Position numbers and translations under genes: made by a program. The notes under the pieces were generated by a model that saw nothing but the letters and a program-made list of their open reading frames with translations, was not told the origin of the DNA and made no database searches. From the NCBI GenBank assembly GCA_964035545.1, contig OZ037772.1, forward strand, positions 8,239,150 through 8,303,149: a stretch of DNA of 64,000 nt. The letters run 5' to 3'. Positions 1 to 64,000 of the stretch are shown one piece after another. Source of the stretch: Bugula neritina (taxonomy: Eukaryota; Animalia; Bryozoa). Position 1 is the first letter of the stretch; the number at the start of each line of letters is the position of its first letter.

Positions 1-3000
1 TGATGGCTGGGAAGGAGCTTGTCTGCATCGAACAAGTTCGGAAGGCCCTTGGTGGGCGGAGTCCAGGTAGTGCGGGACTGCACGGTTCCGGGGAGATCCC
101 AGGCGACTCTTCGCTGCAGAGTCAACTGCAAGGGGATCGCCGGCCTGGGGGTGGTTGAGGGAACGCACGGAGCGATCCGACTAGCAAACAGCCTGAATCG
201 GCTAGATTGTCGGCAGGAGCTCCTCGTGCAGTGCATCAACCCCTTCACGGAACCTGTCCGATTATCAACTGGAGCGCTGGTGGGGAAGTACCACTCCATC
301 CAGGAAGCGGATGTGGGTCCGGCACTGGAGACAGTGGCCGACACCCAGGGGAACCCCCCTCACACCAGACGAGGAGCAGTCCCAGAGCATATGGCTGACC
401 TATATGATGGAGCGTGTGGAAACTGTACAAGTAGTACTGAACGCCAAGTACTGGCTCAACTACTTGCAGAGTACAGTGATGTCTTCAGTCGTGGCGATGG
501 AGACATGGGGCTGACCAAGGTCATCTCCCACAAGATACCCCTGGCAGCCGGCACCACTCCCATCAGGCAGCCTACCCGGCGTCTAGGCCCGGAGAAGGAG
601 AAGGAGGTGAGCCGACAGGTACAGGATCTTCTCGACCGGGATCTGATTGAGCCTGCCCACGGTGCGTGGAGCTCTCCAGTAGTCCTGGTCAAGAAGAAGG
701 ATGGTAGCTGGAGATTCTGCGTGGACTACCGCAGACTCAACAGTGTTACCATCCAGGACGCCTACCCTCTCCCACGGATAGATGAGTTTCTAGATGCCCT
801 CGCGGGTAGCAAGTACTTCAGTACTTTGGATCTGCTTAGCGGGTACTGGCAAGTACCCCTCAGTCCTGATGCCCAGGATAAAGCAGCATTCATCACCCGC
901 GACGGGCTCTGGAAGTAGAAAGTACTGCCATTTGGATTAACGTCCGCTCCGGCAACTTTCCAACGGCTCATGGAGCAGGTCCTCAGTGGGTTACACTGGA
1001 AGACCCTCCTCATCTATCTGGACGACGTCATTGTCATCTCCCCAGACTTCTCGACCCATGTCAGTCGTCTGCGGGAGGTCTTTGACCGTCTCCGGGCAGC
1101 TGGACTGAAGCTAAAGCCCTCCAAGTGTGCACTCCTGCAGCCGGAAGTCACGTACCTTGGCCATGTGGTTGGCCGTGACGGGGTCGCTACCGACCCGGAG
1201 AAGGTACAAGCTGTGAAGGAGTGGACCGTCCCCCGTGACCTCCCTGAGTTGCGTGCGTTCCTGGGCCTAGTAGGGTACTACCGGCAGTACATACCTGGCT
1301 TCGCAGGAGTGGCTCAGCCGTTAAATCGGCTGACCGCAAAGGGGGTCCGGTGGCAGTGGACACAGGAGGAGCAGCAGGCATTTGACCACCTCAAGCAGCG
1401 GCTAATGGAGGCGCCAATTCTGGCGTATCCTGACCCAGCCCAAGAGTACATCCTGGACACTGACGCCAGCGACCACAGCGTGGGAGCTGTCCTGTCTCAA
1501 GTTCAGGGTGGAAGTGAGGTGGTCGTAGCTTACTACAGCAAGACTCTCGCGGCCGCCGAGAAGAACTACTGCACCACTAGGAAGGAACTCCTAGCAGTAG
1601 TCAAGGCGGTCTGTATGGGAGAACGTTCCGTTTGCGAACAGACCATGCATCACTGATATGGCTGTGTAAACGTGCAGAGCCCTTGAGCCAGGTGGCTCGT
1701 TGGCTAGAGATTCTTGCCGAGTTCTCTTACCGGATAGAACACCGTGCTGGCCGGAAGCACGGGAACGCTGACGGCATGAGCCGCCGGCCGGTAGGAGACT
1801 GTAAGCAGTGCCTGCACATTGAGAAGCGGGACGGGGGACCCGCTCGCCTTGACGTGGAAACAGAGTTAGGGGAGGGCGCCGTCTATCGGTGGGAGCACGG
1901 CCATCTTCGGACCGAAACCCACTCAGACGACGTCCAGGCGCTCCACGCCAACCCCACTCTGTACCAGAATGTCAAGGAGCTGTGCCGACTCCAGGAGACG
2001 CTACCCGGCGCGGTAGCGGACATTTTCCGGGCCAAGAAGGAGGGCCGACGACCTAGCGAGGAACAGCAGCGGCAGGGAGACATTGAGTTCCAACTCCTCT
2101 GTCGTCGCTGGGATGCCCTCAAGGTCAGTCCTGATGGCCTCCTGATGATAACGTTAGCAGCAGACAACCGTCAGCAAGAGAGGGACCGCGTCGTCTGTCC
2201 ACGTGCCCTCCGACGGGAACTGATCTGGGACACCCATAAGCAGGCTCATTCTGGAGTCAGTCGGGTCATCAGGTGTCTGCGGCTGCGTTGGTATTGGCCC
2301 GGAATGACTCGGGACGTACGACTGCGGGTACGGCAATGCGAGGTCTGCCAAGCTAGCAAGCATGGCCGCCCCACGGAAACCACTGGTCGACGCCGGCTAT
2401 ACGCTGGTCGACCGTGGCAAGTAGTGGCGGTAGACCTCGTCGGGCCTATGCCGTTATCCGCCAGAGGGAACACCTGGATACTGGTGCTCACGGACCACTT
2501 TACCCGGTGGGCAGATGCTCTGGCTATTCCAGACGCAACAGCCCCCACGGTGGCCCGGACCCTGGACCAACATGTGTTCTGTTACCTCGGTTTACCCGAG
2601 CAGATACATACGGACCAGGGTGCCCAGTTCCAGTCCCAGCTCATGGGAGACCTCTGCCGGATATGGGGGGTGAACCAGAGTCGGACCACCCCAGATCACC
2701 CGCAAGGGAACGGAGTCGTCGAGCGGAACAACAGGATGTTGGGTGACGCCCTCAGGAGCCTGCTCCTTGGTCGAGGTCAGGAAGAATGGGACGTGGTGCT
2801 GCCGCAAATCATGCGGGCTTACCGCAGCACACCACACTCCGCCACGCAGGAGACCCCAAACTTCCTGATGCTAGGCCGAGAGACGCGGGTTCCGGAACAC
2901 CTGACATACCATGTTCCTGCCCCCGAGTCACCGGTACACGAATATGTGGAGGGTCTGATAGACATCATGGGCAAAGCTCATGATGCACTGCGTACCAAGC

Positions 3001-5035
3001 AGTGGCAGACCCGCACAGAGGACTTGGAAGAGCCCCCGTTGTACCAAGTGGGAGACTGGGTCTGGATGGTGAGCTACCGTAGGCGACGCGGACAGTCGGC
3101 TAAACTTCAGCCCAAGTTCGTCGGTCCCTACTGTGTAGTGGAGGTGCTCCCCAACCACACATACCGTGTGGAGCGCTCTGGACAGGTCTCGGTCCAGAGC
3201 GAGCAGCGCCTGAAGCCTTACCATGCCAGCCCAGACGCAGTGGGTGAGGCTCCACCCCTCCTGGAGCCCCACCGCCAGCCCAACCGTCGAGGACGGGCCA
3301 CCCAGCCCCGAGAGGTGGAAATTGTGGTTCCCAGAGAGTCGGACCAGGAGCAGGCCGCCTTGATAGAGCAGCTGGAGCGACAGCAGAGAGAAGAGCGGGA
3401 ACAGGAACAGCGGCAAGCCCTAGGACCACCACCCTCCCTGGGGGAGGACACCCCCACCCCCGTGTTGGGTGAAGGCGGGGACCCCCCTACTAGGGTAGCC
3501 CAGGAGCCACCAACACCACAGGTGCCTGTTCCAATTGAGAGGAGCCAGCGGTCAAGAAGACCCCCCAGGTATCTGGCAGACTATGCTGTAGGGCACCTGG
3601 AGTGGCCCCCTCATGAAGACAACCCACCCAGTACGGACGACCACCCCATCTTGGCTGGAAATTCCCTCCATCACCCCGGAGAATTCCACCAAGAAGAAGA
3701 TTTCACACAGCTAGCACGTGAGTTACAGCTCAAGTTGAATTCTAATCCTGATACCCCTAAGTATAATTTAAACACTGTTATTCAGACACTAGCATCAGCT
3801 ATGGGAATTACCTCGCCAGATACCCAAACAGAGGAGCGTAAGGATACCGAGGAGGCCAGTCGATCCGACTCCCCTCCCCCACCAGCTCCTGTTTTGGCTC
3901 CCGCAGCCAGCAGTACAACACCCCCTCTTCCGAGGTGTGTTCCGCCAGCGTTAGTGGCCCTGACCCCGAACCGGTTGAGCTCCAGCTCACAGCTGGGGAG
4001 GAGCAGGGCAATCTATACGGCGACCACCTCGCAGGCAGAGACGAAGAGGACTCTCCAATACTGGCAATGCCTCGGGCCCTGGTCGCCCGCCAGTATTGGA
4101 TATCTGGAGCACCAGGCAACCAGATAGAAGAACAGACTCAGCCAACCCACCCACAATTGCCCCGTCACGGGCAGAGTATGGCACTTCCTTACCGAGAGTG
4201 CGTCCTGGATAGCGCAATCGAGGCCTGGTCCCATATCCTCGATCCAAGTACAGAAGAAATAGAAAGCCTGGTGCACCACCTCTAATGATAAAACCGGACA
4301 ACCAGGGGCCGCTGGCAATAGCCAACTGAACTGTAAATGTTCTCGTGTTACGTGTGATTAATCTTAATACTTTCCTGTTAACCGCATATTTTTCTACGTT
4401 TGTGTTTCATTTTTTTTTGTGTGGGATCATTGTTTTGTTATCGAAAAGGGGATGCTTTTCGATGGGGGGAGAATGTGATAGATTCTCATCCTCTACTCAA
4501 GTAACTGCGTGTGTCAGTATTATAATTACTGTTGCGTATATTTTGAATGCTGTAATTGTAGCTAAGTTGCACTAGCTTTCTAATGCCTTATTATTGTGAT
4601 TAAGCTTTCAGTATAATGTAATTTTCATTAAATACGCATTTCCAGAGTTATTTTCCCTTTTTGCTATTTTATCGTTTTGCATTAATACTGATACTGGAAA
4701 TTTGTGTAGCTTTTATGAATGCCTTCAATAGGTTGTTATTATAGCTAAATTCTTGGCCTATTGAATTATTCATTCTCCTTTGTCTATTTTTCTTTTGTTA
4801 CTGCCAAGCTTAACTTTCTTTTGTCTGTTGGAACATTCTAGATGTGAATTCTTGTGTATAAAAGCAGGCGAGTTTCCAGTGTAGATTCAGACTACTACTG
4901 GAGCTCGCTGGTAGTAGGACCACATAAGCTGTATTTGATGCTAATAAAGTTATCTTCATTCGTATTCAGATACTTGGCTTATTCTCTCTAGAGCATGTAG
5001 GCACTAGTTGCATTCAAAACCCACAGTTTACTACA
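1..5035 (+). mobile_element. Ty3/Gypsy LTR retrotransposon (element A), 5' end outside the window; pol disrupted; 3' LTR 4474-5035
   Basis: Pol order RT (WSSPVVLV, FCVDYRRLN, YLDD), RNase H (DTDAS..ELLAVV), integrase (H..H..C..C, DLVGP, DQGAQF, NGVVER, GPY). In-frame TAG at 916-918 and a ~19-nt deletion frameshift near 1610. Polypurine tract 4464-4473, then LTR TGTGATAG...TTACTACA, which matches the solo LTR at 41489-42061. Confidence 0.95.
19..4127 (+). pseudogene. pol: Disrupted pol of element A (ORF pieces 19-918, 970-1656, 1632-4127)
   Basis: RT, RNase H and integrase motifs are split over three ORFs by a stop and a frameshift. A Pro/Gln-rich extension follows the integrase. Confidence 0.9.
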
Positions 5036-6996
5036 CACTGATGGTAAATTTTTCTAAACCCCAAACCCCAACCCTTAAACCCCAACGCCAAACTCAAACC
5101 CCCATCCCCATAATCAAACCCTCAATTTCAAACACCCAACCCCATCCTAAACCCTAATAATGAAAATGTGCCATTTCTACCTACTTTGCCATTTGTGCCA
5201 TTATGACCAGTGCCATTATTACCTGTGATATTTTTACCGGTGCCAATTATACCGGACATCCCAATAGAAAACTCGAAAATAGAGATTTCACAAATAGATA
5301 ATTCGAAAATAAACATTTGGAAAATAAACATTTAGAAAAAAAGAATCGTGATTAAAATAACCTAGCCTGGAGAAGGCTATTCAAATCTGGTCGGGTTCAA
5401 AATGACTGATTGTCAAGGTGGAAAATTTTAAATTATTGAACTATTTGGTAACTAACAACACTTTCGTGATAGCGTAACTGGTGAGTGGGTGACACGACAT
5501 TTTGAAAGTGACAGTTGAAAAACACATATTTGGAAAACAGACAACTAGAAAATAGACAATTGGAAAATAGACGATTAGAAAATAGACATTTGGAAAAATG
5601 ACATTTGGAAAATGGCACGGTCTACTCTGGTGGGAGCTCAACCGGGTCAAGAAAAGCTTAATGGAAACTTAGGCAATTTTAGATTAGAACTATTTGGTAG
5701 CAAACACTATTTCCGTAAAAACCTGATTCTTATGGCGTTTATATTTATTGCTAAAAGTTTTAAATCAGGTAAAATTATTTCATTTAGTAGCTACTAATTA
5801 TTTGGTACTAGTTAATATGTATGTCCAATATATATTCTTTATTAACTCTAAATTATTTTCTCTCTTTCTTTCAAGTTTTAATTTATACTTATACATAGTT
5901 GTGATAAATTTCTATATGATAACTCACTGCACACATCTCCAGTTTTTTTTGTAAAATTAGCGTAACTTAAGCGGTTTACTGTATAATCAAAAGTTCCTAC
6001 CATTAGGCACTCTTTGAACAATTATAAGTCTTTTCTTACTTTATAAAAGCCGTGATGTTACTAATCCAATCATTTCGATTATGATAGTCTGATAATCCAA
6101 CGTGCTGCTCCCTTCGAAAGGAAAAACATAACAAAATACTAGGAAAATATGTATGCAAACATTTTAAACAACTACTCTCACGATAACGTATGTCAATGAC
6201 ATTGGTTTCTGTCATCATTAGAATATCATACTCCATCTTGTTTTCAAAATTACAGCTAAAACTGAAGATGCTGTGAAGGTGTCTACAGATATTCCTATCT
6301 GTACAGTTCTCACAAGTAGAATAGAAGCTCTCCTCAAACAGACCATAGCTGTGAACACTGTGAAAGAGTCTGGATACAGTGTGACAGAACTGGTAGAGAC
6401 AACCCAGAGACTGGCACAGAAGTTAGATGGAGAGAAAGCTTTGAAGAAAATTAGAATGTTAGGCAAAATCCTAACAACTCTGCATACTGAACAGCATGCT
6501 GTCCAAGACCAAGCTATTGAATGGGAAAAAGAAAGTCAAACATTCCTTCATCTTCCTCAAACAGAAAGAATCATCTTAGAAAATATTGGAGAGGACAAAT
6601 TGGAAACATTGTCATCTGCCATTAGTCTGCTCCTCGACGATGTGATCGTGGCTTTCCCAACTCTAGACGTTTTTGAAGTCACTGAACAAGCTCGTGACAA
6701 GTTAGTTTCTCCAATCAAAGCTGACAGACTGAAGGGAATTGAGGGACTCGTTTCTGGTCTATTGCTGAACATCATACAGAATAGAGAGTTCCTGTTCCAA
6801 GACTTAGTCTCAGAAGTTACCCGTTTTTCACCAGAGGCAGTTGTCGAAAGTCTGAACCAGATCTACAGAATGAAAGAAGACGTACTAAATAGAGATGATC
6901 AAAGGTTTACAGATTCACAACAAGTGAATGAATTTACTGACAGATACACAGCTTGTGTCAAGTTCTTTGTTGACGATTTTGACTGTTTCCCTCTTC
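5036..6996 (+). repeat. Copy 1 of a near-identical ~2-kb duplicated block (intron plus 750-nt exon)
   Basis: Aligns almost base for base with 9046-11005, including non-coding sequence. Identity stops at GACTGTTTCCCTCTTCA. Confidence 0.95.
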
Positions 6997-8079
6997 AACC
7001 AAAGCAAGAGGTCAGTTGGTTAGCTTTTCTCATTAGTTAGGATTCGAAATTGACCGCATTATATTCATGTCATACTCTTTGCCCATCATCTTTCTAACGG
7101 TTATTTTTTGGCATGTTTCAGACCGAGAAGATGCTTTTGGAGCTGAAACCTACTGCAGAGGAGTTGAGATGCACGTTGAATGTTTACGATGTGTAAGTTT
7201 AATTGTGTAGTTGTGTTGATATTTTCATTATTCACTTCATTCCTTTCGATACGTCTAAAACTCTTAGCGATATCTCTGCTAACAACACTCTTTCAGTTAA
7301 TAAGTGCAAAGCCAAATATCAAATGTCGTCAGTTTTTGACCTGCAATAAAAAAGTTTTTTTCAAGTGATTTGATTTTGTAACTTTCTTTTGTTTGAGTTT
7401 ATCACGAGTTAGGCCTTTTGGGTGTTGGAATTTGTTTTTATAGTGTGGTGTCTCATTGATGAATTTCAGGTTAATTAAAGGCTATAAAGAAAGAGGTGCC
7501 TTTACACCGAAAGAAGTAAATTTTCTTGCGAGGTAAACAACTATAAAAGCTTTGCAGTTCTAATACTTTTAAAGTAGATTTTCTTATATAAGTCTCACAA
7601 ATGACAGGTTTTTCTATTTGTCGTAAACTCAAGGTTAAACTTGTTTTTAGGAAAGCAATATTCAAGGTGTTGAAAAATTCATTTTACTCAAATTCACTTA
7701 TGATATTTTTAAGCATTCTGTAGTAACTCTTTGAGTTTAAATTTTAGAATTTGATTTACCTGAAACACTAAAACTCAGTAGGTTTTACCACACAGTGCTA
7801 TGTTTGTAGAGTATGCACTTTTCTCCTTTAACATGCTAAACAGTGTTAGCTGTTTTTTCATTAGAAGCCACGACCTCAAAACGTCAGCTTTTTTTGAAAA
7901 AGATTAAACAGTATTTTCTCATCTGAGTCAACTAAAAAACAACTCTTTTTACAGTGAACAGCACAGTCTATGGTCGGCTGCCAACTCCCATCTTGCAAAT
8001 CTGTTGAAGTTCTCCCGAGAAGATGAGAGTGACAAAGAGGTTGGAGAACAGACAACTGAGGAAGGTGTTACTGGTCAAG
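6256..8079 (+). CDS. N-terminal module copy 1 (4 exons, ~338 aa, predicted helical, family not recognised)
   Basis: Exons 6256-7010, 7122-7192, 7470-7532 and 7955-8079 have canonical splice sites and are homologous exon for exon to copy 2 (e.g. AEELRCTLNVYDV vs AEELSCTVTAYDV; EQHSLWSAANS vs EQHNLWSAANS). Confidence 0.8.
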
Positions 8080-11000
8080 GTAGGTTGACATGTGATGTCA
8101 AGTGAGAACTCTTTGTAAGCAGACCGTTATAGCTGTTAAACTGTGAAACTGAATGGTGACACGACGTTTCAAACGTGTCAATTGAAAAATGAACGCTTGG
8201 AAAACAGACAAACCGACAATAGACTGCAGTTCAAAAGTTGAAATTTTGCAAATAAACAATTGTAAAATGAACATTTAAAAAATGAAAAAATATTTAACAT
8301 AGTCTAGTCCAAAAAAAGCTGTTCAAAATTCGGCCCAATCCAAAATAGTGTAGTATTTGTGCAATTACTGTGCGTGAGTTTTCTACTTGCGTATTTAGTT
8401 GGCTATTCTACTAGCAATTACTAAGGTAGCTGTCGAGTAATTACTTTTATTATTTACAATACAATACAAAACAAACATTACATCAAATTACACTATAACA
8501 TCAGTCACTACTAATACATGTTTACACTTCAAGCCCTCGCTTACAACAACGTGATGATTGCTAATTGCCCGGGAACTGTCACATGAGTCAGAAATACATC
8601 TTCCAGTTCTCTTTATTGGTTAATACATTGGGGCCTTAGTATTCCCCGAACGGAGAGAGGACGATTCTTATATTAGTACATTGCGTGACCCACTACAATA
8701 GCTTATTGGCAACCGAGGAAGGTGTTACTGTTCAAAGTAAGTTGACATGTGATGTCAAGTGAGAATAGAAACTTTTTGGACGCAGATCCATAATAGCTGT
8801 TAAGCTGGGGAACATGAAGTGGTCTTTTTATGTGAAGCTGTATATAGTGATATAATATTTCGCAAAATGTCAATTGGAAATGGAACAATTGAAAAACCAA
8901 CAGATCACCAATAGAAATAAATGACTTTAGGTAAAAGTGGGACTGATAAAAATGGCACAGGTAAAAAACGGCACGGGTAAGAATGGCAAAGGTAATAATG
9001 GCACCACTAATAAATGCACAAATAGAAGAGTAGGAAAAAATGGCACACCGATGGTAAATTTTTCTAAACCCCAAAACCATAACCCTTAAACCCCAACGCC
9101 AAACTCTAACCCCCATCCCATAATCAAACCTTCAATTTCAAACACCCAACCCCATCCCAAACCCTAATATTGAAAATGTGCCATTTCTACTTACTTTGCC
9201 ATTTGTGCCATTACGACCAGTGCCATTATTACCTGTGTTATTTTTAACGGTGCCATTTTTACCGGACATCCCAATAGAAAACACGAAAATAGAGATTTCA
9301 CAAATAGATAATTCAAAAATAAACATTTGGAAAATGAAAGTTTAGAAAAAAAGAATCAGTGATTAAAACAGCATAGCCTGGAAAAAGCTATTCAAATCTG
9401 GTCGGGTTCAAAATGACTGATTGTCAAGGTGGAAAATTTTAAATTATTGAACTATTTGGTAACTAACAACACTTCCGTAATAGCGTAACTGGTGAGTGGG
9501 TGACACAACATTTTGAAAGTGACAGTTGGAAAACACATATTTGGAAAACAGACAACTAGAAAATAGACAATTGGAAAATAGACGATTAGAAAATAGACAT
9601 TTGGGAAAATGACATTTGGAAAATGGCACGGCCTACTTTGGTGGGAGCTCAACCGGGTCAAGAAAAGCTTAATGGAAACTTAGGCAATTTTAGATTAGAA
9701 CTATTTGGTAGCAAACACTACTCCCGTAAAAGCCTGATTCTTATGGCGTTTATATTTATTGCTAGAAGTTTTAAATCAGGTAAAATTATTTCATTTATTA
9801 GTTACTAATTATTTGGTACTAGTTAATATGTATGTCCAATATATATTCTTTATTAACTCTAAATTATTTTCTCTTTTCCTTTCAAGTTTTAACTCATACT
9901 TATACATAGTTGTGATAGATTTCTATATGATAACTCACTGCACACAGCTCCAGTTTTTTGTAAAATTAGCGTAACTTAAGCGGTTTACTGTATAATCAAA
10001 AGTTCCTACCATTAGGCACTCTTTGAACAATTATAAGTCTTTTCTTACTTTATAAAAGCCGTGATGTTACTAATCCAATCATTTCGATTATGATAGTCTG
10101 ATAATCCAACGTGCCGCTCTCTTCAAAAGGAAAGACATAACAAAATTCTAGGCAAATATGTATGCAAACATTTTAAACAACTACTCTCAAGATAACGTAT
10201 GTCAATGACATTGATTTCTGTCATCATTAGAATATCATACTCCATCTTGTTTTCAAAATTACAGCTAAAACTGAAGATGCTGTGAAGGTGTCTACAGATA
10301 TTCCTATCTGTACAGTTCTCACAAGTAGAATAGAAGCTCTCCTCAAACAGACCATAGCTGTGAACACAGTGAAAGAGTCTGGATACAGTGTGACAGAACT
10401 GGTAGAGACAACCCAGAGACTGGCACAGAAGCTAGATGGAGGGAAAGCTTTGAAGAAAATTAGAATGTTAGTCAAAATCCTAACAACCCTGCATACTGAA
10501 CAGCATGCTGTCCAAGACCAAGCTATTGAATGGGAAAAAGAAAGTCAAACATTCCTTCATCTTCCTCAAACAGGAAAAATCATCATAGAAAATATTGGAG
10601 AGGACAAATTGGAAACATTGTCATCTGCCGTTAGTCTGCTCCTCGACGATGTAATCGTGGCTTTCCCAACTCTAGAGGTCTTTGAAGTCACTGAACATGC
10701 TCGTGACAAGTTAGTTTCTCCAATCAAAGCTGACAGACTGAAGGGAATTGAGGGACTCATTTCTGGTTTAATTCTGAACATCATACAGAATAGAGAGTTC
10801 CTGTGCCAAGACTTAGTCTCAGAAGTTACCCGTTTTTCACCAGAGGCAGTTGTCGAAAGTCTTAACCAGATCTACAAAATGAAAGAAGACGTACTAAATA
10901 GAGATGGTCACAGGTTTACAGATACACAACAACTGAATGAATTTACTGACAGATACGCAGCTTGTGTCAAGTTCTTTGTTGAAGATTTTGACTGTTTCCC

Positions 11001-14000
11001 TCTTCATAACAAAATGGTTAGTAATTTGTAATAATTTGCTTTTCTTACAAAATTTATTGGTGACTTTTCAATAACGCGCATCCAATGTTCATATTATGTT
11101 TGTGCTACATGTTAGCTTAAGATGCTGATAGAATTGTTTGCACTTTTGCAATATATGCGGTCAGTGAATGTTTTTCATATACTTGTTGCAGGACTTTCTG
11201 ACGGGTGTTTTATTTTTTAGACTGTTATGGAGAAGCTTCTAGATTCTTGTCTATCCGCTGAGGAACTCAGCTGTACCGTAACAGCATATGACGTGTAAGT
11301 CTATAAACCATGCTTTCTTCACTGTTGCTTTCCTCGTTTTTTCCTGTACATTATTTGCTTGGTCTGCCATTTTTTCTTAAAAAACCTATTAGTCAAATTC
11401 TTTATTGCTGCCTTGAATATTTTTAGTTAGTTAATCTTTTTTTAAAAACACTAGAGTAGCCGACTGTAACTTTTTAAAAGATGTTATGTTTGTATTTTTG
11501 TGTATGCACAACTGCTTGTTTTTGATATTTCACAGCTTGATCCATGGTTTAGAAGGAAAGCCTGAAGATGTTAACCTTCTTGCTAAGTATGATTTTGCAA
11601 CTCTGTTTCATTTCGTTAAAATACGTCAAGTTTTACCACGTTGTAAGAAGTTGCTGCCTCGCGGTTATTCAATAAGTTTTACAGCATACGATCCTAATCT
11701 ATTTTTAAAATAGTTCAGCTTTAGAGTCTTTAAGCTATTTTATGGCATATGGTAATTTTGTACAACATTGCATGGCTTGAACCTATCATTTCTTATTCTA
11801 TGTAAAGTTTATCATGTTATGAAAAACTCAAATGGTTCTCTAGAGAACAGCACAACCTGTGGTCTGCAGCAAATTCTCTTCTGGGCGAACTGCAAGCATC
11901 TTATTCTGAGGATGAGGCTAAAGAGACAATGGAAGCTATAACAGGTAGAGGTTCAATGGTTGTTTAAAATGAATAAATTTGAATTGTTTTATCAGTTTTA
12001 TTAGATTAATAATATTATTTCTGATCAATAATGTACACTATAGATATTTTTTCAGAAACTGCAAATGTCTTAACTTTTGTGTCCAAATATGTTTTAGATC
12101 CAAAAACTCAAAAAAAGAAGGCACAGAAAAGAAAAGATGCACCACCTTCTAAATGTTAGTAGCAATTTTCTAAATTTTATCGGTAACCTAAAAACAAACA
12201 CACAGTTTAAGGTTATAACTTTCCAAATTCAGGCACTGCTTTATGTTATATATAAACGGTTTTCAAGGGATAGCTCAAACAGGTTTTTGTCTCACATTAA
12301 CAAATTATTAATGAAATGATAGCTCTCGCATTCCTCTTCCATGCACTTTTTTATTTTTTCAAAAGAAAATTTTCTGATAAAGTTGTTAGGCAATAAGTAA
12401 ATCTTTACACCCTCAATGTTTCACTGCTGTAGCATAAGGGATTAATTTTATTAAGTTTAAAATTCAAACTTGACGTTCCTTGATATGTTTTCTCTGATAT
12501 ACTTTCTTTGTTTTTTGAAAATCAGTTTATGCTCCTCGCAATTTGGTCAAATCATACATCATTTTGCAAATTTTTTTGCAGTTATCTACATTCTTTATGT
12601 GGTGGAAATCTAGCTACGCTCCTGTGACTAATGATAACTTCCCTAGTACATTTGCAGCACTGGCACTTGTATAGTATAAGTAAAGGCAGAGTTAGTGAAG
12701 CGTGACTAACGAGCACTCAAATACAAGGCATATTGAAGGGGTGTATAAGTTAGGAAATATTTGAAAGGGGGACAATGTTTTTTAACAAGCTATAACTTAA
12801 AAATGAAGGGGCCTTCGAAAAAATTAAAAAAGTATATTGGAGAACATAAGTTTTTTGTTGTTGCTGTAACACTCAACCTGTTCGAGCTATTGGTGGAACA
12901 TTGTTCATATAGAACATAAAGCACCTGGCAAAGAGCCAGAAACTGAAAAAGCATAACCTCAAACTAACTGTGTGCAGCTGTTGGGCTTTCAGTAATTTTA
13001 TAAAAGTAAGAGGTGGTTGAACACTAGTATTAATTTGATCTTGAAAATTTGATGTAAAGTATGTCTTGACCTAAGCATTGTTGGCTTCTTTTGTTCTCGA
13101 GAGACAATGGCTGCACCAGGTAGAGTCATTTTAAGTTGTTGCATTTTTCCATATTACTGTCGAGGCCAATAGGAAAGTGGCAATGGTTGTTGCAGAAACT
13201 ACTACATTTGTAGCTTTTTTGCACCTACTCCGTAGATTTTAGTCTCTAAGTGGATGTTTTTTCTCAAATGGTTACTGCGGTTCTGCTCAGCATGCCTGGT
13301 ATCATTCTTTACTACACACCTTCAAAACCCCGAGCTTTCTCATGGCTGCATGTCAATTCCAGCGCTCCTCCTGTCTTTTTTGCTGGTGTCTCTGGAGCAT
13401 AATCTGAGATGGTCCTAAGGTCTGGGGCCTAAAAGTTCCCGATGCAATAGATCTTGATGAATCTGGCCATCTCCCTTTTTGCACATGTCTAAGTTATTGA
13501 AAACACCTCTGTTTCAAAAAAGTAAAAATTGTCTGCTTTACAGCACGTTGCAGAATGCCAGTATTGAGGATTATGTCTTGTCATTTGATCGGGGTATGCA
13601 TTTTAGACAGCAGAGATGAAGCTTTCTATTCAGTTTTATAGGGTGTTAGGATGTTTAGGTTTTGCCGGAGTCAAGTAGTTTAGACAAAATGTATGCCCTG
13701 TATACATTCATATTAGTGTTTGCTGACAGACTGTTGCTTGTTGGCATGTACTCTCTCGTGTAGCTTGGATATTCCTGCAAAAGCTTTGGCACTCCTTAAA
13801 TTGATCTTAGGCTCAAGTGAGTGGCTTGCGCTGATGGTAAAGCTTAGATACCAAAATATGTCAACTGAGTTCTGCTGACATTTTGCAGATGTTTAACTTT
13901 GACATCTGTATGCTAATGGTAAAGTGGTAGCTGCCACCTGAATTTTGCCACCTGCCTCATCTTGGCTTCGGCTTACAATGTGGCAAAATGGTCGGCTTGA

Positions 14001-17000
14001 TATCAAAGCTCGTGTGTAAGTAGACTTCATTTTAGCTCCTCTTGAAGGCATAAGTCAAAATGGTTTGAAAGAAGCTTAGGGCTAGTGTAAAAGTTTGGTG
14101 AATCCTGCTATTAATTGGGAACGACTCTGATAGTGTAACTCACTGCACTGTGTAAAAAGACAGAAAAATAGAATGCAGCTTTGGGGGGGGGGGGTCAGCC
14201 AACTTTTTTAAATAATTGCATTAGGCCACTACTTCATAAGGAGTCAAATGACTTTGTTAGGTTTATAAATTTGAAAAATGTGTATTGTTTTGCTCCTGGC
14301 TTCTTTACTTGTTTTCAGCAAATATTATGTCAATGCTGGATCTCTCTGCTCTGAATCCACACTAAGATTCAAGTACTCTCAGGATCTGTAGTTGGGCCAA
14401 AATGACTTTTGCAACACCTCTGCATCATATGCTTAACAGAGAAATGCCACAATAGCTATTGCAGTCACTATAATCAATTTTGTTTTTATAGTTACTGTTT
14501 TGGGGCCACATAAAACATTTGGCACGGAGCTCTCTCTCAAGCACAACCAAAACAGTTTATCTAAGTTTTTAATAATTTCGCCTTTTTCTGCTTCGATCAC
14601 TTCTTTGGGAGCTTTGTCATTAACAAAGCAGTCAATGGCTCAGCCATGTTTCTTTATTGATTTTGTCCTATCTAATTTATCCAAATTTTAGTTACAACAT
14701 TCTGTGTGAAGGATAGCTCGAGGCAGTGTTTGATCCACCTCTCCATCCATATTTTTGTTATTGATGTTTTTGTCTTTTTGCTCTTTAGTGAAATATTTTT
14801 TGGGGGCATTTAGGGCTTTAGTGTTGTGTTAATACCAAGATGATGTATTTTAGCGATAAACATACGTACTATAACAATGCATACGAATAAAACAAACAGT
14901 ACAGTAATTCCGCATGTGCGGTAATTCGAGTATAATACAACACCTCTCTTTCTAAAAACAAACACAACTGAAATGCAAACATGAGTAATATACAAAAAGT
15001 GATACAAAGCGTATAGATGAATTTAGCAAGTATTAACAGGCTGATAAGCATAAAAATACAAACATGTTAACCATTACGAGAACATAATACCAGAATATAA
15101 TATCAGAATATAACATCAGAAAATGATACCAGAATATAACAAGGCATGAGACAGGAGGCTAGAGGTCAAGTTTTAGCGGAGCGCGGACTTCGCGGCCAGA
15201 CCTAGTTTTGGACAGACGAACAGCAGAGCTAGAAACTGAGTGGGTCTGTTTGGCCCTATCTAGAGGAACGAATGCTTGGTGGGGGCTAACTGGCCTTTCT
15301 CGGGGCTGAACATCCAACCTACTATCTGATGGGGATTGTTGGGCTTGACCCCCAAATACAGTGGTCTGTCTGGGACTACTATGAATTGGTTGGTCCTTGA
15401 ACTGAACAGCTAGATCACTTGCTAGACTCATAACGGGTGACGAGTGAGTTGGTGTGAGACTTCTACGGTTGCGTCTTAACTCAGTACCACCTGTGTCTTG
15501 AACAGTGTATGATCTCGGTGCGCACTGTTGGATAACTACTGCGTCCCTGTTCAAGTCTCTAATTCTCACCCTGTCGCCTCGTTTCAACGGAGGAAGTTGT
15601 GCAACTTTATGCCTAATATCAAAATTCTCTTTCACTTGACTGCGCTTCAACTCTTCTTTCTCCTGAACTGCCAATCTCTCTACAGGCTGAGGGATTAACA
15701 GCTTAGGGAGTGCAGGAACAGTGGTCTTCAGCTTTCGGCCCATCAACAGCTCAGCAGGAGACAAGCCATTCTCCAGAGGAGAAGATCGATAGGCCAACAG
15801 TGCAAGGTACGGATCTGTCTCTTTCTTGAGCAGGGACTTAACTGTTTGGACTGCCCTCTCAGCCTCTCCATTAGCCTGAGGATGCTTTGGTGAACTAGTG
15901 ACATGGGCAAACTGGTAAGAAGAAACAAACAACTTAAACTCATGACTGGCGTACTGGGGGCCATTGTCTGAAACCAACACATCTGGAACACCATGGCGTG
16001 CAAAGATACTCCGCATATGGCTAATAACTTCCTTACTGGTGAGTTCAGCTAACAAAGCAACCTCGACAAACCTAGAATAATAGTCTACTACTAAGAGATA
16101 CCACCGATCGTGAACAAAAAATAAATCACTACCTAACTTCTCCCAAGGACGCTGAGGAAACTCAGCCACCATCAATGGCTCTACAACAACGTTGGCATGC
16201 ATTCTGCAGGTGTTACACTGGCGTACCATGTCAGCGATCTGCTGAGATATACCCGGCCACCAAACATATTGCCTGGCCCGAGCACGACACTTGGTCACTC
16301 CTAAATGACCTTGATGAATGGTCCGAAGAACTTCCAATCTCTCAACCTGTGGGATAACAATGCGGTCCCCAAGCGCCAACAACCCATCTTGAATAGAAAT
16401 CAACGATCTTGACTCAAAATAAGGGCGAAGAAGTATATCCTGATTGGTAAGGTACTCCGGCCATGAGGTCTCAACAAACTTAATAACTTGGGCCAAGACT
16501 TCATCAGCTCTTTGCAGCTTTGCCAACTGCACGAGCCTCTGACTAGAAGCAAACAACTTATGACCCTCTTTCACGGCCAACTCTACCTCCTCCACAAAAG
16601 CGACTTCATCTACACTGGGCGAAGCCTGAGAGCGGGATAATGCATCAGCAAGCACATTATCCTTACCAGCAATGTGTTCAACAACATACGCAAACCTCAT
16701 AAGCCTCATCCTGAAACGCTGAATGCGAACAGTCAGTTTATCCAGTTCAATTTCATTCAGTAATGGGATCAAGGGCTTGTGATCAGTCTGTATCTTGACT
16801 GTGATACCTGTAATGTAATTTCTAAACTTTGTACATGCCCACACAACCCCCAGTGCCTCCTGTTCAATGGTTGCATACCTCATCTCAGTATCAGTCAGAG
16901 CACGAGAAGCTGCTGCAACAACCCTCTTGGAACCGTCCGGCTGAAGCTGCAGCAATACAGCACCGATGCCATTCCGGCACGCATCAGTCTGTATAGTAGT

Positions 17001-20000
17001 CTCAGCCTTCGGGTCATAAGCCGCGAGAACGAAATCTTTCGACAGCTCCTCTTTAATTCGGGCAAAGGCTATAGACTGAGCCTCGCCCCAGAACCAAGGA
17101 GATGTTTTACACAACAAATCCCTGAGAGGTCTAGATAGCTCCGCCAATTTAGGGGTAAACTTACTCAACTGATTAGCCATACCCAAAAAGCTACGAACAT
17201 CTGAGACACTCCGAGGAGTCCTGAAATCTCTAATCCCTTGAACTGCCTCAGGGTTGGCTTGAATGCCTTTATCAGAGATTGAATGCCCCAGAAACTTGAT
17301 TGAACTTTTAGAAAATTCACACTTGGAACTGTTCATAGTCATTCCTGCATCCGACATGCGTCTGAGGACAGCACGAACTCTAGCATCATGTTCCTCCACA
17401 GTATTACCCCAGACACAAACATCATCCATATGGACAATAACTCCCTCTAGACCACAAAGAACCTGTGACACAACTTTAGCGTAGATCTCTGGGCTAGATG
17501 ACAGCCCAAACGGCAACCTATGATAAGCATACCGACCAAATGGGGTCAAAAATGTAGTAAGGAGTTTACTAGACTTAGACAGGGGAATCTGATAAAACCC
17601 AGAGTTTGCATCCAACTTGCTGAAAACTTTCCCGTTACCTAATTTAGCTAGACTAGAGTCGACATGGGCCATTGGGTATACCTCCCTCCTGACCACTTTA
17701 TTCAACTGAGTGTAGTCTACACATATACGAATACGACCACTTGCTTTGGGAACTATGACCATGGGTGAGCACCAATCAGTTGGTTCACTAACAGAGAAGG
17801 TAACTCCTAACTCTACCATTTCATCTAACTCAGCCTTCACCTTATCTAATAATGGATACGGCACAGAACGCGGAACGCAAATAGCATGAGGGGGAGAACC
17901 GGTGTTTACTTGAATCTCTGCCTCCTGGCTCATTTTACCTAGGCCAGAAAAGAGACTAGGAAACTCATTTCTAAACTTATCAGCACTCTCAGTAACACAA
18001 TCAAGTTGGGTATTACATGATACAAGACCTAAGCCTACACATGCACGTCTACTAAGCAAGGCTTTATTATGAGCTACGACATATAGTCTATCTGCTACTT
18101 TGTACCTGCCTACAGATAGTGTACTGTCAAAATAGCCTAACACTGGTATCTGACTATTACTCGGTCCAAACAATGACTTGTCTGGCTGTTTAAGCTGTAC
18201 TGACTTACAGAGCTGCTGCGGGATGATGGTAACATCTGCACCGGTATCCAACTTGAATCGCACAGGCACCAATAGTTGATCTACGACTACAGACTTTGTC
18301 CATTCAACGTTAACATCTCTGTCTGTTACTTCACCCAAAAAATACTGTCCTTTGTTGCAGGGTTCAACATTGCTGGTGGGCTGGTCATAATCATTCTCTT
18401 CCACAGATTGTACTGCTCCTCCTTTTGACCTGCATACTCTAGCAAAATGTCCTCGTTTTTGGCATTTGTGACACACAGAATCTTGCGCAGGACATTTTCC
18501 AAATCTGTGTGTGTTGTGGCCACATCTACCACATGGGTTAGCATCGGCTTGAGCTGAATTAGCGGCCTTACTCTGTTGGGTTGAGTGTTTATGTTTACTA
18601 CTGCTGACTCTTACTGCATCAAGCGATTTAACATCATTGTATAGCTCCTTCACATTTTTGTCCACTTGTTCTGCTTGTCTAGCCATAGCCACGGCTGTTG
18701 CTTCAGTTAACTGGTCAATGTCCATCTTTTGCATCTCCCGGCTTAGCCCTTGGTCAGCTATACCAACAACTAGTCTATCTCTGATTTGTTCTGACCGCTT
18801 ATCTCCAAAGTCACATTTGTCTGCCAACTCATTTAAAGCACGAATATAATGTTCTACTGATTCGGCTTGCTGCTGGTCACGCTTGAAGAATTTTGCTCTT
18901 TCATAGATGACATATTTCTTGGGTGAGAAGTAGTTCTCAAATCCAGCTAGCACCTCATTGTATTTCTTTTTATTTTCTTCAGAGAGACCTAGGCTGCTAA
19001 AGATGCTTTCACTTGTAGGTCCCATACAATACAAGAAACTATTAATTTGTATTCCTTCCTCCTCTTTATCTAACTTAGAAATCTGTCTATATCTACTCCA
19101 TCTCTTAGCCCACTCTGCCCATTTCTCTGGCAAAAAGTCAAACTCAGCAGGTGGATTAAACTTTGCCATAACAGTAAATTGACAATAACGCAAGAAAAGG
19201 AAACCAAGGACAGCAGATGGCACGGATTAAACACGACAAACTTAAAACTTCGTACTGGTCACCATGTTGTGTTAATACCAAGATGATGTATTTTAGCGAT
19301 AAACATACGTACTATAACAATGCATACGAATAAAACAAACAGTACAGTAATTCCGCATGTGCGGTAATTCGAGTATAATACAACATTTAGCTTGTTTGAA
19401 GTCAGCATACCTGTGTTGCCTCTGATTTAACTTGAGCTAATAATCATCAGAACATGGTCTAGCAATCCGTTAGCATATGCTGCAGAAGGTCAGGAGTGAA
19501 TTTTTGCTGATGTAGCATGAAATTTTCTCAGATGATAGATATGCCGCATGCTTGATCTTCACAGCAAATTCAATTACTTCTCAGTTTTCTCTAAATCAGT
19601 CCTCATTTTAGGACTTCTTCTTGTAGACCAGATTGGTAGAGGGCTATGCATTCTGCTTCCACTTTGTGTCTATGGTGGTTAATTCTCCATTTCTCCAGAA
19701 TCTTGACTAATAATGTACCATTATTATATGATATCTCTTTCTTCATTTCAATTTTATATAATTTCATGATGCAAATGGCACATTAACTGAAACATTTTTG
19801 TAGAAAATAAAAATTCTCCATTTAACTGACAAATGCATGTTGCAAAAAAATGCATATAGCTAGTATATGGAAGTGCCATTCAATTATTATTACTAATCAA
19901 AAGTTGATGGTGTTTTTGTAGGCTACAAGTGCTGGTTCCGACATTCTGGAATGGATCCAGTAGTTAGTCAGATCAGTGAGAAAAAGACTGATACTTACTC

Positions 20001-21996
20001 TAAAAAGGAAATACTGAGGACTATGGGACAACACACGATCACAGATCTAAAGATTGAGGGTGACATACCTTCCGCTATTACTGAAATAGCTCCAAAAGTT
20101 ACTAATCTCTGTGTCAGATCTCTGACCAATCCTAACAGTCTGGAAGTGTAAGTCTGTGCCTGTATGTTACACTTAAACCCTTTATGTATTGAATAGCTCA
20201 AAGTAACAACAACCAATATCTGCTTACTAAAACTACACACCTATGTTGACTAGACTTGTCTAAAAGTAACCTTGGTTCTCTAACTGAAGAGTCTATAATC
20301 ATTTTATTTAAACCACTTTGAACAGATAGCGTCTCCATTTTCAGCTATGTATTTGTGTCAGATTAAAATATATCAACCTGTTTTAAAAGGAACACTTGTT
20401 CTATTGAATATAATTATACCACTGTCGATTTTTTGGAATTTGTAGAATATTTATGCTGAAGTTCTTGCAGCTATTAGATGTGTCTGACAGCCAGCTGAAT
20501 GACATACCTGAAAGGTAGGCTTTCACTGTTTTCAAATATTACATAATAATGAAAGATGGAAACTTGTGCGGAAATAGTTTTTATAAAGAATATACTTATT
20601 TATTATTATGTAATAACTGTTATCACACTTTCATACCTTTTGTAGCTTATTTAAGCTTCGGTTTCTTCACACGCTCAACCTGTTTTCAAACAACTTAACA
20701 CAACTGGATAGCAAGAGGTAGGATGAGGATGCAAGCTTGTGTCAAATTTAATTTTAAAGTTTATTTTTCATGTCTCACACTTGATTGTGCAACCAGAAAA
20801 ACGTTTTAGCACTTTCCTATTTCGTTACGTTCTATGACATTACGGTATTTTTAAAATTTGTGACAGGTTCTCTCGGCTCACCTACCTCAAGGTTTTAAAT
20901 GTGTCCAAAAACAAATTGACAGAATTTCCTAGCAAGTAAGTTGCTATTCACGATTCCCAAAGAATTACATTTAAGTGTAAATTTTAAAGGGTGCAAATGG
21001 TTTAAAGCTCAGAGATGCTAAATTAGTGTTTTAGCATTAGAAAAATGGTTATGCTATAGCTATATAAGCAAATAGTTTGTAAATAAAACGCTGTATAATA
21101 ATCTGAAGATTACATTTTGTTCTTTGTAGGTTATCGCAGCTTGTATATCTGCACACTTTGAACTTGTCACATAACAGAATGCAGCACTTAGATGACTGGT
21201 ATGTATTATATAAATTATAAAACAGCTGAACAAATTTTACTTCTTTTGCTGTGTTATTTACATTCAATCATGCGGTGTTGACCGTTTTTCTCAATTCAAA
21301 GACTTTTAAACACTGATCGATATAGTAACCAGCTGGAGCCTATATTAGACGAGTGAACATTATGATCACTGTACCAGTTGTTTGATATTGTTTTGCCATA
21401 CTTTTAACACTGCCATTTACTTTGTGTCGGCATGTTGCAGTTTTTCTGGCTGGAAGCGCCTTCAAATAATTGATGTATCTTATAACCATCTGAGGGTAAT
21501 ATCAGAAAGGTGAGTACCGATGTTATTAAATAAGCTGTCTGTATTATTTATGTTATTTTCTACTTTTTTATGCCAATTTATACATATATATTTTAGCCTA
21601 TCCCAGCTTATTTTCCTCCGAAGTTTGAACGTGTCTCATAACAGACTTAGAGCTTTGCCAGAAAGGTAAGCTGCTCTTGTGTGACAACCAATTGGTTGTC
21701 AACTCTTTGTCTTTTCGAAGCCAACTGCTGTGTATATTGTAAATCATTGCTTATTGCAGTGTGTATGAGTTGGTTTTAAAGAAAGCAATTAGGCCTATAG
21801 CTCATTATACTGCATAGACTTTGACATCTAAACTATTTTTTCTGCTGTAGCACTTCACAGCTGTCATATCTGCAAGTACTCAATGCATCACACAACCATC
21901 TCCATACTTTTCCAAAACAGTGAGTTTTGTTTTCATAACGATAACGTTTTAAACTTTGACTCCACTATCAAAGATGTGATTAAAAAGTATTGTGTG

Positions 21997-22048
<52 letters not shown>

Positions 22049-25000
22049 TGTGTTATATATAATTTCTTAGTGCTACTACTAGTGAGAAACACATTATTAA
22101 AATGTTTTTATAATTATGAGAATAGTGCACTAGACTCTATATGCCTGTCATTTTTCTATCAGTATTTTATCTTCTGTTATCAATATACAACTCAGTATTT
22201 TCTCCAAACCTTTTTCTTTGTTGCAGACTTGAAAAACTGATATTCCTTCAAAAGTTGAATGTAGCCAATAATCACCTGAAATCACTGCCTCCTCAGTAAG
22301 TTTTTGTGTGGTACTGTTGTGTTTTACCATAGTAGTATGTTCATTCTTTTTCGGTCTGGAATCAAAGTTTTTTCTAACTCACTTTTATTTTCTAGACTGC
22401 CTAAGCTCCAATATCTGACTGAGTTTGAGTATTCTAACAACCCGCTGACTATTACTCCAAAGCAGTAAGTTGTTATTCATTAGTGTTTTATTATCATAAT
22501 GTTATAGTTCCCAGTATTGTGGGTTTCAGTGTGTAATCGAGTTATTGCATAACATGTAATCCAAATCAACTCTGCGATTGTAGTTCAGATTATAGGAATA
22601 TATTTATACAAACAAACACACAATAAAAACTCTACATCTATTCAGATACGTTACAACAACTCAGCACAGTGTTTCTAGTTTGCCTGTTTACTAACAACTG
22701 CTCTACTACGCGGGAAGTCACAGTTCTAATAAAAATTGACGATTCCTATTAGAGGGTTTGTTATCTCGGGTCATCTTCTATACACGCAGTGACCCCGCAT
22801 TACAGTCAGAAGAGAATTAATGTTCTCCCCCTTTAATTATGACGATAATCCATCGAGCCACCACAATAAATCTACAATCAAAATGTTCTTCAATTCATCA
22901 TGAATTAGTAAAGTCAATAAGTTTTTATACATGCAAACGAATAAGTTTATGAAATCTTTTTAACAGGCTACTGCCGTCACAATACTCATGTTAAAGCAAT
23001 TAGAGAAACATTTTGTTTTATTTATTCATTAAGGAATAAAGTTCATTTAACTACTTTTAGACGATTTATAATAAGTTTGCTCTGTTAATATCATTCATCC
23101 AGGTTTCGAGCATATTGTAGTGGAGCACGCAATATGCGCATCCACGTGTTCCCTAGCCAATTAGAGATGCGTCAGGTGACAACCCCCAGCGATGCGTAAC
23201 GAGAGAGTAGTCAGTAGAGAGAGCGTACTAGCATTTGAAAAATGTAATACTTTTAATCCGTGTGCTTTCTTATATCATTTTATTAGTATGTAATTATAAA
23301 TAAATCTCTTCTAATCTTATCAAAAGCCCTATATTGCGGTGGATAACCAAGTCATAATTACAAGCTAGGAACTCACGCACAGTATTTGCACGAATTACTA
23401 CAGTGGTGGCAGCGGTGAGATACTAGCTATTGTATGGAGACGATGGAAAAACATTAGAACATCATGGCCGAAAGTGCAGCTTCAACTGAAGAAGGTGAGC
23501 GAGACATTATCATAAACTCTCTCGGGGCCGAAGAGGAGGCATATAAATATACATTAGAGGCTCCCGTCTTCACGGGCCTTGAAGATGTTGAACAATTTAT
23601 TCGAGAATTCCGTGAAGTTGCAGCCATTACAAGATGGCCACCGAGAGTAGCCCTGATAAAGCTACGAATGGCACTGACGGAGCAAGCCAAGCCGTACGGG
23701 CTGAGACCTAGCGTAGACGGGATCATTGCTGCGCTACGGGCCCGTTTTGGCATACCTGTCGCCGACGCCAAAGCCCGTTTGCAGGGACTGCTCCGCAAAA
23801 CATGTACACCGTTCCCGGACCACCCTACTCTGGTGAAGAGACTGGCACAGATCGCGTATAGCGACCTGCCAGAAACACACAGACGGCGCTATACATTCGA
23901 GGCTTTTGTACAATCCCTCAACGACTTGGACCTCCACCACCAGTTACAAGCGAGAGGAGTGACCACGATAGAGGCTGCAATTCAGGAAAGCGAGGCTTAT
24001 CTAGGAGCCGAGCAACTCTATAGAACGGTAAAGGCTATCCCGCAGACCACTAGGGAACCAGACCATCCGGTCCGAGTGGCTGCCGCTACCACTAGCCCCT
24101 CTTTGGAGATAGAGGTCGACCGCTTAATGACTATGCTGGGACAGTTGGTGGCGACCATAACATACAGCAATCCCATGGAGTACAAGAGACCAACAGTAAA
24201 AACCCCCAGACCGGCTACTCGTTGCTGGAGATGCGGCACCAGGGGACACCGCCGCTCGAGCTGCCCACGACCTAGGAAGCAGCAGAAACCCCACGATCCC
24301 CGGAAGCCCCCAGAGCTCCGCGGACCAAAGCAGAGAGGAAAACGGGGTGGATACCGCCAGGCATCCGTACGGACCCGGCGGTACGCCCTCCACCAGTGGC
24401 AAACACTTCGTAGGAACCAGCCAGCCAGGACGACCACAAGAACCCTTCTCACTGCCTCTCACTAATCGCTTCGGTCCGCTACCAGAAATAGAGCCGACCA
24501 GCGAGGCCCCTACGGGCATCAGAGGGGATCAATCCACCCCTCCGCAAGGAAACTTTCACCGGCCCCGCTAACCGCGGAACAAACGGGCACAGCCCCGTTC
24601 GGCCGAGACCGAGCACGCTGGGGGAGTACGGGTACAGCCTCACGGAGATAGCTACTTCTTGCCAGGGAAGGTGGCTAGCAAAGCTGTCACCTTTCTGCTA
24701 GACTCCGGGTGTACCACTAATCTCCTCAGCCGTCGAGTCTTCAACACCCTCCCCTCTAGGGAGAGGGGAGCCTTAGCTCCCTATACCGGGGAACCAGGCA
24801 CCCTAGCTGACGGGTCGCGGATTCCATTCTACAGTGTTATAGAGCTGATTGGGCGCGTCCGCGACCAGGCTATTCAGGAAACCTTCGTCATCAGCCAACT
24901 CGAGGAGGATGCTATTCTAGGAACGCCGTTCTTGAAGAGACACGGTTGCCGCATTGACTTTAGCAAGTCAGCCATGCTGATGGCCGACAAGGAACTCGCC

Positions 25001-28000
25001 TGTGTCGACAAGTTCGGTCGCCCCCTAGTGGGAGGCGTGCAGGTAGTACGGAACTGTACCATACTCGGCCGCTCCCGGACTACCATTCACTGTAGAGTGA
25101 ACAATAGCCAACTCTCGGGGTTAGGGGTTGTCGAAGGTGCGCACAAGAGAATCCAACTCGCCAGCAGTCTTAACCGGCTGACTGACCGAGGAGAGATCTT
25201 GGTGCAGTGTGTCAACCCTTTCTCCGAAGCGGTACAATTACCGTCAGGATCCATGCTGCGCCGTTTCCACTCCATCCAGGAGGAGGATATAGGGCCGTCG
25301 CTGGGAGCTGCGACGGAAGGTCCCCAACAGAGCCCGTCAGTTAGGCGGGGGACCGTCCAACAACACGTTCAAGAGCTATACCAGGCAGCGTGTGACGGCT
25401 GCGTGGGCAACGGAGAGCGCCAGGCCATGGCTCAGTTGCTACGTGAATATAGCGACGTGTTCAGCAGTGGGGACCATGACGTAGGCCTAACGACGGCCGT
25501 TCGTCATGAGATACCGCTGGCTGCCGGGACTACCCCTATCCGACAACCTACTCGGAGGTTGGGACCCGAGAAGGAAAAGGAGGTCAGCCAATAAGTCCGG
25601 GATCTTTTGGACCGCGGCCTCATAGAGCCAGCACATGGTGCGTGGAGCTCGCCGGTCGTCCTGGTCCGAAAGAAAGACGGCAGTTGGCGGTTCTGTGTGG
25701 ATTATCACAAACTAAATAGCGTGACCATACAGGACGCCTACCCCTTACCCAGGATCGACGAGTCTCTGGACGCCTTAGCAGGCAGCAAGTACTTCAGTAC
25801 GCTAGACTTGCTGAGCGGTTACTGGCAGGTCTCCCTCAGTCTCGAGGCCCAGGAGAAGGCGGCGTTCATCACGCGGGACGGCTTGTGGAAGTGAAAAGTC
25901 CTCCCCTTTGGACTGACTTCCGCCCCCGCCACGTTCTAGAGGCTCATGGAACAGGTCCTCAGCAAACTCCACTGGAAGACACTGCTGGTATACCTTGATG
26001 ACGTCATCGTGATCTCCCCAGACTTCCAGACACACGTCAGTCGTCTGTGGGAGGTCTTCGAATGACTCAGAGGTGCCAATCTGAAGCTCAAACCCTCGAA
26101 GTGCGCTCTCTTGCAGTTGGAGGTGAAGTACCTGGGACACATCGTCAGCCGTCACGGTGTGGCGACGGATCCCGAAAAGGTATGAGCTATAGAAGATTGG
26201 GTCACCCCCCAGGATTTGACCGGACTTCGGGCATTCCTCGGGCTGGTGGGGTATTACCGGCAATACATACCAGACTTTGCGGGGGTAGTGCAGCCGTTAA
26301 ATCGGCTCACCGCAAAGGGGGTGACCTAGCAGTGGACTTCCATCGAACAGACGGCGTTCGACTGCCTCAAGGGCCGCCTACTAGAGGCCTCCCTCCTAGC
26401 CTACCCAGACCCTGCCTTGGAGTACATCCTGGATACTGACGCCAGTGACCAAAACGTCGGCGCTGTGCTGTCCCAGGTGCAGGAGGGCCGCGAAGTAGTC
26501 GTGGCCTACTACAGTAAGTTTCTCTCGCCCACCGAACGAAATTACTGCACTACCCGAAAGGAACTGCTGGCAGTAATCAAGTCGGTGAAGCACTTCAGAC
26601 CTTATCTGTACGGCAGGAAGTTCCGGCTGCGGACAGACCACGCCTCCTTGATTTGGTTGTGCAAGAGAGCAGAACCGTCCAGCCAGGTCGCCAGGTGGCT
26701 CGAGGTCCTGGCCGAGTTCTCTTACCGGATCGAACATCGGCCCGGTAAAAAACACGGCAATGCCGACGGACTGAGCCGGCAGCCGGACGAGGGGTGAAAA
26801 CAGTGTCTCAACATCGAGAAGAGGACGGGGTCTCCCAAAATCTGAGTTGAGGGCACTAGACCACCCTGGAATGGAGTATGACTGGGACCAGGGTCAACTC
26901 TGACAGAAGGCCGATACGCCTCCGGAGACTATCCAGAGTCTCCGCACCAATCCTGTCTTGACTGGTAACGTCAGAGAGCTACGAAAACTCTAGGAAGACC
27001 TCCCAGGGGTAGTAGCCGACGTGTATCGGACCAAAAAGGAGGGGCGACGACCCAGCGAAGAACAACTGCGGCAGAGATGCGCCGAGTTACGGCTGTACTG
27101 CCAACTTTGGGACTCCCTGCGGATCGGGCCAGATGGTCTGCTGACCATAACAGTGGCCACCTACAACAGCCAGTACGAGAGAGAGAGGGTGATTTGCCCA
27201 GCCGCCATTCGCCGGGAGTTAGTATGGGACACCCACAAACAGGCTCACACAGGGGTCAAAAGGGTGCTCGCCAAATTACAGCTCCGGTGGTACTGGCCCG
27301 GCGTGACGTACGGCTCAGAGTCAAGCAGTGCGAAATCTGCCAGACCAGCAAGCATGGCCGTCTCCCTGGCAAAGCGGGACGGCGTAGGCTATATGCTGGA
27401 AGGCCATGGCAAGTGGTAGCTGTTGACCTGGTTGGACCCATGCCTCTCACCCCGTGAGGAAACAGTTGGATCCTAGTATTAACCGACCACTTTACCAGGT
27501 GAGCAGACGCTCTGGCTATTCCAGATGCGTCCGCCCCGGCGATGGCCAGAGTGCTAGACCAAAATGTAATCTGCTACCTCGGACTACCCGAGCAGATACA
27601 TTCGGACCAGCGGGCTCAATTCCAATCTCAACTGTTGAGCGACCTCTGCCGCCTCTGCGGAGTAAACCAAAGCAGAACCACCTCGTACCATCCTCAGGGC
27701 AACGGGTTGGCAGAACGCAACAACCGCATGTTGGGCGACGCACTCCGCAGTCTGCTCCTCGGCCGGGGTCAGGAGGAATGGGATACGGTACTACCGCAAA
27801 TTATGCGGGCCTACCGTAGTACACCACATACCAGTACGGGGGAGACCCCTAACCTCCTGATGCTTGATCGAGAGACGCGAGTGCCCGACCACCTCGCATA
27901 CCTTATCCCCGAACAAGACTATACCATCCACGAGCATGCCAGCAAATTGATAGAGGACCTGAAGGCCGCACACGAAATACTGCGAGCAAAGCAGTGGCAG

Positions 28001-31000
28001 GTACGGCAAGAGGACTCTCAGGAACCACCCCTCTATCAAATTGGGGACTGGGTGTGGATGGTCAACTACCGTAGGCGTCGAGGACAAGCGGCTAAGCTCC
28101 AGCCCAAGTTCGTGGGACCCTGCGTGGTAGTTGAGGCGATGCCCAATCATACGTACAAGTTGGAGCGCTCTGGACAGGTCTCTGTCCAGAATGAAGCCCG
28201 CTTGAAACCGTATTGGGCTAGCCCAGGAGCAGCAGGAGAAGCCCCGCCCCCCCTCCCCCCCCCCCCCCGTTGTTGAAGCCCAGGAGGCGGACAGCAACGC
28301 GCGGGCGGCAACGACATGGACCAGAATACGAAGTGGTTGTGCCGCGGGAGGAGGACTTGGTAAGGCAGGAAAGGCCACTCCCATCAACGGAAGTGCGCCC
28401 ACCGCCCCCAGTACCCAGTCTACCCCCACCACTTCCGGATCCGCATCCGCGTCCGGAAGTGCAAACCCCCCCACCCCCCCGTGGGAGGGGCTCCATCCGG
28501 AGACAATGTCGGGGAAGAAAATACCATCACCAAAGACGGGCCAGAAACGCCACAGGTGGAGCAAAATAGCCCATCAGTGAGTACACCGCCCCGACCAACA
28601 TCTACACCACCCTCCCCAGCTAGTACGTCACCTCCCTTGGAACGGGGACAGCGTACTAGACAATCCCCAGCATACTTGAAAGACTTCGAATGTGACCGCG
28701 TTACAAATGGCAGTTACGAAAGTCTAGCTGGGCACCGTACGGAAAGACTGGCAGCAAAAGGTGGGAGTTGTGAACACCACGGGAATACTAACTTTTGCGA
28801 AGGCGAAGTAGTAGACAAAACTACTACGCCCGAAGCAAATAGTTCCAGCCGTGCGCAGCAACCACGCTGTCCAGCCTTTTCGTACGCTGATATCGTCAAG
28901 GGCAGACATATACAAACTCAATCCACTAACGTCCAAGCTTGAACGCTGAGTATGATTTCAAATGCCGGGTTCCCAGGTAAGCTTGCTCTGACCTAACATT
29001 CCCACTCATGGAATCAGGTCTAACATCAGTTAGTTCTGATTTAATCGCTCTGATTGAATCAGAACTACTGGGGACTGAGTCTCACGTGAAAGACGACGAG
29101 AACATAACTATGGCCGACGATCTACTAGATCTGGAGCTTGACACTATGTATCCCAGTCAGTCTACACGCCACGACACATTCCTTCGAGTGCCGTCTAAAA
29201 AGATGCATGACTCTCAGACTAGGAACAGTCGGTTGTCATCAGAATTATGCTGTAAAGATAACACTCGATCTAACAATAATTCTGCTCTTTTAGATACCAC
29301 TCGCTCTTCTCTCTCTCAGGACATACCGCCATCAGAGATAGCTTTGGATGAGGAATCTACCCCCGTCACGCTACCGGAAGCACTCCTAACTAAATCATGC
29401 TGAATTACCAGGGATACCAAGGCACTCATCCAGGAGCATAAAGGCGATGACCAATGCACCACCTGCCGTTTGTGTCAGCTTCATTTCACCACACCTTGCA
29501 GAATCCGAGTCCACATCCCCCAACATTATGTCACCACCTTTTGTCCCTGTGGTGAATACAGTTACCACAGGGACTACATCCTCCGTCATCAACGGACCAT
29601 GGGATGCCATGTTAGACATCTCTACGGAGTCGACAAACCCTCTTTCCCGCAATTCCTCGATCTTATCAGGCCATTCATCTCAGACCCGTCTCGCTACGAA
29701 CGGTTGCGCCAAGAGTTCCCCGCGCCCCGTATCATCACACAAGGACCTTGCCCCAAGCCCCGGGGTTCAAGACACTCCGAACGCCCCGTCCATCACCTCC
29801 CGCTCACACAGTTCCCCTTCCCAACTCCATACCTATGGTCCTGCTGCAACTCATCGAAGTGCCCCAACGATGGCGTCCCTCCCCTCCCGTTTCCCCACGC
29901 CCCTCCCGTAAGCGACGTTGGCCATCTTCATCTCCCAGTCGCCACTCTGCTCCCGCCCGGAACCTGAAGGAAACCGAAGACCAAATACGTGAATTGAAGA
30001 GAGAAGTCCATAGGTTGGCGCCTAGGATATCTGCCGCCGCTTCCGAACTCCGGGCTCTCAGCGACTCTGTGGCCCAATTGAAGAAGAGTGCCTAACTTTC
30101 CCCTTTCTTTACTTGCCCCCGTTCTCCGGTATGCCGCAGGTGGTGTCTCCCTTACAGCCCTCCATCTCGTGCCCGGTGCCATAACAAATCTCCCAGTGTG
30201 ACACTCTGATAGCTATAAGTGCCTCTTCCCGTTAGTAACACGGTGTCGTTTTCATACTGTTGTATATTTTTTTTGTATTTGTGTTTTTTTATGTACATAC
30301 CATACGCGCTCTCTCTCTCTATTTTATATTTTAAGTATTGTATTTTTTTATTAATTGTATCTGTGTTATCAGGAAGGTAGGCTCCCTGCTGGGGGGGGCG
30401 GTGTAGTGGAGCACGCAATACGCGCATCCACGTGTCCCCTAGCCAATTAGAGATGCGTCAGGTGACAACCCCCAGCGATGCGCAACAAGAGAGTAGTCAG
30501 TAGAGAGAGCGTACTAGCATTAGAAAGATGTAATACTTTTAATCCGTGTGCTTTCTTTTATCATTTTATTAGTATGTAATTATAATGAAATCTCTTCTAA
30601 TCTTATCAAAGGCCCTATCTTGCGGTGGATAACCAAGTCATAATTACAAGCTAGGAACTCACGCACAGTAATTGCACGAATTACTACAATATGAGTATTT
30701 TTATTTTAATAAGGTTTTTTTGTAATACGTTACTTATGCTTTATTTTTACCATAAGTGATGCAATTGAGGTTGTGTTTTAAACAAATTACTAATTTTAGC
30801 TAGCCAAAACACCATATTGTTGTAGTTTTGTGCACTACTAAAATTGGTTTTATTTTGTGTTGGTAATTACTGCATATCCACTGTGAGGTTATGTGAAGAA
30901 CCGAACGAGTTGATCATGTAACGAGAGAACTTTATTTAAGTCAATTACACTCGATGAAATCAGTATACATATAAAATCAAAAAAGAGTACAATAGTCGAA

Positions 31001-32037
31001 ACAAATACATATTATAGTCAACCTAGTTAGCTACTAACACTGTCCAAGACTGCTGCGGGTGCCAGAAGGCATTGCTTATATACACAGAGTGGATCCTGAT
31101 TGGATTACACAAGATTTCGGTGGTCTTGTCCGTAGTTGCTGGTGGTGTCGAGCGTAGTTACTAGCAGGGCACTGCATAGAAATGCGGCATTACTTGGAGT
31201 TGTCGTTCTTGACCATAATCTATTGAGTTATGTTTAGCAGGGGGTAATGGAGGTATACTTTCCATAACCATTACAATATTCACATCTAGGCATAATCTCA
31301 TTAATATTTTCAGACCACAGTCTATCACTGCCACATCTAATGAGTCTAATACCCAGGATCCAGGGAACTCTAATTTCAAAGAGTCTGCTTATGAAACTGG
31401 AGCTGGAACGGACGAGAAGCAAACCAGTGAACTTGGGACTGAAGAGAGTATGTCACATATTTTAATAATTGCCTTTCTTACGCTTCATGTTATCAGGCTT
31501 AACTTATTTAAACTAAATGTTGCGTGGTCTAGGGGTTAGAGCGGTTGCCTAGTAAACACGAAGGTCATGGGTTCAAGCCCGGACAAAGGCCATTGGTGAT
31601 GTTAGGAAGAGCATCCAGTCATAATTGCTCCTGCGCCTCATTTAAATAAGTCCTTAGCCGCTTTAACAAAAACCCTTTCTATCAGGGGTTTCTCACAGGG
31701 ATAGTGACTATAAACTTGCGTGAGTTGGGTTTTAAATATAGAAGTGTGTTTATTCTCGCAGACTGAGGGAAAAAAAAAATAATAAATAACAGAAAGTGCT
31801 GGATGTTTGATACTCTAAAAAGATAGCTATTTTGTGGTAGCCAAAGTCATTGTATATCAACAACAAAGAAAACCATAATGTAGCTAACATAGCTATGAGA
31901 ATATGATTATAGCTGTTTAACAAGAACTTCTCAAGCTGATGTAATGACCCAACATTAATATTCGCGTGTGCCTGCGTGTGCCTGCGTGTGCCTGCGTGTG
32001 CCTGCGTGTGCCTGCGTGTGCCTGCGTGTGTATGTGT

Positions 32038-32078
<41 letters not shown>

Positions 32079-32102
32079 TGTATGCGTGTGCATGCGTGTG
32101 CA

Positions 32103-32154
<52 letters not shown>

Positions 32155-35100
32155 TGTGTGTGTGCGTGTGTGTGTGCATGTGCACGCGCCTGTGTGTGTG
32201 CATGTGTATGTGTAGACATGTAACTAGAACTGAGTGAATCAACACCAAGAAAATGAAATTTGCGAGAGTCTTGTTGCATATAATTTTGGCAATAGTTAAA
32301 ATATTTATACATGATTAATGCCCATTCAGGTGAAATTGGAGAAAGTTTAGAAACAATGGAAAATATATCTGACTTCAATCCTAAACAAACTACGACAAAA
32401 GTCGAAAAAGAGACTAAAGAAAAACTTTCTGCTAAAGGTGAGTTGGTAATATGTTTTCAAATAAATACAAAGCGTTTCACATGGTTGTAAATTTGTGTGA
32501 AGCAAACAGTTTTTAATAGTTTGCTTTTAGAATACTTTGTCTTATTTCTAAAAAGATGCAAATTTTGTGGAAAAAATTAACTTTTTAATACCATACTTTC
32601 TATTTCAACAAATTAACTTTGGCCTTTGGCGATCAACTTTGAAGTTACATAATTTTAAGCCTCGTTTGAGTTTATCGCGAAATTTGCTAACAAATTTTGC
32701 ATAACTTTCAATTTCATTATTAAAAAGTTACACTTGATTTTGGCCTTATATAAACTGGGTAATATAATTTTGAGAGTATTTTCTTTTATAAAAAGCTTCT
32801 TAAAGTGACGGGAGACCTCAATTCTAGCTAAAATCAGTCATTTTAATTTGCCTCTCAAAACCGCTATTTTAAAATTGAAACTTCAAAATGATAAAATTAA
32901 TTTATAATATGATTCAAAATATAGTGAATTTAACATTTTTATTTATTTAGATGTTCTTCTAAATGTTATAATCTGAATAAAATAAACTGGCTCTCTATAA
33001 TTTGACAGCAGTTTCATGCATTTGAAAGTAGCGTTAAAATTTACTGACAATTTTGAAATTTAGGGATTAAATTGAAAAGCAACTAGCTGGCTTGGTAGCT
33101 ATTAATTTAATCAAATTTAATGGCTCTAATTATTCCAAAATTATTAAGCTGCCCTAACAACCTCAATTACAAAAAGTTTTAGGCTTTTTGGTTGAAAACT
33201 GGAAGTTTAAAGTAAGCGCTATTGTTTGTTTACCTAAAAGACCATATATGGTCCATTGATCTGTAGATAGTGTCGCTTTCAGGGACATATATGGTCCATT
33301 GATCGCGTAAGGGTTAAATCAAAGTTAGGCTGCTCTTGTTCTCTCAATTCTAATACAGTGCGCAATTATTGATTATTAAAGTTTTTTAATAAGATTTTGT
33401 TTTGTCAAATGCAGCTTATCTTATGTGAAAAGGCTTAGGATTTATTGCTATTGGTGGTTATTATAGATATGATTGGTAAAACTAACACCAGGATTTTGGC
33501 AATAGAAAATGTCTTAAAAATAATTCTGAAACAATGCTTGTTGAGTAGCTTATCATGGTGGAGAACAGCTAAAGGATTAAATTGAGAACCACCACTAAGG
33601 CAATTAGTGTGTTTAAAGTAAAGAAACAGTAAATATTGAAGTCAATAATATTTTACTTATCTTAACTAAAACTACAGCCACTCTGTGATTCACAGGATAG
33701 TTAAGGGCAACCTTTTAGCTGCAACTGCCTTGCTGAGGTTTGCATTGTAATCATATAAGAATTCAGTACCAGTAAAATAAAATCTCACCTAATTGTGCTA
33801 GAGTCAAAATTTAAAAACTATGTTGTAGATCTTCTTTTTCTCCAGTGTAAGTTTTTTGGAAATTTCAATTTTCATTTTTTTTGCGAAGTTATAGACAAAA
33901 AACTGCCGAATTTTGGCCAATTTTGCCTGAAAAGCTGACTTTTCAGTACCAGTAAAATATCTCAGCAGCAAAGCATGATATCTGAATAAAAATTGCACTG
34001 CTGGAATCCTGAGATATTTCTCCAGTGTAAGTTTTTTTCTTTTTTCAATAACTCTGCTAGATTGCTCATAAATTGGTGATTTATACACTGAAAATGCCAT
34101 ATTTTCTCATAAGAAACTAGCAGCGCGCAGCACTTCACGCTTCACTGAGCACGTAGGGATGAGAAGATATTGGCACCTACATAATAATTACAGGCTAGCT
34201 AACTGGCAGGCTATAATGAATAGCTTGCTTTGTACTTTGTTTATGTAGCACCAATAATGGAATGTTGATAGATAACGCAGCCCTAACGAAGGTTGCTGCT
34301 TATTGGTTGTAGTTTAATCTTAGGCTAAACAATTACAAGTAGGCAACACGCATGCCACCCGCAGAGCAATATTATTCAAGAACCCGAACTACATTTTGAG
34401 AGAAATTTATGATATTCTCAGTGAGGATGCCCTTAACTATCCTGTGTTGTTGAATTTGCTTTTTAGATAAGTCTGAACAACTTGTTGAGCCATTGACCAG
34501 AACTCTTGGAGTGACTGACTTTTCTGATGAGGAAAGCGCTATCCCAAAACATAGAAAAGGTTCGTGATCATTTCATAATTATTATAAATTTTAGTGGCTT
34601 ACTTTTATGCAATTGAGATTGTAAGAAAGTTAATATTTTGTATGTAGAAGGTTACACATGCTGGTTCCGACATTCTGGGATGGATCCAGTAGTTGGTAAG
34701 ATTAGTGAAAAAGAGACTGATACTTACTCTAAAAAGGAAATAATGAGGACTATAGGAAAATACATGATCACAGATCTAAAGATTGAGGGTGACATACCTT
34801 TGACCATTACTGAAATAGCTCCAAAAGTTACTAATCTCTGTGTCCGATCTCTGACCAACTCTAACAGTCTAGAGGTGTAAGTGTGTGTCTGTGTTTTACA
34901 TTTATACCATTTATATGTGTCTGGTTACTCAACATGACAATAAATAATATTTGTTTACTGCAGTCTCCCTCAACTCACACACCTCCGTCTACTAGACTTG
35001 TCTGAAAATGACCTGGGTGTTTTGCCTGAATGTATATCGAAGATGACATCACTCAAACACCTGTGTCTTGTGGATTGCAATTTGTCTAGATTACCAAAGG

Positions 35101-38100
35101 GGTGAGTTACTAAAATGTTTATCTCAATTCTAATAGTGCTGGTCATGTAATCTAGTATACAGAACGTGTTTAGTCATGTTCTTCCTCTGTTTCAGTCTTT
35201 CTCGGCTCCACAATCTACAGACGTTAAATGTATCTGACAATAGTTTTGACAAGGGAATGTTGCCTGCAGTAATATTGAAGATGAGCTCTCTCATTGAGCT
35301 ACATCTGGTTGATTGCCAATTACTTTCATTACGCAAAAGGTTAGTTGTTTGTTGGTTGAAAAGCTGTGTAACTAATAAACTTTAAAGTTTTGTATTGAGA
35401 GAATAAACTTGATTTAACAGCCAAGCAGCTTTCAGCTGCCACCATGACCTGAGGTGCGGCCACTGAATTTAGGTAAAAATGGCACAGGTAATAATGGCAC
35501 AGATAATAATGGAATAAGTGGAAGTTATCTAAAAATGGCAAACTTATGTTCAATTTAGCTAAACCCCAAACTCGCATTCTAAACCCCTAACCCCACCCTA
35601 AACTCTAATATTGAAACTGTGCTACTCTTACTACTTTGTTGTGTGTGCCATTATTACCTGTGCCATTACTACCTGTGCCATCTTTACCGTGCCATTTTTT
35701 ACCTGTACCATTTTTACTAGACACGGTGGCCACCCCATGGTCACACCTCAGCTTTTTTCCCAACAAGCCAACACAGGTTGGCACGTTAAGGTGCTCTGTA
35801 CCAGACACCGGTTTCACTCTGTACCCCCTTACCAGCACTACTTTTACTGGTAGGCAAATAAAAACTAGTTTTTGTTATTAGAAGTAATAATAGCTAGTAG
35901 GAAAAAAATATTAGAAGCAGTAGTGAAAATGATAAGAAGAAGTGATACTTGAAGGTAATAACCGTTATCAGAAAGCAAGATTTCAAATTTATCTGCCGCT
36001 GTTGCAGTCAAAAATGAAAAAGAAACACGAGCAAGCAATATGGCCGCTCAACGGGAACACTTAGTGGTTTGCACGTAGAACTCTCATTTTGTTTGTGTGA
36101 TTCATCTGAAAAATTTTGGTATGAAAGACATGGCTAATGTTTATTGTAGAGTCTTCACCAGTAGCATCTCATCACTGAAGCGCCTTCAAGTGCTAAACCT
36201 GTCTTTGAATAGACTTCCTACAAGTATCTTAGATGCTGTGTTACCGCCCCTGGTATCCTTGAGAGAATTGAATTTGAGCTAAAGATTTTACCAAAGAGGT
36301 ATGCCAAATATAAAAAGATGTGATTACAATTCCATAAATCTAAACTCAGTTTAGTACTAACTATAATAACTCAAAATGCTTTTAGAGCTTGTGCAGCATT
36401 GTATCCAATCGTTGTGGCAACTTACTTTTTCATGAAAGTTGAATTGTATTTGACAAGAATAATTATTTTATACAATTGAAATGAAGTTTTACTCCATTTA
36501 AATATTACATAAAACTTATATAAGAATAAAGAATTTGTTCTGTGAAGTTCTGTCCACATTCAGAAAAACTATTCAACTCCGAAAAACACAGCTGATTTTG
36601 CCTATCATCTTTTATAGAAAACCAGTGTTTTTAAAGTAGTTTGGTTAGGCAGTAGTTGAGCATGCTACAGTATTTGTCAAGCAAAAGCTTTCTTCATTTT
36701 AATTTAATCACTTTGTTTCCCAATGTGTCTGCTGTGTGCCTTTTACTAATATTGTAGTGATTTTTAGCGCGCAGTGATTTTAGATTTATTTTTCCAAATT
36801 TTTCGTTTAACTACAGTGATTTTTGTGAAATTATGTAAACCGATCTCTGCCAAAAATTGGAAGTGTGAAGGTGTCGCGACTTCCCACTAGGTTTGATGGC
36901 AACTGATTGTCAGATCCGATCGGATTTAATCGAATGTGATCGGACATGTCCGAGGCTCTGACATCTTCGCAGGAACCCTGATTTTCGGACGCAATCAGTA
37001 AAAGATTCGCGAAGGGACAATTTTCCAGTATATAAGAAGGCGAGCTCACAGAGTAGAATCAGTCTACCACTGGAGCTCACTAGATCAAGACACACAAATA
37101 TTCTTACAGCATTTAATAAATATTATTCTACTCAACACGGACAACATATCTTGTTTCTTATATTACGGAGTTATGCTTCCCTTTTAATTGCATTCTACCC
37201 ACAAAACTACTACAATATACACTCAAACTAATATTATGTATTTCTCTATTGTTTTACACGAGTGGCCTCACGTTACTATAAAACGTAATATAATGTTCTA
37301 CAGCATATCTTCACTGAGAAACCTTGAAGTGTTGAATGTCACTGGTAATGTGCTCTCTGATAATCAACCGGATAATGCATTCTCTTCTTTACTATTATTG
37401 AGAGAGTTGAACATGGAGAACTGTCAGCTGAAAACTCTTCCAAAGAGGTATTCATATCATATAATCTAATATTTCTCTTGCTGCGTTTTTTTTATTTGGT
37501 TCATATATCTGCTGTAAAAACCAGTAATAAATTTGAATGAACATGTGCCAGTTTTTATAGCAGTATTATAAAACAATACAGATGTTATCGCATATTATCG
37601 TATACGTTATCATATATTATAGTTTGTTATTTTCTCATGAATTATAGTACACATTGCTATAAATCATAATATGTGTTCTTATATATTATAGTATATGCAT
37701 GCTGAAGAATCTTGAATATTTGAATCTATCTGAAAACTATCTAAAAAAGTGTTTACCAGAAGACATGTTCATCTCTTTGCTCTCACTGCAAAAAGTCAAC
37801 CTCCGACATGCTGGACTGGACTCTCTGCCAAAGAGGTAAATCTTTCAATATTGTGCTTTAGCACTTGCACAGCCAAATAGTGTGCACAGCAAGCAAATTT
37901 AAGATTTTTCAAAAGTAATTGTCGTTTGTCTTGCTTATAAAGAGTGTGAATTTTCAAGGTTCAAAATATCAGTAGGAGCTGTTATCTCTTTTGACTCAAT
38001 TTATTTCCCATTTGTTAATAAATAAGCTTGTATTGTATAGCTATATTATTACTCAAGAGGGGCAAGTAGATGAATTTGAATGAAAATATCTTGCTTATTT

Positions 38101-41100
38101 AGTCACCAAATATAGCTAATATAGTTATTTTCCAAAACCATAATAGCTAGGAGGGAACATTGGACTAATATGTACATGTTGAACTGCATAAAAATAGGAA
38201 TGTTTGAGGCTGACTGATTATACCTTTCAGTGAACTCCACACACTAATATCTATATGTTATTGGACTTATCATTATCTTGGGAAAATATCCTTACATGCT
38301 TGATAAATAGATTAATTTTTTCAGCAAGATTAAATGCCAAACAAGTAGCTTTAGTGGAAATATTTTTTTATGTTTGTGCAATTTTTTGAAACTAAAGCTT
38401 GGCATTACTAGTTTCAACAACTATATTAATATTTCAACAACTAAATTTTATCTGTTTTTTCTTTTAGTGACTATCTTCAGTAGGCTATAGCGTAATTGAT
38501 TGCCACCACAGATATTTTGGGCTATTAATTTGTTTCTGCTCTATGATATATTATGTGCTGTTATATTTTATAGCATAGAGGGCCTTCAAAATTTGCAAAG
38601 CCTGGACACTTCAAACAACCACTTCATTCACTTACCGTCTTCTATATACACATTGAGTAGTCTACAGATATTAGACGTTTCCTACAACAATTCCTTGACA
38701 TCCTTGGATCCAGAAATATTGCAGCTCTCTCAACTGCAGGTTCTGAAAGTGGACGGCTGTTATGCTTTTACATCTCCACCACTAGCAGTATGTGAAAGAG
38801 GATTAAATGCTGTGCGACAGTACTACACAGATTTGGCTAAGGGTGCTGGTAAAAACTTACCACTTGTTACAGTGGCTGTATTAGGTAATGCACTGGCTGG
38901 GAAGACCAGTCTAATCAAAACGTTACAGAGCACTGACAAGAAGAGAATGCTGACTGACAGAAGTCCTAACGCTGAGATAGATGAGACTACAAAAGTTTTC
39001 AATGTTGAAGAAATTGAAGTAGATGGTACAGTGCTTCGTCTCATTGATATGGGAGGCCTGGAGGTCTACCACGTAACATATCAACTTACAATGAGACAAA
39101 ACTGCATACCATTAATTGTAGTCAACATGGAGCAGTATGATCAGATTTCAAGTGAGTGTCCAGTTAGAGAGGCTGTCAGAAGGCTGGCCTTTGACTTCAT
39201 GTCTCACCTCTATCTTGCTTATCCGTCTCTTGGCCCACCTAAGCTTGTTTTCACTCATAAAGACAAATTCTCAAACCTCGTATTTAGAAAGCTCCAACAG
39301 GATTTTTTCACAGTTTTACATCAGTTGTGTGCAGAAATTCTTGTAGAAGAGAAAGCATTAGGTGGTGAGGCTGTTCCAATGCAACACTTCAATGATTTAA
39401 TTGGACGAGTTTTTGCCAATGACGATATTTATGAGATTGGAAAAGAAAATGAGTACGAGGTGTTTGACAAGATAAAAAACTCCCTCCTTCAAAGCAGTCA
39501 ATGCTTTGTTAAATCTTTGCCTTTGATTTGGGAGGATGTTAATCGATTGGTTTTGTCTCTTTCATCTCCCTACAGCACTTTTGATAATATTCTAAAAACT
39601 GTACAAACAGAGCTTCAACACATTGAGTCAAGTCAGCTAGACATGATTTTCACATACATGCATGACTGTGGCAAGATTCTTTGGTATAAAGATATCAGCT
39701 CTCTTCATTTTTACATATTTCACAAAATTTCAGAGGTCACCAGACTTCTATGTGTTTTGCATCACCATGATTCAAGCATATGGCAAAGTCGAGTTGATCA
39801 ATTTTTGCCATATGTTTCAAAAGAGCAAATGTTTGTTGAAAAGGAAGACTTTGAGAGGTTTGTGAGTCATTTCACCAACACCGGTTTGATGAGGCAAGAC
39901 CTTCTTTGCTATCTAATTAGAAAAGAAACATCATTTAGCAGCGCAAAGGATGTAGAAGTTGCTGTTTGCTTACTTCAAACCTTTCGTCTGTTGCATGGTC
40001 CTATACAGGTTGGTTTCGAGGAGCCATGCTTTATTGTACCTCAGTTTTCCAATGATTACTACAGCACTTCCTACTCTCCACCGAAGAGCTTGGTCCTTCA
40101 AGTTGAAACACAGTTTAATGGATTGGCCTTACCACAGTATGTTTACCATCAGATGACTGTTGGTTTGCTGAAGCAGTTTCCTGGTGAATTTGCTGTCATG
40201 AAAGTGAAGAGAAATGGAGCTAACATCTACCAAGATGGAATACACACGCAGCTGGTACATGATAACAAGTCTAGAAAAATCTTGTTATACGTGGCATCCG
40301 ATGTTGCCAACATCAGCAGGATGTGGAAGACGCTCATCGCCACCTCCAACCACATACTGAAACCAGTTATGGAAACTTGGCCTGCAAGCAGGCTAGTCAC
40401 CGCAAGTTACTGCGCTCACTGCTTATTACTAGGACTTCCATGTCCTAAAAAGGTAATAAATCCTCGGTGGTGTCTTCGGTCCTTGAAGTCTCCCTTACCA
40501 AAGATCAAGCTGTGTAGCGGATCTTCAACCACCTTGTGTGCTGACGAGGAAATACCTTCTGCTATGGTCTACCCCTGTATGTTTATTTAACTTAATTTTA
40601 TTTAAAATTGTTTTCTTCAGATTTGAAATCTGACTTCCTAAAATATTCTATCTTATGAGAACGTAGCTTAGAGTAGACCTGTATACAAACACCTAATCGT
40701 TTCTTAGTCTACCAATAATATAGTAAAATTGAATCACCTCCATACTTTTGCACATTTTTGAGACAATGTCATTATTGCGAGTGCACATATGATATTCTAT
40801 ACGCAATTTTTGAGTAGTTTACATAAAACTAATATGTGAAAACATTTGTTGCGCAGGTGAGACAATCACAGAAGTTGAAGCTGAAAAATTGGATAAGTTT
40901 GTGAATGAACTGATGAGCCGGAGAGAAGCAAACAAAGCTTCTAAATCTGGTAAAGTACTAGTAGTTTAGGTTTAGGAATAACTGGTTTTAAAGCACTCCA
41001 ATTCTAAAAAAAGTTTAAAGTTTAAACAAAATATAGCACTCGTATAATAAAAATGGAATGAAGTTGTGAATGATTTCGCGTGGCAATAAATTATCTATAG

Positions 41101-44100
41101 GTAGTATCTTCAGTCATCATTGGTCAGTTTTATTAAGCGGTGTCATCCCAGATAGACGCTTCCTAGTTAGACGCCAGAATTGTCTTGCTTGTGAATTATG
41201 TTAGAGCAATGTAGTGCTGGATGCTTGTTTATGATAAAAAGAGTTCTCATTTTTGTAAATTGAAAGTTGTTTTAGGTTATATTCTGATTTGGAATAAAAA
41301 ATTACATAACAGTAATTCATTTGTATTTACTTTCTGGTGTTGCAAACATAAGAAGATGTGATTTTTTAATATCTTGTAATAATTGTGCATTTTGTAATAG
41401 TACCGTTCTCTTGTTATAGTAGGCCTATTCCGTAATAGTATTGCTTTCCAAATAAAGATATTTTAGTGAGTTTTAAGTATAATGCTATAGTAATAGATTT
41501 TCACCCTCTATTAGTTTTGAAGTAACTGCGTGAGTCAGTATTATAATTACTGTTGCGTATCGTTGTGAATGCTGTAATTGTAGCTAAGTTGGGCTAGCTT
41601 TCTAATGCCTTATTATTGTGATTGTTGTTAAGCTTTCAGCATAATGTAATTTTCATGAAATACGCATTTCCAGAGTTATTTTCCCTTTTTGCTATTTTAT
41701 CGTTTTGCATTAATACTGATACTGGAAATTTGTGTAGCTTTTATGAATGCCTTCAATAGGTTGTTATTATAGCTAAATTCTTGGCCTATTGAATTATTCA
41801 TTCTCCTTTGTCTACTTTTCTTTTGTTACTGTCAAGCTTAACTTTCTTTTGTCTGTTGGAACATTCTAGATGTGAATTTTTGTGTATAAAAGCAGGCGAG
41901 TTTCCAGTGTAGATTCAGACTACTACTGGAGCTCGCTGCTAGTAGGGCCCTAAGCTGTATCTGATACAATAAAGGTTATCCTCATTTGTACTCAAATACT
42001 TGGCTTATTCTTTCTAGAGCATGTAGGCACTAGTTGCATTCAGAACCCACAGTTTACTACACTATTACACATTTTTATAATTACACAGTTTTTTAAAGTT
42101 TCTTTTTTCAGCTTGTTTTAGATGTTTATGCTGTCGCTTTATTTCATTACCTGTTATTAATCACTAGTGGGAGAGTACCACTGATTTCTGTAATTTTAAA
42201 GGGACAGGCAACTTCCACTTAAGAATAAGTTAAATGAAAACTCAACAATGTTGCTTTTCTTTGGATACCCCTTCTCTAATTACAATCTTGGGTGTTCGCG
42301 GTTCATTTATTATAATATTATTGCATCGTATGAGCTGTAGTTATTATTTTGTTGCTATAGGAGAGAGCAGTGTGCACAGAGAACTAAAATTAGACTATGA
42401 TGATCTGAGTGATCTCTCCGATGAGGATGACTATCTCTACCCTGATAAGAAGGAAGTGGAGCTGAAGTTTATAAGACCCAAACTAAATCCAACTACTAAC
42501 CCAAGGATAACACAACTGTTCTCAAATACTGACAGGGTACTGACTTGCTTTTTAGTCTCAAGTTACAAATTCATTTAGTGGGCTTCATTCAGTCGATTTT
42601 AACATTAATTTATAACAGCTTCCAAGTGAATTTTTCTATGCAAGCACAAGTAAACGTACACAAGTGCAGTGCTTCTGTTTTATTGTTAAACATCCTTATT
42701 TTCAAAAATTTATTTAGGTATAACTTCAAAAATAAACATTTAAATTATTCTTTTGCAAAGCAGGTATAATTTTTTGCTTTGTAAATTTTGTTCTTGTGTT
42801 CACTCTACGAGTTTTGTAAGTTGTTCTAAATATATTGCTAAGGATATTATGAATGTGTAAGCAAGGTATATAGTATCTACCTATATTCTGTCAATAACCT
42901 ACATTTAGGTGTACAATATGACACGAAAAAGAGGAAGAGCTTTGATAATAAACAACAAGAACTTTGATGAAAGACCAGATCTGTGTAGGAATGGTTCAGA
43001 TGTTGATGTTGAAAATTTATCTACCATGCTGAAGGCCTTCATGTTTGATGTTGTGACACACACAGATCTAACGGCAATGGTACATGTTAAACATATACAC
43101 TGGTTTTTAGCCTTTGGTATAGTTAATAAATAGTTGCATAGCTTGTCTTGACAGAAATTTGAGTAAACTACCTACTATTTCATTTTATTTGAACAAGTTA
43201 GAACTTGATTAGCTTCAAGAATTGCCCCTATATGGGAGATTTTGCGGTTTTCAAAATTAAAATGGTTTTTAAATAACACCAACAAAAGGTTTTAATTCTA
43301 AAATGTTTGCACTATAAAATCTTTTAGGCTATTCTGTTAACCATCAAAGATGAAGTACAACGTAAAGAACACGAAGACCTGGGATGTCATGTGTTGGTTA
43401 TCATGAGTCATGGAGGAGTGAATAACTATATCTATGGTGTTGACATGAAAGTATTCAGGCTGACAGATGTGTATGATCTACTGACACCTCTGAACTTTCC
43501 AGCCATGGCTGGGAAGCCCAAAGTTGTGATTATTGAAGCTGCTAGTGGAAGTGAGTGGCACATTTACTATATGATGTGAAACTTGAAATACTTTAAGGTT
43601 TTGCTTGGAGTCTCAGTTGTGACGCATCACATATTTCACATCTTTATATTTTTATTATCCATTGCCGGAGTAAAGCTAATTATTTTGACTTGATAGAATA
43701 TAATGTTATGTTGTATCATATTTCATATATTCCATTTATAATATCTAATAATCATACTATTCAGTTGTTTCTAAAATTGAATCATTGTCACTATAATAGT
43801 TGAGTTTTAGGAAGCTTGCTGTGCAGGTGAATATTTTCATTTTCAAGCAATCAGAGGCCTACTATATGTTACAGCAAGGACAGATGTTGGTGAAAGAGGT
43901 ATAAACCGAGCACTTGATCTTGGACAAGCTAAGGTTGAGGATTCTGTAGTAGCCAAACCTGTTGGAGTTTCTGGGGCTAAAACTGCTGAAGCTCTAACCA
44001 GACTGAATTATGATGACCTGTTAGTAATGAAGTCAAGTATGGAGTGTAAGTACTGGTGTAGTTTGCATAGCAGCCATAGTATGAATAGTTACCAGACGAA

Positions 44101-45270
44101 TCAGGGTCATTTTGACGAACATTAAACCCATAATAAAAGTATTAGTTGCGGCCTTTTGACCACTTTGGAATTTGCATAAAAGGAGATCCCATTTTAAACA
44201 AACCAAATTAATATTTTGGAAAATAGTATAAAAACAAAGCTATATACAATGAAATTAGCACAATTGAAGAAACCACATAGCCTAAGTGAGCAAATAGAAG
44301 CAAAGTTTTATACCTTTCAGTCTAAAAAATAGTGCAATTTTCAGGAAGAAAATTATTTTTTATAAAAGGGTCAATTGCTTTTTAAACAATATTATTAAAT
44401 TTGGCCACTGGTGCAAATAATGGAGAAATGTTACTTCAAGTTGTTTGCATGTTCCATGCCATCGGTTGTATAGATTATACATATTAGTTATATGCGGCTA
44501 TATATGTGGCTAAATGTGTGGCTAAATGTGTGCGTGTGCGTTCTTGTGTATGCATATATACGTATGTATGTATGTATATATAATTATATTGATTTCTTCA
44601 CATTTAAATTTTATAATTGCTAAATTTATTATATTGATTGTAATAATTATGCTAACATGCATCAATTAAATCGTTTTTTCTTGACATATTTTGTTTAATG
44701 TCCTTCAGCATACTTGCGCATACAAATGTTTTTTGGATGCATTTCTAAAATTGAAAAAACGCTTACTCTTTACTCACTTGTATTGTAGCATTTGTATCAC
44801 GCCGTCACCCGGTATATGGATCTCTAATGATTAGAGCTCTGGTATCGTCCATGTACACGCATGCCTGTCACCATGATCTCTACACCATATTTAAACAGGT
44901 ATTTCCATCTCTACAACTTTTTGTATGTGCATCCATTGACCATCTTGTTCATGCAGCTTGTTTTAAAATGTCTCACTACCATGCACTTTGCTAATAGCCA
45001 ATAGGAGTATAATATGATCATTTTATATAAATTGTAATGCTGAGAACCTCGTGTGATTTGCACACACCTCTGATAGGCTGAGTTTTATATATTTTATTGG
45101 AGTATAAAATTACTAGTATGTGGAGGGCGTGGTTAACTATTTAGGTGCAGACCAAAGTGAGGAAACTGTGTGTAGACAGAAATCTGCATAGTGGACAGCT
45201 GGTTGTAACTTGGGACACCCTCACTCACATGAGAAAACTTTACCTCTTTCCTGGTTTCAACGGCGAGTGA
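6256..45270 (+). CDS. Multi-exon LRR-ROC-COR (ROCO family) protein with a duplicated N-terminal helical module and a C-terminal catalytically inactive caspase domain; 5' end outside window
   Basis: Phase-consistent GT-AG exons: 6256-7010, 7122-7192, 7470-7532, 7955-8079, 10265-11016, 11221-11294, 11536-11586, 11844-11944, 12098-12154, 19922-20147, 20446-20514, 20646-20717, 20867-20935, 21130-21198, 21441-21509, 21597-21665, 21851-21919, 22227-22295, 22396-22464, 31314-31447, 32330-32437, 34467-34559, 34651-34876, 34964-35101, 35196-35339, 37304-37447, 37692-37835, 38574-40576, 40857-40949, 42361-42536, 42909-43079, 43328-43550, 43875-44045, 44789-44898, 45145-45270 (TGA). Total 7103 nt plus 1 upstream base = 2368 codons, with no internal stop if the broken exon 36165-36298 is skipped. 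Confidence 0.7.
8349..8697 (-). mobile_element. Solo LTR related to the element C LTR
   Basis: TGTAGT...ACTACA termini, 4-bp TSD ATAG (8345-8348 and 8698-8701). Both ends resemble the reverse complement of the 23116-23402 LTR ends. Confidence 0.85.
8930..9270. mobile_element. Non-autonomous foldback/MITE-like element (AATGGCAC-array inverted arms around an AACCC-rich core); other copies at 5036-5260 (cut by element A) and 35471-35720
   Basis: GGTAAAAATGGCAC-type units on the left, GTGCCATTTTTACC-type units on the right, found at three places in the window. Confidence 0.7.
9046..11005 (+). repeat. Copy 2 of the ~2-kb duplicated block
   Basis: See 5036-6996. ORFs 6273-7040 and 10282-11031 are near-identical. 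Confidence 0.95.
10265..12154 (+). CDS. N-terminal module copy 2 (4 exons) plus a basic linker exon 12098-12154
   Basis: Exons 10265-11016, 11221-11294, 11536-11586 and 11844-11944 have the same intron phases as copy 1. The linker reads DPKTQKKKAQKRKDAPPSK. Confidence 0.8.
14822..19385 (-). mobile_element. Intact Ty3/Gypsy LTR retrotransposon (element B, Mag-like)
   Basis: Identical 121-bp LTRs (14822-14942, 19265-19385; TGTTG..CAACA). 5-bp TSD TTTAG. PBS TGGTGACCAGTACG next to the 5' LTR. Polypurine tract at 14943-14953 (minus strand). One uninterrupted ORF. Confidence 0.97.
15159..19223 (-). CDS. gag-pol: Gag-Pol polyprotein of element B (probably starts at MAKFNPP)
   Basis: Two Zn knuckles (CGRCGHNTHRFGKC, CHKCQKRGHFARVC), protease LDTGAD, RT HMDD, RNase H TDAC/EQEALG, integrase HHCC plus DLF/DNGPQY/EAERAVQTVK. 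Confidence 0.96.
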   Translation of the reverse strand: MPSAVLGFLFLRYCQFTVMAKFNPPAEFDFLPEKWAEWAKRWSRYRQISKLDKEEEGIQINSFLYCMGPTSESIFSSLGLSEENKKKYNEVLAGFENYFSPKKYVIYERAKFFKRDQQQAESVEHYIRALNELADKCDFGDKRSEQIRDRLVVGIADQGLSREMQKMDIDQLTEATAVAMARQAEQVDKNVKELYNDVKSLDAVRVSSSKHKHSTQQSKAANSAQADANPCGRCGHNTHRFGKCPAQDSVCHKCQKRGHFARVCRSKGGAVQSVEENDYDQPTSNVEPCNKGQYFLGEVTDRDVNVEWTKSVVVDQLLVPVRFKLDTGADVTIIPQQLCKSVQLKQPDKSLFGPSNSQIPVLGYFDSTLSVGRYKVADRLYVVAHNKALLSRRACVGLGLVSCNTQLDCVTESADKFRNEFPSLFSGLGKMSQEAEIQVNTGSPPHAICVPRSVPYPLLDKVKAELDEMVELGVTFSVSEPTDWCSPMVIVPKASGRIRICVDYTQLNKVVRREVYPMAHVDSSLAKLGNGKVFSKLDANSGFYQIPLSKSSKLLTTFLTPFGRYAYHRLPFGLSSSPEIYAKVVSQVLCGLEGVIVHMDDVCVWGNTVEEHDARVRAVLRRMSDAGMTMNSSKCEFSKSSIKFLGHSISDKGIQANPEAVQGIRDFRTPRSVSDVRSFLGMANQLSKFTPKLAELSRPLRDLLCKTSPWFWGEAQSIAFARIKEELSKDFVLAAYDPKAETTIQTDACRNGIGAVLLQLQPDGSKRVVAAASRALTDTEMRYATIEQEALGVVWACTKFRNYITGITVKIQTDHKPLIPLLNEIELDKLTVRIQRFRMRLMRFAYVVEHIAGKDNVLADALSRSQASPSVDEVAFVEEVELAVKEGHKLFASSQRLVQLAKLQRADEVLAQVIKFVETSWPEYLTNQDILLRPYFESRSLISIQDGLLALGDRIVIPQVERLEVLRTIHQGHLGVTKCRARARQYVWWPGISQQIADMVRQCNTCRMHANVVVEPLMVAEFPQRPWEKLGSDLFFVHDRWYLLVVDYYSRFVEVALLAELTSKEVISHMRSIFARHGVPDVLVSDNGPQYASHEFKLFVSSYQFAHVTSSPKHPQANGEAERAVQTVKSLLKKETDPYLALLAYRSSPLENGLSPAELLMGRKLKTTVPALPKLLIPQPVERLAVQEKEELKRSQVKENFDIRHKVAQLPPLKRGDRVRIRDLNRDAVVIQQCAPRSYTVQDTGGTELRRNRRSLTPTHSSPVMSLASDLAVQFKDQPIHSSPRQTTVFGGQAQQSPSDSRLDVQPRERPVSPHQAFVPLDRAKQTHSVSSSAVRLSKTRSGREVRAPLKLDL
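19922..22464 (+). CDS. LRR block 1: cap exon plus nine single-LRR exons
   Basis: Eight 69-nt exons and one 72-nt exon, all phase 2-2, each encoding LxxLxxLxLSxNxLxxLP (e.g. LSQLIFLRSLNVSHNRLRALPE). The last has an NNPL cap-like ending. Confidence 0.92.
20231..20290 (+). pseudogene. Decayed remnant of the LRR exon that is intact at 34964-35101
   Basis: ACACACCT..ACTAGACTTGTCT.AAA.T.ACCT.GGT matches the intact copy. The acceptor CAG is missing and an in-frame TGA is present. Confidence 0.7.
21992..22052. repeat. (GCGT)n microsatellite
   Basis: Read directly from the sequence. Confidence 0.95.
23464..24465 (+). CDS. gag: Gag of element C
   Basis: Lies after the PBS. Zn knuckle CWRCGTRGHRRSSC. 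Confidence 0.85.
   Translation: MAESAASTEEGERDIIINSLGAEEEAYKYTLEAPVFTGLEDVEQFIREFREVAAITRWPPRVALIKLRMALTEQAKPYGLRPSVDGIIAALRARFGIPVADAKARLQGLLRKTCTPFPDHPTLVKRLAQIAYSDLPETHRRRYTFEAFVQSLNDLDLHHQLQARGVTTIEAAIQESEAYLGAEQLYRTVKAIPQTTREPDHPVRVAAATTSPSLEIEVDRLMTMLGQLVATITYSNPMEYKRPTVKTPRPATRCWRCGTRGHRRSSCPRPRKQQKPHDPRKPPELRGPKQRGKRGGYRQASVRTRRYALHQWQTLRRNQPARTTTRTLLTASH
24659..28942 (+). pseudogene. pol: Disrupted pol of element C
   Basis: Protease LDSGC, RT YLDD, RNase H and integrase fragments, with numerous stops and frameshifts. Confidence 0.92.
29008..30095 (+). pseudogene. Accessory ORF of element C: acidic N-terminus, two zinc fingers, Pro-rich segment, coiled-coil end
   Basis: ORFs 29008-29403 and 29470-29967 share a frame and are separated by one TGA. 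CRLCQLHFTTPCRIRVHIPQH fits C-x2-C-x3-F-x5-I-x2-H-x3-H, followed by CPC-x12-H-x5-C. A heptad-like tail lies in ORF 29748-30095. Confidence 0.7.
31522..31726 (+). mobile_element. tRNA-derived SINE, copy 1
   Basis: A-box-like TGGTCTAGGGG and B-box-like GGTTCAAGCCC, then a ~140-bp body shared with 56278-56489. Confidence 0.8.
31964..32214. repeat. (CCTGCGTGTG)n plus (TG)n compound microsatellite
   Basis: Read directly from the sequence. Confidence 0.95.
33691..34446. mobile_element. Non-autonomous DNA transposon, CACTA/EnSpm-like termini
   Basis: 23-bp terminal inverted repeat CACAGGATAGTTAAGGGCA(A/T)CCT, flanked by TT on both sides. Internal direct repeats. No ORF. Confidence 0.7.
34651..37835 (+). 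CDS. LRR block 2: duplicate cap exon plus double-LRR exons (138-144 nt, phase 2-2)
   Basis: Cap exon 34651-34876 is paralogous to 19922-20147. Exons 34964-35101, 35196-35339, 37304-37447 and 37692-37835 each encode two LRRs. Confidence 0.9.
36165..36298 (+). pseudogene. Frameshifted double-LRR exon (10 nt shorter than its 144-nt sister exons)
   Basis: Intact AG/GT ends. Reads ISSLKRLQVLNLSLN...LRELNLS then TAA. LKILPK resumes in another frame. Confidence 0.85.
36753..37214 (+). mobile_element. Solo LTR (distant relative of the element A LTR)
   Basis: TGTAGTG...CTACTACA, TSD ATAT. The 3' half shares TATA.AAG.AGGCGAG, ACTGGAGCTC and TTGCATTC..CCCACA with the element A LTR. Confidence 0.85.
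38574..40576 (+). CDS. Large exon: final LRRs plus ROC GTPase plus COR
   Basis: LRRs and an SPP..VC..G...VRQY cap. P-loop GNALAGKTS (38884-38910), G3 DMGG (39046-39057), ROC-type G4 THKD (39253-39264). COR-like YMHDCGKILWY, FIVPQF and a terminal CAHC. Confidence 0.93.
41489..42061 (+). mobile_element. Solo LTR of the element A family
   Basis: Near-identical to 4474-5035. TSD CTAT (41485-41488 and 42062-42065). First base is A rather than T. Confidence 0.93.
42909..45270 (+). CDS. Caspase (peptidase C14A) domain, p20+p10, pseudo-enzyme
   Basis: VYNMTRKRGRALIINNKNF..RNGSDVD..DLT; VIMSHG; GKPKVVIIEAASG (QACxG position); DDLLVMKSS; SRRHPVYGSLMIRAL; TLTHMRKLYLFPG. Five exons. Confidence 0.93.
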
Positions 45271-46690
45271 AGATGACTTTTAAACTACTAACTCTAAACA
45301 CACTATCTACTGTACCAGTAGGACTTCATTTCAGTTCTGATTTAGTTGAGTAGTGTTGTATTTTTCCTTAACAAGCCTCATATTATTTACATTGTAAGAA
45401 AGTAATCTTTATAGGTTCATACTTGGTAATCTTATCTTATATACATCTTCTTCTTGCATGGACTTTATGCATATTTACATTTTGGTATATATATATCTCG
45501 CTAGTAGCTTATATGTAACTATAACACATAGCTTATATATAACTAACTTTTATAGCTTGTATTTTAATAATTTCACAGGAAATTGACTTTTTTAAGGTCT
45601 TGATTTTTAGTCTCTCTTTTATCGTAGTGAAACATAAATAAAGTAGCTATTCATATGCAGAGCCTCTCACTGTTTCAGTTTTGATATTTGTGCATAGTTT
45701 CTGATAATAATGTGTACAGACATTTCTGTCATGTAGCCAAACCCTAATATTGCTTCTTTACCCTTTTACATTGCACAGTTGTAAGACTCTCAAACCAATT
45801 AAATGAGAGCCCTAGCCTCACTCTTGATAGTCTCTGATGGTAATAACTGGGTGGGGCTTAACCACTCTTCTTGTTGCCTCTCGTCAAATACACAGACTAC
45901 ACACAAGACTTTTATAGTGGAATAAAGGACAATTATTTATTCGTTTGTAAACAGATTTTCCTATTTTATAACATAGAAAACTTTGCCTAAGTCATACACC
46001 CACTTTCCAGATTTGAATATCACATAAGATAAAATGATAATTTTGCTGAGTTAGTAATATCCTCATAACCAACAGTATTATGTAATCTAGTCTAGAGTTA
46101 CCTTCTCCTGTCTAAGTTCCCCAACGAGTATCAAAGTGACTTGCCATCAGTGAGGTCACCACACACAAGTCGTTACCTTCAACACAGTACAAGTTTGAGC
46201 TTCTATAGTCATCATATTAGCAGTACTTTGTGGGAATCATTGCTTAGCCATAGGGACAGCTCAATTCTTCCGCAATCCTCTATTGAGTACACAGGCTACA
46301 TGCGGAAATGAAGGGCTCCTACTACTCATTGGAAAGACAGGCTACATTTGAAATACTCCCACTGAGTATTTTCTATAAGCATCTCCGAGTTGGAGGTGAG
46401 GGAGTGCAGTAGTTTGTAGTTCTCATGTTTGGAGTTACGTCCCCAACTCCAAACTTGAGAGTCCTAAGTCACTGCACTCAATCACCCCTAAATGGGACTA
46501 TTTATAGAAACTTTCCTCTCTCTACCAACACATAAGTCATACAGGTTTCCATGCAACATACCACCTCTAATGTTGGCCAACAAAAGAAATCAGGTTTAAT
46601 CTAATTGATCAATTAGCTGTCTTTATGAACTGGAATTGACCTTTCAAAAGAGACTTTTTTGGCAGAGTTCATAAACAACAGGCAGCAATA

Positions 46691-47021
46691 AGCCTAGGGC
46701 CACACTGTGCGTATTTTCACATGCGAAAATTGAAATCACAAGTAGCAAAGGTGTCCACTGTACGCGTTGAGAAAACATTCGCACTTGTCGCTCAGCATTT
46801 TCAATGCAAGTGCGAATCATCTCTGTCGCTGGTAGTTATTCAATGCGCCCAATTTCTTTATTTTAGTGCTACATTCCAGTAAATTGCGTTTTATTGAAAG
46901 CGAGTGCGATTTGAAAATGAAAGCTTTATTTATCACGCATCACTGATGCTACAGTGGACACCTTTGCTACTTGTGATTTCAATTTTCGCGTGCGAAAATA
47001 CGCACAGTGTGGCCCTAGGCT
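46691..47021. mobile_element. MITE with 72-bp terminal inverted repeats
   Basis: 46691-46762 and 46950-47021 are reverse complements with 2 mismatches. Flanked by TA (TAA/TTA context). Confidence 0.9.
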
Positions 47022-50000
47022 TACAGTACTATTTAACTTTAAATTTATATCATAGGTTTTGCGCAGATTAGTTAGATATAATATGTTTGTAACACTCTAC
47101 CCAGATATAGTAATATGTTCTGTATATATGCATTTAGTGTATTTTGTATATACGCATGTATATAGTAGTATATTCTGTATGCAAACTTGCATATAGTAGT
47201 ATGTATTATTTAATAGATACATGTATAGTTATATACTCTGTATATATACACACATGTAGTAGTGCATTGTAGAAGACTGAATTAACTATAATGTCGTAAA
47301 TAGCTTTAACCTTTTTTGTACTTGAAATTAGTATATTTAAAAGTTGGTAGCACACCCTCAGCGTTATACTGAGAAAATAGCCCAGCAGGTAACTTGAGAT
47401 TCACAAAATTTTGCAACAGCTGCAACTTTAAACATCAGGCTTCCAACTAGTTTTCATCTAGAACATTTGGTGCTGCCTGGCCAGGATTGTGTGTAAAATA
47501 CAGAGTGCACATAACATGACCCAATGAAATTATGTTCTAATTACATTCCTGATTTCATAGCATGTTATTTTGTAAGACAAGTCCTAAATCCCAAAATATT
47601 TAATAGGAAATTCTATAAGAGCTCATGCATGACCTGGTAAGTGTAACAAAACCATCTATTTTATATCTAACTGTACGAATGTATTGGAACAGGTAGCAGC
47701 CATGGCCTAAGGGTTAGCTATAAATTCCCAATAGCCCCCCTCCCCCCCCCCCCCCATCGGCCAGTGAGTTTTTGTTAATGTATTGGAAAAATAGTGGTTG
47801 GAATTAGCCACTAATAACACTTGTGTCTTTTAGCTCTTCCACTCTACATATATCTACTTGCAAGTATTGTGAGATAATATGAAATTATCTCACCCTGCAA
47901 CGAGAGAAACAAATATTACAATATGTGCATGGAGCCCAGTTTCATGATTTGCAACTTTTTATACAAAGTTGTAATTATGTGCATAATTATAATGTAAGTA
48001 CTATAATGCAATGATTATAATGGTGCAAATATATAAGTTTTATTAAGATTATTTTGTTGTCTTGGAAACAACAAACCAGCTCTGTAATACATATATTTTT
48101 ATGAAATGTACCCAACAGCTTGAACTCTATTTCACTACATAAGTTTCCAAATAATACACAGCATCCATTAAGCAAATTATTTAAAGAGGGTTGTTTTCTC
48201 CTGTTAATTAATAGATTCGCTTTTAAGGCATAAGCGTAAAACAACGTTGAAGTACTAATTAATGAGTGCGCTGTGCATTCCTCCACCAACAACATGTCCC
48301 GTTGACGACATGAAGATCTTGCGCTAAAAACCTGCTGATCACCTGTCGATGTGAAGGTTATCTGCAGTAAACTCAACTCAAGATGTTCGTTAGCTACTAG
48401 TAAACTATTGAGGACAAGTATCTGGTTATGGCTTCCAGATATGGTAAATATATATCTCAGCGAGGCCCTAAAAGGATTGAAGGCTGGTTAAGAGTTTGGG
48501 GTACGTTTGATGTCAATTTTCCCTATTTTCAATGTAAACTACAATCATTATGATTATGATTATAATTATGATGATAATCATAATCATGATGATGATGCAA
48601 TTAAATTTAATATTATACTTAGTCGTACTCGTAGCACTAGCAACGTGAATACTTATAGCCTATCGTTAATAGTTATACTAAGTCTAATACGCATACTAAA
48701 TAACTAGTATTACTACTAATACTAGTACTAGTAGTACTAATACTAATAGTAATAGTAATTCTAATGCTAATACTAATAGTAATAGTAATACCCTAATAGA
48801 ACTAGTAATTCAGTAACTGTAAGCAATACTAATTATTACTAATAGTAATAGTAATACTAATAGTAGTTTAAGTTATAGCTAATAGTAATACTAATGAGTA
48901 ATGCAGTAATACTAAGTATAAAGTATTACTATTACTAGGCTATAACTATATATTTATAATGAGTATAACTATGCGTATTATTATTACTATTAGTATTAGT
49001 TATACTTATGGTTATCGGAATACTAATAGTAATAACTATAGTAATGGTAATACTCATAGTCACACTCTATTACTCATAGTCATACTAATACTCACACTGT
49101 AAGTGTAACTGTAAATCTATTTTCAAGAGTATGGAGTTTACGACTATATCGGATTTATTGCTGATATATATTGATAATGATATGATATGACTTTGCAACT
49201 GATGGTTACATGGTTCAACTCTTATTTAATCTTTCCAATTCTCCTGGGTTATCGTCACTTCATTTTCATTTCGATTGTGGTGATGAGTTATGGCTATGGT
49301 CATGTGACTGCGTACCACAGTCTTACAAATCCAAAGTGAATTCAAAGATAGACAAATAAGCAAGTCAAAGTGAAAAATATATAGAGTTAAACCTTTGACT
49401 ATGACTACTGAATACTGGCTCATTGTGATTAACTTAGTCTAAAACTAAAGGTGCCAGTTAAAGTGTAGGCGAATTGTGACTTAATTGCCAGTCACCTATT
49501 CTTGCACTGACACTAGAAGGGATTTACTTGATAGTTTGACATAATGATAGTCATTATAATAGTGCTAATCTCTTCGTCATCATAATACTTATAATCATAT
49601 ATTGTCATATATGAATATTTCATTCATCTACAATAACTACAAGTTTTTATTTTGCAATGCAGGTTCTTATAAAATCTTGAATTTAATTTTTTCCATAGAA
49701 ATCTTGAGGAAAGAGGGGAGTAGAAACTGTACTTACATAGTGTACCTTTAAGTGTGTTCTTTCAATAACCAGACTATTGCTATACTTTTAAACACGAAAA
49801 CCTTGTCGATACTACGTTGAAACCTGAATGGTTATTTTGTAAGAAAGTTAGTCAATATTCTTAGTCGCTCTTCACCACTCTTCTGCGGTTTTATTTTATT
49901 TTTTTGTTTTATTTTTATCCTCTACAATTAGTGTGTACTAAGTATGAATTATTGATATTTGGTGAATATTGTTAGTTTGGTCAAATTAGCTGTCACTAGT

Positions 50001-52157
50001 TGGATCAATCCGTCTGGAGTTGTCTCACAGATGACAGGATTTTCTCTCTAACTTGTAACTGAATGATAAAAGAGGCGGAGTGATTAACTATTACTTGATA
50101 ATTTAAGTCTCATTTCACTACTTGACAATTTCAGTCTAATTCTACTACTCAGTAATTCAAATTTCATATTATAAATTAAAACTCACTATTCAGATATTTC
50201 AAGATCTATTAAACTTTTCCAATCTGAAAATTCAGTGTACCATGTGGTGAGAATTTTTCAATGGTTCGGTTTTGATGCCTGCTCTACTGTATAACACACA
50301 GTGTATAGTCTACTATATAATATACTGTATAGCACACTGTATAGTCTACGTGATGTACTGTATATCACACCGTATAGTCTACGTGATGTACTGTATATAA
50401 CAGTGTATAGTCTACTATATAATATACTGTATAGCACACAGTGTATAGTCTACTATATAATATACTGTATAGCACACTGTATAGTCTACGTGATGTATTG
50501 TATATGATAGTGTATAGTCTACATAACATACTATATAAACCATGTATAGTCTACATGCTATACTGTATATCACACATACTATTACTAGTATATGAGGGGT
50601 TGCTAGTACTAAAGTATTGGTTTTACTGCTAATTATTAAGTAATAACAGACTGGCAGCTACTCTTTTATTAATAGCCCATGAGTGTGGACCACATTGTGG
50701 CTAGAAACACCCACTATATACTATATACTCCCTGCACTTTATGGTGACCTTCAGTTATACTCAGACTGTACTTAGCTGACTTCATCCTACGGGGACTAGC
50801 ATCACATGTCATTCAGTGACATCTACGAGCACAGTTCTGTGTCATTCTGTGACATCTACGAGCACAGTGCTGTGTCATTCTGTGACACCCTTTAAGTTGT
50901 TTTATCTACTGACAGCTTGTATGAGTATTTTATATAGGGAGTTTAAGGCTGGGTTTTCATCTGCTGCACGACCTTCAACTTGTAACCTGTTTGCAGACTA
51001 GTTTTATAGTATATCAACAGTTCAACTCTACAGTTGCTCTAAGCTGCTTCTATGCTTGGCTCTGTTAGTTCAGTATTAGTCTATAAATACAGATGGGTCT
51101 ACAGTTAGTTTAAAGTTGGTCTAAAGTTTGCTGACAAATGATCTACATTTAGTCTAAGTTAGTCTACAGATTTTCTAGAGTTAGTGTAGAGTTGGTCTAC
51201 AAATGATCTACAGGTTATCTATAAATTATCTACAGTTGGTCTACAGGTGGTTCATGGATGATCTATAGTTGATCTATATTCATTCTACAGTAGGCACACA
51301 GCTGGTCTGCACTATTTCTACTCCCAATCTAAACTTTCAATGCAGCATCAAGTGTGTTATGAGAAGTCATAAACAAGCTACTAGTCCTAATAAAACAGCC
51401 ACTTTATTTCTACAGATCAATATCGCTGCAGTGTTAGCTGTTGGATAATTCAATTAGCATCTCCTCTGCTATCCATCAAACCTTCTCTCATTATATGCTC
51501 TCCTTGACCCAAACTTACTGACTTCAATGGGTTCTTCAACTTATTACTTGAGTTACTCAAGTGTGTTAAGTACTTTACTTCACGACTTGAGATATTGAAG
51601 TTTTTCACCTCATGACTCCAGTTACTCAAGTCTGTTGAGCTCTTCACTCCATGATTTGAGATATTCAAGTTTTTCGCCTCATAACTTGAGTTATTCAAGT
51701 TTAATTTGAACTTTACTAGGGTTATAACTCAACTTGTCCAACAAAACTAGATTTCAAGTATATAATATTCAATATATGGTTAATCTAATAACATGTTATT
51801 TCATGAGAAGTGGATGGTAAAATAAAATGTTATATACAACGTGTATATTGGAAATATACATGACCAGTATACTTTGGAATTATCTACTTTTTATTATATG
51901 TACAAATGATTCACTTATGCAGTATTGGGCAGATAAAAACAGTGATTCCAATAAATAGAATTATCTGCTTTAATGGTAGAAAATGTCAGTAGTGTGGGCG
52001 GGGGGGGGGGGGGGGGGGGAGAAACTGCCACAATAGAACGGCCAGTGGCTATTACACTGACGTCTAACTATAAGACTGTTAACTGTAAGCTAGATGCCTG
52101 TAGACATCATGTACGGAGGTAATTCACAGTGCTCAAGTCTACAATTCCTTGTTGCAG

Positions 52158-53416
52158 ATGTGAACATCCTAGACCACGACTCTAGCTTGATAGCCCTCAA
52201 TCCTTTGGGGGCGGTTCCTTGGAGCCCGCACTACTGTGTGCTTAAAACAGATGAGCAAACTATCAGCCATCATAAGTTACAGAATGAGGTCAGTTAAGTT
52301 TTATTGTCCTTGATTTATACTCACCCCCTCTTAGCTCTAGCTCTATCCACTTTCTTTACTCTTCCCCTCTTAGCTTTAGCTGTATCCACTCTCTACTCAC
52401 TCCCCCTTCTAGCCAATTCTATCCACTCACTCTACTTCCCCTCTTAGCTCCAGTTGTATCCACTCGCTCTACTCTCCCTTCTAGCCAATTCTATCCACTC
52501 TCACTAAGTAGCTGCCATTTTACTTCCATCTCCCCACCACTAGTGTCACTATAAACCTCCCTGTGAACATTCAGCATAGTGAATAGTATCTCACAGTACA
52601 CGATGTAGATCACCTCTGTGAGTTTTCTCTGCTGCAGATGACACCTGTTAGCCCGAGGAGCATGACTAAAAACATTTGTAGTAAAGAGGACTTTGAAAAG
52701 CATTATGGAATGGAATTGCCTTCCACCCCCACACTAACTCCTTCGCTGAATGTATCCAATCGGTCTAGAGGTGAGTGGACTTGAGTAATAGGTGAAATCT
52801 GCAGAGTAAGTAGATGAAATCAGCAGAGTGAAAAAGTTTAATCTGCAGAGTAGAAATGAACTAAGAGAGCTGCCGCGTGTTTATTACTGACTGATTCTCA
52901 CGTGTGTTGATTTCTGGTAGATTTGTTATTAGAGTTTTCTACTTTCCAACTTTCTAGATGTTTTGTGAATAAGCATAGATGTGCATGGAGTTATTCCCCT
53001 TCTTCTGTAGACAGTTCTATCTCTTTTACTCTGTTGTTATCATCTAATAGAATAACATTTCTCTTCACTGGCTAACACTAACTATGATTTTAGTAAGGAC
53101 TAAAAGACGGAATACAACTACCAACAGTAGTCTCAAATCAGCCAAACGTGGTAAGGTTGCGAATCTTTCAAATTTCTGCTAGCCACGCCTCTAATTCTCA
53201 CTGCAAAGGCTCTCGTGCGGCTTCGCTATGCTTTGCTCAAAATTATTAAGCTTTTCAGATACAAGAAGAATTGAGAGAACAACTTCTAAGTGCAGGACTT
53301 TGCTCATGCAAGCTTGTTGTATACCCTTGTTGTATTGTCATGTGTTTCATAATATATTATACATGCATTGTGCTAACCCCAGTGTGTTACACAATATATA
53401 CTACTACTACTACTAT

Positions 53417-53448
<32 letters not shown>

Positions 53449-53499
53449 TACTACTACTGCTACTACTACTGCTAGTACTACTACTACTACTACTACTAT

Positions 53500-53537
<38 letters not shown>

Positions 53538-53565
53538 TTACTACTACTATTACTACTACTGCTAG

Positions 53566-53596
<31 letters not shown>

Positions 53597-53807
53597 GCTA
53601 TTACTACTAGTACTACTACTACTACTACCAGTACTACTACTACTACTACTACTACTACTAGTACTACTACTACTACTACTAGTACTACTACTACTACTAC
53701 TACTACTACTAGTACTACTAGTACTGCTACTACTGCTGCTGTTGCTACTACTACTACTGCTACTACTACTATTACTACTACTATTACTACTACTAGTACT
53801 ACTACTG

Positions 53808-53852
<45 letters not shown>

Positions 53853-55829
53853 GTAGTACTACTACTACTAGTACTACTAGTACTGCTACCTCTACTAGTA
53901 CTACTACTACTACTACTAGTACTACTACTACTACCACTACTACTAATACTACTACAGCTACTACTACTACTACTACTAGTACTGTACTAAAATGATTGTA
54001 GATGATACGTTGTCACTACAGTCACACACTACTAACACTTCTCAGCTCACTTCCTCTGAGCCCTTTAGCCCTAGTTCAGCTGCCCCCGTCACACCCACTA
54101 GCTCGCATACAGTGCACATGACTCGGTCTAACACTATCGCAGGTAAATCAAATACTGCAGGTAAACTTTCGCTCATTTAGAAAAGTGCAGACCCTGACTT
54201 ACTATTTCTCGGGCTTATTTGTGGCTTAGCATTGCTGTGAAGCTGTTTGCTCAATGTGATGCTGTGTTGTGATGTGTGTAGGAGCTATGTTGTACATATT
54301 GACACATGCTCTAGTAACTAGCATTGTTGCTCCCTTAGCAGCTGTACTAATGTTACCTTGTGGGAGTTTTCCTTCCATTTTCTTAGTCTCGTTTATCAAT
54401 TATTTGAAAGGTGATGCGTTGCTGGGTTCCATATTTTATATAAATATGTGTAAATGATTTATTGATGTAAGAACTGTAATATTAGTTATTGATCAATAAT
54501 GTTACATGTAGCCTAACATTTATCATCAAATTCTCAATTTGATACACCAGATATCTTTCCAATTAACCTGATACATTAATACCTTATAATCCTATTTAAT
54601 TATTTGCCTCTCTAAGCATTAGTCTAGATGATAGGTTCTCCCCAGTCAAGTGAAGGTGGGGCTGTGAATTCAATCTTCTACAAGTAGCTGATATAAGATA
54701 GTTTATCTTAGAACTACAGCCATGTACTAGTAGTTTATGGTTTAGAAAAATCAACAAGTATATCTTCTACAGTGAGTTCTGATGTATTATTTACTAGCAT
54801 AGTTATTTTATGGATTACCTCCATTTTCTTACCCGGAGGAAACCTTGTCACCTATTCACCTATTGGTATATAGTATCATCACATCTTGATTTATCTCTGT
54901 CTTACGCTGCATTTTAACGTCTGAAGGCATCTCCTTCTGTTAGTCTCTCTCCAAGTTTGTCCATCCTTTCATCTCCACGGTACTTTTCATTCACTCAAAC
55001 TTTAACCAGCTTTTGTAAGCTAACTCTTAGAGCACCGAGTGGTTTACATAACACTGAGAACACAGCGTCAGCCAAGACAGCACTGCTACGTAACATAACG
55101 CCGCCCACTTCTTGCCGCCACTGGAGTCTTTAACATAGCACCTGCCGGGTTTTGCCAACAAAGCACCTGCTGGTTTCTGCCAACAGCACAGAGACACAAG
55201 CACCTGCTAACTATACTCAGGTGTCATCTAACTGGACATATATACTTCCAGGATTATGACAGGAGAAGTGTGACTCATAACTAGTTTTTGTAAGCTTTGT
55301 TGGTGTGTCACTCAGTGATTGACATCTCCGTGCAAGTGTCTGTATCACAGCAGTAGCTATGCAGACCTCCAGTATACTGACACTTGCTTGAAAAGGAACA
55401 CCTTGCAGCACTTGCTGAATCACCTGGAAAAACCTCTTTCAACCTGCTACTTGGAGAACATAACAGACAAGATTTTGATGGTCACTAGCACATGTAAGTT
55501 GAAGTCATTGCACCATCTTTCGGTAGTATCTACTTTTTGATAAGCTCCAATTCTAACTATTTGTTTGTAGTTTGAGCACAATGATTGGGCAGGCAACTTC
55601 CTTTCCCACAACTGTTTGCTATTATTATCTCATTACTTATGCAGCATGTCCTGGCATCACACTCGGATAGCATTAGCAGATCTTAGGAGAATGTCATGTC
55701 CAGAGGATATCACAAGATCTGGTGGTCACAGTGACAGTCTAAGCTGTGCTATACTACCAGGTAAGTAGTAGCAGTAGTCCTAGTAGTAGTAGCAGTAGTA
55801 CTAGTAGCAGTAGCAGTAGTACTAGTAGC

Positions 55830-55909
<80 letters not shown>

Positions 55910-58900
55910 TAGTAGTAGTAGTAGCAGTAGTAGTAGCAGTAGCAGCAGTAGTAGTAGCAGTAGCAGCAGTAGTATTAGTAACAGTAGTACAAAGTGAACA
56001 CATTTTATAAAATTTATATTTTAGTAAAAACGTTCAAGAAACCAAAATCCACGAGAAAAGAAAAGAAGTACATTTGCCACAAACACAGAAGAAAGTGGAG
56101 CAGATCTAATAGTTTACCAGGTAAACTACCTTGTGTGTAGACCATGTGTAGAATATGTGTATAGTATGTGTAGAATGTGTATAGAGTATGTATAGATTAT
56201 GTGTAGAGTATGCATAGACTATGTGTAGAGTGTGTGTAGAGTATGTATAGACTATGTGTAGAGTATGTATAGAGTATGCAGTGGTCTAGGGATTAGAGCG
56301 TTTGGTTTAGTATGCACATGGTCATGGGTTCGAACCCCAGACAAAGACCATTGGTGATGTTAGGAAGAGCATCCAGTCATAATTGCTCCTGTGCCTCATC
56401 TGAATAAGTCCTTAGCTCGCTTTTACAAAAACCCTTTCCATCAGGGGTTTCTTTCTCACAGGGATGGAGACTATAAACTTGTGTGAGTTTTTTCATTGTG
56501 TGTAGAGGCTGTAGAAACTGTGTAGATGAAATGCTAAGTGATGTACTCATATACTTGCAGATAATGGTGTTGAAGTTTCCACCTCTTGGTTGTGTGAGTT
56601 AAAGGAAGGGGAGTTACCACCCGCCCCGCCCACCCCCTCTCTCCATTGTATTCAGGAGACAAAGGCTAAAAAGTCTAAAAGAAAGCAGAGCACGAAACCT
56701 TCCAGCCGCAGACGCAGCTCAATGAGCTCTCCGCTATCTTCTCACGCATTTGATCCGCTCTGTAGAGATCATGGTGATATACCAGCCAATCCATACTGCA
56801 CTGAGTACGTGAGGTGTGGCACCCAGCCCGCACTGTCTGGCTATAAGAAAGTAAGGGACTTAGACTATCCCAGACAGTTTAGACGCACCAGTTACTGCGT
56901 CAACCAATCAAATAGCTTCAAGGCGTCGGAGTCTGCATTAACTTCTAAACGAAGGACTTCTCTGCCAGCCCTGATGTTGGGCACACAGAGGATGCAGTCT
57001 AGACATCAAGGTATTGTGGATGTTTTATTCTCTTCTTTCCTCTACATTACATTGTAGTGTGTGCTATACTATATACTACTCTGTGCTATACTATGTACTA
57101 TACTATATATACCATGCTGTATTATACTATGTTATACTGTACTATACTATACTATAAACTATACTATACTATAATATAATTATTATACTATACTATAATG
57201 TACTATACTATACTATAAACTCTACTATACTATACTATAATATATACTACACTATACTATACTATACTATACTATACTATACTATACTATACTATACTAT
57301 AAACTCTACTATACTATAATATAATATAATTATTATACTATACTATTTGTGGTTCAAGAAGCATAAACCACATGCATATCACTAGTTACACAAGTGAACC
57401 CATCTTTTTTACTACTTTGTGGTAGTTGTCTTTCCATTGTCCACTTGCTTACTTAGCATTGTTATACTATCACTATTATATTATATTACTCTATTGTATT
57501 ATATTGTCACTGGTATATTATATTATTTTATATTAATCTATTATATTGTATCACTATATTATATTACAATTACTATAATTATTATATTATATTGCTTTAT
57601 TATATTGTCACTATATTATATTACTATTACTTGTACTATTTTATATTTTCTCGCTCTACTATTCACTATATTATACCACTCTATTATATTATATTACTCT
57701 ATTATATTATCACTATATATAAAATTCTATCACTCTTCTACCCACTATATTATAACTATATAAAGCATATTCTAGACTAGGTTACTCACTAAATTACGCA
57801 ATGATGACGAGGTGGAGACTGATTAACGTCTGCTAGAGTCATCACATATTTATTCGCTGCCTCCACAATAACAACCAGTGATCAAACTACCAGCATATTG
57901 TCTCTATTCTACTCTGTGCTCTACTCTGTGTACAATGTAAATACTATATCTATTCTCTGCTCATCTCATCAACTCCATTTCATATCTTTCTCTTCGTCAT
58001 CTCGCTGTGTGTGTGCTACTGAGTGGGTGAGTAAGCTGGACTCTGACTGAATATACAGTTAATACTCTATAGTATGTATACTCTACTGTCAGTTAATACT
58101 CTATAGTATGTATACCCTACTGTCAGTTACTACTCTATAGTATGTATACTCTACTGTCAGTTAATACTCTATAGTATGTATACTCTACTGTCAGTTACTA
58201 CTCTATAGTATGTATACTCTACTGTCAGTTAATACTCTATAGTATGTATACTCTACTGTCAGTTACTACTCTATAGTATGTATACTCTACTGTCAGTTAA
58301 TACTCTATAGTATGTATACTCTACTGTCAGTTACTACTCTATAGTATGTATACTCTACTGTCAGTTAATACTCTATAGTATGTATACTCTACTGTCAGTT
58401 AGTACTCTATAGTATGTATACTCTACTGTCAGTTAATACTCTATAGTATGTATACTCTACTGTTAGTTACTACTTTATAGTATGTATACTCTACTGTCAG
58501 TTACCACTCTATAGTATGTATAGTCTACTATCAGTTAATACTCTATAGTATGTATACTCTACTGTCAGTTAATACTCTATAGTATGTATACTCTACTGTC
58601 AGTTAGTACTCTATAGTATGTATACTCTACTGTCAGTTAATACTCTATAGTATGTATACTCTACTGTTAGTTACTGCTTTATAGTATGTATACTCTACTG
58701 TCAGTTACTACTCTATAGTATGTATAGTCTACTATCAGTTAATACTCTATAGTATGTATACTCTACTGTCAGTTAATACTCTATAGTATGTATACTCTAC
58801 TGTTAGTTACTACTTTATAGTATGTATACTCTACTGTCAGTTACTACTCTATAGTATGTATAGTCTACTATCAGTTAATACTCTATAGTATGTATACTCT

Positions 58901-61399
58901 ACTGTCAGTTAATACTCTATAGTATGTATACTCTACTGTTAGTTACTACTTTATAGTATGTATACTCTACTGTCAGTTACTACTCTATAGTATGTATAGT
59001 CTACTATCAGTTAATACTCTATAGTATGTATACTCTACTGTCAGTTAATACTCTATAGTATGTATACTCTACTGTCAGTTATATTATATAAGCATTGGGC
59101 TTGTAAACCTCACTTCTTGAGTTTTCAGCAAGCAAGTTGTGTTTTAGTTTGAAGCCAATAGTGTCCATGAAAATGTCATCCTTCCACCTACTTTACCTTA
59201 TTCTCTTATTTTCTTACAGTTTATACAAATGGGGGTTTTCTTCTCATGTAAAGCAACTTTCTTTAAGCTCTTCCAAGTTCTTGTAATAATGAGTGCCTCT
59301 TCAAGTAATCTGTTGTTTTGGGAAAATGTCTACAAAACCAAAATTTTGTAAAGGAAATTTAAAGGAATGTTTGAGCAGTACACATGCTGCCGTTAGTTTC
59401 ATATGAGACTCGTGTGTTTTTTAAGTTTGTATCACTAGCCATAGGGGAAGACTCTGTACTTGCACTGTCAGCAGCAGTAATGACATCACCCTTCCCCTTC
59501 TGACAGCAAGCCACAGGCATCACCCTAATAATATAATATCACATAGAAAGTCAAAATATTTAATGTTTGATGTCTCTTTATCAGCATGTAGAGTTGGTAA
59601 TGTCATCATGTATTCTATATTCATTATGTTTCCTAAACCATCATCTCACTTAACTCTGCTCTTGCATCATACTAGAGATATTGAGATAGTCTAAGTTCTT
59701 TAATTGTATTATCAAATTTTGGTTTAGGGCTTAGGTTGAAATTCTTGTGAGAACCTAACTTTTTTTGCTAGACCACAGGCTTTTCTCAATTTCTCCACAC
59801 CTGCACATACCGCCATTCTCACTACACACTGTACTCCTGTACTCTTCCGTCTTCACTTGTGAATCTTCACTTGTGAAAGATTTTTCGTGACATTCCTGCA
59901 TTTCTATACTAGTGCAATAACTCAACAGCCATGCCAGCAGCTCTCAGGTGGACTCATTGCATAATTAGACCTAAGTAGGGACGTATGACTAGACACCAGC
60001 ATATTATTAGCTCTTGTGAATCCTAGGGCTAGTTTATTCATTAGTCAACTAATTCACTGATTATGATGTTGTAATAATTGTTTTGTTTTGGTAGATGGAC
60101 TTTTACTGGCAGGCAGCGCTACAGGCAGCCGAGTGTTGAGAGCTTCGAGTCCAGATAGCCAGAGTTCTGATTCTTTCTATCTTTATCGCGGAGGGTCGGC
60201 GTCTACAAGCTCCGATTGTAACACTTCCACAGGCTACTGTTCTGACCTGGATGGTTCCTCCACTATAACATCCCCAGCAGGCAGTGAATTGCCTTCAGTG
60301 TTAGCAGGTGACATCTTTGTGGCAGGATCAGCAAGTGACACTTTAGTGACATCATCAGCAGGTGACATCTTTGTGACAGGATCAGCAAGTGACACTTTAG
60401 TGACATCATCAGCAGGTGACATCTTTGTGACAGGATCAGCAAGTGACACTTTGGTGACAGGATTAGCAAGTGACACTTGTGCGACAGTATCAGCAGGTGA
60501 TCCTTTTGTGACATCACCAGCAGGTGACCCTTGTGTGACAACATCAGCAGGTGACCCTCGTGTGACAACATCAGCAAGTGACACTGCGTTGACACCTCCA
60601 GCAGGTGGCAAGAAAAAGAGTAGGTGTGCTGGTTTATTTCAAAAGGAAAAGAAGCCAGTAATTGAAAACGTAACAAATAAAGTACAAAACTTGGTAATCG
60701 AACTGAAGAAAGAGACAATGACCGACTACATTCCCATGTTCAGTCAGACTCTGAGTCGTAGTCGTACTCGTAGTCATACAGTCACACTCACTAACACTAT
60801 TGGTAGGAGATACGCGCGGGCGGAGTCTAATACCACCGACTACACTCTACACAACTATATATGCCCTAAGGCTAAGTTACTGCGTGTTACTCAGTCTAAC
60901 AATAACATCGCGCAGTCTGATGCAGACTGTCTCTCGTTCTCCCCTTTGACATACGAGAGTGAGGACATCTCACTAGACTCGGGAAGTGGTAGACACTGTC
61001 CACCAGAGCGCAGTCAGTCTGAGAACAAGTCACGTCGTACGTCTTCCAAGTCTCTCTTCAAGTTCTTCTCAGCTTTCCGGAGATCAACTAGTACAGTAGA
61101 GCTTCGGGATAACGACCTTGACATTAGAAATTCAAAAAGTAGATCACAATCCGCTTTTGTCTCGCTCGGTAGAAAGTCAAAGTCTTACAAACTCAGCGAA
61201 GGTACTGATTACACTCTTTCTACTCCGAATATCACGGCCTTGCCTGACTTTAACGACGTTTTCCCTGTTGGCTTTGATTGGGGCTATGATGAAGTGTTCA
61301 ACGAAGGAATTGAGGATGTGTGGGGAACTGAGGCTATGCTTGGAGACGGTGCAGCCTCAAACCACACCAAACGTAACACCGACCCGTGTTGTTACCAAG
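52158..61399 (+). CDS. Second multi-exon gene, partial; mostly Ser/Thr-rich low-complexity protein; first exon resembles the start of a PH-like domain
   Basis: Phase-compatible exons 52158-52288, 52638-52770, 53094-53150, 54002-54142, ~55680-55760, 56025-56120, 56561-57010, 60095-61399. WSPHYCVLKTDEQT loosely recalls N-termini of invertebrate SynGAP/DAB2IP-type RasGAPs, but no GAP domain is in the window. Confidence 0.6.
53400..53985. repeat. (ACT)n microsatellite
   Basis: Read directly from the sequence. Confidence 0.95.
55764..55990. repeat. (AGT)n microsatellite
   Basis: Read directly from the sequence. Confidence 0.95.
56278..56489 (+). mobile_element. tRNA-derived SINE, copy 2
   Basis: TGGTCTAGGG...GGTTCGAACCC plus the shared body CATTGGTGATGTTAGGAAGAGCATCCAGTCATAATTGCTCCTG. 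Confidence 0.8.
57060..57345. repeat. (TATAC)n microsatellite
   Basis: Read directly from the sequence. Confidence 0.9.
58056..59080. repeat. 34-bp minisatellite, about 30 copies
   Basis: Unit CAGTTA(A/C)TACTCTATAGTATGTATACTCTACTGT, head to tail. Confidence 0.95.
60304..60606 (+). repeat. Coding minisatellite, 27-nt (9-aa) unit, about 11 copies
   Basis: Alternating AGDIFVTGS / ASDTLVTSS units inside exon 60095-61399. Confidence 0.85.
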
Positions 61400-62709
61400 G
61401 TACTTGTATTATAAGGCTATTGGGATGCAACACAGCCTATAGCGCCCACTCTCTGTACACTCTCTGTCTATACTCTCAGTCTATGCTCTCAGTCTATGGT
61501 CTTAGCCTATGCTCTTAGTCTTAGCTCATAATCTTAGTAGGATACTAGCCTATATTCTCATTGTTTACTTTCATAACATGCTCTTAGTCTATGTATAATT
61601 TTGACCTGTTGGTATTTTTTGATCAAGTCTGCACTTTAAATAGTAGAGGTAGATGCAGTAATGGAGAAATTGAGAAAAGCCTGTGTTCTCGCAAGAATAC
61701 CAACCCCCCTCCAAACCTAAATTTGATAACAAAGTTAAAGAACTTAGGCTATCTCAATTTCTCTACTACTGCTCCTAAATGAAATAGTAACAACAATCAG
61801 GACTATTACCATTATCATTTTCTTGCATTTATGATTGGTAGTTGTCAGCACATTATTTAAGTACACAACTCCAAATACACACATGCTGTTACTTGCCAAT
61901 AAACTAGTTACTAGTTGGGGTAATTATTTTAGAATCACAATGGGGTGTGTGAGTGGTGAATGTATCTAGAATAAGGAAAGTCTATTAGTTTTAGTATACA
62001 TTACTTGTAGCTAAGTAATTAGTTCAACCTTTGCAATGATTTATTCAATTTTAATGGTCAATACTTACACTATACTGGTTATGTATTAGCATAATATACT
62101 GTAATGAGTTAGCATAATATTAGTATTAGTATAGTATACTAGTGTTATGTTAGTGTAATATGCTGTAATGTATTAGTATATATTTTATACTTGAACTAAG
62201 TAATTACTTCAAGACATGGAAGTGGCGGGCACCTGTCCCACCCTGCCACTTCCTACATCTCAGTGACATCTCATAGTGACGTATGACATAACACAGCCTG
62301 TCACTTGTTGCCACTTGATTGGATCTTTCAGCCAATCACTTGCAGATTCTTCACACTTGTTTATCCCAAGACATTATCTGCCACTGCTACTACTACTACT
62401 ACTACTACTGCATGCAGCCCTTGAGTAGCTGCTGCAGGTACTTGTTTGGTGGTACGTTCTGCTAACTGTACCTGTGCAATGCCGTGCCTTTCACCGACAC
62501 AGCACACTGTCAAACAGAGGTTCGTGCACATGTTTTCGGATCGACCCAGCTGGAGGCGACGCACTGTTGATGAGAACTATTTGCAGCGGAAAAAGATTCG
62601 GGTGTTAGAAGAGCCCGTTACGGCGATAAACAGGAATAGAATAAAAACTTTACCTGCGGGGTATACGCTGGCTCGGTGTTATGAGGAGTGTAGCGCATGT
62701 ATGTCGTAA

Positions 62710-63220
62710 TATAGCGTAGTAATATAGTTTAGTATGTAGTGATATAGTGTAGTACATAGTAATATAGTAATATAGAGTATAGAGTAGTATAGAGTAGTAT
62801 AGAGTAGTATATAGTATATAGTAGTATATAGTATAGAGTAGTATATAGTATAGAGTAGTATATAGTATAGTATAGTATAGAGTAGTATACAGTATAGTGT
62901 AGTATATAGTACAGAGTAGTATAGTATAGAGTAGTATACAGTATAGAGTAGTATATAGTATAGAGTAGTATAGTATAGAGTAGTATACAGTATAGAGTAG
63001 TATATAGTATAGAGTAGTATATAGTATAGAGTAGTATATAGTATAGAGTAGTATATAGTATAGAGTAGTATATACTATAGTATAGAGTAGTATATAGTAT
63101 AGTATAGAGTAGTATATAGTCTATAGTTTAGTATATAGTATAAAGTAGTATAGTTTTGTATATGGTATTGTATGTAGTAATATAGTGAAGTTGCTGTGGT
63201 GTAATATAGTAATATAGTGT
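62710..63220. repeat. (GTATA/GTAGA)-based satellite
   Basis: Read directly from the sequence. Confidence 0.9.
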
Positions 63221-64000
63221 AATATATGATACAGTACATGTGTGTATTGGAGCTTATTCTATAATTTATTCTAAAGTTTTGTACACTATACTCATCTCTG
63301 CATCCACTCCTTGCATAAATAACTGCATCCACCACTGTTCAATGTAAACTGCTTATCCCTCCTTTCATTTATACAAACATCTTGACTGAAGGGTTCTCGA
63401 AAGCCAGACACTGCGGGGCGTGTATTGACCCCCCTTACAGACTGTATTGTTGTTAGCCTTAGAACTGTGAGTGAGTAGACTTGGTGTTTGTTTGTTGTGT
63501 AGTTTAAGTGTTTACTATAGATATCTGCACAATAGATTGATCTACACGTTGGCTAGTCTGCCATGAATTGCCCTGCAGTTGTTACTTGGTAGTGAAGTGT
63601 ATAGCTTAGAGGTAGCACTGTACTGGTATAATATGACATTGCTATGAGAGTAGATATCATATACTGTAAGTGTGTTACTAGTTATATACTGCAGTGTGTA
63701 AGTACATTACTAGTGAGTGTAAGTACATTACTAGTGAGTGTAAGTACATTACTAGTGAGTGTAAGTACATTGCTAGTGAGTGTAAGTACATTGCTAATTG
63801 TGGATTGTGTGTAGATGAAAGTAGGCAATGGTATTGTAAACTGTAAGTACATCACTTATATGTATATTGCGTGTGCATTGAAAAGTATGAACAGTATGTA
63901 CATTGTTAGTTGTATACTGTGAATTTATTGCTAGTTGTACTTGTAAGTACATCACAAGTTATATAGTGTAAGTACATCACTAGTTATACAGTGTAAGTAC

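What the first reader, a model, noticed from the sequence alone, without database searches (positions are those of the whole stretch)
19922..45270. LRR-ROC-COR GTPase spliced in frame to a C-terminal caspase domain: candidate ROCO-based immune or death receptor
Seen: the ROC-COR exon (ends 40576, phase 1) joins 40857-40949 (1-1), 42361-42536 (1-0) and five caspase exons in one open frame, with canonical splice sites. There is no separate start or CARD/DED prodomain ahead of the caspase. Established: characterised ROCO proteins end in kinase (LRRK1/2) or death (DAPK1) domains, or have no effector (MFHAS1). ROC-COR undergoes nucleotide-dependent dimerisation, and initiator caspases are activated by induced dimerisation. 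Inference: LRR sensor, then GTP-controlled dimerisation switch, then caspase-fold output is an NLR/apoptosome-like logic in a single chain, using ROC-COR in place of NACHT/NB-ARC. I do not know a characterised animal example, but I could not search databases.
Basis: partly seen in the sequence, partly recalled or inferred. Interest (0 to 1): 0.93.

Follow-up and report, generated by a model that had tools for sequence, protein, structure and literature searches.

The report
Bryozoan ROCO-caspase gene, catalytically dead copy
This moss-animal (bryozoan) gene really joins a leucine-rich-repeat sensor, an LRRK2-like GTPase switch and a caspase in one spliced message, but this copy has lost the caspase's catalytic cysteine, so it looks like a non-cutting regulator (or a decaying copy) within a large, uncharacterised family of one-chain cell-death or immune receptors.

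Summary
The fusion is real. All six junctions from the ROC-COR exon to the stop appear in putative RNA contigs of close relatives (five in two studies, one in a single study) and in none from the DNA run. The ROC-COR exon folds like LRRK1/2 and bacterial Roco, and its GTPase motifs are intact. Homologues point to a Bugula-type bryozoan. Watersipora has at least seven full-length fusions and amphioxus one predicted, probably of separate origin. (1) This copy is a pseudo-caspase: QACxG reads EAASG, whereas all ten fetched relatives keep the Cys. (2) The gene probably starts well before 19922, with orphan helical repeats; a 32-exon, 2294-residue frame is open if one frameshifted LRR exon is skipped. 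(3) Bacterial Roco dimerises with GDP and falls apart with GTP, so GTP need not be the 'on' state. ROC-COR and caspase trees of paralogues conflict, which suggests module swapping. The architecture is already predicted in bacteria (PMC8195603). I found no paper on animal examples. This scan found the family before on other DNA of this genome.

The parts
6256..8079 (+). Orphan helical repeat, unit 1 (exons 6256-7010, 7122-7192, 7470-7532, 7955-8079); probable N-terminal part of the gene; begins with a phase-1 acceptor, so more exons lie upstream of it
   Evidence: AG/GT, open frame; 80-88% identical to repeats in B. neritina models KAF6024715, KAF6031501, KAF6037830. No Pfam, PDB, Atlas or prokaryotic match of weight
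10265..11944 (+). Orphan helical repeat, unit 2 (exons 10265-11016, 11221-11294, 11536-11586, 11844-11944), phase-1 donor
   Evidence: Tandem duplicate of unit 1 (95.9% over 1966 nt). In three B. neritina models the equivalent exon is joined to the cap exon
14822..19385 (-). Young Gypsy-type LTR retrotransposon inside the predicted intron; not part of the protein
   Evidence: 121-nt LTRs 100% identical, TTTAG on both flanks, 1355-aa gag-pol ORF 15162-19226
19922..20147 (+). LRR N-cap exon A (WFRHSG motif), internal exon, phase 1-2
   Evidence: homologous caps in paralogues and Watersipora
20446..22464 (+). Eight single-LRR exons of 69-72 nt, all phase 2-2 (20446, 20646, 20867, 21130, 21441, 21597, 22227, 22396)
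   Evidence: no RNA check
23116..30688 (+). Older Gypsy-type LTR retrotransposon in an intron; pol broken into pieces; not part of the protein
   Evidence: 287-nt LTRs 95.8% identical, ATAT on both flanks, gag and pol fragments
31314..32437 (+). Two low-complexity linker exons, 31314-31447 (phase 2-1) and 32330-32437 (1-1)
   Evidence: Phase-compatible and open; no homologue in fetched loci; no RNA check
34648..34876 (+). LRR N-cap exon B, duplicate of cap A
   Evidence: 82% identical to 19920-20276 at DNA level
34964..37835 (+). Double-LRR exons 34964-35101, 35196-35339, 37304-37447, 37692-37835 (138-144 nt, phase 2-2)
36165..36298 (+). Broken double-LRR exon, 10 nt shorter than its 144-nt neighbours; gives a stop if included, frame is kept if skipped
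   Evidence: not covered by the read check
38574..40576 (+). Large exon: last LRRs, ROC GTPase (P-loop at 38884, DxxG at 39046, G4 at 39253) and COR
   Evidence: Pfam Roc E 6e-6, COR-A E 0.007, both under cut-off; profile hits C. tepidum Roco, LRRK1, LRRK2; AlphaFold pLDDT 92; Foldseek top hits LRRK1 E 2e-22, C. tepidum Roco E 1e-19, COR-only 3dpt E 2e-9
40857..40949 (+). Linker exon 1 (phase 1-1)
   Evidence: RNA joints on both sides; 87% identical to KAF6031501
42361..42536 (+). Linker exon 2 (phase 1-0), with an acidic D-L/V-S-D motif conserved in Bugula and Watersipora members
42909..43079 (+). Caspase exon 1
   Evidence: Peptidase_C14 E 7e-10; RNA joints
43328..43550 (+). Caspase exon 2: catalytic His kept (SHG, 43406-43414), catalytic Cys replaced by Ala (EAASG, codon 43541-43543)
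   Evidence: Peptidase_C14 E 5e-10; motif and codons against ten relatives; X1 contig 42939-44844 has 0 differences
43875..44045 (+). Caspase exon 3 (intersubunit linker and start of the small subunit)
   Evidence: acceptor fixed by frame and RNA joint
44789..44898 (+). Caspase exon 4 (small subunit)
   Evidence: Peptidase_C14 E 0.04; 74-92% identical to close relatives
45145..45270 (+). Caspase exon 5, ends in the stop codon
   Evidence: 83-98% identical to most close relatives

Best explanation
Shown: one spliced reading frame joins LRR, ROC-COR and a caspase fold. It belongs to a multi-copy bryozoan family whose other members keep the His-Cys dyad. Inferred for the family: single-chain intracellular receptors. 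Variable LRR cassettes bind a ligand, the ROC nucleotide cycle sets whether COR dimerises, and the tethered caspases are activated by proximity. By analogy with bacterial Roco the dimer would be the GDP or empty state. Some members start with an MGxxxS motif and may be membrane-anchored. Inferred for this copy: it cannot cut (Cys to Ala) but keeps the fold, the dimer-forming small subunit and an intact GTPase. It would act like c-FLIP, pairing through COR and the caspase fold with active paralogues to damp or tune them, with extra N-terminal helical repeats of unknown role.
For: RNA joints absent from DNA. ROC-COR fold and motifs. At least seven full-length fusions in Watersipora RefSeq models with QACSG/QACGG. 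Over 30 JGI clusters for the ROC-COR exon; all nine looked up come from two samples, and every contig long enough has caspase exons downstream. Symmetric phase-2 LRR exons as in brown-algal ROCO candidate receptors (PMC11378527). ROC-COR and caspase trees conflict (p-AU 3e-5 and 1e-4). Cys loss took two changes in one codon, while private changes in this caspase domain are 16 non-silent to 16 silent, like paralogues (0.7-1.8) and below the 2-3 expected without selection (expectation from general knowledge).
Against: No RNA contig is shown to come from this exact copy. Whether close expressed relatives carry Cys or Ala could not be read. One LRR exon is frameshifted and two retrotransposons sit in introns. 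The N:S count averages over the whole branch and cannot exclude recent decay. No ligand, GTPase, dimer or cleavage data exist for any member. The geometry that would let a COR dimer align two caspases was not modelled.
Confidence: 0.45

Rival explanations
1. The family is as described, but this copy is a decaying duplicate. Cys loss, the 10-nt LRR deletion and the retrotransposon insertions are early pseudogenisation in a birth-and-death family.
For: Broken exon, two LTR elements in introns, the only Cys-less member among 11 loci and 11 full-length caspase-bearing homologues, no copy-specific RNA.
Against: 2294 codons over 32 exons stay open with canonical splice sites; the broken exon is skippable in frame; all GTPase motifs are intact; the N:S ratio is not raised.
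Confidence: 0.33
2. The window holds two genes: a 5' gene (helical repeats, cap A, eight short LRR exons) and a 3' gene (linker, cap B, LRR, ROC-COR, pseudo-caspase). The duplicated cap marks a tandem duplication or a recombination scar, not one transcript. This concerns the 5' end only and is compatible with either reading above.
For: The cap is duplicated with a remnant of the next LRR exon at 20208-20288. The related B. neritina contig L024 has a single cap and lacks the 14-kb stretch between the two. No RNA was laid 5' of 39400.
Against: All phases fit across both retrotransposon introns. I found no stop exon for a 5' gene and no start exon for a 3' gene. KAF6031501 joins helical repeats, cap, LRR, linker and caspase exons in one model, though that model is itself a prediction.
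Confidence: 0.3
3. The family serves developmental or housekeeping cell death (polypide regression, metamorphosis) or non-lethal proteolysis, not pathogen sensing.
For: No infection data; bryozoans recycle polypides regularly (general knowledge); caspase pocket residues vary (E/H/Q before the Cys).
Against: High copy number, variable LRR cassette number, lineage-specific clades and module swapping are typical of conflict-driven receptor families and unusual for core developmental genes.
Confidence: 0.2
4. This copy is an active protease, as the finding's title implies, using another residue or an alternative exon for catalysis.
For: His, fold and the two substrate-binding Arg positions are kept. 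An intronic 16-nt AG..GT stretch at 43811-43826 reads EACCAG.
Against: The Ala codon is confirmed by source-like DNA. The 16-nt stretch would shift the frame, and the RNA joint skips it (43550/43875). Cys-to-Ala is the standard inactivating change in caspases (general knowledge).
Confidence: 0.03

Closest known systems
Bacterial LRR + AP-GTPase (Roc) + COR + variable effector conflict systems, including COR+CASPASE (Kaur et al. 2021, PMC8195603; e.g. OQX07365.1)
   Same: Same domain order and same proposed sensor-switch-effector logic; several paralogues per genome.
   Different: Predicted only; prokaryotic. The bryozoan ROC-COR forms its own clade apart from bacterial rows; relatives' caspase is animal type (best PDB hits caspase-3, CED-3, caspase-9); intron-rich with cassette LRR exons.
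Human ROCO proteins MFHAS1/MASL1, LRRK1/2, DAPK1
   Same: LRR-ROC-COR core and fold; RefSeq auto-names the Watersipora homologues 'MFHAS1 homolog'.
   Different: No kinase, WD40 or death domain; caspase fold at the C-terminus; 14-16% identity in structural alignment; multi-copy.
Brown-algal ROCO candidate immune receptors (PMC3341825, PMC11378527)
   Same: Expanded ROCO family with one LRR per phase-2 exon (72 nt there, 69-72 nt here); a small group carries a C-terminal peptidase (IPR009003).
   Different: No caspase reported there; somatic or alternative exon use was not tested here.
Amphioxus LRR-ROC-COR-effector proteins, e.g. B. floridae C3XQ16 (caspase, QACRG) and B. lanceolatum XP_066297267 (OTU)
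   Same: C3XQ16 has the identical domain order by Pfam.
   Different: Its ROC-COR nests among amphioxus ROCOs with other effectors; grouping it with bryozoans is rejected (p-AU 2e-4), so the fusion is probably independent. It is one old gene model and could be mis-joined.
c-FLIP and other pseudo-caspases
   Same: Caspase fold without the catalytic Cys, alongside active relatives (comparison from general knowledge; PMC8195603 mentions cFLIP as an inactive caspase).
   Different: Recruitment would be through ROC-COR, not DED; His is kept; heterodimer formation untested.
NLR inflammasome / Apaf-1 apoptosome
   Same: Repeat sensor, NTPase switch, caspase output.
   Different: Ras-like GTPase with COR in place of a STAND ATPase; no CARD/PYD adaptor; one chain; dimer rather than ring expected.

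Membership tests
ROCO GTPases | Roc domain followed directly by COR | tested here: met
   Pfam hits just under cut-off; AlphaFold model pLDDT 92 matches LRRK1/2, C. tepidum Roco and COR-only chains
ROCO GTPases | Intact G1, G2, G3, G4 motifs | tested here: met
   GNALAGKT, DETT, DMGG, THKD; conserved in the family alignment
ROCO GTPases | Nucleotide-dependent monomer-dimer cycle through COR | not testable with these tools
   Known for C. tepidum Roco (PMC5714945); no dimer model was built
Active caspases (Peptidase C14A) | Caspase fold with large and small subunit sequence | tested here: met
   Peptidase_C14 on exons 1, 2 and weakly 4; homologue P0066 matches caspase-3/9/CED-3
Active caspases (Peptidase C14A) | Catalytic His in SHG | tested here: met
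   43406-43414
Active caspases (Peptidase C14A) | Catalytic Cys in QACxG | tested here: not met
   EAASG in this copy; Cys present in ten fetched loci and in Watersipora and amphioxus homologues
Initiator caspases | CARD or DED prodomain | tested here: not met
   About 90 residues of linker between COR and caspase; no death-fold hit on the exons scanned or on full-length homologues above cut-off; the two linker exons themselves were not scanned
LRRK1/2 and DAPK1 | Protein kinase domain | tested here: not met
   None in the model or in full-length homologues
MFHAS1/MASL1 | LRR-ROC-COR without C-terminal effector | tested here: not met
   Caspase exons are spliced on
MFHAS1/MASL1 | Orthology to vertebrate MFHAS1 | not tested
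   No vertebrate MFHAS1 in the tree
NLR / STAND receptors | NACHT or NB-ARC ATPase | tested here: not met
   The NTPase is Ras-like Roc
Exon-shuffling ROCO receptors (brown-algal type) | LRRs encoded by symmetric phase-2 cassette exons | tested here: met
   Eight 69-72-nt and four intact 138-144-nt exons, all phase 2-2
Exon-shuffling ROCO receptors (brown-algal type) | Alternative splicing or shuffling of LRR exons in transcripts | not tested
   The single read call covered 39400-45399 only
c-FLIP-like pseudo-caspase regulators | Heterodimer with an active caspase that changes its activity | not testable with these tools
   Needs biochemistry

The most novel reading that the evidence does not exclude
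Bryozoans use a large family of single-chain LRR-ROC-COR-caspase receptors as a GTPase-gated counterpart of the NLR/apoptosome system. Recombination reshuffles LRR cassettes, ROC-COR switches and two caspase types among paralogues. Some copies, like this one, have become catalytically dead decoys with added orphan N-terminal repeats, giving sensor/helper or activator/inhibitor pairs.
Probability: 0.3. Interest if true: 0.9.

Novelty: new variant of a known kind. Interest (0 to 1): 0.7.

Why it matters
How the ROC-COR nucleotide cycle controls a tethered effector is a long-standing open question for LRRK2. A natural ROC-COR-caspase fusion gives a direct read-out, because caspases report dimerisation by cleavage, and this Cys-less copy is a natural control or regulator. 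If the family is immune, it is an animal intracellular receptor class built on a GTPase and not on a STAND ATPase, arisen apparently more than once (bacteria, amphioxus, bryozoans), in a phylum whose immunity is barely studied.

Tried and rejected
The joined model was not sent to any search or folding tool; it was assembled only inside local scripts for frame checks and local comparisons. Read-through stop after the COR exon: not supported, the 40576/40857 joint is in three putative RNA runs; short isoforms are not excluded. Assembly typo at the Cys codon: rejected (X1 contig identical). Alternative EACCAG micro-exon at 43811-43826: rejected (frame, RNA joint). Identity of the helical repeat: Pfam nothing, PDB nothing, Atlas only weak dynein-tail-like hits with low recognition and none once those are skipped, AlphaFold pLDDT 39 on a shallow alignment, shape search TM at most 0.32 by query, no prokaryotic relatives; the earlier HEPN-like idea is neither supported nor excluded. 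Ten paper searches found no description of an animal ROCO-caspase; subscription journals are mostly missing. Horizontal transfer from bacteria: not favoured, not formally tested for the caspase.

Full report
Observation. The large exon 38574-40576 ends in phase 1 and joins 40857-40949, 42361-42536 and five caspase exons (42909-43079, 43328-43550, 43875-44045, 44789-44898, 45145-45270) in one open frame with AG/GT sites. I laid four runs on 39400-45399. Contigs of three putative RNA runs from two studies show the joints 40576/40857, 40949/42361, 42536/42909, 43550/43875 and 44898/45145; 43079/43328 is in one run. The DNA run X1, probably the source, shows none and tiles most of the stretch with no differences, apart from a repeat near 41520-42040. 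Most laid RNA contigs are under 99% alike, so they prove splicing in close relatives, not expression of this copy. The RNA label is the tool's guess, but intron-free joints absent from DNA support it.

Domains. The large exon gives Pfam Roc (E 6e-6) and COR-A (E 0.007), both under the curated cut-offs. Its AlphaFold model (pLDDT 92) matches LRRK1 (E 2e-22), C. tepidum LRR-Roc-COR (1e-19), LRRK2 and COR-only chains. G1 to G4 are intact. Caspase exons 1 and 2 pass the Peptidase_C14 cut-off.

Organism and family. Closest named homologues are from Bugula neritina (80-98% in several exons) and Watersipora subatra, so the window is a cheilostome bryozoan, probably of the B. neritina complex (inference). 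Watersipora RefSeq has at least seven models with LRR, ROC-COR and a caspase ending the chain, auto-named MFHAS1 homolog or uncharacterised. Over 30 JGI clusters match the ROC-COR exon. All nine looked up come from two samples whose record prefix I recall as the B. neritina mitochondrial accession (own knowledge), and they carry caspase exons downstream. Exon bins in X1 are far deeper than unique intron bins, in line with many copies, though the tool warns that depth is no copy number. Earlier notes of this scan count 50-100 copies in this genome; I tested that only in part.

This copy lacks the nucleophile. The QACxG motif reads EAASG (codon 43541-43543, GCT). Ten fetched loci read HACSG, EVCSG, ETCSG, EACSG, EACSE or QACAG, and Watersipora and amphioxus homologues read QACSG, QACGG or QACRG. 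An X1 contig covers the codon without difference. His is kept, as are the Arg positions that line the Asp pocket; the Gln is Glu in this subclade (residue equivalences from general knowledge). Private changes in the caspase domain are 16 non-silent and 16 silent, within the range of four paralogues. That indicates constraint over most of the branch but cannot date the Cys loss.

The 5' end. Position 19922 is a phase-1 acceptor. Upstream lie two tandem units of an orphan helical repeat (6256-8079, 10265-11944). In three published B. neritina models the same repeat is spliced to the same cap exon, and one (KAF6031501) continues to linker and caspase exons. A 32-exon chain from 6256 to 45270 is open for 2294 codons if exon 36165-36298 is skipped. 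That exon is 10 nt short and would end the frame. Two Gypsy-type elements sit in introns. The cap exon occurs twice, and a related contig has only one, so the 14 kb between them is an insertion or a recombination product. None of these 5' junctions was checked against RNA. One B. neritina repeat model and three Watersipora members begin with MGxxxS, a possible myristoylation signal (inference). The repeat's fold stayed unknown.

Evolution. Bryozoan ROC-COR domains form one clade, apart from amphioxus and bacterial rows. B. floridae C3XQ16 has the same domain order, but forcing it into the bryozoan clade is rejected (p-AU 2e-4), so the fusion probably arose separately. Among Bugula loci two caspase types exist. 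L001, L017 and L020 are 69-70%, 69% and 63% identical to this copy in ROC-COR but 43-44% in the caspase; L004 is 50% and 78%. Each tree rejects the other's grouping (p-AU 3e-5 and 1e-4; groups were named after seeing the identities, and contigs could be chimeric). The simplest reading is exchange of effector modules between paralogues.

Mechanism. Shown: architecture, splicing in close relatives, expansion, cassette LRR exons, discordant module histories, loss of Cys here. Inferred: LRR ligand binding changes the ROC nucleotide state, COR dimerisation brings the tethered caspases together, and cleavage follows. In C. tepidum Roco the dimer is the empty or GDP state and GTP makes monomers (PMC5714945), so hydrolysis or nucleotide release is the likelier trigger. 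A D-L/V-S-D motif in the linker is conserved from Bugula to Watersipora and may be a processing site or a phosphorylation site. For this copy I favour a c-FLIP-like non-catalytic partner (0.45) over a decaying duplicate (0.33).

Comparison and novelty. LRR+AP-GTPase+COR with a caspase among at least 24 effectors is predicted for bacteria (PMC8195603). Expanded ROCO families with cassette LRR exons are known in brown algae, and Trichoplax ROCOs carry CARD, death and TIR domains (PMC4104024). No paper in the library describes an animal ROCO-caspase. It is a member of the ROCO family, not an active caspase, not an NLR and not LRRK. Verdict: a real, uncharacterised variant of a known kind.

Noticed in passing
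window:14822-19385: Apparently young Gypsy-type LTR retrotransposon with unusually short (121 nt), identical LTRs and a single 1355-aa gag-pol ORF on the minus strand.
   Followed up: partly
window:1-4300 and 23116-30688: Two related Gypsy-type elements (69% identical over 3.3 kb), both GC-rich (about 58%) against 35% host DNA; the second has an extra ORF region at 29404-29964 with no Pfam match.
   Followed up: partly
window:13102-13119: 18-nt AG..GT stretch resembling the end of exon 11844-11944; could be an in-frame phase 1-1 micro-exon or an alternative start (contains ATG). Not in the B. neritina models.
   Followed up: partly
window:20208-20288: Remnant of a double-LRR exon behind cap A, marking the edge of the duplication.
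   Followed up: partly
window:4475-5036 and 41490-42062: High-copy interspersed repeat (92.5% identical pair; very deep in X1), also present in putative RNA contigs.
   Followed up: no
L024:7900-15900: B. neritina contig with about ten near-identical double-LRR exon-intron units in tandem after the cap: ongoing LRR cassette amplification.
   Followed up: no
X1 record 6 and joint 40241/42907: A 2635-nt contig present in DNA and RNA runs carries COR-like and caspase exon 1 sequence close together; perhaps a paralogue with short or no introns between them.
   Followed up: no
P0119 (B. lanceolatum XP_066297267): LRR-ROC-COR with a C-terminal OTU protease domain; amphioxus ROCOs seem to carry variable effectors as bacterial ones do.
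   Followed up: partly
window:56542-57054 and 60067-61515: Exon-like ORFs of another gene, the second with an 11-copy 27-nt coding repeat (60303-60607); no Pfam match of weight.
   Followed up: partly
window:58056-59081: 34-nt minisatellite, 30 copies, 94% matches.
   Followed up: no

Follow-up and report, generated by a model that had tools for sequence, protein, structure and literature searches.

The gene located at approximately 34680–45270 on the plus strand of the window (the whole analyzed stretch of 64,000 nucleotides of Bugula neritina DNA) probably encodes a functional pseudo-caspase, namely, a non-cutting member of its family that is kept by selection; a probability of about 0.6 is assigned to this reading. 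The catalytic cysteine of the QACxG motif is absent from the caspase domain of this protein, and alanine, encoded by GCT (43541–43543), was found in its place. Judging by its sequence, the domain is a homolog of peptidases of family C14A and is not an active member of this family. The catalytic histidine, the fold-defining motifs and the open exons are present, and relaxed purifying selection has acted since the loss of the cysteine, which bears out the first-pass annotation in its description of a caspase without a nucleophile but with the fold retained.

The caspase domain is represented by five exons, all open and bordered by AG and GT, with a total length of 801 nt, corresponding to 266 codons and a TGA. 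Caspase exon 1 (42909–43079, plus strand, as are all exons of the gene) contains the start of p20 (Pfam PF00656, E = 6e-10), including the arginine of the CRNGS motif at 42987–42989. Exon 2 (43328–43550; PF00656, E = 5e-10) contains SHG at 43406–43414 and the Cys-less motif EAASG at 43535–43549; translation of positions 43328–43549 gives a p20 segment with MSHGG and with EAASG at its end. Exon 3 (43875–44045) encodes the variable linker that joins the large subunit to the small one. Exon 4 (44789–44898; PF00656, E = 0.02) encodes p10, with SRR at 44797–44805 and a threonine codon, ACG, at 44857–44859. Exon 5 (45145–45270) ends with the terminal TGA; in transcript contigs of paralogs, exon 4 is connected to the exon 5 sequence. 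The intact SHG and the five open exons noticed at first inspection were thus both found, together with the AG/GT borders.

Comparison with solved structures (phmmer) showed that EAASG is aligned column by column with QACRG of CED-3 (E = 4e-10), and likewise with the corresponding motifs of caspase-8, -2 and -6; therefore, alanine occupies the nucleophile position. The SHG of exon 2 is aligned with the SHG of CED-3, and the catalytic histidine is kept. In caspase-1 numbering, the S1 pocket, which accepts aspartate, is represented by Arg179, Gln283 and Arg341. The positions of the S1-pocket arginines are matched by the arginine of CRNGS and the second arginine of SRR (44803–44805), in agreement with the earlier claim that the Asp-pocket arginines were retained through RNGS and SRR; the position of the glutamine is occupied by glutamate in the window copy and in most close paralogs. 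Since, to our knowledge, no caspase cuts without the thiol of the nucleophile, the domain should be proteolytically dead.

The whole change from QACxG to EAASG had been read as inactivation in the first-pass annotation. The part concerning the replacement of cysteine by alanine stands, this change being private to the window copy. The replacement of glutamine by glutamate is typical of the family and occurs in dozens of Cys-bearing paralogs, and for this reason the glutamate of EAASG is no sign of inactivation. The cysteine codons of the paralogs are TGT or TGC, and GCT differs from TGT by two adjacent base changes, as had been pointed out. An alternative exon supplying QACxG was rejected, since a single p20-like exon was found in the 64-kb window at E <= 0.01.

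Upstream of the caspase domain, the gene encodes leucine-rich repeats (LRR) and a Roc-COR module. The putative first coding exon (34680–34876) begins with the ATG at 34680, has an open frame and a GT donor, and is followed by an intron placed after the second base of a codon; a weak match to it (36% identity, E = 3e-4) was found upstream of the Roc-COR exon of one paralog. It is followed by five LRR cassette exons: L1 (34964–35101, 138 nt, of symmetric phase, open, with AG/GT borders and the LRR consensus), L2 (35196–35339, 144 nt), L3 (36165–36298, 134 nt), L4 (37304–37447, 144 nt) and L5 (37692–37835, 144 nt). The exon L3 is broken: alignment of the five exons showed a 10-nt deletion in comparison with the other four; the frame is thereby shifted, and a TAA arises at 36280–36282. 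The large exon at 38574–40576, lying inside a 696-codon open frame, encodes the end of the LRR array, the Roc GTPase and a COR-like region, with LRR and Roc recognized by Pfam. Two linker exons precede the caspase exons, namely, linker exon 1 (40857–40949), which has AG/GT borders, is in phase and is conserved in paralogs, and linker exon 2 (42361–42536), which encodes an acidic stretch ahead of the caspase. Summation of exon lengths without L3 gives 3840 nt, or 1279 codons and a stop, while inclusion of L3 breaks the frame. Skipping of L3 keeps the frame, because the LRR cassette exons are symmetric. A heuristic count over 40 LRR exons of Cys-bearing paralogs flagged two of them as broken-looking too.

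The Roc domain contains the P-loop GNALAGKTS (38884–38910), the switch II motif DMGGLE (39046–39063) and the G4 motif THKD (39253–39264). The Pfam Roc score of the window copy, 26.8 bits, falls just short of the cut-off (27), which relatives exceed; COR-A is weak in the window copy (16.6 bits, cut-off 35.3) and is recorded in more distant relatives. The switch II position occupied by leucine in the window copy (CTG, 39058–39060) is represented among 40 relatives by glutamine (CAG or CAA) in 34, asparagine in four and histidine in one; leucine was found in the window copy alone. In Ras, the replacement Q61L impairs GTP hydrolysis, and, by this analogy, the switch II leucine is predicted to impair GTP hydrolysis in the window protein. 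The earlier suggestion of a GTP-regulated modulator is in doubt, because the leucine is peculiar to the window copy. A search for the Roc region of the other Cys-less lineage, which could date the replacement of glutamine by leucine, returned paralogs alone, none above 75% identity. Additional damage to the reference allele may come from the frameshifted L3, the skipping of which is needed for the 1279-residue product, and from the switch II leucine.

In the genome of B. neritina, 138 p20-like exons were counted; Roc-COR exons of the kind present in the window number at least 76, and stops are absent from 74 of them. The order LRR, Roc-COR, caspase is the same in every close paralog examined. 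Based on these sequences, proteins uniting LRR, a Roc-COR GTPase and a caspase in one chain appear to form a family that is lineage-specific and comprises at least 76 genes; a literature search found no published description of a Roc-COR-caspase fusion. In the 29 nearest paralogs (64–82% identical in exon 2), the cysteine is always present (TGT or TGC), and the motif reads E[T/V/A]CSG or QACSG. Among the 138 exons, the cysteine is replaced by serine in eight copies with AGC (EASSG or EASNG, contig 6) and in two copies with TCC (EASSEG, contig 6), and by tyrosine in one copy with TAT (ETYKG, contig 1). A second alanine copy, with the motif LEVASG and the same TGT-to-GCT change, is present in the JGI metagenome contig L160; the reference-genome sequence nearest to L160 (93% identity) is a paralog at 33.27 Mb of contig 1 that keeps the cysteine. 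Accordingly, the nucleophile has been lost in the family at least five times independently: twice to alanine, twice to serine and once to tyrosine. No other copy lies on the chromosome arm (contig 8) that holds the window copy, which is flanked by retroelements of the Ty3/gypsy type. The idea of a sensor/executor pair was not supported, as no second family member was found in or near the window and the copy lies isolated among retroelements.

The alanine codon was also found in independent data. Reads were compared over positions 42300–45000 of the window. A read-derived contig of run X1, with a length of 1906 nt and a depth of 45, is identical to positions 42939–44844, including the codon; X1 is the sole run spanning the alanine codon at >=95% identity and may be the assembly's own sample. 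The sequence GCT GCT is shared by the JGI contigs L158 and L159, which come from two samples of a study other than that of the reference. In the reference genome they match best at the window locus, the only one where the match extends across introns, and at every difference common to both data sets they carry the allele of run X2 (2016 study). A protein search with the open reading frame of exon 2 revealed a 54-residue JGI open reading frame (P0047), 93% identical, in which EAASG is followed by read-through into the same intron; L158 and L159 are the contigs that carry it. Metagenome scans with the DNA pattern around the alanine codon and with the exon 2 protein as the query gave no matches. 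The possibility that raw reads would show cysteine had been raised, with a base-call error regarded as unlikely; alanine is present in the depth-45 contig and in two independent samples. The replacement of cysteine by alanine is thus real, and it is older than the split from the diverged copy in the other samples, since both the window copy and the L158 copy have alanine. At the p10 site 44857–44859, lysine is present in all paralogs, in runs X2 and X4 and in L158, and threonine is private to the reference allele.

Comparison of the two Cys-less copies allowed selection since the loss of the nucleophile to be assessed. In 187 codons of the caspase exons, the window copy and L158 differ by 30 non-synonymous and 19 synonymous changes (dN 0.073, dS 0.161), giving an omega of 0.45 (p = 0.011 for omega < 1). 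The changes are mostly located in the inter-subunit linker and in loops, and the core segments are identical. Introns 2–4 of the window copy and the diverged copy differ by 0.19–0.27, and every splice site is conserved between the two Cys-less copies. The introns contain 26 indel events over 1455 nt, the exons (569 nt) a single one, 6 nt long and in frame; at the intron rate, approximately 10.2 exonic indels would be expected against the one seen (P = 4e-4).

On the terminal branch of the window copy, distance-based branch fitting gave an omega of 0.20 in the caspase exons, against 0.145 over the whole tree; in the Roc-COR exon, the two values are 0.16 and 0.158. Private changes at invariant columns are represented by three in the caspase exons and one in the Roc-COR exon, with no excess. 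For the clade of eight serine copies, omega in exon 2, the only exon compared, is about 0.2–0.25 at dS of 0.3–0.45. After the loss of the cysteine, the constraint has weakened approximately threefold relative to the family as a whole, yet it is clearly present. Part of the omega of 0.45 could come from a neutral phase in one lineage. As far as coding sequence can tell, relaxed constraint of this kind fits a pseudo-enzyme. A dN/dS near 1, named in the first-pass annotation as the mark of neutral decay, did not occur; values of 0.2–0.45 were found.

The alternative that has to be taken most seriously, although we regard it as unlikely, is that of a dying gene, in which loss of catalysis came first and the present reference allele, though mostly intact in appearance, is a null. 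Consistent with such decay are the 10-nt deletion and TAA in L3, the replacement of the switch II glutamine by leucine, unique among the 40 relatives, the replacement of lysine by threonine at the invariant p10 site in the reference allele only, the omega raised to 0.45 between the two Cys-less copies and the isolated, retroelement-rich surroundings. In addition, no transcript specific to the window gene was seen among reads over 42300–45000, where the RNA-like contigs that were mapped carry mismatches typical of paralogs. However, no stops or damaged splice sites were found in the 2 kb Roc-COR exon, either linker, four LRR exons or the five caspase exons; exonic indels are strongly depleted relative to introns, and omega is significantly below 1. 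Skipping of L3 is frame-neutral in an array of symmetric cassettes, and broken-looking LRR exons occur at a frequency of 2/40 in Cys-bearing paralogs too. These observations speak against decay.

It is very improbable that the window protein is a protease with another nucleophile, for example, the neighboring serine of AASG, by analogy with which the serine clades would be serine-type caspases. The histidine, the glycine of the oxyanion region and the S1 arginines are kept, and ten paralogs under purifying selection have serine in place of cysteine, as such a reading would expect. However, the nucleophile position itself is alanine in the window copy, and the adjacent serine is present in all Cys-bearing paralogs and therefore does not compensate for the loss. 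Moreover, Cys-to-Ala and Cys-to-Ser mutants of caspases are standard catalytically dead controls, as illustrated by the CED-3 chain in PDB 4m9r with QASRG at the motif. An error of sequencing or assembly, or else a rare variant, somatic or allelic, is hardly credible as the source of the alanine codon: the codon is covered at >=95% identity by one run only, perhaps the assembly's own sample, but the depth-45 contig is identical across it, and the same GCT GCT occurs in two JGI samples of another study, in a diverged copy of the locus.

Among characterized systems, the functional pseudo-caspase can be compared with FLIP(L), which is recruited via tandem DEDs. Exon-by-exon Pfam analysis detected no DED in the window protein. 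c-FLIP(L) (CFLAR) is a caspase-fold paralog without the catalytic cysteine, retained by selection, which pairs with the active enzyme from which it originated; both residues of its dyad are lost, the histidine being replaced by Arg315 and the cysteine by Tyr360, and it is described as the only human pseudo-caspase (PMC7586951). The window protein is likewise a Cys-less caspase-fold paralog, but its histidine is kept, alanine replaces the cysteine, and the domain is fused to LRR-Roc-COR, so that the likeness is one of functional analogy only.

CED-3 and caspase-8, -2, -9, -3 and -6, the closest solved structures for exon 2 and for the caspase domain of a relative from the bryozoan Watersipora subatra, have the p20/p10 layout, SHG and the S1 arginines in common with the window domain. 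They differ from it in that the cysteine is replaced by alanine and the glutamine of QACxG by glutamate (the latter family-wide) in the window domain, and in that a ROCO module is present instead of the CARD or DED prodomain. The LRR array followed by Roc with the P-loop, DxxG and THKD and by a COR-like region is typical of ROCO proteins (LRRK2, LRRK1, DAPK1, MASL1, and those of bacteria and Dictyostelium), whose output is a kinase or death domain, whereas in the window protein it is a caspase. The relative from W. subatra, an uncharacterized protein of 1176 residues (P0043, NCBI/UniRef), has the same LRR, Roc-like GTPase and caspase architecture and the same C-terminal motif; it is 33% identical in Roc-COR, its caspase motif is QACSG with the cysteine, and its switch II reads DYAGHD. 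The Cys-less paralogs in the same family (the serine and tyrosine copies and L160) resemble the window copy in their open exons and in the independent loss of the nucleophile, but they belong to other lineages, mostly with serine and in tandem clusters, whereas the window copy has alanine and is isolated on contig 8.

In the window lineage, the nucleophile codon TGT or TGC was changed to GCT, which should have abolished proteolysis, and the domain has since kept its histidine, core strands, splice sites and reading frame under purifying selection that is relaxed yet significant. ROCO proteins dimerize via COR, and dimerization switches caspases on; because of these two properties, the most likely role of the alanine copy would be to pair with, or to compete with, active paralogs. 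This role may take the form of a FLIP-like modulator of paralog activation or of a sink for ligand or substrate; the substrate trap and the decoy named in the first-pass annotation are likewise candidate mechanisms. A broader version, which we hold to be rather doubtful, is that protease-dead ROCO-caspases are recurrent, selection-kept regulators or decoys within a bryozoan-specific family of one-chain LRR, GTPase and caspase receptors that serve immunity or colony allorecognition. The window copy would then be a hydrolysis-deficient scaffold nucleating or poisoning mixed oligomers with active paralogs, and a FLIP-like logic would have been independently invented on the ROCO chassis.

Among caspases, very few pseudo-proteases are known to regulate the active enzymes related to them. 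The genome of B. neritina provides a natural series, with dozens of active-looking LRR-Roc-COR-caspases and several that were independently inactivated, and selection appears, from the sequence evidence, to maintain at least two of the dead lineages. Should the active copies prove to be modulated by the dead ones, dimerization-based control of caspases would have an independent evolutionary origin outside the death-fold adaptors, and the function of an undescribed candidate family of immune or cell-death receptors of a colonial animal would become testable by simple co-expression.

The gene encoding the leucine-rich repeat (LRR), Roc-COR GTPase and caspase domains is located at approximately 34680-45270 on the plus strand. 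It is flanked by Ty3/gypsy-type retroelement ORFs, encoding reverse transcriptase, RNase H and integrase, and by integrase fragments, found at 1632-4124 (+), 15162-19223 (-) and 24000-30000; the GC-rich blocks in the window are due to these elements, with a GC content of about 57% at 24000-30000. A long CA/TG-rich microsatellite-like tract (31940-32240) is open on both strands, yielding spurious ORFs of His/Thr and Cys/Val.

Compared with its four sister exons, the third LRR cassette exon, L3 (36165-36298), has a deletion of 10 nt, which causes a frameshift and a TAA codon at 36280-36282; the reading frame of the gene is preserved only if L3 is skipped. In the Roc domain, switch II is represented by the motif DMGGLE (39046-39063), in which Leu is encoded by CTG at 39058-39060. 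Gln (CAG) occupies this position in 34 of the 40 family members, and its replacement by Leu was found in this gene alone; the change resembles Q61L of Ras.

Comparison with L158, a JGI metagenome contig carrying a diverged Ala-bearing copy of the locus, revealed mosaic divergence over 43186-45209: intron 1 differs by 4.4%, and introns 2-4 by approximately 19-27%, with numerous indels. In intron 3, the second 2023 sample (run X4) differs from the window by only about 4%. The reference allele encodes Thr (ACG, 44857-44859) in p10, whereas Lys (AAG) is present at the equivalent position in every paralog, in run X4 and the 2016 study (run X2), and in L158; Thr is a non-synonymous variant private to the reference haplotype.

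The Roc-COR exon of the window gene clusters with copies from contigs 5 and 3, while its caspase exons cluster weakly with copies from contigs 4 and 6. Contig 6 carries, at 13.88 and 13.89 Mb, two tandem neighbours (L009/L038 and L010/L039) whose caspase exons are almost identical but whose Roc-COR exons show a similarity of only about 50-60%. The two domains differ in their histories, a pattern suggestive of domain-level recombination or gene conversion.

Losses of the catalytic Cys in other family members are independent events. In the same genome, Ser replaces it in eight copies (AGC) and two copies (TCC), all on contig 6 at 2.6-6.2 Mb (L046-L053, L090 and L100), and Tyr in one copy on contig 1 at 32.59 Mb (L102). 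The JGI contig locus L160:148-345 carries the same two-base change to Ala, TGT to GCT, as the window gene, and its closest match in the reference genome retains Cys.

In most close paralogs (L002-L030), the exon 2 ends encode Glu (ExCSG) instead of the S1-pocket Gln of caspases, and the Arg341-equivalent at the exon 4 starts is variable (SKR, SKI, SKS, AKV). On the basis of these residues, the caspase-like proteins of the close paralogs may lack specificity for Asp.
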